The position numbers and the translations under genes are program-made. A stretch of 64,000 nucleotides of DNA from Vitrella brassicaformis CCMP3155 (lineage: Eukaryota; Protista; Chromerida), in assembly GCA_001179505.1 (NCBI GenBank), contig CDMY01000164.1:1-64000 (forward strand). Direction: 5' to 3'. The notes under the pieces were generated by a model. That model was given only the letters and a program-made list of their open reading frames with translations, ran no database searches and was not told where the DNA came from. Positions 1-64,000 of the stretch are shown one piece after another; within the stretch, counting starts at the first letter, position 1, and each line of letters begins with the position of its first letter.

Positions 1-89
1 GACACATGAGAGGGAGGGGGCGAGGTGCGGGCCCATACATGCATTCGTTCTCGGTGTGCGTCGTCTGATGGCTGTGTGTGTCCCACCAG

Positions 90-1780
90 GTCACTCGGTG
101 GTGCCAGTCACCTCAGTCGACGTACCAGACGGCTTCTTGGGAGCCGATGAGCTGGAAGCTCGATTCCCTTACGGCACCAGCGACGTTACCAAGTCGCTGG
201 CAGTGGGCGTCCTCGGCCGCACCATCCCCAGCCCACAGCACGTGACCGACCTCATCCAACAGGGAGCCAACCCCAATATCAAGCCTCAGCTGAGGAAGAA
301 GGGCAGCAAGGTTGATGGGTTCGGCTACTCGCTGCTTACTCTTGCTGTCCACGACAAGGCAGACAACACCTTCTCGGCCATCCACGCACGCCAGGATGAT
401 GACGATGATGATGATGATGATGAGGGTGATGAGTGCCGCGTGGTCCTGCCGCAGTGGCCGTCTGATGAGCTGCAGGCGGCCATCATGAAGGCACTCATCG
501 ACGGAGGTGCAGACGTCAACGCGACATACAGGGACGCCGCCAGCAGGCCCATCTGGGTGACCATCCGATGCGGCAATGAGGCTGCCTTCAAGCTGCTAAT
601 GGCGCAGGGTGGCATCGACCTGGAGAGCATCTTCCTGATGGCGCTGCCCCCATCGCTGCATCCGATTCTCCCGCAGTATCAAGAGGTGCAGCTGTCGATG
701 TTTCGGCACCTCATCACACGAGAGCCCACCCTCGCCACCGAACGGGCCAACGGCGGCAACCTGGTGCACCACGCGGCCGGATATGCGTGGGGCCACCACT
801 CCCAGTCCTTCATCGACACCTACCTCGACCTCATCACGGCGAACGGGGCCGACATGACGGCAGACGATGGCGGCCTTGGGGAGACGCCACTGCACTACGC
901 GGCAGTGTATGGCTCTCCCTACGTGGCCGACTACCTTTGCCGCAAGCTGCCCGCTGACCAGATCAACAGACGGGACGGAGTCGGCGAGACGCCCCTCAGC
1001 AAGGCTGCCGAGATGCTCGATCACCGCACCCAACAGCTGCAGCTCCCCGACACACCCGAGGTCACCAGGGAGCGGTGGCGCGCCAAGATTGACGACTTCA
1101 AGCTGGCCATCCGCACCCTGCTGCGGGCGGGTGCCGACATCACCACCATCCCCACCATCCCCACCATCCCCACAGCCACAGAAAAGGACCGCCGTCAGCG
1201 CCAGCTGGTGCTGACGGAGTACCCCACGGTGCTCAACGAGCTGCCCACTGCCGTCATGTCGGCCGTCAACGCCGCCCTCGCCCCCCACCGCTCCCTCGCG
1301 GCCCTCCTGACCCCCCGGCTGGCCGTCGGCCCGCAGGAGGCCGCCATCTTCGGCTGGCGCATCGCGTCATACCTCTTCGACATGGATGCCGCCAAGGAGG
1401 CCATCGGTGAGGCCATCGGTGTGCGGCACACCGACATGGCCCGGCGTGTGTGTGCGGCAGCGGAGCACTTCGTCCGCTCGGCAGTGTACCAGGCCAGTAG
1501 CAACAGGGAGGTGGTGGGCGGGACGGCCGATGTGGGCGGCCAGGTGGTGCGTGTGCCGCAGCTGCAGTGCTTTGTGGTCGGCGGTGTGGGCGGCCGCAAG
1601 ATGGAGTTGCGTGAGGTGGTGCAGCGGGCCATCGTGGACGAGGCGGCCAAGTGGGGGCTGACGGGGGAGATCGACAACGGCTTCAGCAAGAATGTGGCTG
1701 CGGTGGTGTGGGGGGCGGTGGGGTGGGTCGAGAGGGGGCGGGACGGGAGGGAGACATTCAGATCGCTGCAGCTGACATGA
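90..1780 (+). CDS. Ankyrin-repeat protein, copy ANK-1 (large terminal exon; 5' exons lie outside the window)
   Basis: ORF 56..1780 has ankyrin motifs (GADVNA, GETPLHYAAVYGSPYVADYL, GETPLSKAA) and the family C-terminal domain LVLTEY...GWRIASYLFD...FRSLQLT. The acceptor cccaccag|G at 89/90 matches the same junction in the other four copies. Confidence 0.85.
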
Positions 1781-2802
1781 GATGCGGACACACAGATTTG
1801 GGTGGCAGGCAGGTTTTGGTTGCTGTTTTTTTTTTCTATTCCAACATTGCCGTGTGGTGTTTTCCATGACGTGCTGTCATCGCTCAGTATCCGTTTCTTT
1901 TATGGCGCGTTATGATGACGCGTAACATGAATGTATGTATGTGCGTGTGTGTGTGCGTCTAGTGCTTCGGTGTCAATTGACTTTTTAAGTACATCAGTCC
2001 AACACCACAGCTCTCCGCGCACGATGCAGTGAAGAGAAAAGGGCCACGAGAGAGTGACGCAGTCAGGCAGCGATCTTGCGGCTTGGGCGCTGCACGATGA
2101 ACTACCGTTGACTACGCACTGCTCACACACATACACGCACAGGCAATGACAAACCAAACGATCACTTTTCTTGGCGGATAAGCCGTTCGTGTGTGTGGTT
2201 CGAGGTGTGGTGTGCGTGTGCAGGAATGGACTTTTTGCCGACGTTTTTATGTACGGACGGGTCGATCGAGTGAAGGTGTGGACGAAGTGATACACACGCC
2301 ATGGCCATGAACCCATCCATATTCTCGTGAACGCATCCATCAGCCATATGCACAATGTAGGTCGGCACACCCACGAGAGAGACATGGGAGAAGTCCCTCC
2401 ACACGCACAACACACACGTGCACGCTCATATGCACATAGTTCCCGCCCGCCCACAAGCAAGCCAGCCGGCAATCTCTCTCAACCAATTCACCTGCAGGCA
2501 GCAGGTGAGGCGTCACCGTGTGAATGAATGAATACACGATGACGTCTCTCCACCCGTCTGCCTGCCTGCCTGCCTACCTGGCTGCCTGTCTGCCTGCCTC
2601 TTACCCGCCCGGCCCCCTCTCTCTGCACCAACGCGTATGTCTCACGACACCGCCCCCATCGTACCGGCCAACCAGCAGCGACAGCCATCCATCCATCCAC
2701 ACCAGAACCCCCCCACCTGCCTCCGTCCCTCATTCATCTATGTCATCCACTACTCCTCCATCGCATCGTCACCGCCGCTGTCCAAACGCGCCTCCGAGTC
2801 AG

Positions 2803-4987
2803 CTACTGGAATGCGGCCCCCAGCTGCTGCCATGTGAACTTGCAGTCGGCATCTCCCAGGTGGGTGTTGAAGCCCTTGGCCACCGCACCGTCCGCCAGCC
2901 CCCACTTGGCCGCCTCGTCCAGCCTGGCCCGATGCACCACCTCACGCAGGCCCACACGACCACGAGTGTGCACCGCCTCGCGCGGACGGCTGTCGACACC
3001 CTCGAGCACGAAGCACTGCAGCTGCGGCACACGCACCACCTGGCCGCCCACATCGGCCGTCCCGCCCACCACCTCCCTGTTGCTGCTGGCCTGGTACACT
3101 GCCGAGCGGATGAAGTGCTCCGCTGCCGCACACACACGCCGGGCCATGTCGGTGTGCCGCACACCGCTGGCTTCCTCTGTGATGGCCTGCTGGGCGGCAT
3201 CCATGTCGAAGAGGTATGACGCGATGCGCCAGCCGAAGATGGGGGCCTCCTGCGGGCCGACGGCCAGCCGGGGAGTCAGGAGGGCCGCGAGGGAGCGGTG
3301 GGGGGCGAGGGCGGCGTTGACGGCGGCCATGACGGCAGTGGGCAGCTGGTTGAGCACTGTGGCATACTCGGTGAGCACCAGCTGGCGTCCACGGCGACGG
3401 TCCTCTGTGGCTGTGGGGATGAGATTGATGTCGGCACCCGCCCGCAGCAGCGAATGGATGGTCAGCTTGTAGTTGGGAATCTCAGCGCGATGCCGCTCCT
3501 TGGTTTGCTCGGGTGTGCCCGGGTCCTGCAGCCGTTGGGTGTACCAATCGAGCTGTCTGGCAGCCATGACGATGGGCGTGTCACCGTGGTAGTTCCGTCT
3601 GTCGATCTGGTCAGCGGGCAGCTTGCGGCAGAGGAAGTCGGCCACTTGGGGAGAGCCAGACACTGCCGCGAAGTCCAGTGGCCACTCCCCAATGAGGTCG
3701 TCCTCTGCTGTCATGTCGGCCCCGTTCGCCGTGATGAGGTCGAGGTAGCTGTCGATGAAGGACTGGGGATAGAGCCCCTTTGAGTCAAAGGCTGCCCTGT
3801 GCACCAGGTTGCCGCCGTTGACCCGTTCGGTGGCGAGGGTGGGGTCTCGTCGGGCGAGTCGCTCATACATCGACATGAGCACCTGCGGATACTCGGGGGG
3901 AGGCGGACGCAGGGGACGGCAGCTCCATCACCATGCGTGGGCCTTCTGGTACGCGCAGGTCGATGTCTTGACGAGCCATCAGCGGCTCGAAGGCCGTCTG
4001 GTTGCCATACGCAATCGCCACTTGGAGTGGCGTGCCTATTCTCTCCAAGTCGCCGGCTGCCGCATTGGGGTCGGCTCCTCCGTCGAGGAGTGCGGTGAGG
4101 ATCGCCGCCTGCAGCTCGTCAGACGACCACTGGGGCAGGGCGACGGGACGGATGACAGCATGACTGTCTTCTGCTTTGACAGTCCGGATGGTGTAGCCCG
4201 ACTTGTTGTCAATGGCGATGGCGAGGAGCGAGTAGCCGTAGACGGCACCACTGCTGCCCCTGCCCACCAGCCCAGTGATGACATCCGGGTCGGCGTCCTG
4301 CTCGATGAGGTCGGTCACTTGCCGTGCGTCGGTGATGCGGCGGCCGATGATCCACCGTGACAGCTCCCTGGTGGCGTCGCTGGTGCCCTCGGGGAAACGA
4401 GCCTCCAGCTCATCGAGTCCGATATGGCCGTCAGGCACAGGAGCAGTGGGATCCGCCAGGTCACTGAGAGGATGACCTGTGACACACACAGCCACACACA
4501 ACGGACGGCGGTTGAATGTCATTGCGCACAGTATCCTCCCTCGCGTCTGTCTGGCGTACCTTCCTCCTCATATTCCCAGTCGTCGTCCGAGTCTCTGTCA
4601 TCGATATCGTCATCTTGGTCGTTATCATCATCCTCCTCCCACATGCCATCCTGACACACAACAAAGAGGCAAGGGAGAACAAACAACGTATGTGCCTCCA
4701 TCGCATGGACCAGTGTTGGTGTTGATGAGTGCCTCACCGATTCGTCTCCATTTCCTGCCTGCGGACCCTCACCACCGTCGGCCATCTCATCGGCCATCCC
4801 GTCGTCCTGCTGCTGCTGGTCGCCTGGACACCAACACACACACACACATGGCATGAGTGTGCTGCTGGTGTGTGTGTGCGTCGAATGGTGTGTGTGGCAG
4901 GTCTGATCACTCACCGCTGTCTGCGCCATTGCGATCTGAGTCCTCCGCCTGTCCACTGCCGCTATGCTCCTCCTCAGCTACATCGTC
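2803..4987 (-). pseudogene. Ankyrin-repeat protein ANK-2, frameshifted (pseudogene or assembly error)
   Basis: Two overlapping frames (3863..4522 and 2803..3882) together give one family member. A 2-nt deletion at ~3918 (gacggcagct vs gacggggcagct in ANK-5) shifts the frame. Small acidic 5' exons at ~4560-4650, ~4737-4826 and ~4915-4987; start codon not resolved. The C-terminal tail differs from the other copies. Confidence 0.7.
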
Positions 4988-5583
4988 TGCACACACCACA
5001 AATGTACAGGAATGATATGATCCTGCGTGTTTGATGTCCTGCATCGTCCTTTCCACATCCAGCGCCTTCCATGGCAGCGCAGTGCATCTTGCCATCGTGA
5101 CCTCCAGACATTACTCACTCAGACACCAACAGCTGCACGGACCACGCACAGAGAGGCAACAAGAGGTGGCTTTGTGCCCGCGCTGTGGCGGTGTTCACCT
5201 TTGATGAGTCAATAGATGGCTGTGTAGAGGCGCTCCATCAGTCCGTGCTGCCTCGTTGGTAAAGCAGCTCTGCATTCCACATCATGGTGGCTCGTGCTGA
5301 ACCAACCAATTGATTGCTCACCGTTGGCGCACGCTGATCTATGGACGCTGATTCAGGTGAACCAGTGGTGAACCAAACTCAGCCGCACCTGGACAACTCC
5401 CGACCGAAAAAGAGAGTGGTCCTCCACTCTTCTGCAGCGTCAGCTCGCACTTCGTGGGGGCCTGACTCCACTGCCATCCTTTTCGGCTGTCCCAAGGTTC
5501 TCTGGTGGGTTTCCGCCTACCACCCGGCTTAAGACCTGGGCTGTTTCATAGAAAGCAACTGGAAAGAAGACTTGAAGCCTTTC

Positions 5584-8564
5584 ATGGTGGTGTCTCCCGT
5601 GTCGTCGGCGCGTGGGCTGATGACGGGCCCTAACATGGTTTATGCCGCCATGGGGACCTTCCTGGCGGCCTGCGCCATCGCGGGCCTGGCCACATCGTCT
5701 GGCGGGGTGCTGCTCTTCACCTTCACTCTGGCGGCCCTGCTGGTGGTGGGGGAGCTGCTCTACTCAAAGTTCCTGGCGAGAAAGGTCTTTGGGATCAGGC
5801 CGGGTGAGCCGGTGCCCAGCAAGGACCCGGCGCACCAGGGCAATATCGACTACCATGCGTCCGACCCCTTCCTGCTGTTCGGACACCATTTCACCTCAAT
5901 CGGTGAGTGAGCCAAGTGAGCAGCGAACAGCGTGGCTGCGTGAGGATGTCTGTGTGTGTGTGTGTGTCTTGGCGATGCAGCTGGTGCGGCTCCCATTGTG
6001 GGCCCGTCGATAGCGATGTACTACGGCTGGCTGCCGTGCCTCATCTGGATTGTCGGAGGGGTCATCTTCGCCGGAGCTGTCCATGACTTCGGCGCACTCG
6101 TCCTGGCCACAAGAAACAAAGGCGAGACTCGCCAAAACGAGAATTCAGCACGTGCAGACAGGAGAGGAATTATGCCCTAACTGGCTGCCTGCCTCTGTCC
6201 CTTCTGTCAGGCCGTTCTATCGGAGACATGTGCGGCATCATTCTGTCTCCGCGGTGTGGTATCCTCTTCTTGTGCCTGCTATCTTTTCTGACTTGGCTGC
6301 TGATAGCGGTGTTCGTCAACGTGATAGCCAAGCTGTGGATCGACTTCCCGGAGACCGTTCTGCCAGTCAACGGACAGATACTGGTGGCAGTGGCTGTGGG
6401 GGTGCTCTGGAGATATAAGAAGCAGCAGGTGGGCATCTTCTGGCCATCGGTTGTGGCACTTGTGGCACTCTATGTGCTCATCTGGCTGGGAGTCGCCGTC
6501 GATGAAAGGTAAGCCTCGACCAACCGAGAGAGTGGGATGCATCGACGAGCCTGTTTGTTTATGGTGTCAGGTTCGATCACCCCTTCCAAGTGGTGCGGGG
6601 CTCGATTTGTCGAAACGCAGTGATGGAGGAGGGCTGCGAGTTCGGCGCACAGCAGGTGTGGACAATTGTCATTGGGGTCATCATCTTCGTCAGCAGCCTG
6701 CTGCCCGTCTGGCTGCTCGTCCAGTCCAGGAATGCCATCAACGCACTCCAGCTGGAAACCTGCATGTGAGCCATCTTGTAGCAGACTTTCAAGCGCCCAC
6801 CAACATCCATCTGTGCGTCAGGCTGGGTCTCTTCATCGGTCTGCTGGTGGTCAGTCCAAGTATCAATGCCGATGTAGTGCGGTCGGCCGAGACCAAAGCC
6901 ACTGAGGCGTCGCTGGGTGGCGGAGAAGGAGACCCTCTGTTCCCCATGCTGTTTGTGACCATTGCCTGTGGGGCCGTCAGCGGCATACATGGGCTCATTG
7001 GATCCATGTGAGCAAGAGACCCACACACACACGCATTATGCTGGAGTGGTTACCTGTCTGTCTGCGTGTCTCAGAGTGACCTCCAAGCAATTATCGTCGA
7101 CAACCCACGCCCGCCCCATCGGCTACGGTGGCATGCTCGGCGAAGCAGCTCTCGCAGCGCTCGTGACCACCATCTGTGCAACAATGGTCAGTGAATTTCA
7201 ATCGTGGCACCCATGCTGTCTGCCTGCCGCCACATCCATGCCCTTTCCCTCCCAGGTGACGTACAGCGACGCTTATGCCACGTGGAAGGATGCGTCAGGG
7301 ACCGGGCAGAACAACTTCGTCCACGGCGGTGGGGCGCTGTTGGCGTCTCTGGGCATTCCCGTTGCTGCGTCTCGATCCGTTGTGGTTGTCATGGTCGTGG
7401 CATTCGCCTCAACCTCACTCGACACATACGCTCGTACGGGAAAAGGGGAGGGGGCGACGCACAGACAGCTTTCTATGTGTGTGAATGTGCGGCTCAGGTA
7501 TGCAGCGCATGCTGATAGCTGAAGTGGGCGACACAATCGATCAACTTGTGTATGGGAAGCAGACCGACTCGCCCGTCTCCGTGTGGAAGAGGCCAGTGAG
7601 GGTGCTCACCCGGGCATTTCAGCATCCCTTTGTCGGCTGCACCTTGGCTGTTGTGCCGGCGATCTTCCTGGCCAACTCCCGGACAGTCGACTCGCTGTGG
7701 CAGCTGTTTGGCGCGACCAACCAGATGGTGGCCGCTCTCAACCTTCTCACGGTGAGCGATGAGACATGGACAGGGATGATATCGTGCGGATCTGAAGAAT
7801 GGCTCGTCCATGTGTGTGCAGATAAGTGTTTATCTCTTGCGGCTGACGTCGTCCCCATGGAAAGCCCTGACCTACTTCGCGCCCTTCATTTGGCTGTTTG
7901 TCATGACCAGCTGGGCTCTGCGGGTCAGCGACTTGAATTGAGACCTCCAGCCTCATCTCTGTGCACATGTGTTGGTCATCTATGCGTCTCCAGGTCCAGC
8001 TGTCGAGTTGGTTGACCGCTCCTAGACTGGGCGCCTCCGATTGGCTTGCTATCATTATCGGCTTTCTCATCGCATGTCTGGTGGCGTGGATCGTGCTCGA
8101 GGTCGCACTTTGGATCGCACAGGGAAAATACAAACACGACAGCAGGTATGCGAATGGCTGTCCAACGTATGCCCACAGTTTTAACGATCCTCTCTACGTG
8201 TGATTTATGCAGGTTCATCTGTGAGGATGAGGATGGCCGTGTTGGCACATACAAGATGACTAAGAATGGCATTCCACCAGCTGTCGAGACTCGTTCTGCC
8301 GACTTTCCAGCCAAGAAATCGTCTTCTGTGATCGAAAGCGACGCTGGCGACGGATGCAGCACTTCAGCACCCCGCGCCATGTCCAAACAGGATGGTTCGT
8401 TTGTAACTCAGCCGAGCATCTCCATAGAGAGACAGTACGATACAGAAGCAGCAGGGGAGGAGGACGACTTCGATTGCGGCGACGCGTGCGAAGAAGAGGA
8501 GGCCACGCGGCGTGTCAGGGCCTTCTTCGAGAGGGCCGCTGAGCACGGCATGGCCTGTTGCTAG
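5584..8564 (+). CDS. cstA: Carbon starvation protein A (CstA)-family peptide/pyruvate transporter, copy 1; 11 exons
   Basis: Spliced translation contains CstA hallmarks [58 protein letters not shown](I)[12 protein letters not shown] and [15 protein letters not shown]. Introns at about 5903-5980, 6122-6210 (GC donor), 6509-6570, 6766-6821, 7008-7074, 7187-7255, 7434-7497, 7752-7821, 7924-7993, 8146-8212. Confidence 0.9.
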
Positions 8565-8565
8565 G
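5615..8565 (+). repeat. Left arm of ~3 kb inverted duplication (CstA gene)
   Basis: Reverse-complement match to 11629..14520 from ggctgatgacgggccc to the stop codon; identity is patchy. Confidence 0.9.
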
Positions 8566-9165
8566 CCGAGAGTCCCTGCCTTTATATTTCTGTCTCCCTG
8601 TAGATACACGTACGTCATGTGGATAGAGGAGACATGTGATGTCTATGGGTGGACCTTCTTTTTCCGTTTGGGACTTGGCTGATTACAGCGACAAGTAAAG
8701 AAGACAGGCGGGCGGTCGCGATGTATAGGGCTTGGTATGAAACGTATATGTCCATGTAATGTATCCTGTCGTGTACCCCGCCATCATGCCTCATGACAAG
8801 TGCTACGTCGAGATCGCATGTTTGCTTTATGCTCGCTGTCGGTGTCTCGTGGTGAGTGACGCTTTGTGGTATAGCGCGAGGGATCCTTTGCTTCGCTGCG
8901 GGTCGGTAGGGTCGCGATATGGGTGTTACATGCAAATAACAGCAAGATTGAAGAATCAACAAACACTGCGATGATGTAGGCCGAAGTGTCTTTTCACTGG
9001 ACCAGCTCAAATTGTCAGTGACTCTATAGACAGACAGACAGACCGATACATACACACACTAGCTTGGCACATATTACAGAATACTCCGTCTGTACAACAA
9101 ACGTTGCTACGCAAGCCCACTATCAGCTCACTCAGGACACATAAATGGCCGGCCCCTCAACTTTG

Positions 9166-10103
9166 TCAGTGCCTCCATTTCTTCTCATGACCGCCTGCCA
9201 TTTGTGGCTCGAGGAAACCGCGGAACGACCAGTCACTGGCCACCCACCGAGCGCCATACCCTTCACGTGTGCGCACCTGGCCACCCACCCACCCACACAC
9301 ACACGCGTCGCGGACATGATGGCACTGGCCTTGAAGTACGAGAGTCGCTTGCTCACCTCCAGAATTGCCACGTATTCCTCTTTGCTACCATCCGGAAGCC
9401 CATGAACATTGACCCACGTCCGATCAGCCAGTATGCTCTCCACACGATGACGCGCCTTGGCGTTTTTCTCTGCTTCAGAGCCACTGTTAACACCCCACCA
9501 TCCGTCAGAAGCCCGCCCGGCATGCTTGGTCCACGCACGACCCCCGACCGTCAGCTGGTGTCCCTTCGGCTCACTGGGGTGAAAGGGCGCATCAAATGCA
9601 TCGAGCAGGACGGGAATAGAAGGCGGCACCACATCGACGGATCCTTCAGTCGTTCTTATCCCAACCAGCGTCATAACGCCACGAATCCCGATCCTTCCAA
9701 GAAGCTCCTGCGCCTTCAGCCCAGAGGGGGCGTCACATAGGTCTCCCACCAGGGGCTGCAGCGGGATGAGTCGTCCGATCTGCTCTGCAGTGCTCTCGGC
9801 GAAATCCTCAGGCTGCATCATGGACCCGAACGAAACAGGAAATCGCTGAGGCGCGGCATGCCATCTCTCGAGGGCAGCTGCAAGCGCCTGAGCTCCCCAT
9901 GGATGGCTGTCGGCCGTGCCATCAATAAAATGCCGCCATTGCGGGTCGGGGAAGATGACCTTGGCCCCCAGCATAACCGCCTGAAGTAGAGGGCCGGACG
10001 AGCTGCTGCAGAAAGCTCCAGGAGGGCCGGATGGTCCCTGTGCAGGACGTGCATGGCGGCTGAGAAGAAGGCCCATGGACACGAGGACGCACAAGATCTG
10101 CAC
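9166..10103 (-). CDS. Uncharacterised protein resembling the C-terminal domain of plant ASCH-domain proteins and stand-alone bacterial homologs; 5' end uncertain
   Basis: ORF has LTVGGRAWTKHAGRASDGWWG..GSEAEKN..A...V..IL....WVNVHGLP...ILE. Removing GT-AG intron 9277-9356 adds VRTREGYGARWVASDWSFRGFLEPQMAGGHEKKWRH*, which matches my recollection of the plant motif EIRV..GYGARW....FIGFLEP..EDGH.KGWKH. Family link is from memory, not searched. Confidence 0.65.
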
Positions 10104-10283
10104 GACATAGAGAAGCGACGAAATGGATCGCTTTCTTCGCCGCTGGCTCTGTGTGCACCTGACGTCTGGTTTGCAGCTTTGATTCTGAGCGTTAGAGCAA
10201 AGAGTAAAACACGTCTGCGAGCTATCGTGAGTTCCTGGACGAGGCGAAAGTGGGCAGATCTACCTTGTCGGCGAGGCTAGAGG

Positions 10284-10760
10284 ATGGTCCACTCGTTCGG
10301 CAAGCGCGCGCGTACGCGCGACAAGTACTCGAAGGCCTTCCGCAGCAAGGGGAACCCCTCGGTGTCGCGGTACCTGCAGAACATCAAGAAGGGCGAGTAT
10401 GTGGACATCGTGTGCGACGCCTCGGTCCAGAAGGGGATGCCTTTCTCCTACTACCACGGCAAGACGGGCATCGTCTTCAACGTGACGCAGCACTCGGTGG
10501 GCGTGCAGGTCAAGAAGCGCGTGCGCAACCGGGAGATCTGGAAGCGGCTGCACGTGCGCATCGAGCACGTGCGCAAGTCGAGGTGCCAGGAGGACTTCCT
10601 GCGTCGCGTCAAGGACAACGACAAGGCGCACCACGAGGCCAAGGAGAGGGGCGAGAAGGCCATCACCAAACGCACACCCGAGCAGCCGGGAGGGGGCGAG
10701 AAGGTCATCACCGACGAAGTCCGCGTGCTCGAGCCGCTCACCTTCGTCGAAAACTACTGA
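10284..10760 (+). CDS. RPL21: 60S ribosomal protein L21 (eL21), intronless
   Basis: 158 aa MVHSFGKRARTR...GEYVDIVCDASVQKGMPFSYYHGKTGIVFNVT..SVGV...KRLHVRIEHVRKSRCQEDFL, the canonical eL21 sequence. Confidence 0.97.
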   Translation: MVHSFGKRARTRDKYSKAFRSKGNPSVSRYLQNIKKGEYVDIVCDASVQKGMPFSYYHGKTGIVFNVTQHSVGVQVKKRVRNREIWKRLHVRIEHVRKSRCQEDFLRRVKDNDKAHHEAKERGEKAITKRTPEQPGGGEKVITDEVRVLEPLTFVENY

Positions 10761-11628
10761 GGCGCGAGGCGACTGACTGAGTGGGGAGGGAGGGAGGTGC
10801 AGACACCAGACGGGCGCATGATGACAGGCAGGGGAGGGAGGGGACGTATGCGGTTGCTCGGTGGTTCTTTGGCTGGGCAATGTGCCTTCGTCCTCTGTCT
10901 TGTCTGTGGTTGGAGTGTGCTGTGGTGTGCTTCCCGTGACGCATGTGCGCGTTTTCGCAGTGAGAATGGACTTAATGGTGATGCGACTCTCAGTGTCAAG
11001 CAATCAATCTTGCGTGCTTTAAATCGGTGCCGGGTTCCATCCATCTCAGTCGCTGGTAATCGTATCACACAACATGTGGCATGATTCTTGTCATCAATTG
11101 TAGCCCGTTTCTGGCTACACCAAATACGCAACCCGAACTCGATCAAATGCACATGGGGGGGAAAGACCAGACCACCCAGGACGCATTGCGTCCACAGGTG
11201 TGTACTTCTCTCCCTCCCCTCCCCTCTGCTCCCCCCCTCAGCAAAAGAGCAAGCCCAAAGAGTTCTGCCCCACCACCCACCATTCAAATAACAAACATAT
11301 ATAGCTGTGCACACGAAAACACCCAGTCCAGACCGGGCCCTTTCAGCCCGTCGGCCTGTTTGTTCACCTCACCTATGCCGGCCGGCCACAACCCCCACCA
11401 GAAAACGGCTCGCCACGGCCAGCGAGACACCGACATTTCCTCCCTTCCTCCTTGCGATGACTTTTCGCATAGCATATACACACCTCCCTCCCTATCCACA
11501 CGGAAACACGCGTATCCACACACACACACATAGAGAAAAAAGCCAGAGCATGCCATGCCATGCGCAGGAGACGACAGAAAAACTCTGACTCGTTGCAAAC
11601 ATCCATCGACGGCCTACCACCACCCCTC

Positions 11629-14520
11629 CCTAGCAGCAGCAGCCGGTGCCGTGCTCAGCGGCCTTCTCAAAGAAGGCCCTGACGTACCGCGTGGCCTCCT
11701 CTTCTTCGCACGCGTCGCCGCAATCGAAATCGTCCTCCTCCCCTGGTGCCTCTGCATCGTCCTGCCTCTCTAGGTCCTCCTTGGTGGTGCCGGAGATGCT
11801 GGGCATGCTCGGCTGAGACAGGAAGGAACCCTGCTGGTTGGGCAGCGCCATTGGGGGCGAGGTGCTGCAACCGTCGCCGAGGTCGCTCTCGATCGCTGAT
11901 GCGGACTTTTTCGCCGGGAGATGGGTGTCAGAGTTGGGAGTGCCGTTCTTAGTCATCTTGTATGTGCCCACACGGCCATCCTCGTCCTCACAGATGAACC
12001 TGCACCACTCGCACGGCACGTGCATCTGTATGTGCGGGGCAGACAGTGCCTCTTCGTGCACTTCACTCCCCACCTGTGGTCGTGTTTGTATTTGCCCTGT
12101 GCGATCCAGATGGCGACCTCGAGTACGATCCACGCCACCAGACATGCGATGAGAATCCCCACGATAATGGCCAGCCAATCGGAGGCGTCCAGGTCAGGAG
12201 CCGATAGCCAATTGGACAGCTGGACCTGCGAGCACATTTCCAAGAGGTGACAGGGCAGGTGAGAGTCTCTGTTTCTGTGGCTGACCCGCAGAGCCCAGCT
12301 GGTCATGACAATCAGCCAGACGAAAGGAGCGAAGTACGTCAGGGCTTTCCATGGGGATGATGTCAGCCGCAACAGATAAACACTTATCTGCACACACATG
12401 GACGAGCCATTCGTCAGATCCTGCCGATATCATCCCTGTCCATGTCCCATCGCTCACCGTGAGAAGGTTGAGAGCGGCCACCATCTGGTTGGTGGCGCCA
12501 AACAGCTGCCACAGCGAGTCGACCGTCCGGGAGTTGGCCAGGAAGATCGCCGGCACAACAGCCAAGGTGCAGCCGACAAAGGGATACCTAAGCGCCCGGG
12601 TGAGCACCCTCACTGGCCTCTTCCACATCGCCACGGGCCCATCGGTGGCTTGCTCCACGTGAACAACTCGGTCGATCATGTCGCCCACTTCAGCGATCAG
12701 CATGCGCTGGATGCGTGTGCACGTGTCGAGTGTGGTTGACGCGAACGAGACGACCATGACGACCACGACCGCCCGCGATGCGGCCACGGGAATGCCCAGA
12801 GACGCCATCAGTGCCCCGCCACCTCGGATAAAGTTGCTCAGGCCCGTCCCCGACGCATCCTTCCACGTGGCGTAAGCATCGCTGTACGTCACCTGGCAGG
12901 GAAAGGGGCATGAGTGTGGCGGCAGGCAGACAGCATGAAAGAGAAGGACCCCGGAGACATCCGTGGTGTCTCGATTGAAATTCACTGACCATTGTTGCAC
13001 AGATGGTGGTCACGAGCGCTGCAAGGGCCCCTTCGCCGAGCATGCCACCGTAGCCGATGGGGCGGGCGTGAGTTATCGACGATAATTGCTTGGAGGTCAC
13101 TCTGAGACACGCATACAGACAGGTAACCACTCCAGCATAATGCGTGTGTGTGGGTCTCTTGCTCACATTGATCCGATGAGCCCATGTGCACCGCTGACGG
13201 CCCCACAGGCAATGGTGACGAACAACATGGGGAATAGAGGGTCGCCCTCTCCACCACCCAGCGACGCCTCAGTGGCTTTGGTCTCGGCCGACCGCACTAT
13301 GTCGGCATTGATACTTGGACTGACGACCAACAAGCCGATGAAGAGGCCCAACCTGACGACACACAGACCAAAGAGACGTGGATGGCTGTGCACATCTTGA
13401 GGTCTCCTACATGCAGGTTTCCAGCTGTAGGGCATTGATGGCGTCTCTAGATTGCACCAGCAGCCAGACGGGCAGCAGGCTGCTGAAGAAGATGATAACC
13501 CCAATAACGATTGTCCACACCTGCTGCCCGCCGAAATCGCAGCCCTCCTCCATCACTGCGTTTCGACAAATCGACCCCCGCATCACTTGGAAGGGGTGAT
13601 CGAACCTGACACCACAAGCGCACAGGCCCGTCGATGCATCCCACTCTCTCGGTTGGTCGAGGCTTACCTTTCATCGATGGCGACTCCCAGCCAGATGAGC
13701 ACATAGAGTGCCACAAGGGCGATCACCGACGGCCAGAAGATGCCCACCTGCTGCTTCCTATATCTCCAGAGCGCCCCCACGGCCACTGCCACAAGAATCT
13801 GTCCGTTGACGGGCAGAACGGTCTCGGGGAAGTCGATCCACAGCTTGGCTATCACGTTGACGAACACCGCTATCACTTGCCAGGTGAAGAAGGATAGCAG
13901 GCACAAGAACAGAATGCCGCATCGGGGGGACAGAATGATGCCGCACATGTCACCAATGGAACGGCCTGTCACCAATAAGATGTACTCCGTGTCTGGGGTG
14001 GCTTATTGCGCTAATCGGTACCTTTGTTTCTTGCGGCAAGGACGAGTGCGCCGAAGTCATGGACAGCTCCAGCGAAGATGACCCCTCCGACAATCCAGAT
14101 GAGGCAGGGCAGCCAGCCGTAGTACATCGCTATCGACGGGCCCACAATGGGAGCCGCACCAGCTGCATCGCCAAGACACACACAGACATCCTCACGCAGC
14201 CACGCTGTTCGCTGCTCACTTGGCTCACTCACCGATTGAGGTGAAATGGTGTCCGAACAGCAGGAACGGGTCGGACGCATGGTAGTCGATATTGCCCTGG
14301 TGCGCCGGGTCCTTGCTGGGCACCGGCTCACTCGGCCTGATCCCAAAGACCTTTCTCGCCAGGAACTTTGAATAGAGCAGCTCCCCCACCACCAGCAGGG
14401 CCGCCAGAGTGAAGGTGAAGAGCAGCACCCCGCCAGACGATGTGGCCAGGCCCGCGATGGCGCACGCAGCCAGGAAGGTCCCCATGGCGGCATAAACCAT
14501 GTTCGGGCCCGTCATCAGCC
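11629..14520 (-). repeat. Right arm of CstA inverted duplication
   Basis: Reverse complement of 5615..8565. Confidence 0.9.
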
Positions 14521-14557
14521 GACGCACCAAGCCCTTGACACCGTCGGCAGACTCCAT
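11630..14557 (-). CDS. cstA: CstA-family transporter, copy 2; 10 exons
   Basis: Same motifs as copy 1 on the minus strand ([22 protein letters not shown]... to ...[12 protein letters not shown]). Lacks the intron that copy 1 has at 7434-7497. Confidence 0.9.
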
Positions 14558-15399
14558 CGTGTACAAAGAGCTGAGAGAGGCTGAGATAACGGCTGCCTCT
14601 GAAGTGCTGCCAAGTGCGAGAGTCGGCGGTCAGGTGCTGCTCGTCATTGCTTTCCTCCTTGGCGTTGGCTTGGGCGTACGCGGCGAGGAAGCGAGCTCAT
14701 GAGCTCGCAGCTCTCTGCGAGCTAAGCCGCGAGGCGATAGCGAATTGCGCGTTTCAGAGAGCGCGGCTCTTTGGATCACCGACCCTACGCGTGTGACGCT
14801 GTTCTTCACCCAGTTTTCCCCACCGTCCTCAGCTGTCGCACCCAGATCACGCCTTTCTCTCAGACATCTCTGTGACATTGTCGTAGCTGTCAGCCAATCG
14901 TCATGCCTCAGCCGCCCTCTGAGATGCATCACTACCGTGTGAGTGTGGACGTCCTCTGCGGAGGCTCCATCAGACACACACAGCACAAACAGGTGGGTGA
15001 TGCATGCCGCCACACACGGGGTGGGGAGACAGACCACACACGACGAGGGAAGGGACGGAGGAAGGCGTGCACACAGAGACGGCACACGACGCCACGTAGA
15101 CAGCAAGCGCTCGTGTCTCCATCATTCCGTCCTTTGTCTGTCTGTGTGTCTTCCTCTCCTGTCTGCGACAGATTGTCCCTCTTCCCATTATGAAGACCGT
15201 CTCGCAGCCCGCCACTCCCTCGCCCTGTGACACCACCCACGACGACAAGCCCGTCTACCCCCGTCTACCCGACGGTCTGCGTTTCGCGACCCCGCCCAAG
15301 GCGTCTTCACTCTTGCAGCGGCGGTTCGGCACGGCCACCGACTTGCGAGTGGACGTGCCGTGACCACCGTGGCGACCCACCAGCCATTGGCAGAGGGGA

Positions 15400-18300
15400 G
15401 GGGTGGACTGACAATGAAGCGGGTGGGGGGGGGTGTAGTGTGCAGCAGCTCTTGTATCGTCATCATGTATCGATCGTATGATGTGTGGTGGTGGCGGTTG
15501 CGTGAGTGTACCAAGGGCGACAATTCGTGTCATGTCATGTTTTGTCTGGACTATTGTGGCTGCCTGTGGGGGGTGGGGTGGGGTGGTTGATTGTGTGATG
15601 GATGTGACTGCCTATGCTACGCTACGCTACGCTATGCTATGCTACCCTTGTCCTTGCCCCCTCTTTGTGTGTATCTACCTGTCTCTATCTCACCTCGTCT
15701 CAACTCGTCTGTCTGCCTTTCTCATCTCGTCTCATCTCGTCTTATATCCACCTTTCTACAGACACACATGCCTGCCTGCCTAGCTGCCTGCCTGCCTGCC
15801 TGCCTATCTTTCTCGCTACTGAGCTGGCTATTTGTCTAACGACCAACCGAACAACTAGCCGACATACACACACACACACGTGCCCGGCATGCGGACCATC
15901 CTCAGCAGACAGATGGGGCGGGGGGCTGGGGGAGCGAGGGAGGGAGCGACGGAGGGAGGGAGGAGTCTGTACAGTGACTGCTAGTTAGTGCATGTCTGTC
16001 ATGCCCCGCCCTGCCATGTCAGGTCATGTCAGGCTGTGTATGCTCGACGGCCCACCATTACCCATTCATAGACCTGGGCGGTGGTGGTGCGGTCAGCTGC
16101 TGGCATGCCTGCCTGCCTGACGGACTGGCATCGTGTGTGTTCATCCCCTCCCCTCCCCTCCCCTCCCCGCCCCTTGTCTTTTCCTGTCGTCCGGTCCGCC
16201 TGCATTGCCTCCATCAAGTGCACACAGTCCGATAGCTACAGACACACGCCCGTGTGGTGGGTGGGTGCGTGCCTTTTTCCCAGACAGACAGACAGACGGG
16301 CTTGGGGTTGATTTGACTCGACCGACCGTTCCTGGTGGCCGGCCGGCCGGCCGGCAGGCAGGCCGGCCCTTTGTTGTTGTCCATGTACAGCTAGGGGTGA
16401 CCTATCCTAAGCTACCTACCTACTCACCTACTCGGCTTGCTGGATTGCTTGACTGACTTGCGTGAGGTGCGTGTTGCGTGTGTGTATTTCTTTCCAGACA
16501 CTGCACTCATGGTGGATGGATGGATGGATTCAGAGAGAGAGAGAGAGATGATGCTGGATCGAGCTAGCGATCTGGAGGCTGTCTTGCTAGCTCCCTGCGA
16601 AATACGCGAGGGGGCGCGAGGCCGGCCGGCCCCACTGACTGTTATTCTTAATATTGATTGCCGGAAGAAACAGCGATGGACGGATGGAAAAGTTGAGCTT
16701 TTTCTGCCTTTCGTGCTCTCCTGCGCTCGTGTGCCTATCTAAAGAATGCATCTCATCTTTTTGCGTTGGGTCGATGAGGTCGATGCGATGTGGTGTGTTC
16801 CCTCCCCTACCCCAGCCCACCGCGCGGTGTTTTTGCGCATTTTGCTTTGAATTCCCTTTTGCCCTTTCCTTTTTGATTTTTCCTTCTTCCCCCATATATA
16901 TATCATAGCAATCAATTGCTGAGCAGCATTTTTTGACATCCATATGTGGTGGCTGTGGTTGGGGCGTGGCGTGCAGCGGTGTTGTGTGCACATACGTACG
17001 TATCTCGCCGCCCTTGGCGCACACATGGATGGATGGATGGACCGAGTGGATGGATGGGTACTTTTTGCCTGACTGACTCGACTGCGTGCAGTACCTACAA
17101 GCCATTCGTGCCGTGCCGTGCCAGCCACTGACTCACTCAAGGAGACGTACGGTAGGTAACGCCTGAATGAACCATCCTACCACACCATACATGCGTCGAG
17201 CCACGATGTGTGTGTGTGTGTTGTATAAGATCAAGCTGGCATGGAAGCGATCCGTACAGACTGCGTACTGGTACGAACGTTGATTTGATACGTACAGGTC
17301 TTGTTCGAACCTCCCTCCCTGTTGGTTGATCTGATTGGGAACTGTATGGATGAATGTGCGGCTGGCTGTCTCTTGCAAGCTTTTCTTGCGGCTGGCCGGG
17401 CTGCTCACTCATTCGCCCACCTAACTCAACAAATTGAATGCCATGTGAGGTACTCTGTCTCTCTGTCTCTGCCGACGGCGACGGCCGCCCACTCGCCCAC
17501 TCATACACACACCTGCCTGCACGTCTGTCTCATCTCATCGTCGTCCCGTTTGTTTCTGTTCGCGAAGTGTCTGTCCTTGCCCCGTGTGTCGCTGGCTGAC
17601 TCCCTGTGCCTAGACAGTCTGGCTGGCTGCGTCCGTCTGCCCTCGTGTGGATCAACTCGCTCGCTCTCTGGCAGCACAGCACACTGCATGGCGTCGCGTG
17701 GAGGTGATTCAGCTCTAGGTGCATGTGGATGCTCACGACGGTTTCGGGGCATTCTGCGTTAGTGAGAGGTGTATGCGACGCATTGTGCTCCAGTGTCGGA
17801 TCTCGGGCATCCACGCATGTGTCATGTGTTGATGATGACAAGTCGACAACACACAGGTTGGGTGCCTGGGACGGACAGGGGAGCCGCAGTGTGATTTGCA
17901 CACGCCACGCCGCGCCTGCCCCATGATGTTTCGGTCGGTTCGTCCACTCACCTACTGGCTTGCCTTTAGTCATCGCCTGTGTCTGCAATGTGGTGCCCAC
18001 ACAGAGCGGGTGCACACTCACTCACTCACTCACTTCTGTTCACTACTCACTGCACTTGTCTCTTCTGCCTGTCTTTTGATACACACACACATACATCACA
18101 TGTCGCATTTCACACACACATACACACACACACACACATGCTTGGTGGGGTGGATGGCTTGATGGGCGTGTTGAGCGTGTTGAGAGCGAGAAGTGTCCCT
18201 CCTCCCTACTGTGGTGGGTAGTTTTCACGCACAACTCCCTCCCTCTCAATACATACTCTGTTCCATATGTTCGATGTCTGTCGCTTTTGCGTGTGCGGCG

Positions 18301-20300
18301 ATGCGTGCAGTGTTAAATTGTTGATGGCAACTGACGGGAGAAACCTGGCCAACACCAGGTTGTCTCGTTCATTGCCATTGGCGAGCTCATACTCACTCAT
18401 CGGTGGCACGCCACACATCCATCACATGGCGGGCGACACACAACACACAGACCAGGTCGGTTTGGGTCAGGTTTCTGTCTATCTTCTACAATTAAGGTCT
18501 ACTTGTCTAGTACTTACTTGTCTGCCTGTCTACACAATGAAGCAAGCACACGTACTGACTGACACGGTGCCATACACACATACACAAACATCCCATGACA
18601 TGACGGGTGAGGGGATGGATGGATGGATGGTTGATATCTTATCTGGCTGGGATTTTCTTCACCCACACGCACGCACGCACGCACGCACGCACACTCAGTG
18701 AGTGCTTCCGTACGATTGCATTCACACACACACATATGTCATGTGTGTATACGTGTGATCTACATACACACAGACATGCATACATACATACATCCATACA
18801 TCACAAAGTGAGCGAGTGAGGGAGACAGACGCACATGATGGATGTGATGTGATGTGTCCGGCACGCATCTCGGCTCGTTTTAGTTTCTGTCTAGTCAGCC
18901 CGCCCCCATACGTCACACGGGCGCGCGCCGGTTTGGTGGGAGAGAGGGTCGGTGTGGGGGTGGTCGGGTGGGTGGATGCACCTGAAGGTCTAGGCCACCG
19001 CCGGGAGGCACCGGCCTAGCCACTCGTGGATCCATCCACACACCATTGGGGAGGGAGGGAGAGAGGNNNNNNNNNNNNNNNNNNNNNNNNNNNNNNNNNN
19101 NNNNNNNNNNNNNNNNNNNNNNNNNNNNNNNNNNNNNNNNNNNNNNNNNNNNNNNNNNNNNNNNNNNNNNNNNNNNNNNNNNNNNNNNNNNNNNNNNNNN
19201 NNNNNNNNNNNNNNNNNNNNNNNNNNNNNNNNNNNNNNNNNNNNNNNNNNNNNNNNNNNNNNNNNNNNNNNNNNNNNNNNNNNNNNNNNNNNNNNNNNNN
19301 NNNNNNNNNNNNNNNNNNNNNNNNNNNNNNNNNNNNNNNNNNNNNNNNNNNNNNNNNNNNNNNNNNAGAGGGAGGCAGACCGGTTGAGTACTTTTTTGTG
19401 TCGACACATCACATCATAGCACATCATACCATACTGCACCACCAGCTGAAGTGGTACATGTAGAGACAATGCGTTTCTCTCACTCAGTCAAGTGGCAGGC
19501 AGGGAGCAGCTCACTCAACTCACACCACACCACGCTCTTTCTTCTTCCACCAATGAGCTGTTTTCGCAGCGAGCGAGTGAGGGCAGACAGACAGACAGAC
19601 AGACCTGATTTTTCCTCTTGTGTGCGTGGAACCGATGGCTGGCCAGTCGTCGTTGGGAGGGCGGTGGATGGATGGATGGATCGACGGTTGGATGCATGGC
19701 GTGTGTGGGTGGGTGGGTGGGTTCCGGAGGCAGCTGCAGACAGAGGAGGGGAGGGGTGCAGGGGAAGAGGGATTGGGATTGTAGCCTCATTGAGGCAGGC
19801 AGGTACCGCTATGGTACAGGGCGAGAGAGAGCCCCAGTGCGTGTAAGCCGTATACATAAGAACAGACGTGAGATGAGAGCAGGTGCGAACGGAGAGACAG
19901 ACTACTGCAGTACGACGATCGAATAAATTTGCAACGTGTGTTGGTTCCGTGACCATGTCCCTTCCCACCAACCCTCGCCCGTGCACATCAGTGAGCCAAT
20001 GTACGAGCACGTTCCTTCCCATCAATGTACTGGACTGGCATCAGATCAGCCAGCGAGAGTTCTCAGCGCCGCAGCCAACCACGGCAGCAGCGGCCATGCA
20101 TGTCACGTGGCCGCTGCTCACGTATGGGGCTGCGCAACTAAGAATCACCTGCTGGCGACTTGCCACGACCTCATTTGACCACCAGACGCACAACGAGCAT
20201 ACCACAACAAATGCCCTCTCCTGTGTACGCGATGCAGTCAATCACTCACAGACGAACGCACCCACCTACCTATCCACCATGAATGTATCTTATCGACAAT
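15400..20300. repeat. Microsatellite-rich gene-poor interval
   Basis: Dense (CA)n, (GT)n, (GGAT)n, (GCCT)n, (CACG)n and (CAGA)n tracts; no recognisable protein in any frame. Confidence 0.6.
19067..19366. other. Assembly gap (300 N)
   Basis: Run of exactly 300 N. Confidence 1.
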
Positions 20301-20361
20301 CGCGTCCCACCCACCCCCACCAAGCCACTACGGAACTGACTATGGCTGCCCTAAGGGTCTG

Positions 20362-20557
20362 TTAGGGGTTGTTTCCCAACAAGTAGTGGAGCTGCTTGCT
20401 GGCCTCGTTGTTGACCCAAGGCACCACGTCGATGACCGCTGCGGGTCGCTGATGGGGTACCTGGCGGGGTCGCTGGTCTGGAAGGCGTTGTTGAGCATCA
20501 CCGCCTCCATCGTAGAGTGACATCAAATTCCTACGCAAACGCACGCAGATCAGCCTG

Positions 20558-20593
<36 letters not shown>

Positions 20594-20758
20594 CGGTGGG
20601 CGGGTCATCGTTACTCCGACTTCCTCTCACCATTGGCAGTTGAACAGCAGCCTGACGGCCTCCCAGCAGGTCTCTGCTAGTATCTCCCGGCCCGCATTGA
20701 ACGCCGCCATGACGATCTCCAGCTCCTGGGACCGCACCGCCCCCTCCTTGGCCGCCAT
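20362..20758 (-). CDS. Small hypothetical two-exon gene, divergent from the NDR kinase
   Basis: MAAKEGAVRSQELEIVMAAFNAGREILAETCWEAVRLLFNCQW, then a GT donor and a (GT/CA)n intron, then ...VIDVVPWVNNEASKQLHYLLGNNP*. Codon usage looks coding; frame of exon 2 is uncertain and no family is recognised. Confidence 0.35.
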
Positions 20759-21084
20759 GAGTGCGTGAGATACATGGGGAGGTGGGGAGGGCTCTTCCAA
20801 CTGACTGACCAGCGAGTGACATGGGTGGTCTTCGGTGCGTCTGCCGGGGGCATGGGATCTACCTCGAACGCCATGTCCTCACCGTGAGGTCTGCGCCGCA
20901 GCCGCAAACCTGATATCGAGGCGAAGAAACACAACAGCTGTGCGCAAAGCCCCTGCGGATGAGTTTGCATCTGTGCGTTGTCGCGTACCATCAGGTGCTG
21001 CTTAGTTGATGCGAAGAGATCTGCGCTGGGCTGCGCGAAACTTGCGCGAAACGCAAAGTCGAGCACGTAAACGGAGCTCTGGAA

Positions 21085-21799
21085 ATGGCGGAAAGACTGG
21101 CATCGCTCGAGGTACACACCAAGACGCAGCACATCCCACGACACCCATACATATCGTGTGTGTGTGATGCAGGCTCTGACGTGGGAGTCTCGTGCGCGGG
21201 ATCGCATGTCGGAGGCGCACATGATGAGGAGGCTGTGTGAGGACATGCAGCGAGAGATGGAGGCCATGGGCTTCACTGAGGAGGAGAAGGACGCAATGAT
21301 AGAAGAGCTAGTCAAGAACAGGGCCAAGTTCAGGGGACTCGAGTGAGTCCAAGAGGAAGGGGATCAAAGAAGGGGCTTTGATGGGATAGATGGAGCACAT
21401 GGATGGGCGTTTGTTGTCTTTCGTCTTTATTTCTCACGTGCCTGCAGGACGCAGCTGAGGATGGAGAACATCAGAATGCCGTCGAAGCGAAAGGTCATCG
21501 GGTGAGTGAATGGCAGACAGACACACGAGCAGTTATGTATGCCGCAGAGAGGCCCTTCCTTTGTGACATGCCTGATGTGTATTGTCCCTCCCTCCCTCCT
21601 TCGTCGCTGCTGCCGTGCTACAGTCAGGGAGCGTATGGGATAGTGTACTTGTTGCCGGAGAGCCAGTGGGGCGTGGTGGTCCTCAAGGCCATGATGAAGA
21701 CAGAACTCATACGCAAAAACGTACGGACGGACCGACGGACGTACACACAGACAGATGGATGGATGGATGGACACAATAGACGCATGATGGTTGGATGGA

Positions 21800-21833
<34 letters not shown>

Positions 21834-24800
21834 GAATCGGTTTTCCTTCTGGATCAGAGTGTGGATAAGGTGCTGACTGAGAGGTCCGCCATGACCAAGG
21901 CCGTCGACTCGCCATGGATCGCACACCTATACCACTCATTCCAGGCAGGGCAGGCGCACAGCACACGATGACCCATACATATCCTTCCTTGTCTGCATCT
22001 ACCCCCTGTCCAACCACCTGTGGTATGGTGTGGTGTGGTGTGCCGTCGTTCGTTCCAGAAGGAGGATTTGCTGCTGATGGTGATGGAGTTTGTGCAGGGC
22101 GGTGACCTGATGGAGCACCTCATCCAGCGACAGATCTTCTCCGAGCAAGAGACCAGGTTCTATATCGCAGAACTGGTCGAGGCGCTCGACTACGTCCACA
22201 CGAAGCTGGGCTTCATCCACAGGGGTGCGTGAGCAACGCGCACACACGCACACACGCACATGGAAATCACGGGACATATCGATGTATGCTTGTGTGGTGT
22301 GTGTCCCGTCCGCCCTCCACAGACGTCAAGCCCGACAACATTTGCTTGGACACCAAAGGCCACCTGAAGCTGCTCGACTTCGGACTTGCAAAGGACACAC
22401 AGGCAGGCCATATCGTCCATCCATCCATCCCACCCCCCCACCCCCTGCTGTATGTGTCTTTTTCCGTGTCTTGTCTGTCTGCAGGATTGGTCGTCGCGGG
22501 TGAGGCGCCTCTTCGAGGCGGGACGACGCAGCCTCAAGGAACACCAAGGCAAGACACACAGACGGACCGACCGACAGCATTGGACAAGATGCACACAGGC
22601 ATACTGTGCCGATGTGCACATGCAGAGCGATCCGTTGCCGACGTGGCGGCGAACGGCCTGGGGTCAAGCCAGGATGGCCCCACTGCTGGCGATGTCGACG
22701 GCAAACACGAGACGCAGACACAGATGCAGACACCGACACAGACGACGACGTCCCGCCCGTCGCATCTGAGCAGGGAGCAGATGGCCTCCATGGTCGGCAC
22801 TTGGGATTACATGGTGTGTATGTGTGTAACCGCACACACACACACACACATACGGAGACACAAGATCTCCCTCCCTTCGTGTCTTATTCCTTGCTGACTG
22901 ATCCATCCGCCATCACATGTATGTCAGGCCCCGGAGTTGTTTCAGCGTCAGCCCTACGGTTTTGACGTCGACTGGTGGGCGGTAAGTTAAGTTAGCTGAC
23001 TGAAGCACACACACGAATACACAAATTGCAGAACGGAGAGGAATGTCGTTCGTTCGTTCGTTCAGGTGGGTGTGATAATGTACGAAATGCTGTACGGCGG
23101 GCCGCCCTTCGCCGACCCCCAACACAATCCAGAGACCACGGCACAGAGGGTGCCCCAGTAAGTGGGAGGAAATTGACATTGACGTCCTGTTCATCCAGCT
23201 AGCTGCTGCCATTTGAACCTGCGGTGCAGGTGGCAGAAGCATTTGGAGTTCCACGCGACACCCGCCATTTCTGCGGACGCCATAGGCCTAATGAAGAAGT
23301 GAGGCAGACACACAGCACGCACACACACACACACACAGACAGAGAGAGAGAGTGTTGGGGATGGATGGATGGATGTGCGTCGATGTACCTACCAGGTTGC
23401 TGTGTGACTCGAAGGACCGGCTCAAGACGGCCGCAGAGATCCGCACGCACCCCTTCTTCAAAGGCATCGACTTCAGCAGCCTGAGGCAACAGAACCCGCC
23501 CTTCGTGCCTCAGCTGAGCGGCCCCCTGGACACCAGCTACTTCCCCGTCATCGACACGAAAGAGGCCGAGCAGAGGGTAAGTGCGGAAGGACACAAGAGG
23601 GAGGCACCCACCTGCGCCCCCACGGCCATCTCTTTTGCCCGTCAGTTCCAGCGCAACCAGTTTGTCTTCCCCAAACACGACCCAACTCGCCTTCTAGCGG
23701 TCAGTCAGTAACCACACACCCATTGCCCACTGACATTTCTGCACGTCCCTTCTCTCTCTCTCTATCTCCCTCGTACTCCTGCAGCGTTTGACGATCCGTG
23801 ACGACGACTGGCACTACTCTGACCGGACGGCGTCCAAGCACCTCCTGCACAACCCCCAGCTGTCATACGGCCTCCTCAAGGAGCACATCAACAGCAAGAA
23901 GGCCAGGCAGGAGCAGCAGCAGCGAAAACAAGTGTCGGCCAATCAGGGTGGCGAGGGCCGACGAGAGGGGGAGGGGGAGAAGGAGAAAGAGGAGGAGGAC
24001 AATGATATAGTGATTGTGGAGAGGGAGGACCACGGCGCCGCATCCCCCGCGACTCCCAATCTCATCCCTGGTGGGTGAAAGCGCTACACGCCCAGCCAAG
24101 CAGACTTTTCTCATCGCTTTCTGTCTGCCCGTTCAGCCATCTCCGCCGTTGCCCCCGCCCCCGCCCTCGCCCCCCTCTCATCAGTAGAGGAGCGCACCGA
24201 GCCCACACTCACAGACCAGGCCGCACTCGCCTCGCCGACAGCCGCAGACACCCCCAAGCATGGAGGCAGGTCGCCCACGTCTCGCGGCGCCATGTCGGCC
24301 CTCCTGCGGCCGTTCACTCTACTGTTTCGCAAGCAAAGCGGTGCAGCCAAAGGGGCCAGGAGGGTGGGGGGAAGGGCCGAGGGTGATAGGAATGAGGCGA
24401 CGGGCGGTAGAGAAGGGGAGGGGCCGACACATCAGCGGTGTGAGGAGGTGACGGAGACGCCAGATGCACAGCAGCCGATGGAGAGCGGCGCGCAACGACA
24501 GCTGACCGAGGGCACTCCCAACACTGGTATGTCTACATACGTGTCAGAAGGACAACCACACCACCGGTGACGCATGGCATGTTTGCCGTCTGTCTGTTTG
24601 TCTGTTTGTCTGTCTGTCTGTCTGTTCAGACATACCCATCTCCTCCATCGAGGTGCCCACCCTCCCCTCCTCATCTCCCTCTGCCTCTGCGTCTCCGTCG
24701 GCATTTGCATTTCCATCCGATAGCAGCCCCACTGCCGCCAGCGCCAGCCCCAGCCCCAGCCCCGGCGGCTCCCCCATCAGCCCCCTCCCTCACGGCATCA

Positions 24801-25183
24801 CACTCTCTCACGCCGAAGTCATGAAGGCCGTCCGCTCAAAGGACACACCCACGGCAGCCTTCATCGACAAGCCGTCCAAAGAAGAGAGTGCGGCTGACGA
24901 TGCATCTGCCGACCCTCAGCAGCAGGGGCAGGGACAGCAGCATGAGGCCGGTGGTGGTGCGGACGAGGCACACGCAGATCACGAGCAAGAGCAGCCGAAC
25001 GATGCCGGGCGGCAGGATGAGCCGGAGGTAGAGGGGTCCAAGGGGAAGCAGAAGGGCCGGCAGAGGGAGAAGGGTGCGGCCTTCTTAGAGTGGCTAAGCC
25101 ACATGCAGCTGTGGACGGGCCCTGCTGCCCCGGGGGTGGGCGGCCGGGCTCGTGGGATGGGACACGTCCATGAAATGCAGTGA
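21085..25183 (+). CDS. AGC-group NDR/LATS-type Ser/Thr kinase with long low-complexity C-terminal tail; start approximate
   Basis: NDR-like N-terminal regulatory segment (EMEAMGFTEEEKDAM), GAYGIVY, MEFVQGGDLM, HRDVKPDN, LLDFGLAK, a long insert before REQMASMVGTWDYMAPE, DVDWWAVGVIMYEMLYGGPPF, and AGC C-tail HPFFKGIDF...PPFVPQLSGPLDTSYF. Confidence 0.85.
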
Positions 25184-25768
25184 GTGAGGGGTGGATGGAT
25201 GGATGCATGGACCGATGGACTGTATGTCTGGATGTCATTCATCCACTCGTTGAAGTGCGGTGACGCGCGTCAACGGTTGGTCGTACAGACGGCGAGTGAG
25301 TGAGTGACTTAGTCTCGCTGCATTGCGCATTGCATTTGCCACATTCAGTTGGTGCACCCGGTGCGTGGCAGTCACGAGGTCTCTCACAGACAGACAGACA
25401 GACAGACAGACAGAGAGTGAATGGACAAATACATACCACACACAGGAGGACGTACAACCACCACAAGACAGACACACCTACTTAATTGGCCTCTCACCCA
25501 CAGAAAGTCGCGCTCTCGGGCTCGCTCACTCTCGACCGCTCTCTTGAGACACGCAAAGATCACGTGTATACGGACGGGTAGACACACCGATGCATCCACC
25601 GGCCACGGAATAAAGTCCCACACCACGCACATACGTACGCAACGGTCACAGACAGACAGACAGACAGACAGACAGAAAAACGCCAACACACGCCACTCAC
25701 TGGTGGATAGCTATAATTTCGGCTACACGCTTACAGACACATCCTCCTTCCCCCCCCCCCCCCCCCCC

Positions 25769-26068
25769 NNNNNNNNNNNNNNNNNNNNNNNNNNNNNNNN
25801 NNNNNNNNNNNNNNNNNNNNNNNNNNNNNNNNNNNNNNNNNNNNNNNNNNNNNNNNNNNNNNNNNNNNNNNNNNNNNNNNNNNNNNNNNNNNNNNNNNNN
25901 NNNNNNNNNNNNNNNNNNNNNNNNNNNNNNNNNNNNNNNNNNNNNNNNNNNNNNNNNNNNNNNNNNNNNNNNNNNNNNNNNNNNNNNNNNNNNNNNNNNN
26001 NNNNNNNNNNNNNNNNNNNNNNNNNNNNNNNNNNNNNNNNNNNNNNNNNNNNNNNNNNNNNNNNNNNN
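25769..26068. other. Assembly gap (300 N)
   Basis: 300 N flanked by poly-C. Confidence 1.
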
Positions 26069-26263
26069 TCCCCCCCCCCCCCCCGTCGCTTCTCTCCCTC
26101 TCTGCCGGAGACCTCACTCCACCCACCACATGCAAACCCATACAGACAGACAGACAGACAGACACAACACACACACACACGGACGGCACCCACTCACTCC
26201 ACGATTTTTGCAGCAGCTACATACCACACATTTACACACATCACGGGAAGTCGCTTTGCTACC

Positions 26264-28006
26264 TCATCTGATGGACTTGGCGTGGACCATGTAGAACCAC
26301 TTGGCCGACTCGCCGAAGGCCTCCCCGTTCTCGTCCCGCAGGTACTGGTCGCGGAGGTCTACCGGCGTCCAGTGGTTGATGACCTCCCACTGGTGCTGCT
26401 TGAGGAATGGGGCCGCCTCGCCCTTGGGGATGCCCCAGGTGATGGGGGTCTTGTAGTTGAAGAGCGCCCGGACAATGCTTTGGCACGCCTTGTCGTCGGT
26501 GGTGCTGTCCGTCATGCACTTGTCCGTGTAGCTGACAGACAGACAGATGGACACACAGGGGAGGGAGGGAGGGAGAGAGGGAGGGATGCAGGCCGGATCT
26601 GATGGTGGTTACTCGAAGACGATGGAGCTTTCTCTGTTGGCACAGAGGTTCTGCACACACACCACACACACCACACACACACACAGAGCCGGACAGACGG
26701 ACAGACGGATGGAGGTGTGGTCTGTCTGTCTGTACGTGTCTGCCCTGCTCACGCACTCACCTGCACGGCAGCCAGAGTGCTCATGACTCCTTGGGCAGAC
26801 AGGTAGTAGGTCACCTACAACAAACAAACAAACAAACAAACAAACGACATCCCCCCAGGTCATCCCTCACCCCCCATGTGTGTGTGTGTGTGTCTGTCTG
26901 TCTGTCTGTGTGTGCCTCAGTCAGCTCAGCTCACCCCCTCCCAGACGAACAGGGTGTTGACTTCCTTCTTGAACCCTGCCTCGACCAGCACCTGGTCGAC
27001 GCTCTGCGTGTTGAAGTCACACGACACGAAGCGCACGTCCTCATAAAGCGACGGAGATATCGACGGACTCTGCACACACACACACATACACACACACGCA
27101 TACCACACCACACAGAGAGAGAGTGAGACCAGACCACCATGTGGCGGATGGAGCCCCCAGCTGAGCTGTCGGGGCTTCCCGCACCTCCATGAGTCTGAGC
27201 TTCTCGTCCTGCACGACCTTCTGGTCGACCTCATACATGGTCACAGAGTACCTCTTGCGCAACTCGGCCAGCCGGGCGAATTTCGTGTCATAACCTGATA
27301 GACCTCACACAATGATAATTAGTAGAGGAAGGAAACGGTGCCATTCGATGACTGACTGACTGAGGGTGGGTGGGTGGATTTGCTCACTCACTCACCGGCG
27401 CCCAGGAGCACCAGCTGCAGCGGGGCTGAGTCCGTTGACGCCTCGATGGCCTCACGGCAGATCTTGTCCAACGCCTTGGTGCGAGCTGACACACCCACAC
27501 CCACAGACACGGCCAGCCAGCCAGACGGACAGACAGACAGACAGACACACGCACCTGCACAACAACTCTCTCTCTAGGTCGAGTCCCTCCCTCCTCACCG
27601 ATGACGAATGCGACGATGCCCCATCTTTTGGCGTTGGCCTTAGCCATCAGCCGCTTGTAGGCCGGCTTGGGCAGCACCATCAACGCTCGGGTGTACAGCC
27701 ACCACTTCCACCTGATCAGACAGACAGATCAGCGTGTCAGACGTGATGGATGGATTGACACAATGCAGTGAGTGCACGAAATACAACGGTTGCAACACCA
27801 TGCACCCTCTCAGTCTTCTTCCCCTAAGGTACTAACGTGATGAATGCGGCGATGACTTTGCGCTCCTCGAGAGGCAGGTCATACGGCGGTGGCAGATGGG
27901 TCATGGCCATGCGGACGCAGGAGATCAAGATGGCGTTGCTGGCCTGCTGGTTGCGGTCGCGCGAGACTCCCAGCGCTCGGAAGCAGGCGCTCAGCTGCTG
28001 GCCCAT
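26264..28006 (-). CDS. SAM-dependent methyltransferase, leucine-carboxyl-methyltransferase (LCM/YktD-like) family; multi-exon
   Basis: Spliced: ARTKALDKICREAI...QLVLLGAGYDT...YEVDQKVVQDEK...RFVSCDF...LFVWEGVS. N-terminus MGQQLSACF. Confidence 0.8.
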
Positions 28007-28351
28007 GATGGATGGATGGATGGCTGAGTGACCTGCTGATCTCTGCACTGCAGTCTGCACAGACAACTTGAAGGTACCTGCAGATCACACACACGGCAGG
28101 CACTCTGGCTGCCGTTTTTCTCCTTTCTTTTCGCTGAGCTTGGCCTGTCCCACCTGAACGTAACGTCTCCCCTCCTCCTCCTTCGCTTCCTCCTTCAAAA
28201 AAGCTCGCAAAAAACCTCAGCTCGCAGCTCTTTCCTCTTCCCGAAACGGCTCCATCGCACGGACAGCCACACACTCCACGGTCCACTCACTCATCGGTTG
28301 GTGTATCGATTGCTGTAGTTTGACCATCTTGAAACTTAATTGATGTGAGCG

Positions 28352-31300
28352 ATGGGGAATTCCATCCGCAGCGAGGCTGGCAGCGATGCGGGCAGCGCGC
28401 GGGGCACCCACCGCGACAGTGAGCACCCTGGCGGGCAGAGCGCCTCGTCGGTGTCGGTCCTGGACTCCAAAATCTCCCGGGGATACGGCAAGTTTGAGTT
28501 CAACACAGGAGATGTCTACGAGGGCGAGTACGAGGGCAAATACAAACACGGTCAGTCAGCGCCACTCACTGAGGCGACCGACAAACCGGCGCACAGGCCC
28601 TCGGACAGACAGACAATGGGTTGGTGTGGTGTGTTGTGTTGTGTTCTGTCTGTTGTGCCTGTGTGTCTGTGTGCAGGTATCGGGACGTACTTGTATCACA
28701 ATGGCGATGTGTACGTGGGGGAGTTCTACCGCAACGCGCGGCAGGGGTGGGGCGTGTACATCACGGCGGGCAACGAGCGGTACGAGGGACAGTGGGCGGC
28801 GGACAGAAAGTCGGGATACGGGCTGATCTCGCTCAAACACGGTATGGTGTGAGTGAGGCATGACAGCTGTGCACAGTTGCAGCCAACAACACGACACCAT
28901 ATATAAACACGGAGGCATGGGATGCGATGGATCCATATATCCCTCTCTCTCTGTCTGATTGCATGTGTCAGGGATTCGTTTCATCGGCCAGTTCAAGAAC
29001 GACAAGCAGCACGGTCTCGGCGTGTGCTTTCTCGCCAACGGGTCGCTCTTTGCGGAGTGGCGCAAGGACGGCAGGGAGACCCGCAAGGTGCCCCTCTTCC
29101 ACGACCTCATCCTGCCCAAACCATCAGACAACCACCAGCACCAGCAGCACCCGGACAGGCCAGACGGCGCACACCCACACTCACACTCAATCGGCAAGAG
29201 CAGAACCGCCACCAGCAGCCCCGCCTTCAGCCGGTCTCGGTCACGTGTGCGTGACAGAGACAGAGACCACACCCGGCCACACCCAGACATCAGCATGGGC
29301 CACCGGTCGCCATCGGAAGCTGGGGGCGGCCAAACCAGCAGCTTCGACACCATGAGCAGCGACTCCTCTGGGGACGAGGGCCCCTTCATCATGGACCACC
29401 TGCACTTCCTCGATCGGCTGCCGGTGCTCCAGAAGCAGCAGGACGGTGGCGAGCCGGCGGCCGCTACTGCCGCTGCAGCAGCGCTACCGGTGGCAGCACC
29501 GGGTGTGGGCGAGACGATCAAGAAGGTGGTCAGCGGTCGGCAGAACATGATGCGGTGGCCCCACCCGCACCTGCAGGGGCGGCTGCCTGTGGGGAGGGAC
29601 GCGCAGCGGATCGCCGAGATGTCCAAGGCTGAGAACTGCCTCGGCTGGAGCACCTCGGAAACCTGCCACTTCCTCAGGTGTCTGAGTGGACTGATGGGAC
29701 GGACGCACAGAAATCCTTTTTCTTTCGTTTGTGTAGTGGATGTCCGCGTGTGTGTGTTGGTGTGTGTGTGCGGTGTCAGGTGCATGGGGCTGGAGCGATT
29801 TGTGGACATATTTGAGAAGGACGCCATCAACGGTGCGGTGATTCCGCTGCTGAGCGAGCGGGAGCTGCGGGCTCTGGGCGTCGTCGATGAGCGGGCCTGC
29901 AAGCTGCTCTACCTGGCCTTCTCACTCCTGCTCAAGCTCAGACACAGAGCCATCAGCAAGAAGAGCCTCGCTGACGGTGAGTAGAGTAGCTAGCTGGCAT
30001 TTCACGCGCGCAGCGCACAGACAGAGGGCGAGAGGGAGGGGAGGGGAGAGGGACAGACAGACACACCCATTCTGTGCCTTCGTGGTGTGCAGGTTTCGAG
30101 ACGTTTCTCAAGTCGCCGACGTTGTCTCTGATCCTGATCGACCCGCGCGACATTCAGCTGGACCACTGCATCGGGGAGGGGGGCTACGGCAAGGTCTTCA
30201 AGGGGCGACTCAAGAACAACGAAGTCGTCGCCTGCAAGATATTCAGAGCCAAGGACAAGGACACCGTCGCCAAGGGATTCTACCAGGTAGGTAGGGTGCA
30301 CACGCCACTGTGGCGCAAAGAGAGGTCGATGCGATGCATGTGTGTGTCTGTGTGTGTCTTGGCCAACCATGCCATCCATGCAGGAGTTGTCAGTGCTGCA
30401 TCGGCTGCGCCACCCGAACGTGATTCAGCTGCTGGGTCTGTGTCTCGACCAGCGGTATATGATCGTCATGGAGTTCCTGCCGTGCGGGTCGCTCTTTGAC
30501 GTCCTGCACAGACACAAGCTCAAGCTCGAGCCGCGCAAGATTCTCCGCATCTCCAGGGACATCTGCTCGGGCATGGCCTACCTGCACGAACAGGTAGGCG
30601 CACGCACACGCACACACAGGAGGGTGGTCGCATCACGGCAGACAGACACCATTTCTCTCTCTCTCTCTCTGTGTGTGGTTGTGTGTGGTTGTGTTCACCA
30701 GGGTGTGTTGCACTGTGATTTAAAGTCGTCCAACATAGTGGTGTCAAACAACTGGGACATCAAGATCTGCGACTTCGGCCTCTCCAGCCCCCTGCGGGAC
30801 TACGACAGGAAGTTCCACATGACATGCCCCAAGATGCTGGGGGCCGTCGGCACACACCACTGGATGGCACCAGAAGGTACGTAGGGACCCACGGCCACCC
30901 ACCTTCGTCCTTTGCGCGCAACTGGATGGATGGATGGATGGACTGACGAACGAATGTGTGTGTGTGTGTGATGCATGGCTTGGTTGTGTTCAGTGTTGCG
31001 CGGCGACGAGTTCACGCAGGCGGCCGATGTGTATTCGTTTGGGATGATCCTGTGGGAGATGGTCTGCAGACAAATACCACACCACGGTAGGTACGCCACC
31101 ATCGTGTTATGAATGTGCGTGTGTGCGTCCTGTCCGCCTACACATGACATGTGGCTTCGTTGCCCTTCCCCCCCNNNNNNNNNNNNNNNNNNNNNNNNNN
31201 NNNNNNNNNNNNNNNNNNNNNNNNNNNNNNNNNNNNNNNNNNNNNNNNNNNNNNNNNNNNNNNNNNNNNNNNNNNNNNNNNNNNNNNNNNNNNNNNNNNN

Positions 31301-33515
31301 NNNNNNNNNNNNNNNNNNNNNNNNNNNNNNNNNNNNNNNNNNNNNNNNNNNNNNNNNNNNNNNNNNNNNNNNNNNNNNNNNNNNNNNNNNNNNNNNNNNN
31401 NNNNNNNNNNNNNNNNNNNNNNNNNNNNNNNNNNNNNNNNNNNNNNNNNNNNNNNNNNNNNNNNNNNNNNNNNNCCCCCCCCCCCCCCTCCCTGCCTGCG
31501 TCCATTACTCCATCACTCCATCCATGCATCAGGTCTGACGCAGGTGCAGATCACGGCGACAGTGGGTTACGGCATGCGGACCGCCAAGATACCCGACGAG
31601 GTCCCAGAGACCCTCCGCCGCATCCTCGAGGCCTGCCTAGCCCCCCTGCCCGAGGACCGGCCCAGCTTCAGAGACCTCGCAGAGCAGTTCGACGCCGTCC
31701 TCCAGACGGCCATCCTCGACTTTGAAGAGAACCTGCGGGAGTTCTTCGGCGCCTACGAGCAGCTGCCGCCCTACGACTCGCCCGCCGACCTCATCAAGGC
31801 GCGGCGGCAGTCCGACGGGCACATGGAGGCCAAGGCTGTGGACGCGATGCTCGAGCACATGACCAAGGAGTACCCCAGCAGCGACGCGACCATCCCCCAG
31901 ACAGACGACGAGATGATGAGCCCCGAGCTCACTGACACTAGTCGGAGGGGCACCAGGTGGCCGTTCGCCTCCCAGCGGGCCATCAAGACCGTCCCCACAC
32001 CGATCGAGCCCCGGCAGAGATCCCTCTCCGCCCCCCAAGAGCTGGTCCCGGCTGATGCATCTGCGTCATCGCCGCTCGCACCGGGCCCGCAGCGACCGCC
32101 GGCCACGCCCCCTCCCCCGCACCCCAAGGAGCTCACAGCCATCACGGAAGAGACCGAAGAGGAACCGTCGGTGCACAGTGACGGCGTGGTCTCGCGGGTG
32201 GTGCTGGTGCCGCCCAAGTCCGAGCCGCCGCCCATTCGCTCACAGACGAGCTCTGGCCAAGGATGCTGCGCCAAGTCGTCGGGTCGGTCCGAGCCGGACT
32301 GGCTGTATCGCGATGATAGAGGGGGGGCAGAAGCCTTCAAGCCGGCAGCCGAGGAGATGCAGATGCAGACGCACGAGCGGGATGGCAACAGCGACAACGG
32401 TTCGGGTCAGCGAGACAACGACACAGACGGGAAAGGGCGGAAAGTCAAGGAGAAGGAGTCTCACCAGCAGCAGCCCCCACACGCGTCTCGGCCACTGGAC
32501 CTGCAGTTCATCGATCATCAGGAGGGGGCGGCTCCTGTTGCTGCGGCAGCCGCGGCTGCTGCTGCTGGGGGNNNNNNNNNNNNNNNNNNNNNNNNNNNNN
32601 NNNNNNNNNNNNNNNNNNNNNNNNNNNNNNNNNNNNNNNNNNNNNNNNNNNNNNNNNNNNNNNNNNNNNNNNNNNNNNNNNNNNNNNNNNNNNNNNNNNN
32701 NNNNNNNNNNNNNNNNNNNNNNNNNNNNNNNNNNNNNNNNNNNNNNNNNNNNNNNNNNNNNNNNNNNNNNNNNNNNNNNNNNNNNNNNNNNNNNNNNNNN
32801 NNNNNNNNNNNNNNNNNNNNNNNNNNNNNNNNNNNNNNNNNNNNNNNNNNNNNNNNNNNNNNNNNNNNNNNGGGCGGGGGGGAGGGGGAGGGGCTGAGGG
32901 TAGTAGTGGCTGTGATGGGAGCAGTTCCATGCGGACGATGTCTGGCGTGAGTACTCGGTCGGCGCACTACTGGAGCGGCTTTGAGCGATGGCTCGGTAAG
33001 AAAGAGAGCGATACGACGGATGGCGGGGAAAAAACGGTCTCATAATGAATTGTGTTGCATTCTTGTGTGCAGATGTGGTAGATTGGCACCACCAGAAGTA
33101 CGATTGGTTGGCGCACCGTCCGTGTGACAACCCCCTGCTGCACCTCTACAAGGACCAGCCCCTGCAGCCGGACGTCTACATGTCGCCAATCGGACCCTTC
33201 AGGGTGCGCACAGGGACACACAATCACAACACAATCACATCACAACACAGCACAAGACAAGACAGACACTTGTTCCTTGACCTGCTTGTTGCGTGTGTCA
33301 CTCAGGTCCGTCGGCACCTGCCCAACATATTCAGCCATCTGTATGGGTCGACCTACCACAAGCACCACAACAACAACAACAGCCACAGGCATCCCCGCAG
33401 GTCCAAAAGCGGCGGGAGCGGCCCCTCCCCCAAGAGCCACCCCCACATTGTCCAACCGCACGCGCAACGGCGTCCACTCTGCCTCGCCCCACTACCACGC
33501 CCCCCCATCACCTGA
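28352..33515 (+). CDS. MORN-repeat + SAM + tyrosine-kinase-like (TKL) protein kinase (architecture of apicomplexan TKL1/TKL3)
   Basis: MORN repeats (GDVYEGEY, GDVYVGEF, ERYEGQW, IRFIGQF), SAM domain (WSTSETCHFL..GLERFVDIFEKDAINGAVIPLLSERELRALGV), kinase (IGEGGYGKVFKG, HCDLKSSN, ICDFGLS, GTHHWMAPE, DVYSFGMILWEM). Tail spans two gaps. Confidence 0.88.
31175..31474. other. Assembly gap (300 N), in a TKL intron
   Basis: 300 N between poly-C tracts; flanking exons join in frame (CAC G|GT CTG). Confidence 1.
32572..32871. other. Assembly gap (300 N), in the TKL low-complexity tail
   Basis: 300 N between poly-G tracts. Confidence 1.
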
Positions 33516-34961
33516 CCACCGGCAGAGAGACCGGGGGCGGTCTGACAAGGGCGGGGGAGGGGGCAACCGGTGAGGGAGAAACACACGCCCTCTCACGCGA
33601 GAGGGGCAAGGAAGAGTGTGTGTGTGTGTGTGTGTCAGGAGGGCTGTGCGAGGCAGCGCGAGAGACGTGAACCGTTCCTGGGGCTGACGGCTGACGAACA
33701 AGGCACGTGCAGCCACGGAGCAGGGCACGGGCAGTGGAAAGGCGAGCTTCTTTGCTATGTAGGGATTAGTTAGGTCGGCTCGGCGTGCAAGTGGCATGCA
33801 TCGATGCATCTCTCAGTGCAGTGCTCCCCGTTTGCCCTGTCCATCACTCAATTGCTCACCAAACAAGACAGACAGAGAGAGAGACAGTAGGGCGTTCTCT
33901 TTTTCCAGCGTGCGTGGTTGCGAGGGCTGCTAGGCATAACATGGCATGGCTGGCTTCCTTCCCTCCCTGATTGCATCGTGTTGTTGAAGTTCCCGTAATG
34001 CGGCGCCGATCTCTCCTGATGGAGAGACTTTTGGTATTGTTGGCGCCCTGGGCTCCCTCATGGTGCATGGCTGGTTGGCTGATGGATGGATGGCTGGACA
34101 AAAGAGATTTGTTGGGGTCGGGGGGACAGTGACGCCTGCCTGTTTGGCTGAATGGAATGAATCCTCATGAGACGCGCCCGTGGTAGATGCAGCCAGGCCA
34201 GTAACCGGTGTGTTAATAGCCGTTGACTGACTCACAGACAGACAGACAGACAGTCTTTTTCTGTCGATGGTGACCGGATGGATGGACAACCTGATAGGGA
34301 GCGCAGTGACCTGCCTGCCTGGCCAAAGGAAGGGCTGCTCTGCTCCGATTTTCGTAGTAACCGACACACGGGCAGGCAGGCAGACGGCGGCTGCGCTGCA
34401 CGTAGGGCCTTTTTGAACTAACTAACGAGCCACATGACAGCTAAGTGGGGGGCTGGGTGGACGGATGGATGGATGGGTGTCAGGTGCAGCACTGTATAGA
34501 CAGCGAGCGCCACTCGTGTGTCCACGAGTGAGAGGCAGCGAGCGTATTTATGGCAGTCCGTCAGTCCGTCAGTCCGTCAGTCAGTCAGTCAGTCGCGTGT
34601 GTCGGCTGTGTGTCGATCAGTGGTTTGTTTACTCGCGCCAGGTGCACTGCATGGGGTGTGGTGTGTGTTGGCTGGTCTGACGATGCGATCCCTATCGACG
34701 CCGACTAGGCCGCCCGGCACATAAGCCGTGCCCTGCACACATGGCATGGATGCACTCATCGACACACGAGACAAGACACACTCACATGGAACCTGCGCGT
34801 CTGCATGGCATGGGTGTGTGGAGTGAGTGAGTGAGTGAGTGAGTGAGTGGACCAACAGACTTGGCTTTGTTGTGTTGCGTGATGAATGATGATATCATGT
34901 TCCTTCGATCAGACAGAATGAATGTTGCAGGGTTTGGAAACCGATAGGGTTTCTGGGCCGC

Positions 34962-37428
34962 ATGCACGGGTCATCATCATCGAGCAGCAAGGGCACGGCA
35001 GGAGGCATGAGCGGCGACGTGATCCGGCTCAATGTCAGCGGGTACGTCATGGCCTTCCCGAGTGACGTGCTGCTGCGCGATGGGCTGCGGGACAGCTGCC
35101 TGGCGGTGCTGCTTCATCGGTTCGGTGACTGGATGCACAAGGATGCCGAGGGGACTCTGTTCGTCGACGCAGATCCACTCTACTTCATCTGGTGAGGGAC
35201 GAGGGGAGCATGCAGTCAATGACACTCATTCACTCAATCCTTGCTTCGCTGCTGCCTGTCTGTCTGTCTGTGTGTTTGTGTGTGTGTGTGTGTGTGTTTG
35301 CCAGGTTGGCTGAGAAGCTGACCCGCTTGAAGCATGGGTGGGTCGACGAGATCCAGATCTTCGACGAGGGGCCGCACATCACCTTCTACCACGACATATT
35401 CTTCGCCACGTCGCCCATCGACATCGACGGACAGCCCGCGGCGATGTTCAAGAGCTTCATGGCCATGATGGGCGCCTTCATCAAGTCGTCCATAAAGGGC
35501 GGCAGGGGAGGGTCGGAGGTGCTGAGTGTGACTGTCGGCGACCGCACAGTGGCGACCACCGACGCCACACTGGCCGACTTCGACACACTCAACGACCGAT
35601 TCACCAAGTGAGAAATAGGGAGCGAAACGATATGGAGACGATCGGGACCCTTCCCTCCAATATCACTGATGCAGGTATGGCGGTGCTCCCATCGTCGATG
35701 TGTCTGCACGCCACTTCGAACTGTGAGTCCCACACATGACCACATGGAACTAACAGCAACACATGTATGTGTGTGTGCTGTTTCTGTGTCCAGTATCGTT
35801 GACTTCGCGCGTCGCTGCCGACTCGCCCCCGATGGCGCCGCCGTCCCGCCGCCCACGTGTGCCGACCAGGATGAGCTGCTGCGTGTGAGTGACATGTACG
35901 GCGTCCTCGAGGCCATGTACCCCAATATACTCGCCAACGACGCCATGCAGACGCTCCTCGGCATGACGGGGAAGAAAGAACCGAACAGAACCTGCCTCTA
36001 CAAGTGAGAAATGGCAAAGCAGGGAGGGCAGCGTGTTATGCTCTATGCGTTCGTCGGCATGTCTGTGTGGTGTGTGTGTCTGTCAGGAGTGCGCTCCACG
36101 GCTCGTTGTATGAGAGCATGATGCAGCGCGTGACGGGCCGCAGCGGTCTCCTGTTCGTCATCAAATGCGACGAGACCAACACCATTGCAGCCTTCGTCGA
36201 CGCACAGCTATACCTGCCGTCCGACCCCACACCCGAGTTGCACTTTTGGTGCCCCGTGTCGCTGTTTTCGGTGTGTGGCTCGTTTAAGGAGGGCATCACC
36301 AAGATCGAGCTGCCCCAGGCCGAGCAGTGCGCGTGGGCGGCTGGCACACATGGGGCGCTGAAGGCCCTGTTTGGTTGGACGCCGTTCGGCATGCTTTCCA
36401 TCGCTGGCGGCCGCTTGTGGATGGGTCGTGAACTGCGTGGCTCGACTGCTGACCTTCACAGGTGCCGACAGTGGGTGAAGAAGGAGGAGCTGCCGGCCAA
36501 CAGGAAGTTTGTGGGCAAGACAATCAACAGCCAGGAAGCGAGCCTCTGTGGTGCTGAAGACTACTACTTCACAGCCGAGCGGTTGGAGGTCTTCCAGGTC
36601 AACCAGAGAGCACACAAGGGCGGGCCTGTGGGTATCATTACATCCTTCTCCCCTCTCTGTCCTGTATGGTGCTGTGCAGGTGTGGAGCGCTGTGCCGGCC
36701 GACCCCATCCTGTCTGAGGCTGACCTGCGAGCACTCGTCGACGCGACCGGCATGACAGACGCAACACCACAGCTCCTCTACAAGTGAGTGACCAAAAAGA
36801 GGGAGCTTGTTTGTGACTCTTCCGTGTGCATCTGCCTGTCAGGGCTGAGCGTGACGGCTGGGAGCACGAGACCATGCTCAAGAACGTTGGCGTCGCCACC
36901 GACCTCTTGCTGCTGCTCAAAGACCCCGGCGGCCCCATCATCGCCACCCACATCGAGGGCGGTCTCACCCCACCCCCTAACCCCACTGCAGTGGCGAAGA
37001 TCTCCTGTGCCGTGTCGCTGTTTTCGGTGTCCGGTGCGTTTGAGGGCGACGGCATCACCAAGATCGAGCTGCCCAAGGGGGAGCAGTGCGTGTCGGTGGC
37101 TGGCGTGCAAGGGGCGGTCAAGAGTCCGAACGGAGAGGCGGTCGGCAAGGTGTGCATCGGTGACATGACAAACGACGCCAGCAGCCGCCTGTGGCTCGGC
37201 TTCAGCGAGCGGGGGCGGGCCGGCACCCTTCGTCGCTGTCATCAGTGGTTGCTGAAGGACTGCCTGCCAGCCGACAAGAAGCATACCGGGACCATCTACG
37301 CCCAGGACCGCAGCAGCCTGGGGTACAGCAATCGCTTCACGCTTGCCGATCTGGAGGTCTACACACTGCACACACCGCATAGCAGGCAAGTAGAGGGAGG
37401 GAGGGAGGAAGTGGGGAGCAGTGGGTGA
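34962..37428 (+). CDS. KCTD-type BTB/POZ + two TLDc-like domains
   Basis: VIRLNVSGYVMAF...LFVDADPLYF (BTB), a second BTB-like start VLSVTVGDRTVATT, then two LLYK...HG...LLFVIK/LLLLKD...IAAFVD/IIATHI...LEVF/LEVY TLDc-like units. GT-AG introns consistent. Confidence 0.7.
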
Positions 37429-38051
37429 GCGCCATCGCCACCATGCTGCTCCCGCGATCGATTTGATGGCTGTTGCAGCAGGCAGACAGGCAGGCAGGCA
37501 GGCAGGGGCTGTTTTGTGTACGTTGATGAAGTGTTGTCGCTGTTTGTGTTAGTGCATGGCATGGCGAGTGGTGCATTTGAGCGATCATGGCGTCACGATG
37601 CCGGGCATGATGGCCGGGCACAGTTTTGGATCGACTCTGCCATGCACGTACGCCTTCATTGGTTCTATGCATCCATGCGTCTGTCTGTGGTGCGTATTGG
37701 ATGTTCGTCTGGATGTCAGTCGAGCGAGACAAAAGACGAAGGCTGGCCGTTGAGCTTGTGATTTGAACAAAATTGACATCACTCAATGTCCATCAGCGAA
37801 TTACTTACTGGAGCAATGGCCGCATACACCGCAGCCATAGGGAGGGAGAGCGACACACTCACGCACACACAGGCGGGACCGTCACAATGCACACACACAC
37901 ACAGAGACGTCTCGCTCCCCTTGTGTTGACGCAAACAGACAGAATCAAAACACACACACACAAACATCATGGACACCAGCAGACAGCCCTCCAAAACACC
38001 ACACACCTCACCGAACCCTGCATGCCACTCAAATGCGTGGGGCTCCGCATC

Positions 38052-40282
38052 TCACGTCATCCGCAGCGACCTGAAGCTCACCCTGCCATCCCGCCCCTTC
38101 TCGACCCACCCCACCGCCCCCCACACCACCGCAGCCACGTCCTTGGTGAAGCCGTTGTCAATGTCCCCCACCAGCCCCCACTTGGCGGCCTCGTCCAGGA
38201 TGGCCCGCTGCACCACCTCACGCAACTCCATCTTGCGGCCACCCACACCGCCCACCACAAAGCACTGCAGCTGCGGCACACGCACCACCTGGCCGCCCAC
38301 CTCGGCCGTCCCACCCACCGCCTCCCTGTTGCTGCTGGCCTGATACACTGCCGACTTGACGAAGTGCTCCGCTGTGGCACACACACGGCGGGCCATGTCG
38401 GTGTGCCGCACGCCGATGGCCTCACCGATGGCCTCCTGGGCGGCATCCATGTCGAAGAGGTATGACGCGATGCGCCAGCCGAAGATGGGGGCCTCCTGCG
38501 GGCCGACGGCCAGCCGGGGGGTCAGGAGGGCCGCGAGGGAGCGGTGGGGGGCGAGGGCGGCGGTGACGGCCGCCATGACGGCAGTAGGCACCTCGTTGAG
38601 CACCGTGGTGTACTCGGCCAGCACCAGCTGGCGGCGACGGCGGTCCCTCTCTATGGCTGTGGGGATGGTGGTGATGGTGGTGATGCTGGTGATGTCGGCC
38701 CCCGCCCGCAGCAGGCTGCGGATGATCAGCTTGAACTTGCCACTCTGGGCGCGATGCCGTTCCGTGGTGGCCTCGGGTGTGTTTGGGTGCTGCAGCTGTT
38801 GGGTGCGGCAGTAGAGCTCGTAGGCAGCGACGGAGAGGGGTGTGAATGACGTTGTGAGTGTCCGTCTGTCGATCTGGTCAGCGGGCAGCTTACGGCAGAG
38901 GTAGTCGGCCACCTTGGGGGAGCCATACGCTGCCGCGCGGTGCAGTGGCGTCCATCCAATGCCATCGGCTGCCGTCATGTCGGCCCCGTTCGCCGCTATG
39001 AGGTCGAGGTAGGCGTCGATGAAGGACTGGGGATAGTGCGCATTTGAGTTGAAGGCTGCGTGGCGCACCGGGGTGTAGCCATAGCGTTCTTCGGTGGCGA
39101 GGGTGTGGTCTCGTGCGATGAGTTGCTCATACATCGACAGCAGCAGCTGCAGATACTCGGGGGGAGGCTGACACAGGGTGAGGGGCAGCGCCATCACCGT
39201 GCGTGAGCCTGGTGGGCGCAGGTCGATGTCGTGACGAGCCGTCAGCACGTCGAAGGCCTCCTGGTTGCCGCATCGGATGGTCACTCGAAGGGACGTCTGC
39301 CCGGTCTCATCGGCTTCCGCATTGGGGTCGGCTCCTCCGTCGAGGAGTGCGGTGAAGATCTCCGCCTGCAGCCCAGCAGACGACCACCGTGGCGGGGCGA
39401 CGGGACGGCAAGCATCATCGTCTCCTGCTTCGATGGTCAGGACGGTGTAGTCCGACTTGTTGTCGATGACGATGGCGAGGAGCGGGTAGGGGAACCCACG
39501 ATGCTTGCTGCCCTTCTTCCTTAGTCGAGGCTTGATATTGGGGTTGGCTCCCTGCTCGATGAGATCGGTCACGTGCTGTGCGCTGGGAATGGTGCGGCCG
39601 ATGACGCCCAATCCCAGCGACTTGGTAACGTCGCTGGTGCCGTAAGGGAATCGAGCCTCCAGCTCCTCGGCTCCCAAGAAGCCGTCTGGCACGTCGACTG
39701 AGGTGATTGGCACCACCGGGTGACCTGGGGCGACAAACACAGCCATCAGACGACGCACACCGACAACGAATGCATGTATGGGCCCGCACCTCCCTCTCAT
39801 CTGTCTGTCTGTCTGTCTGTCTGTCTGGCGTACCTTCCTCCTCATAGCCATCGTCATGACCGTCGCTGTCTGAGTTATTGTCGTTGTCCCCCTCACTGTA
39901 ATCGATCTCGTCGTCTTGGTCTTGGTCTTCGTCCAGCACCCCTCCGTCGTCACTGTCGTCCTGCATACCACCGCCCTGACACAGCGACACAGAGGCAACG
40001 GGAGAACAGCCAGGTGACGAGCGTCACATGGACGGACAGAGAGTCCATGAATTAATGCCTCACCGATTCGCTCCCATCGGCCATCCCACCGCCCTCCTCA
40101 CTGTCTCCACCTGAACACAATCAACCACAGGCACACACATCGACACAAATCAAGTGCTGCGGCGTTCGGTGCTGACCGTCAGGCTCATCGCCGCTCTGGA
40201 GTTGCTGCACGGCGTCGACGTCCATCGGGGGCTCCGCGGTGCCCTGCTGCTGCTGCTCAGCTGCTGGTTGTCGTGCGGCCAT
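38052..40282 (-). CDS. Ankyrin-repeat protein ANK-3 (intact; 4 exons)
   Basis: Exons at about 40282-40177, 40113-40062, 39976-39830 and 39724-38052. Ankyrin motifs and family C-terminal domain; open frame throughout the large exon. Confidence 0.85.
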
Positions 40283-40590
40283 GAGCGGGGCTCTGTGTGC
40301 ACACAGAGAGAGGGCCTCACTGCCGCCACTTGACGACCTGACAGTGACACACACACAATGAGAAATGAGGGCCCTTCCTCCACCGACGACGCCCTTGCTC
40401 CTTGCCGCCTGCCCACGTACCTTCTCGTGTCCTCTTCGGACGCCCTGGCCCTCACCTCACACAGATACGCACAGATCTGCCGCCCTGGACCCACGAGTCA
40501 CGATAAGACGGAAATTTGGGGATGCCCGTGGTGTGTTGAGGTGCCTGAACGCTCCACTGGCGGGGATCTCTGCCCATCCCCCGCGCACTT

Positions 40591-40628
40591 CTTAGCTCGC
40601 CCTGTAGGGTGTAGGGTTCAAACCCTAA
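40591..40628 (+). promoter_or_regulatory. CTTAGCTCGC motif plus telomere-like/B-box-like palindrome TAGGGTT-CA-AACCCTA
   Basis: Lies between divergent genes ANK-3 and ANK-4. Same element at 61162-61198; variant AGGGTTCGAGCCCT + CTTAGCTCGC at 48550-48575. Regulatory role is inferred. Confidence 0.4.
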
Positions 40629-41268
40629 CCCGGGACTGCCCAGGCATGTTTGTGATTCTGGAGCGTTCCTTAGGAACCTTGGGTTCCTTGGGTTCCTCTG
40701 TGCGTGTGGAGCGTGCGTGGTTTGATTGTGCGTGAAACCGCTCTCTCTCTCTACGTGTGCGGAGAGAGGACAGGGAGAGCTCTCTTTTGCTGTCTGTCTT
40801 TCGCATACACCCTGTCTACCATCAGACTCAGACCGCTTGCCTGCTTGATTTGACAACCATCTGTCGGCACTTGCAGTGCTACATCTTTTCCTTGATTCAT
40901 CTCGTGAGTCACTTCTCGCTGCTGGTCCAGGGGCAGCGGCAGACTGAGTTCACAGACCCGTTGTCCAGACTCGGATCAACGCGTGGCTTAGCCGCTGTTA
41001 TCCGACGGTAAGTGGGGATGCGATTGACTCATCACGAGCCGCCACGTGATTCGCTGCTGCCTCTGTGTGCTCGTGACGTGACACTGTGTTGTGCAGGTCT
41101 CCTCATCGGCGGGACGGACCGATTGGTAGTTTGCGTCTGCGTACTTAATCGACACACGATAGGTGGGCAAGCACAGACACAAAGCTTCCACCAAGTGCAG
41201 TGTGTCCATCTATCGAATGGCTTTCTCTGTGTGGTGGATGCAGCTGTTAATTGGTGTGTGTTTGAGTG

Positions 41269-43578
41269 ATGTCTGAGTCTCACGGCATCGGCATGCCCTC
41301 TGCTGCCACGGCGGACGGTGACGGTGGCGATGCAGGTACACCACAACCAATTACATCCCGCCACATTCCTTCGTGTGGTTGTCGTTGTCCGTTTCATTGT
41401 GTCTGCAGGCGACGTAGACGAGAAGGGGCATGGCGGCGGCGGACCAGCAGAGGACGACAATCGCAATGGCATCGGTGATAGTGGTGAGTGACTGACAAAT
41501 CATGCCACATAGACCAGTCGACACACCAGCAGCACAGCACACTGATGTGTTCTCTGTCGGTGCGTCGCCTGTGTCTGTGGTCAGACGAGCAGCAGAAGGA
41601 GGAGGGCGGGGTGGCCGACGAGGAGCCAGGCCCTCAAGCAGCAGCAGCAGCTGAGAGCGAACCGGTGAGGCACTCATTCATGAACACACTCCCCGTCGAT
41701 ATGATGTCCGTCACCTTGCCCCTTTGTGGCGTCGGGATTCCATGCAGGAGGATGGTGCTGGTGCTGGCGACGACAGTGAGGAGTCAGATGAGTACAGTGA
41801 CTCATCCGGCGACGACAGTGAGGTGGCGTACGAGGAGCATGGTACGCCTGACAGACAGATGTGACAATGCTATACACACACACTCGCTATGTGCCCGCCT
41901 CGTGTGGTGGCTCTGTGCACCGCAGGTCATCCTGTGGTGGCGGCCACTGGCGTGACTGTCCCTGAGGGCTGGGCGGGCCCCAGTGAAATCGAGGTCCGCT
42001 TCTCCCCCGGCACCACCGAGGCCACCAAGCAGCTGGGGCTGGGCGTCATCGGCCGCACCACCATCGACCCACGCCAAGTGACCGACCTCATCCAGCAGGA
42101 AGGAGCCGACCCAGACGTCATGCCTCGGCTGCGGAAGAAGGGCAGCAAGTGTCGTGGCTGCGCCCACTCGCTGCTTTGTCTCGCCATTGACAACCTGTTA
42201 GACCATGCGATACCGACCATCCGTGCAAATGCGGAGCGAGACTGGGTCTTCACCGGCCGTCCCGCTGTCCTACCGCGGTGGTCGTCTGCTGGGCTGCAGG
42301 CGGCCGTCATGACGGCACTCATCGACGGAGGCGCCGATATCAACGCGATAGACCCCTACACGGAAATCGAGGACAGGCCCCTTGGAGTGGCGATCGCATC
42401 CGGCAACGCGACGGCCTTCGAGCTGCTAATGGCGCAGCCCGGCATCGGCCTGCAGGGGCACAGGGTGATGTGGCTGCGCCAACCGACAAGCTCCCTTCCC
42501 CCCGAGTATGTGGATGTGCTCATGTCGATGTATGAGCGCCTCATCCGAGAGGACCCCACCCTCGCCGCCGAACGAGACAGGGGCAGCAATCTGATGCACA
42601 TTGCCGCCTGGCGGGCGCGGGGGCTCTACCCCAAGTCGTTCATCGACAGCTACCTAGACCTCATCACACAGCACGGGGCCGAGATGACGGCAGTGTGCGC
42701 TGGAGGGACACCACCGCACGACGCGACAGATTGGGGCTCTCCCTACGTGGCTGACTACCTCTGCCGCAAGCTGCCTGCTGAGCACATCGACAGATGGAAC
42801 GATTCCCCTCACCGGCTCGAGAGCAGCACGTCCATCGAAATAGCTGCCGAGAAGCTCGATGACAACACCCGACGGCTCCAGCTCCCCGACACCCGAGGAC
42901 ACCAAGGAACGGAATCGCGCCGAGAGTGACAGGTTCAAGCGGATCATCCATTCGCTGCTGCGGGCGGGCGCCGACATCAATCAGATTCTCACCCCCACAG
43001 CCACAGAGTGGCGCTGCCGTCGTCGCCAGCTGGTGCTGACCGAGTACCCCACGGTGCTCAACGAGGTGCCCGTTGCCGTCATGTCGGCCGTCAACGCCGC
43101 CCTCGCCCCCGCCGTCGGCCCGCAGGAGGCCCCCATCTTCGGCTGGCGCATCGCGTCATACGTCTTCGACATGGACGCCGCCCAGGAGGCCGTCAGTGAG
43201 GCCATCGGTGTGCGGCACACCGACATGGCCCGGCGTGTGTGTGCGGCAGCAGAGCACCTCGTCAAGTCGGCGGTGTACCAGGCCAGCAGCAACAGGGCGG
43301 TGGTGGGGGGGTGTGGGGGGGCGGCGGATGTGGGCGGCCAGGTGGTGCGTGTGCCGCAGCTGCAGTGCTTTGTGGTGGGCGGTGTGGGCGGCCGCAAGAT
43401 GGAGTTGCGTGAGGTGGTGCAGCGGGCCGTCCTGGACGAGGCGGCCAAGTGGGGGCTGACGGGGGCGATCGACAACGGCTTCAGCAAGGATGCGGCTTCC
43501 GTCGAGTGGGGGGCGGTGGGGTGGGTCGAGAGGGGGCGGGACGGCAGACAGATGTTCAGGTCGCTGCAGTTGACGTGA
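41269..43578 (+). pseudogene. Ankyrin-repeat protein ANK-4, frameshifted
   Basis: Exons at about 41269-41335, 41409-41483, 41590-41664, 41748-41843 and 41926-43578. A 2-nt deletion at ~42890 (cccgacacccgag vs cccgacacacccgag in ANK-1) splits ORFs 41889..42929 and 42859..43578. Also a 36-nt in-frame deletion of HRSLAALLTPRL. Confidence 0.7.
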
Positions 43579-44885
43579 GATGCGGACATAGACAGGTTTG
43601 GGTGGCAGGGATGTAGGCAGGTTGGGTATTTTGATGTGAGGATGGATGGATGGTTGTTGGTGCCTGACCCACTCGAGTGCTTCCCTGTCGGCCGCGGACA
43701 GATGGGCTGGGGGGTGAATGGATGGATGGATGGATGCCATTGGATGAAAGGCTGGCAGATGGAGAGCCATCACCCTCATGTGTTCACGACGCATCCACTG
43801 AAATGCCATGTAAACGAACGAACGAACCAGTGGGGTGGTGGCTCACCTGCTGCCTGCAGTGCACGTGCACAGTACAGAGACGGCGGCTGACCGGCTGGCG
43901 CACAGGGCGAGTGTTTCAACGCTAGCTGGTGTGTACGGTGTGAGTGTGTGGATTCCGTGTGCCCAATGAAACAGCGCCAACAAGAGCTTTATCAATGATG
44001 CGTGGGAAGACCTTTATCATTTAGGGGCTTACACGACATTAATGTGTTTGTGTGTCCGAACCGGCTTTGGTCGACAAGATGCATGCGAGACCGTTGCGGT
44101 CAGTCATTCACTCACTCATCGACAAAAGCGACAACGCTGACAAGAAACAGCGACCTTTACCGATTTAAACGCACTGTGTCCGCTGCATTTTAAATCGGTC
44201 ACAGTCTGTGTGTGCGCTGGCAGTCACTGACTGTAAGTAATCTACCCCCACATACCTACCGTGTGTGTGGCAACAGGCATACACGTATTCACACAATCAG
44301 TCAGACCAGTCAGTCGCCCATGAATAGACAATATGAATGCACACATGATACATACCATCCATCCGTCCATCCATCCATCCGTCCATTATCACATCCATGG
44401 AACGCCTTCTCGGCCTGCCCGACATGGATGAATCACCATGAATGGCCGGCCAGGCCTCAACCGAGACGGTGGGCTGGGATCGACTGTCTGTAAGTGCCCA
44501 GATGCACACACCGCAGCTGGGCGGGTCATCCATCGATCCATCCAGATAGTGTCTGCACGTGGACCTAATCAGATGGCCGGCCATGCGGCAGCTACGGCTA
44601 GGGTGCTGTCCTGTCTTGTGTGTGGACAGACAGACAGCCTGGCCACACACACACACACGTGGGCGGTGCGGTGTGCACACACTGTGAGACCTTGCCTGTC
44701 CCCCCGTGTTGTTCTCACCGATTAAGAGCGACGAATTGCCTCCACCAGAGTTCTCCGTGTGTTGATGGTGAAGTCGTCGACCTTCGTGCCGTTTGGGAGC
44801 AGCTGTCGAATCGCCGTGATAATGGAGTCATCCGCTTCCGCTTCCAGCCACAGCACCACACGCCTCAGGCCGCGCAGCCCAGCGG

Positions 44886-47800
44886 TCAGTGTAGTCGAGA
44901 CCCCGTCACGGTGAGCTCGGCAGCAACAGCATTCTCCAACTCATGGGGCACTGAATAAAGACACACAAGATGAACCGATGAGGATCTTCCTGCACTCACT
45001 GCATTCCTGACATACCTTCTAAGTGCATGTGCATGGTGTGAATCGACGGGAAGTCCTCCGACCCCCAGCTGTCAAAGGCGCCGCCCTGCGTGAGACTGAC
45101 CGTGCCAACTTCGACAATGTCCACCTCCCTCTCCTGCCCCAGCGCCTCAAGCACGGCAATTCTATCCTCTGCACTGACAGCTGCATCAAACCAGACGATC
45201 CCCACCCTCATGGGCATCTTCATCGCGAGCAGCCTGCCCGCAGCCCCGCCAACCGCGCTGCAAATGCGCAGCGCCCCGGCCCTTGGGAACGGCTGCAGGT
45301 GGTTGATGATGGTGGGTGTGGGGGCGGGGGTGCCGGGAGGAGGGCCGAAGCCGTCGGCATTGGCGACCGTCACGCAATGTGCCTTGTCGAATGTGAGGCT
45401 CTCTGCGATCCCAACGGCCGCTTGGCTGGGGCTGTTGACGGGGTGAGTGACGTCATGCTGGCTGATGGTGTAGGTCACGCGGGTCGCCTGCCGTTCCGCC
45501 TCCTGGATGGCCGTCTTGATGAAGGGGGAGGGGCGAGGGGGGAATGCGTCAGCGTAGAAGGGGGACAGATCGAAGCTGACCGGACGTGTGACCTGCACGT
45601 TGAGCGGCACGTCCGGTGAGACGCAGCAGTTGCTGATGAAGCCGTCGACAGCCAGCAGGGCAGAGAGACTATCGTGGTCTTGGAATGGTGGAATCCGCAC
45701 GTCGAACCTCGTCAACGCCTTGTGGCAGCCGCGCGATGTGAGCACATCCTAAAACCAAAGAGACAAGGACGTCATCCGTGTGTTTGCAAGCACAAATGAG
45801 GGAGGCCTCTGCTGTGTGGTCATTGCTCACCTGCAGTCGCCTTGCCCCCTCCCGGTATTGCTCTGGTGTCTCATCATCATCGTCATACTCGATCCCCCCG
45901 ATGGTCTGCAGGTGTCTGAGCGGCCCCGGCCGGCCAGCGGATGGCTTGGGGAAGCTCTCGAACAACCCCGCCCACTCCTCCCATGACCGCCACCGCCCCC
46001 CCATCTCTTTCAGCGATGAGGACGAGATGATGAATCGGCCCAGCTCGTCGTCATCCCACCCCTCCTGCCCCAGATACTCAAGTGCGGGCATGTGCCAGCT
46101 TCTGTCGGCCAGCACACGGTGCTGTCGGACGGCTCCTGTGACGGTCCTGAGGGCATGGAGGGTCGGCGGGGGGGCGAATGAAGGAGGGACGGGGGGACGC
46201 TTCCGCTTCGGACTGTTGGTGGGCAGTTGGCTAATGCTGCTGGGCTGGGCCGTCTCCTTATTGCTGCTGCTGGTTGTGCTGTTGGTGCTGGTGAATTTGA
46301 TGGACTCCAGACTGCCCCTCGCCATGTGCTGCTGGCCATTCTTCTTACGCGACTCGCGACGGCCGTCCGCATGGCCCTCTACGACGCATATCATCCTGTC
46401 CAGACACCACAACCGGTCGCCGTGTGGCTGCACCATCCTGAGCGCTGTCAGGTTGGGCAGCCGCTTGCCGAGCTGGAAGGCCTCCTTACGCGTCATGCTC
46501 GCCCAGAAGTGACGGTCTGCATCGGTGGAAGAGTCGATGGAGAGGTGGGTCTGCTGGCGAAGGGCGGCCATGTGGATGAGGGAGGGGCTGCTCTGTGCGG
46601 CACCGCCGGCTGCCCGCTGCCCGAAGGCCGCACCGCCAGACATGCTGCCGCCAGTCGACGACGGCGCTCTACTGAAGAGGGACGAAGCTGCCGCACCTGA
46701 TCGACCCACACACACATGCAGCCAGCAGGAGATGGGCCCATCCATCCATCCATCCCTCATGTATGTGTGTGGTGCCCCCTCGTCACTCACCAGTGCAGCC
46801 AGAGATGCTGCCGCTGAAAGGGCCGAACATGGCAGCCGTCCCCGTGGCAGCCCCACCCTGGCCAGACAGACTCGCTCTGCCAGCCCCGCTAAACAGGCTC
46901 CCTGCCGACCCGACTTCCGACGCCGCCCCAGCACCAGACAGATGGCCACCTCCTCCCCCTGTGGATGTCTTGCCGAACGAGAATGGGCCGCTGGTGGGTG
47001 TGGCTGTCGACTGTGCTGTAGATGGAGCTTTGGCAGCCGCGAAGATGCTGCGCCCGAAGAGGTCCACTGGGGCTGGGGTGGTGGTGGTGGTTGCCGGGGC
47101 TGTTGTGGTCGAGGCAAGCGGACGGGTAGCACCCACGCGCTTGGCGGCTCTGGTCCGTGGTTTGGCTGCGGGTGTGTCAGCGCCCAATGTGAACAGCGGA
47201 GAGGGGCCGCCGCCAGATGACCCAGCTGAAGCAACTCTGTCCGACAGGTCTGCCTCCCCCCTTGATGTGCCGGACAGAGATAAGCCGCCAAAGAGAGATG
47301 ATACCGATGGCACACCCGGCAGCACCCCGTCGGCCGTGTCCTCCTTGGATGCTGCTGTGGTCTCGCCATTGGTCGATCCGAAGGTGCCACTGGCACCCGC
47401 AAAGAGCGGACCGCCATTGGTCGACGGCAGGGCGGCAGACGATGTGATGGCCGAGAGGGGTGAGTGGGTGGTGGTGTGGCCGCCAACGGATGGAAGACGG
47501 CTGACGCGAAGATGACAGACGAAGGCAGAGGTGGGTGCACCGCTGTCTGTATTCCATTCCTTCTTGTCGTCCACCTGCTCACTTACCAGCCAGATTTGGT
47601 GCGTGTCGGTTTCTGTCTGCGGGGCTGCTTGTAGAGGAGGGTGATCTTGTTGGGGTCAGTGCTGCGAGCGGGAGGGAGAATGGTCGACAGCTCGCGAGGG
47701 GTCATGAAGCTAACCAGCGACGCCAGCAGGTCGTCGCCAAAGCGTGCGGGGGCCTGAAGCAGACACACCACCGGAGATATGAAGGACTGCTGACATCGTT

Positions 47801-48297
47801 TGTGTGTCGTGTGTAGCTCTCTGTGTACCTTCTTGCTAACATCCCACACCTGCAGACAGACAAGCATGCGCACCGAAGAAGGTCATTCAGCGGGGCATCC
47901 AAGGAGCTTTTTGTTGGTTGAGGTGTGCTTGCCCACCACGGGTGGCTGTGGGTTGGTGTTTATTGGCGCGCTGGTCCGATGCGGCACCACCTGTTTGAAC
48001 TCCTCCCGGCCGCCGACCTCCCGCATGAAGAGCAGCGTCCCTTTGCTGGTCTCCTCGGTGCGATGGACGTCGGCTTTGACCCACACATAGCTCTCATTGG
48101 CACCCCTTCTGGTGCCCGACGTCAGCAGCACACGAGTGCCCTTCCGGTGGCGACCAGCCGACGAACACGATGCCATGACCTAACGAAACAAACAAAGCAA
48201 TGAGTGAATGGATGAATCATTCGTGTGCTGTGCCTTCTCTCACCTCTGCCTGAGGAGGCGAAGCAGCAGATGAAGCTGAAGCTGCCGCTGCTGCCAT
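44886..48297 (-). CDS. Lineage-specific protein B1: small beta-rich N-domain, F-box-like motif, FG-rich low-complexity insert, degenerate LRR-like C-domain; paralog of 61485..>64000
   Basis: Exon 1 MAAAAASASSAASPPQAE and exon 2 are nearly identical to B2. Contains FGDDLLASLVSFMTPRELSTILP and QQTHLSIDSSTDADRHFWASMTRKEAFQLGKRLPNLTAL. Possible frameshift at 44901-44904. F-box and LRR calls are by eye. Confidence 0.6.
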
Positions 48298-49123
48298 GGC
48301 GTGACGCAAACACGGCTGGCGAGAAGAGCACAGAGGTGTGCACCACTCTTGTCATGCATTCTCGTCGTTGACGTGCTGCCTACCGACGAGAACCGAACCG
48401 ATGGCCTCTCTCTCAGCCGAGGCTCCTATCGAGGAGGCCGACCTCGCCAGGACACTCACGAGCGAGCGCTTATCTGCTGCAACACGCGGATCTGCGCACC
48501 AACTCCTTGCACGCGCTAAACTGTCATGAGGGAGGGTTTGGGGAACGACAGGGTTCGAGCCCTTTCTTAGCTCGCCTGCGAGGTGGAGGAACCCTTCCCT
48601 CATTCTCCCCTCGGCGGGCCTCTTTTTATTCATTCTTGCGCAATTGTTCTTGTGTCCCATGGAGGATGGATGCACCGAGGACGCAGCAGGTACGCACCAC
48701 CGGCGCAAACAGATCTGTTACTATTTCGAGCCAATAGCACATCGGCTGGTGTCCTGGTTGCTGTCAGGGTGGCGGTAAGGCGTTCAGCGGCCTCCGCAAA
48801 GGATTCCTGAGCGGAGGTGTCGGGTCCGAGGAGAAGCGCCACGGCCCTCACACAGGACAGATCAGATGCGGGTAGGTGGCTGCAGGCAGCAGGCTGGGCA
48901 CTGCCAGGTAAGAACAGCTTCTCTCATTGGCTGCCTGCGGAATTGGGCACGCATGAGGCAGGGCGACACGCAAGACGAGGTGAGAAAAGGCAGACGGACA
49001 TCTGGCAGATACATGATGCCATGTCATGTCTGGTTCGTCTCTCGCTTTCTACCCAGAGTGTCAAAGTGTTTGCGACGCAACCAGTGTGAGCAGGCATTCA
49101 ACTAGCACACAACGCACACACCC

Positions 49124-52100
49124 ATGACCCAGTTGCTCGTGTCTGCCAGCAGGACTGCAGATGACGAGTATGGCACTAGCAGTGCTGAGGAAATGCGTCG
49201 GCCCAACATCCCCTTCACGAGCAAAACACAGCCCAAGAGCGGCGGCAGGAAGGCGGCCAACGCCGGCAAGCCCCACCGGCTCGTTGATGCACTCGGGAGC
49301 GACCCCTGGACATCTGACAGCCAGCATGCGAGCCGCGCAGCCGAGAAAGAGAGCGTCCAGCAGCTGCTGATCGAGCAGGAACGACGTGAGATAGACGTCA
49401 CAGCCAAAAAGAAGGGCGACAGCAACACCCACACCAAGGCGCCTGAGCCTGCAGCACAGCAGAAAGGAGCCGCCAAGCCCAAGACCGAGACCCAGCCAAA
49501 GGGTGCCGCCAAGACGACGGCTGCAGGGGGGGTTGATGGCGACACGGCATGCAAGCTTCGGCAGCTCGTTGAGGCACTCAAGGGGAATGGTGGCCCTCGG
49601 GAGATCCTTGCCATCCAGCAGGCCCGTCAGCTGCTGAAGAAGGCGGAGGAGCCCGTGAAGAAGGCAGCCAGGGAGGCCGGCATGATCCCGGCGCTGGTCA
49701 AGTGCCTGGCGGCCTTGAGTCGTCGACCCGACCAGTGCTTGGCATCGTATCGCCTTCAAGTCGAGGTGCTGACGCAGGTGGGCGACCTCGTCGGGATTGG
49801 CACCCTCGTCGGAGGGCACCAGAAGCAAGTCGTGGACGCGGGTGGCATCCCCATCCTCGTCAAGCTGGTGTCCTCAAAGGACGGAGATCTACTGCTGGCG
49901 GCGGCATGGATGCTTGGTCTGGTGACCGGCAGCCGCTCTGAGCATCGCGACACTGTGCTGAAGGAGGGCGGCCTGTCGCCATTGCTGCAACGGATGGAAG
50001 ACCTTACCCCCGAGGCCGACCCCCTTGGGATGGTCCGTACTGCTGTTTTGGGCTTCGTTCGACACAACCAGCTCCCGCCCCTGCAGCTGATGGAGCCATC
50101 CCTGCCCCTGCTGGCACAGATGGTCAACGGCAGCAGCAGCGCCGCGACGCTCCATGTCGTATGCGCGATCGTCTTTGAGCTCAGCGAGGGAGGCAATGAC
50201 GACATCGACGCAGTCGTTCGGATGGGGGTCTGTCCGCGCCTGGTGGAACTCATGAAGTGGACCTGTCCAGGCGACCGCTTTGAGAGGGAGTGTCATGCGC
50301 TGGCAGTCATGACTGTCAGAAACGTCGCCGGGGGTGAGCTCAAGGCGGCGGGGTACGTGCCTTCCTTGCCTGTGGTCTGTATGCGCGCGTGCTTCTGTGT
50401 GTGTGCTTGCAGGTGCGAACCGGCACAGGGATGCCGTGTTGCAATGCGGTGCGCTCGCGCCCATGCCGCAGCTGCTGACGTCAGGCGTCACGTACGCGTA
50501 TCGTGTGATGGAGCCCGAAGACGCGATCAGCGAGTTTGCAATCCAGACCCTCGGCAACATCATGGCAGGTAGCCGTCGAGCATGGACTCACACAGGCAGA
50601 CAGACAGACAGACAGACAGACAACAGAGGGCTTATGGCCTCACTTGTATGTCTGTTCCCGCTGTCACCAGGCAACAGTAGCCACACACAGAAGGTCATCG
50701 ACGCGAATTTGATGCGGCCTCTTCTGAAAGCTCTGACCAGTGCTGGGCCAGCCGTGAAGAAAGAGACCGCGCGCGCTCTCGCCAACGCCACCGAACAGGT
50801 CAGCAGCAGCAACAGCAGACAAGGGGGCAGCGAACGGCAAGGAGTCATCCTCTGTCTCGCCTCTTGTTTCCGTGTGTGCAGGTCCGTCATTTGGGCAAGT
50901 GTGGGTTCGTCAAGTCGCTGTGCGATGTCCTGAAGACCACCGATGACGCCGACATAGTCAAGATGGTGCGTGGGGCCCTGCAGAAGAGCATGCCGCACAG
51001 CAGAGATGACATACGGGCCGCAGTCCACCAACGTGATATGCCGGATAAGGTAAACATCGAATGCACGGGATATTATCATCGTGTCGTGTAGCTGGCTCGT
51101 CGTGTTTTTATCGATTCAGGAGCGCCTCTTTCTGAAGAGCATCCCCAACAAGGCCAGCAAGGCACAGGACTTCACCAAGTCACCATCGTCGGCAGCCGAG
51201 TATGCCGAGGCTCAGCGCATCGCTGACGAGCTGATCGAGGAGGAGCGGCGGGCAAAATCGAAACAGACCAAGAAGAAGGGTGGGAAGGCCAGCAAAGGCA
51301 ACAAGGTGCAGGAGCCTGCAGCAGAGGATATCGATTCTTCTGGGCGCACCACTGCCGCATCCAACAAGTGAGCAAGAGGACAAGAGGCCTGCTGATTCTC
51401 CTGTATGTGCATTTCTGCCGTCGTGCGTGTGTTGTGTGTATGCAGCCGATCCTCCTTTACCATCTACTATGAGGAACTTCCGACACCGCCCTCTTCATCC
51501 AGTGCAGACACGTGGGCGAGCGACGCGTATTCACGTGCACCCATCAAGTCATTTCCCTCTTGTCTGCCTCGGTCCGCAGGATTTCGCTTGCCCTCGCCGC
51601 TGCCAGCGAGCAGCAGGATGGTCAGGCGGGTGTGTCGGCAGCTGGCCGAGTGGAGGAGAACGACAGCAACGGCGCCACCTGGGCCAAAAGATGGCGCCGA
51701 CGCAAGGACAAGAAGCGGCAGGGAGGCGAGGGGCCTCAGGATGCCGGCGAGCCATGTGATGCGACGCTGGGTGGGGGTCTGTCCATGGGCACTGAGGATG
51801 TGCGAGCCCGGGAGGAGATTGATGCGGTGCCAAGAAGGTGAGAGAACGATGGGCAGTGCACGATAAACATGTGGGTGTTTTTCTGATGCGGGAGTGAGGA
51901 GAAGGATTCTGACGATGTGCTGATGCCCATGCCGTCATCTTCGTCCAGTGCCCCTCCACCGGCCGCACAAAGGTCGGCCGACCAATGGTGCACACGCGTC
52001 ATGAATTCGTGCAGCTGAATTGTATCGCCTGGATGCACACATGTGTGCAGTTTGACTGTCGGCGATGAGGATCATGAGCTGCAGCTGGCGATTGCTGCAT

Positions 52101-53436
52101 CCCTGCACATGGCTGGCCATCCGTATGAGGCCACACGGACGAGCAGTGACAGCAACGATGAGGACGACTGGCTCAACTCGGCGTTCGCCCAAGGGGCGAA
52201 ACGAAGCCTGGTTGGCCAGAAGAACAATGGCCCTACTTCCAAGGCCACCCCGACGCCCCCTTTCCACCCGACCAAGGCATTCCATCCCAAGACTACCGTG
52301 ACGGGCCGCCCTGCAGCTGCACCCGTGATGGGCATCACCGGCGTAGCAGCGGCAAGAAACCGTCACCGATGCCCCATGCTCTCTTCCCGCCCATAGTCAA
52401 TGCCAACAGCACGACGCCGGCGTCGTCTGTGCGGCCGAAGGCGTCGATGCCGAGTGTGTCTTCTCAGCGTCATGGGCTTGACCTGTTCCCTCCCGCGCCC
52501 TCACCCCCACCCCCACCCCAACCTCTACCGCCATGTGGTGCACGTGACTCTTCTCTGGCTTGGCTCCCGCCGCGGCCGTAAGTCACCCATTGATGGCATA
52601 AACAGACAGTGGGTGGAACTGGGGCCTGGTTGTGTATGTGTCTTTGTTCAGCGAGGGCCGGCCTCCTCTGCCAGCGCCCCAACACCGCGGCCCGCCGCCA
52701 CTCGTCAGCCACCACATGTAAGACCGGCAGGCAGGCAGGAAATGGGCCCCAGTGCCATAATATGATTCATGCTTTGTTATGATGTGCTTGTTAGGTCGTC
52801 ACCCGGGTCCCTGCCATCGGCTGCGCCACGAAGCCCGGCATCCTACCAGCAGCCCATCTGGCCCACTGGCCCATCACCCTCCTACAGCCAGCTCAGCCAG
52901 CTGGAAGAAACGGTTGTCCGCAGCAGCCAGAGGGAGAGGTTGTTAGAGCTGGAGCTGGAACACACCAAGCGCAAGTGAGCCGACCATCCAATGCACAACA
53001 ACAGACCTATGTTTTGCATGATTCTCCCCGTATCTTTCGATTCAGGCTTGCTGAGAAAGAGGCTGTGCAGCAGCAGCAGCAGCAGCAGGACCAGCATTAT
53101 CCCTCCCACCACCCCGCGTCATCGAGCAGCTCATCGGCCCCTCCCCCTCCCGCAGATTGCGCTATCTGCATGGACGCGCCGGCGACCATCAAGATCATGC
53201 CGTGTCGCGAGATGAAGATATGTCCCCAGTGCTTCGACTTAGAAAAGGCGAGGTGGCAGGCGGAGGTGGCGCGAGTGCGGGCGAAGCGCACGAGGCTCAG
53301 GGAGGAGGGGGAGCCCCCTGATCCAAAGCTGGCTGACGACCCAAAGTTCCTGTGCCCGTTTTGTCGCAAAGAGATTGCATTTGCGGGCACGGAGAGGGAG
53401 GCAGCCAAGTGGTCTCTCCGCAATGTCACCGACTGA
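49124..53436 (+). CDS. Importin-alpha-like ARM repeats + coiled coil + UIM + C-terminal RING-like finger (putative E3 ligase); start uncertain
   Basis: ARM repeats (VVDAGGIPILVKLV, HRDTVLKEGGLSPLL, TLGNIMAGNSSHTQKVIDANL, KKETARALAN), UIM-like DEDHELQLAIAASL at 52064-52105, RING-like CAIC...PCRE..ICPQC...CPFC at 53158-53364. Confidence 0.75.
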
Positions 53437-54458
53437 CGTGTCATATTGATCACACGGTGCAGCGGATCAGATGCAGGGGAGCTAGGGAGGGAGGGAGAGA
53501 GAGGAGAGCGAGGGCTGTTTCAGTGGGGCCTTCAAAGGCCGGGGATGACATGGTGGGGGCGAGAGAAGCGTTTTTCGTCTTGTCGGTTTGCGTCGGTCTT
53601 GTGAGGATCTTAGTGTCAGCCAGAGATTTTCGTCTGCTGCATGTGCACACGCGCAGGCATGCATCCCCTGGGTGCACTGCCTTCCGAGCCATGGGTCCAT
53701 CCATCCATCCTTTCATCCATCCATGGATATATATTAAGATACCTTTATGTGGCTACCTACACACCGCTATACTATCCCTTGTTCATGTTCATGTCCTTGT
53801 GTGGGTGCACGAGTGTGTGCGCGTGTGCGTGCGGGTGTGGGTGGGGTCGTGTGCATTTAATAACTGTGGTTGTGGCAAGCAGAAGGCGTGTGAATTTGGT
53901 CGCTTAAATGGGACAACGGACACATGGGAAAAACGCTATGGGAGACCCTGGGCCCTGTCCCATTTATCCGACCCTCACAGTACATAGCAATCAGAACCAC
54001 ACATCCGTCCACGATCGCATCTCTCTTCACACATGGCGTATACTACTCGGAGGCCATGCGGTGACTGACCAATTCGACTGCCCCGTGGGTGCCTACACAC
54101 CGAAGACACATCCGTCCGTGTGGATGGACGGGCTCTTTGCCGATGCAGTCGTGTAGAGCTAGAGCGACCGAGAGAATGAATCGCTCGAAACAGAAATGCA
54201 CACATACCATACCTCCCTCCCTCTCTACTTAAAACATAGATCAGGCAGATAACTCCTGCATTCGACCACCCAAAGCTGCACTGTCTGTCTGCACAAAGGC
54301 AGCCCGGAACACACACGCCATACGTGAGTGCACCCACCATCTCATGCCAGCACAAATAGAAACTTAAAGCAGCACTTCCTTCTCGCACTACACGCACCCA
54401 TCCACCTACACTCATTCCCCCACTCTCCCTCTCTCTGACGTGACCGGCCGGCCGCCCG

Positions 54459-56326
54459 CTATGCGGCCACCGCCTTCTGCCGGATGAGTGCGGCTGTGCG
54501 AGGGTACCGCTCATCTGGGCGGCTCTTCCAAGCCACAGGGGGCTCTGTTGAGCAGATCTTCATGCCGAAGTCGATGCAAACAAGGAACCTATCAGCCGCC
54601 TTGTCCCCACACAGAATGAAGATCCCCGCATGGCGCAGCACATTTGCCTCGTCGACCCAGTAGACCGCTTTGCGGCAGCCGTTCCACTTGCCCCGTGAGT
54701 GCAGTATGATGTCTTCCGTGAGCCGGTACTGGGTGGGAGGTGGAGTGATGAGTTCACATGGGTGGGTGAAGTGGGGGCGCAACCGGGGGTCCATCCCGTT
54801 GTACGCACCGAGCAGGACGACGATGATATCCGTGAACGAAGAGGCTGCGTACTTGCCACCTGCAGACAGACAGCAGACGCGAAACAAACGATTCACACAC
54901 TCATTCATCTCTCTCTCCGCCATCCCTCTCATGTGTGTTTGCTCTCCCGGCTGCTCACATTTGGTCGGCGGGTCGGGATCAGTCAAATCGATGCTGACGT
55001 ACGTCAGCGCATTGGTGTCTGCTGAGCCGCCCAGATAGTCTCGGCCGTTGAGACAGATGACACTCACACGCCGGTTGCTAACGACCGAGAGGCGGTGGCC
55101 AAATAGCGAGTACTGACGGACCGCCTGTGGTCGCGAGCTGAACACCGCTCCGGCGCCCGCTTGCTGCAGGTCATATGCCGTGATGACGATGGGCAGAGAG
55201 GGAAGGACGTGGCTGCTGTTCTTGAGCAAGTGGATGAGCGACACACATCGGTTCCAACAGCCGCCCTCCTCGATGACGTACAGCACCCGCAGCAGATAGC
55301 CCACCCTGCCGTCGACTGGCACTAGCACATGCATCAGCTCACTCCAAATTAGAAGGCATACAATGACCAAGCACACCGGCGACAAGGTGCAGAGCAGCCA
55401 TCCGATGACCACGTCGATGAGTAGTGCGCGGCCGCTCAGCTGGTCGAGAGATATCTTCTCGCCCAGCTGTACTGAGAACTCCTCGGTCGGGGACCAGAGC
55501 CATGCGACGTAGCAGGCGGTGTAGATCAAAGAGATGCCAGCAGCGCCCCCCCACACTCGAGGCATACCTTGGCGATCGACAGTGCCACACGTAGCCCACT
55601 CCTGACTCGGTGCTCGATCACGGACCACAGACGGTGGGGTAGGTCGTAGAACGCCACCCAAAACTGTCTGTACGCTCGCACAATGAGGGACGCCTCCCCG
55701 AGCAATCGAATGACCACTGTGATCACGGCAAACGGGACCACGCAGACAAAAAGGACAGCAAGCAGCTTGATGCTCCACTGAATTCACGGTAATACACGCA
55801 GCGACCGCATCAGAAAGTCAAGGGGCTTCCAGATGACGACGCTGGAACAGGCGACGATGACCATATAAACCATCAAGAGAATGCCCAGACCCACAAACAC
55901 AACAACAGCTTGAACGAGGGTGGGAGCCACGCTGATGATGGCCGCGATCCACTGCAGCAGGACCAGCAGGACCGTCTCGCACCGCTTCTGGTAGGTCAGC
56001 ACTCCACTGAGGCCCTTATCGCGGATGGCAGCGTCGAGTCTGTCCGTCAGGTAGGCCCCGCTGACCAGCTGGCAGCCGACGCTCTTGGATGAGGCTCGGA
56101 GCTGGCCGCAGTCGTCGGCTGTGAGGGAGGCCAGCAGTTGCCTCTCCACATCCTCAGGCAAGCCCAGTAACCAACACCTGCTGGGGACCGACTGACACAC
56201 AAACACACACGCACACACACACAGACACACACACAAGGCCCAGGTGACGTACCCAATGGATTCATGTGTGGTCATCACGTTTGGGTGCTCACTCACCGTC
56301 GGTGCCGTCACTCCGCTACTCGGCAT
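54459..56326 (-). pseudogene. F-box-like + multi-transmembrane lineage-specific protein, interrupted by an in-frame TGA and a probable frameshift
   Basis: LLGLPEDVERQLLASLTADDCGQLRASSK (F-box-like), then hydrophobic segments. TGA at 55784-55786 lies within one continuous TM-like frame (LRVLP*IQWSIKLLAVLFVCVV). The frame changes at a G7 run near 55545-55552. Confidence 0.5.
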
Positions 56327-58367
56327 CAGATCCCGGCAGCTCTAGATCCTGGAGGACAAAGCACAGCCACAGAAGTACATCACGGACAGTGTGCGTGCTG
56401 TTTGTGTCGGTGTTCGTCGTGCCGCCATGGGCAACGTGTTGGGCACCGGCATCTGATCTGCCGCGATAGAGGAAGAGCCACAGGACAAATGTCATCGCAC
56501 TCCGTTGAATGACCACCTTCGAGAGCTGATGAGATCAGCCGCGTGCAGTGGTTGGTCCTATCAACGAAACCGCATGGGGTCCTTCTTTCCTCCCTGCCAA
56601 TGCGAGCTGCCGATCGCTATGTTCCCGAGAGAAGGAGAGAGAAGCGGACGTTTGTGTGGAAATCTAAGACGGCCAGCGGGCAGGGATGCGGGGGGAAGCG
56701 AGAAAACTTCATTCGATTCATCCCTTTCCACTCCTTGAGGTTGCGTCGCTCTCCAGGAGGCAGCCGTCATTTCAGCTGGCACGGTGGCCCACTGGCAGCA
56801 TGAACTGGCCACATGGACAGGTTGCTCGAGTTCTTCACTTGCCAAGTGTGTGCCAGGAGTGTGAAGCAGAAGAACACAGTCTTTTTTGATCTCTATTGGA
56901 GAGTGTGTCTGAGTGTCCAGGTGCAACGATGTGCTTTGACATCCATCCGTAACACGTTCTCACGAGAAACAGACTCCTTCTCAATCAAACAGACCCAAGA
57001 ATGCCCAGGAAGTGAATGAATGAATGAATCAATGAATGAACGAATGAATCAATAAATCCTTCACTTCTGAGATCTCTTTGCAATGGTGAATGGACGGCGT
57101 CTCATTTTCACTACTTACCTCAACGCATAGCAGCAAGAGCGAATGAGTGCCTGTCTCCCGTTAACGTTTAAAGTTTATATCACTGATTCACCACTTGCAG
57201 CCATCCATCCATTCAATCACCCAGCCGCCCACCCATCGATATCACTCACTCACTCACTCACTCACTTGGCGTCGGCCGCTGTGAGGAAGCTTAAGTGAGT
57301 GTAGGGCATGGAAGCATCGAGATTCCCGTACGGACAAGCAGCTGTACGAGAGCGACAAGACGCTGAGGGGCCACGGCATCCAGAAGAGGCCGGGGCAACT
57401 GACGGCCCGTTCACGAGTGAGACAATCCATGCACTGCGCTCCATTCTGTTACATCCTTCTCTTGAGGTTTGCCATGACACCGTGGGGTTTGTTTAATGGG
57501 TTCACGACCAAGAAATCTGCACGAAGGAAACAAATCTGCATCCGTTTCCTTTGTGGTGGACCCCAGCAAGCAGAGCAGCCAGTCGCGTGTCTGTAAGTGT
57601 TCAAGTGGCTGGCGTGTGGCAATGGGTAACGTGATCGATTGCCAGAGTCTGCGCGGGTGGGTGGACGCGCCCGGTGAGTTGTGGTGAGTGATGAATGATT
57701 CTGCCAGCAAAACATAATGCATACAATGGCCAGCAGCACGCAGCATTCAGTAAGTCAACGCATGTACAGGCGTAGAAACCCTAGCCATCAAGCCGTCCAT
57801 CAAGGCAGCAGGTCGACCATCACCTGCATCTAAGTGGGTGACTACATTACACGATGACATCTGTCCATCTGTCGATCTACCTGCTCGTTACCCGCTCCCG
57901 TCCCCTCTGCACCAACTTTTGTCATCCTGTCGCCCCATCCACCGAGCCGCATATCACATGCAGACATACGTCACACACACATCAGGGGCGGACAAGTAAG
58001 GAGCAGACAAGTCAGGCACCGACAGCCATCCACCCACACACACACACACACACACCAAAATCCCTGCCTCCGTCACCCCAGCTGCATTAAAACACCCGTT
58101 CGCCATTGAATGCAATGCGGCCAGCGGGTCAGTCATCACTGCATCGTTCACGAGACACCTGCCTAGCCTAGGTGGGTGAACACAGGAACACCGACGCCTC
58201 ACCATCTGCTTGTCTGCCTGCCTGCATTGCATCCACCGCCGTCCACACTGTCGAGCCTCGCTTGCAAAGATAACACAGTGCCGCGCGACAGGGAAGCACT
58301 CGAGTGAGTCAGACGGCGACAACCGTCCCATCCACACAAGCTTCACTTATCTGTCTCTGTGAACATC

Positions 58368-60860
58368 TCATGTCAGCTGCAACGACCTGAACGTCTCCCT
58401 GCCGTCCCGCCCCCTCTCGACCCACCCCACCGCCCCCCACTCGACGGAAGCCGCATCCTTGCTGAAGCCGTTGTCAATCTCCCCCGCCNNNNNNNNNNNN
58501 NNNNNNNNNNNNNNNNNNNNNNNNNNNNNNNNNNNNNNNNNNNNNNNNNNNNNNNNNNNNNNNNNNNNNNNNNNNNNNNNNNNNNNNNNNNNNNNNNNNN
58601 NNNNNNNNNNNNNNNNNNNNNNNNNNNNNNNNNNNNNNNNNNNNNNNNNNNNNNNNNNNNNNNNNNNNNNNNNNNNNNNNNNNNNNNNNNNNNNNNNNNN
58701 NNNNNNNNNNNNNNNNNNNNNNNNNNNNNNNNNNNNNNNNNNNNNNNNNNNNNNNNNNNNNNNNNNNNNNNNNNNNNNNNNNNNNNNNCCTGAAGCCGTT
58801 GTCAATCTCCCCCGCCAGCCCCCACTTGGCCGCCTCGTCCAGGATGGCCCGCTGCACCACCTCACGCAACTCCATCTTGCGGCCACCCACACCGCCCACC
58901 ACAAAGCACTGCAGCTGCGGCACACGCACCACCTGGCCGCCCACATCGGCCGTCCCGCCCACCACTTCCCTGTTGCTGCTGGCCTGGTACACCGCCGAAC
59001 GCACCAAGTGCTCCGCTGCCGCACACACCCGCCGGGCCATGTCGGTGTGCCGCACACCGATGGCCTCACTGATGGCCTCCTGGGCGGCATCCATGTCGGA
59101 GAGGTATGACGCGATGCGCCAGCCGAAGACGGGGGCCTCCTGCGGGCCGACGGCCAGCCGGGGGGTCAGGAGGGCCGCGAGTGAGCGGTGGGGGGCGAGG
59201 GCGCCGTTGACGGCCGACATGACGGCAGGGCCCACCTCGTTGAGCACTGTGGCATACTCGGTGAGCACCAGCTGGCGTCCACGGCGACGGTCCTCTGTGG
59301 CTGTGGGGATGAGATTGATGTCGACACCCGCCCGCAGCAGCGAATGGATGGTCAGCTTGTACTTGCCACTCCGGGCGCGATGCCGCCCCTTGTCGGCCTC
59401 GGGTGTGTCCGGGTCCTGAAGCTCTTGAGTGCGCCAATCGAGCTCCTCGGCAGCTATGGCGAGGGGCGTCTGAGTGTCCCGTCTGTTGATCTGGTCAGCG
59501 GGCAGCTTGCGGCAGAGGTAGTCGGCCACGTAGGGAGAGCCAGACTCTGCTGCGTAGTGCAGTGGCGTCCATCCAATGCCATCGGCTGCCGTCATGTCGG
59601 CCCCATTTGCCGTGATGAGGTCGAGGTAGCTGTCGATGAAGGACTGGGGGTAGTGCCCATTTGAGTTGATGGCTGCCTTGTGCACCAGGCTGCAGCCAGA
59701 CCCTTCTTCGGTGGGGAGGGTGGGGTCGTCTTGGATGAGTCGCTCATACATCGACATGAGCAGCCGCAGATGCTCGGGGGGAGGCGGACGCAGGGGACGG
59801 GGCAGCTCCATCACCGCTGCTCCGCGCACGTTGATGCCGTATCGAGCCATCAGCACGTCAAAGGCCGTTCGGTTGCCCAGTGCGATCGCCACCCACAACA
59901 AGGGCTTGCTGGCGGCGTTGATGTCGGCGCCTCCGTCGAGCAGTGCGGTCAGCACGGCCGCCTGCAGCTCGTCAGACGACCACTGGGGCAGGGCCACGAA
60001 GCGGCAAGCATCGTCTCCTGCTTCGAATTCCGCCGGGACGGTGTAGTCCGATTTGTTGTCGATGGTGATGGCGAGGAGCGGGTAGCCGAACCCACGATGC
60101 TTGCTGCCCTTCTTCCTTAGTCGAGGCTTGATATTGGGGTTGGCTCTCTGTTCGATGAGGTCGGTCACGTGCTGTGGGCTGGGGATGGTGCGGCCAATGA
60201 TGCCCAATGCCAGCGACTTGGTAACGTCGCTGGTGCCGTAAGGGAATCGAGCTTCCAGCTCATCGGCTCCCAAGAAGCCGTCTGGCACGTCGACTGAGGT
60301 GATGGGCACCACCGGGTGACCTGGTGGGGGACACACAGCCATCATACGACGCACACAGAGAACGAATGCATGTATGGGCCCGCACCCCCCTCCCTCCCTC
60401 TCATGTGCCTGTCCGTCTGGCGTACCATCGTCCTCATAGCCGTCGTCATAATCGTCGCTGTCTGAGTCACTGTCGTCGTCCCCCTCACCGTCATCGATCT
60501 CGTCGTCTTGGTCTTGGTCTTCGTCCAGCATCTCTCCGTCGTCACTGTCGTCCTGCATACCACCACCCTGACGCAGCGACACAGAGGCAACGGGAGAACA
60601 GCCAGGTGACGAGCGTCACATGGACGGACAGAGAGTCCATGAATTAATGCCTCACCGATTCGCTCCCATCGGCCATCACACCGCCCTCCTCATTGTCCTC
60701 ATCTGAGCACAATCAACCACAGGCACACACATCGACACAAATCAAGTGCTGCGGCGTTCGGTGCTGACCGTCAGGCTCATCGCCGCTCTGGAGTTGCTGC
60801 ACGGCGTCGACGTCCATCGGGGGCTCCGCGGCATTCTGCTGCTGCTTGTCGTGCGGCCAT
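58368..60860 (-). CDS. Ankyrin-repeat protein ANK-5 (4 exons; 3' end crosses a false gap)
   Basis: Same exon structure as ANK-3 (ATG at 60860). Open frame; sequence on both sides of the gap overlaps by 27 nt, restoring ...EIDNGFSKDAASVEWGAVGW...FRSLQLT*. Confidence 0.85.
58489..58788. other. Assembly gap (300 N) whose true size is probably negative
   Basis: ctgaagccgttgtcaatctcccccgcc occurs at both 58462-58488 and 58790-58816. Confidence 0.9.
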
Positions 60861-61484
60861 GGGTGGGGCTCGGTGTGCACACAGAGAGAGGGCCTTACTG
60901 CCGCCTTTTGAAGACCTGACTGTGACACACACACAATGAGAAATGAGGGCCCTTCCTCCACCGACGACGCCCTTGCTCCTTCCCGCATGCCCGCCTACCT
61001 TCTCGTGTCCTGTCCTCTTTGGACGGGCCCTCACCTCACGCAGAGTAAAGCAGATCTGCCGCCCTGGACCCACGAGTCACTATGATACGGAAACTGGGGG
61101 ATGCCCGTGTGTGTTGAGGTCGCCTGATCGCCACTGATGTGCCAAGAGATCACGCGCGCTTCTTGGCTCGCCCCGTAGGGTGTAGGGTTCAAACCCTAGA
61201 GACCAGGCGAGGAGGCGCCGCGCACACACCTGCAGGCTGCCAGACTCGACTCAAGGCGTGCCGTAGCAGCCCTCATTCGACAGCCCTCAACCGAGTGTGA
61301 GTGCCCTGATACAACCCTGATAAGGCGAGGCCACCCTTCGGTCTTCATCAATAGGGAAGCCTCGACGGAGAAGCCGCACGTAGTAATGTAAGCACACAGA
61401 TGAAGCACATGGCAGCGTATGTGGAGAGCGATGCATGCATCTCGTCGTGTGCACTTTTGTCTTCAGCCGTGCTTGAGTGGTGCC

Positions 61485-64000
61485 ATGGCAGCAGCTTCGT
61501 CGTCATCTTCATCTGCTGCTTCGCCTCCTCAGGCAGAGGTGAGTCAAACCACAGTGGCACGTCAATCAATCAATGCGTCATTCACTCATTCACTCGTTCA
61601 TTGCTTTGTTTGTTTCGTTAGGCCATGGCATCGTGTTCGTCGGCCGGTCGTCACCGGGAGGGCACTCGTGTGCTGCTGACGTCGGGCACCAGAAGGGATG
61701 CCAATGAGAGCTATGTGTGGCTCAAGGCCGACGTCTATCGCATAGAGGAGATCAGCAAAGGGACGCTGCTCTTCATGCGGGAGGTCGGCGGCCGGGAGGA
61801 GTTCAAACAGGTGGTGCCGCATCGGACCAGCGCGCCCATGAACACCAACCCACAGCCACCCGTGGTAGGCAAACACACCTCAACAGGAAGCTCCTTAGAT
61901 GCCCCGCTGAATGTGTGTGTGCCTGTGTGTCTGTGTCGTCTGTGTCGTCTGTGTGGCTGTGTCGTCTGTCTGCAGGTGTGGGATGTTAGCAGGAAGGTAC
62001 ACGTAGCCACGCACTGCACACCCATATTTCCACTCTGCCTTCTCCCTCCTCCTTGGTGGTGTTTCTGCTTCAGGCCCCTGACGGTTTTGGCGACGGCCCT
62101 GACGGCTCTCTGGCGACGCTATTCAGCTTCATGACGCCTTGCGAGCTGTCGGCTCTCTTCCCGGACCGCCCCGTCGAACCACTAACAAACCAGCAAGCCG
62201 ACCCCACCATCCACGATGCAGCCGTCCACCAGCAGACACACATCACCGTGGACTGCAGCACCCGTGCAGAGTGTCACTTCTGGGAGAGCATGACGCCTGA
62301 GGCCGCATTCCAGCTGGGCAAGTGTCTCATCAACGTGACGGCACTCACCGTCCTGCAGCCACACGATCGTCCATCGTGGTGTCTGTTCACCATGATAGGC
62401 ATCGTGGAGGGCCATGCCGCCGGGCGACGGAAGGCGTACGAGGCGAAGGATCGACAGCAGCACATGCCCGAGGGGTCTCTGGAGAGCATCCAATTTGTGG
62501 CCAGCCCCATCAGCCACGCCGACCGACTAGGGCGGCAGCATTGCCCCACCAGAAAGAATCGCAACAGCAGCAACAATCGCGGCATCTACATTAAGGCCAG
62601 GAGGGGCGGCGAAAGGACAAAGAGGAAGCGCCCCCCCATCCCCCCTCCCATCAGAGCGCCCCCAACCCTCCCTGCCCTCAGGACTGTCACAGGAGCCGTC
62701 CCGGAGCACGCTGTGGTGTCCAGCAGCCGGTGGGTGATGCCCGCACTCGAGCACATAGACCAGCAGGGCTGGACGGCGGACCAGCTGGGCCTGTTCATCA
62801 GCACTTCGCTGTCGCTGCAGCACGTGGGTGGGAGGGTGCGGGGCGCGGAGTGGGCGGCTGTGTTTAGGTATGTCCTCGTGGCACGTGATGGCCAGCCAGG
62901 GCGGCTCAGACGGCTGCGGAGCATTGGATTGATCCATTACTGGACGCCGGAAGAAGTGGACGAGCTGCAGGTATGGACCATTACATCGAAAAGGAATCAC
63001 ATGTAATTATGTCATTGTCTTCACTTCTAGGAGGTATTGACGTCGCGTGGCTGCCGCAAGTCGCTCAAGAGCGTCAGCGTGCGGATCCTACCAATTGTCG
63101 ACCACCACACCCTCCCCGCCCTCGTCGCTGTCGACAGCCTCATCGACAAGTGCTGCGTGCCGCATGACGTCGACATCACCGTGCTGCCGGAAACTAACAG
63201 GACGACCCGCTATTTCCAGCTGTCCGTCCTCTATGCCGACGACCTGCCCCGTTCCCTCTCGCCCTTCGTCAGGAAGGCCTTGCAGGAGGCGGCACGGGTG
63301 GCATACGAGCTGCGATACACCATCAGTCAGCACGATATCACTCACTCCGTCGACGACCCGAGCCAGACGGCCATCGAGATCGCAGAGAGCCTCTCATTCG
63401 ACAACGTGAGGCTCGTGAACGCCATGAGTGCCTATGGCTTCGCCCCTCCGCCCGGGACCCCCTCACCCGCCCCCGCCATCATCGACCACCTGCAGCCCTT
63501 CCCAGCGGCCAAGGAGCTGCAGATCTGCAGCGGTCTGGGCGGGCCTGTGGGCAGCTTGCTGGCACAGAAGATGCCCATGGAGGTGGAAACGGTGATCATG
63601 CCCTCGGCTGTGAGGTCAGAGGACAAGACCAGGGTGCTGGAGGCGTTGGGGGAGGAGAGGGAGGTGGACACTATCTACGTCGGTGCAGCTGGGAATGCAC
63701 TGAGTGCATTGGATGGATGGAGGGCGGAGAGCTTCCCAGTGACGCACCAGATGAGTGTCCAATTTGGAGGTATGCAGAATACTAGGTGGTGTCCCGTTGA
63801 CGTGTGCATTGCTGCATTGTGTGTGTGTGCCTTCGCTCACTGCCAGACGACCGATATCGTTGCATCCACTTTCGAGTTGCACTGACATCGCCTGGCGTCC
63901 GCAGCTCGCTCAAGAGCCTCAGCGTGCGGGTCCCGGCATCTATCGACCATAACACCTTTCCCGCCCTCCTGGCTGCCGACAGCCTGATCAACAAATGCCG
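61485..64000 (+). CDS. Lineage-specific protein B2 (paralog of B1, no FG insert, tandemly repeated C-domain); truncated by the window end
   Basis: MAAASSSSSSAASPPQAE exon, RHREGTRVLL...EFKQVVPHR exon, FSFMTPCELSALFP, QQTHITVDCST...FWESMTPEAAFQLGKCL. After intron ~63770-63846 the frame restarts LTSPGVRSSLKSLSVRV..., repeating LTSRGCRKSLKSVSVRI... at 63037. Confidence 0.65.

Follow-up and report, generated by a model that had tools for sequence, protein, structure and literature searches.

Large repeat-protein families that are private to one lineage and diversify at their binding face usually mark an arms race or the recognition of many targets, as in the NLRs of plants and fungi, ubiquitin-ligase adaptors and the variable lymphocyte receptors. 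Adaptive expansion of ligase adaptors is known in the F-box and MATH-BTB families of nematodes and plants. In the designed ankyrin libraries (DARPins), the randomised sites are positions 2, 3, 5, 13, 14 and 33 of the 33-residue repeat. The DARPin paratope is formed by defined surface positions of the internal repeats (PMC8683736), and the ankyrin repeats of fungal NLRs show positive selection at their inner helices and in the loops of the beta-hairpins, together with recombination between copies and lineage-specific expansion (PMC4986451). Here we compare with these systems an ankyrin family of Vitrella brassicaformis CCMP3155, five members of which lie in the first 64,000 nucleotides of contig CDMY01000164.1 (assembly GCA_001179505.1), the whole stretch of DNA that was analysed and hereafter the window. 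The species is a coral-associated alga, and the chromerids are free-living relatives of the apicomplexan parasites.

The five paralogues (ANK-1 to ANK-5, Table 1) share 70-85% DNA identity across the whole coding region. Their similarity ends about 15-40 nt past the stop codon and, on the 5′ side, within the 5′ exons or the upstream region. The framework motifs that a first-pass annotation of the window had quoted as common to all five were each found in place. ANK-1 has an annotated methionine at position 68, while its conserved core starts with the residues GH at about 89, and an entry identical to its 570-residue protein is present in the databases; since it lies at the very start of the contig, its acidic 5′ exons are absent from the assembly. 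In ANK-3 these upstream parts can be read: a GT-AG intron of 109 nt (39725-39833) with a CAGA microsatellite inside it separates the large exon from an acidic exon at about 39834-39975, which corresponds to residues 95-144 of the database model. ANK-4 also has small acidic 5′ exons, at about 41269-41664. Two copies are broken. In ANK-2 the loss of 2 nt near 3920 brings in a premature stop at 3863-3865, a defect that the database gene model bypasses by an "intron", and ANK-4 combines a frame change near 42890 with a 12-residue deletion in its C-terminal domain and a degenerate canonical repeat. The C-terminal domain of ANK-2 carries the commoner of the C-terminal variants in the family. ANK-5 is probably intact, judging from the same 27 bases on both sides of the assembly gap that splits it: the gap looks like an unmerged overlap of two contig ends, and collapsing this overlap would leave the frame unbroken. 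The other four assembly gaps all fall between genes, so that this one alone touches a family member. No transcript evidence for ANK-1 to ANK-5 was found in the collections searched.

Table 1. Features of the five ankyrin paralogues in the window (positions in nucleotides).
Feature	Position	Strand	Basis
ANK-1 large exon, intact	68-1780	+	Open frame; Pfam Ank match, E=9e-11; AlphaFold pLDDT 79.6
ANK-1 repeat R5 (aa 268-300), sole canonical ankyrin repeat	869-967	+	Pfam match
ANK-1 orphan C-terminal domain (aa 368-570)	1169-1777	+	AlphaFold on the domain alone
ANK-2, broken copy	2803-4522	-	Frame switch between two ORFs; deletion in DNA alignment
ANK-3 large exon (ankyrin head and tail), intact	38052-39724	-	Open frame; database model residues 142-698 match 100%
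ANK-3 intron and acidic upstream exon	39725-39975	-	Splice signals read from sequence
ANK-4, broken copy	41889-43578	+	ORF frames; database model bypasses defect
ANK-5 large exon, split by assembly gap	58368-60354	-	Frame open on either side of gap; tail resumes beyond gap
Assembly gap in ANK-5 tail	58489-58788		27 nt preceding gap repeated directly after it

Each protein has three parts: an acidic, disordered N-terminus that the small 5′ exons encode, a solenoid of about six ankyrin repeats, irregular in build (the head), and a 200-residue alpha/beta domain at the C-terminus (the tail), the head and tail sharing one large exon. Pfam detects just one canonical ankyrin repeat per copy. PF00023 matched ANK-1, ANK-3 and ANK-5 (E=1e-8 to 1e-10; 35-42 bits, the cut-off being 21.1), ANK-2 fell under the threshold of the Ank clan models (PF00023/PF12796) and ANK-4 gave no match to them. 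The non-canonical repeats have either insertions, of about 35 residues at most, or helices that are greatly elongated. The AlphaFold model shows about six repeats, with insertions, stacked as a solenoid; its pLDDT is mostly above 85 over residues 11-360 and falls to 57 in an acidic insert at about 111-120. A Foldseek search with the head returned 73 PDB matches at E<=0.001; the matches listed are ankyrin-repeat proteins, among them DARPins, AnkB, FEM1 and RNase L, the first three being the best. The Pfam profile and the predicted solenoid fold both place the head in the ankyrin-repeat superfamily. There is no signal peptide at the annotated N-termini, so the proteins are probably intracellular.

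The tail is a separate, conserved and family-specific domain. It had been described as nearly invariant, which overstates the case: among the five copies it is 82-91% identical, though clearly more conserved than the head (53-72%). In AlphaFold the domain alone consists of a long helix, three more helices and a small beta sheet (pLDDT 89.3, pTM 0.84), a confidence reached only when it was modelled separately from an alignment of greater diversity, the first full-length model having given a pLDDT of 40-70 there. A Pfam search of 34 tails at E-values up to 10 found no F-box, PRANC, SOCS or BTB family, the profile search against PDB gave no match, comparison with viral folds gave none either, and the ESM Atlas queried with the tail contained no meaningful neighbour. 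Fold searches were equally empty (Foldseek E>=0.67; best VIA Z 6.8, to generic helical bundles), a result that holds for the domain as a whole and not for its beta-sheet half alone. Two candidate identities were tried and rejected. An F-box, which the start of the tail resembled by eye, was found neither by Pfam or the PDB profile search nor by two fold searches, and the stretch in question is modelled as one continuous 46-residue helix. As for a catalytic Cys/His pair, Cys134 is nearly invariant but His100 is not conserved in a wider alignment of 62 sequences, and where cysteine peptidases were matched, in a few cases and weakly (Z 4-5, Foldseek E about 3), the match spans helices only. Since the tail matches no known fold or family, the effector or adaptor role that had been proposed for it is a guess.

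When paralogues were collected genome-wide, the five copies turned out to belong to a much larger set, a family with 150 loci or more. Searches with single-exon references or database proteins gave at least 151 tail-domain loci in the Vitrella genome, from 277 candidates, and 91 matches of the full-length type. In most copies the frame has stayed open over 550-650 codons, at identities of 40-80%; stops occur in about 17 of the roughly 150 tail matches listed. Among 1.84e9 representative proteins we found 74 cluster representatives of the family. Those bearing a species name are all from Vitrella, bar one weak and seemingly spurious bacterial match, and the remainder are metagenome or MMETSP sequences; for two distant members there is an MMETSP transcript with 100% identity. 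As far as these sequence collections reach, the family is private to Vitrella, clustered, and evolving in a birth-and-death mode. We found no description of it in the literature on Vitrella and ankyrin.

Selection was analysed on 23 close copies. Under a maximum-likelihood codon model (kappa and F3x4), the head had an omega of 0.60 and the tail one of 0.29. Nei-Gojobori counting gave a dN/dS of about 0.95-1.07 for the head, a value inflated by the GC3 of about 0.8, and such counts are therefore used only as ratios between site classes. In site tests of our own FEL/FUBAR-style implementation, which the recombination demonstrably present here can inflate, 23 head codons had p<0.05, 12 had p<0.01 and 27 had a posterior above 0.9 for omega >1, against 3, 0 and 4 tail codons, respectively; null simulations with 40% neutral sites produced 3-8, 0-3 and 1-5. 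With segment-specific trees, 26 head sites still showed omega >1, and 22 were common to both analyses. Significant purifying selection was detected at 108 head and 67 tail codons.

The selected head codons are not scattered evenly over the repeats. They make up 8 of the 30 predefined DARPin positions and 19 of the 315 elsewhere (p=0.0009), or 7/30 and 19/315 with segment trees, the assignment to the binding face being by repeat register and not by solvent exposure. Pairwise counts, which use no tree, gave 1.56 at DARPin positions against 0.69 in the framework, and the former value was reached by only 9 of 500 random site sets. In the canonical repeat R5 of ANK-1, the hypervariable codons are those of residues 270, 272, 280 and 281 (nt 875-877, 881-883 and 905-910), with a posterior of 0.92-1.00 for beta > alpha. 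The divergent subfamily B repeats the pattern, with 4 of 27 canonical and 2 of 310 other positions selected (p=0.0004) and a site-wise Spearman rho of 0.36, although its six sites are close in number to the 1-5 of the null and are informative by position alone. The earlier proposal that variation concentrates at the ankyrin binding positions thus stands as regards the enrichment and the single codons with omega >1. It does not stand for these positions as a class, whose pooled omega is only about 0.9, nor as an account of all the variation: many of the codons under selection belong to insert loops and long helices peculiar to the family, and about two thirds are outside canonical positions, some adjoining indels where misalignment could inflate the signal.

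Head and tail also have different histories. Their trees have 1 of 20 splits in common, and in the AU test the data of each half reject the tree of the other (delta lnL 811 and 311). The copies are therefore mosaics, and paralogues exchange segments.

The explanation that we favour, and consider reasonably probable, is that of a Vitrella-private family in which the ankyrin head diversifies under positive selection while the tail is kept constant, the whole forming a repertoire of adaptors or sensors. What the data show is that positive selection is focused on the tips of the beta-hairpins and, in every repeat, on the exposed side of the first helix, together the surface through which ankyrins canonically bind; some insert loops and long helices that are specific to the family are further targets, with framework residues and tail held by purifying selection. 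They also show different genealogies for head and tail, and hence segment exchange between paralogues. In such a scheme the head may serve as a variable module for target recognition, and the tail may give all members the same partner or activity, be it docking, oligomerisation or an effector complex, so that the family as a whole could address many, or changing, targets. The excess of selected head codons over the null, the second subfamily and the conserved family-specific tail all support the first-pass picture of a diversifying repertoire on a constant domain.

A more specific version of this explanation, to which we give a limited weight, would see the proteins as ubiquitin-ligase substrate receptors whose head picks substrates and whose tail docks the ligase, on the model of the ASB proteins (an ankyrin head with a SOCS box), FEM1 and the poxvirus ankyrin-PRANC/F-box proteins. 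The structural matches of the head include two Cul2 receptors, FEM1B and FEM1C. Moreover, in a distant member, P0071, the N-terminus is RING-like (zf-C3HC4_3, E=8e-6; 26 bits, the cut-off being 27) and the tail genuine (hhalign probability 97.9%, E=4.5e-13), although this link comes from a single gene model and a score under the Pfam threshold. However, the tail is 200 residues long against the 40-50 residues of a box, none of the F-box, PRANC, SOCS and BTB families appeared in the Pfam, PDB-sequence or fold searches of the tail reported above, and its F-box-like stretch is modelled as a continuous helix.

The family could also consist of sensors resembling those of innate immunity or allorecognition, directed against viruses or parasites or at self and non-self, by analogy with fungal NLRs carrying hypervariable ankyrin repeats; this we rate as a similarly minor possibility. 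The evolutionary signature is indeed shared with the ankyrin repeats of those NLRs (PMC4986451), but the same signature fits non-immune adaptors too, and the similarity between repeats within a protein is not high, unlike in typical fungal NLRs. In addition, Pfam detects only ankyrin families in the full-length proteins, with neither an NTPase domain (NACHT, NB-ARC or another) nor a known death, TIR or effector domain, and no P-loop family in the tail. We found no paper on chromerids describing a private repeat-protein family that diversifies at its binding face. A bolder proposal, which we think improbable, takes the missing NTPase at face value: at least 150 intracellular ankyrin sensors, their binding faces diversified by positive selection and paralogue exchange, would feed through a new alpha/beta tail into a single shared output, for instance oligomerisation, degradation or cell death. 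If this were true, innate immunity or the recognition of non-self would have a new architecture here, in a relative of the apicomplexan parasites among the alveolates.

It could instead be argued that constraint is relaxed and the duplicates are decaying, the head drifting while gene conversion homogenises the tail. Two of the five copies are frameshifted, some tails contain stops as described above, the mean omega of the head is high (0.6), and the dS of the tail is about 70% of that of the head, which together with the differing trees of the two halves indicates that copying between genes contributes to tail similarity. Drift of this kind is nevertheless very unlikely as the general explanation, given the long open frames kept by most copies at considerable divergence, the purifying selection in both halves and the tail omega of 0.29. 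The excess of codons with omega >1 is far above that of simulations that already hold 40% neutral sites, and two subfamilies agree in the structural positions at which such codons occur. The neutral duplication debris considered as an alternative from the outset is thereby rejected for the family as a whole. Finally, that the gene is cargo of a mobile element or an integrated virus, its copy number stemming from transposition and not from host selection, would suit the many clustered copies in both orientations and the single large exon but is most improbable, as similarity between copies stops at the gene borders with no shared terminal repeats or flanking element visible, ordinary GT-AG introns and 5′ exons are present, the tail has no viral fold match, and identities down to about 40% at the protein level indicate an old family.

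With at least 150 loci and a tail that has neither relatives nor a fold match, the family is a defined and testable candidate for a selected repertoire on a constant tail. Through the tail the supposed common partner could be sought, and from the selected head positions a contact surface is predicted. The family is also a natural data set on how an ankyrin scaffold accommodates large inserts and a diversifying surface.

In regards to the known systems, the closest in structure are the DARPins, the top Foldseek matches of the head, which have the ankyrin solenoid fold in common with it and whose randomised library positions are the sites of the fastest-evolving Vitrella head codons. Unlike them, the Vitrella family is natural and irregular, with one canonical repeat and many selected codons in inserts, and its head stands between an acidic N-terminus and a tail of 200 residues. 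From the fungal NLRs, with their hypervariable ankyrin, TPR or WD repeats, the Vitrella proteins differ in lacking a NACHT or NB-ARC NTPase as well as any known effector domain at the N-terminus; their repeats are not near-identical within a protein, and their constant module is C-terminal, with no fold match. The layout of an ankyrin head followed by a conserved C-terminal module is shared with the ASB/SOCS-box proteins, FEM1 and the poxvirus ankyrin-PRANC proteins, but the Vitrella tail is four to five times longer than their modules and bears no SOCS, F-box, PRANC or VHL-box signature in sequence or fold.

The peptides quoted in the first-pass annotation, which had proposed a DARPin-like family with a hypervariable binding surface on a constant scaffold, were all recovered in a six-frame motif search, at five places within these first 64 kb of contig C164, from the 72.7-Mb genome of the chromerid Vitrella brassicaformis CCMP3155. 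The five paralogues (ANK-1 to ANK-5) each join an ankyrin head to a C-terminal tail of ~200 residues, and the open frame is unbroken in ANK-1 and ANK-3. When aligned with three other copies, ANK-2 shows a frame change, with 2 nt missing near 3920 followed by a stop at 3863, while ANK-4 changes frame near 42890, has a tail shorter by 12 residues and carries a single canonical repeat that has degenerated beyond Pfam detection. These defects are bridged by 'introns' in the database gene models, so that the two copies are pseudogenes or else result from assembly errors. Five assembly gaps fall in the window, of which one touches a family member (ANK-5) and the remaining four sit between genes. Since the 27 nt preceding the ANK-5 gap are repeated immediately after it, the gap looks like two overlapping contig ends left unmerged; with the overlap collapsed, ANK-5 would stay in frame to the stop at 58368. 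Another gap also has repeated sequence around it: a 15-nt suffix reappears where the right flank begins, and 22 14-mers are common to the two 200-nt flanks, which may reflect a further unmerged overlap or a position inside a tandem repeat.

Coordinates of the ankyrin family members and other features in the window
Feature	Position	Strand	Basis or description
ANK-1	68/89-1780	+	motif search
ANK-2	2803-4522	-	motif search
ANK-3	38052-39724, 5' exons upstream	-	motif search
ANK-4	41889-43578	+	motif search
ANK-5	58368-60354	-	motif search
ANK-3 intron	39725-39833		109 nt, GT-AG
Extended ANK-3/ANK-5 similarity	38147-40627 and 58791-61198		85% DNA identity
Assembly gap in ANK-5	58489-58788		27-nt repeat across gap
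Other gap with repeated flanks	25769-26068		15-nt suffix recurs
Inverted duplication	5607-8562 and 11635-14528		~3 kb, 79-86% DNA identity
CstA ORF	12194-13000	-	PF02554, E=1.5e-10
Second duplicated segment	45105-48318 and 61464-63683		66-79% identity, opposite orientation
MORN repeat ORF	28959-29984	+	PF02493, E=4e-5
Armadillo repeat ORF	49124-50572	+	PF00514, E=3e-16

In the database gene models, small 5' exons encode an N-terminus of 60-130 residues that is strongly acidic and of low complexity; these exons are spliced to one large exon running from a conserved 'GHP' to the stop, and the annotated N-termini show no apparent signal peptide. The splice sites of the ANK-3 intron, which has a CAGA microsatellite inside, could be read from the sequence, and the 5' exons of ANK-1 are absent from the assembly because this gene is at the contig edge. 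The similarity between ANK-3 and ANK-5 reaches far upstream of the coding core, hence the duplication included their 5' exons along with the promoter regions.

Among the other features of the window, one arm of the inverted duplication contains an ORF matching the bacterial-type carbon starvation protein CstA; a CstA-like transporter gene occurs here as an inverted pair in an alga. The second duplicated segment adjoins ANK-4 and ANK-5; it contains long ORFs without a Pfam match, and both copies hold a conserved block and look interrupted by introns or stops. The Armadillo and MORN repeat ORFs are located between ankyrin genes.

All searches were run with a single-exon reference or database protein as the query. 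The ANK-1 protein gave 91 matches among 362 first-look candidates in its own genome, the majority being open frames of 550-750 codons with 40-77% identity, concentrated on a handful of contigs (C200, C164 and C317 carry at least 14, 9 and 6, respectively), and all 20 of the divergent copies fetched had uninterrupted frames. A tail-only profile detected at least 151 loci in the genome (150 of 277 candidates scored), all with E<1e-39, about 17 of which contain a stop. Outside its own genome, the same profile matched no more than 74 cluster representatives in a set of 1.84 billion proteins. Ten of these were inspected by name: Vitrella proteins account for six, metagenome sequences or an MMETSP transcript for three (two of which share a cluster with a Vitrella protein), and the last is a weak bacterial MBG-domain match that looks spurious. 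A word-based search agreed with this and returned about 100 'unnamed protein product' Vitrella entries, a few short JGI/ENA contigs and MMETSP transcripts. Two MMETSP transcripts match loci elsewhere in the genome, on other contigs, at 100% identity, and some family members are therefore transcribed; no transcript of ANK-1 to ANK-5 was found in the searched collections. Literature searches found no account of this Vitrella ankyrin family.

Pfam recognizes a single canonical ankyrin repeat in each intact copy (residues 271-303 in ANK-1). The full-length AlphaFold model, built with 34 paralogues, has a pLDDT mostly above 85 over residues 11-360 that falls to 57 in an acidic insert at ~111-120. 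It contains roughly six repeats, each a helix pair, and in several of these there are long insertions or the helices are elongated; in Foldseek it groups with DARPins, ankyrin-B, FEM1B/C and RNase L. The heads of the five copies are 53-72% identical and the tails, described earlier as nearly invariant in four copies, only 82-91%. Among 23 close copies (345 head and 167 tail codons), a maximum-likelihood codon model gave an omega (dN/dS) of 0.60 for the head and 0.29 for the tail; simple counting gave ~1 for the head, a value too high because it is inflated by a GC3 of ~0.8. Our own FEL/FUBAR-style grid, applied on a maximum-likelihood tree to data in which recombination is present, found beta>alpha in the head at 23 codons with p<0.05 and 12 with p<0.01, and 27 with a posterior >0.9 (3, 0 and 4 in the tail). 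Six null simulations of the head on the same tree, with 40% of sites strictly neutral and no site above 1, yielded 3-8, 0-3 and 1-5, respectively. When separate trees were used for three head segments, 26 sites were kept, 22 of them the same as before.

The decay of neutral duplicates, which the first-pass annotation had named as its alternative, could apply to two of the five window copies, since ANK-2 and ANK-4 may be dying, but it does not fit the family as a whole, given purifying selection at 108 head codons and the low omega of the tail. A mobile-element origin is unlikely, because the similarity between copies, 70-85% at the DNA level over the whole coding region in the window self-comparison, ends at the gene borders, ~15-40 nt past the stop codon.

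The position of the selected codons is informative about the head. We predefined six DARPin-type positions (those randomized in designed libraries) in repeats 2-6, 30 codons in total, with the register set by the first-helix starts in the model; with the binding face assigned by this register, 8 of the 30 codons were selected versus 19 of 315 others (Fisher p=0.0009). Six codons were flagged in an independent subfamily that is more divergent (15 copies), four of them at predefined positions (4/27 versus 2/310, p=0.0004), and the site-wise posteriors there and in the close set were correlated (rho 0.36). A tree-free pairwise count gave the same ranking (predefined 1.56, rest 1.0, framework 0.69), and only 9 of 500 random 30-site sets reached the observed value. 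The expected concentration of change at DARPin-type positions thus holds as an enrichment, but not as a property of the whole set, whose pooled omega is 0.94 (0.56 for the rest), only single codons or positions exceeding 1. Pooled omega is 1.15-2.04 at register positions 33/0, 1, 5 and 10, and below 1 (0.66-0.87) at 3, 13 and 14, where single codons in repeats 3, 5 and 6 have posteriors of 0.89-1.00; positions 6-9, 11, 12 and 15 are under constraint. The hypervariable columns of the canonical repeat (residues 270, 272, 280 and 281), where as many as ten different residues occur across the 23 copies, adjoin an almost fixed T-P-L-H-x-A-A framework. Strong selection is also seen in the repeat-2 insertion (codons 103, 106, 112 and 122), in the loop that follows repeat 3 (187 and 188) and on long helices (217 and 337), and misalignment may contribute at those of these codons that adjoin indels.

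Head and tail have different histories. Their trees have one of 20 splits in common, and each of the two trees was rejected on the data of the other half (delta lnL 811 and 311; AU p=0.0009 and 4e-52). Tail indel variants recur in close copies with heads of different clades and in the distant subfamily; the distribution of one of them, a 4-6 residue insertion at columns ~150-165 of the tail alignment A3 (e.g. loci L005, L010, L017 and L044), is a visible trace of the exchange of segments among paralogues. The summed dS over the tree is also lower in the tail than in the head (3.6 versus 5.1). Taken together, tree conflict, recurring indels and lower dS indicate that exchange between paralogues contributes to tail similarity, besides the protein-level constraint implied by the tail omega.

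The tail was poorly predicted within the full-length AlphaFold model; modelled alone with a 62-sequence alignment including distant members, it reached a pLDDT of 89.3 and a pTM of 0.84, with a helix of 46 residues and three others, a small sheet, a further helix and a hairpin at the end. No match was found in Pfam at E up to 10 (34 members), in PDB sequences, in the PDB with the whole tail by Foldseek (best E 0.67), in a viral structure library or in the ESM Atlas, and an exhaustive structural comparison of the whole tail with 48,161 chains gave generic helical bundles at best (Z 6.8, under the tool's noise guide). A resemblance of the start of the tail to an F-box finds no support, because none of these Pfam, PDB-sequence or whole-domain fold searches gave a match. 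The tail seems tied to ankyrin heads among the members checked. In P0071, a distant member on another contig (CEM29145.1), a RING-like N-terminus, one bit below the Pfam cut-off, precedes an ankyrin-like, divergent middle part and a tail that hhalign identifies as genuine (probability 97.9%), and this is the sole hint of a link to ubiquitin ligation.

Our data support the reading of the family as a repertoire of ankyrin binding modules that is private to Vitrella, recombines and is carried on a constant tail; the head is very likely the variable recognition surface, and through the tail every member could be coupled to a single shared partner or activity. The ankyrin repeats of fungal NOD-like receptors are documented to evolve in the same way (PMC4986451). 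The pattern also fits ubiquitin-ligase adaptors that expand adaptively. A search for the domains that define these two groups, an NTPase for the receptors and an F-box or SOCS box for the adaptors, found neither.
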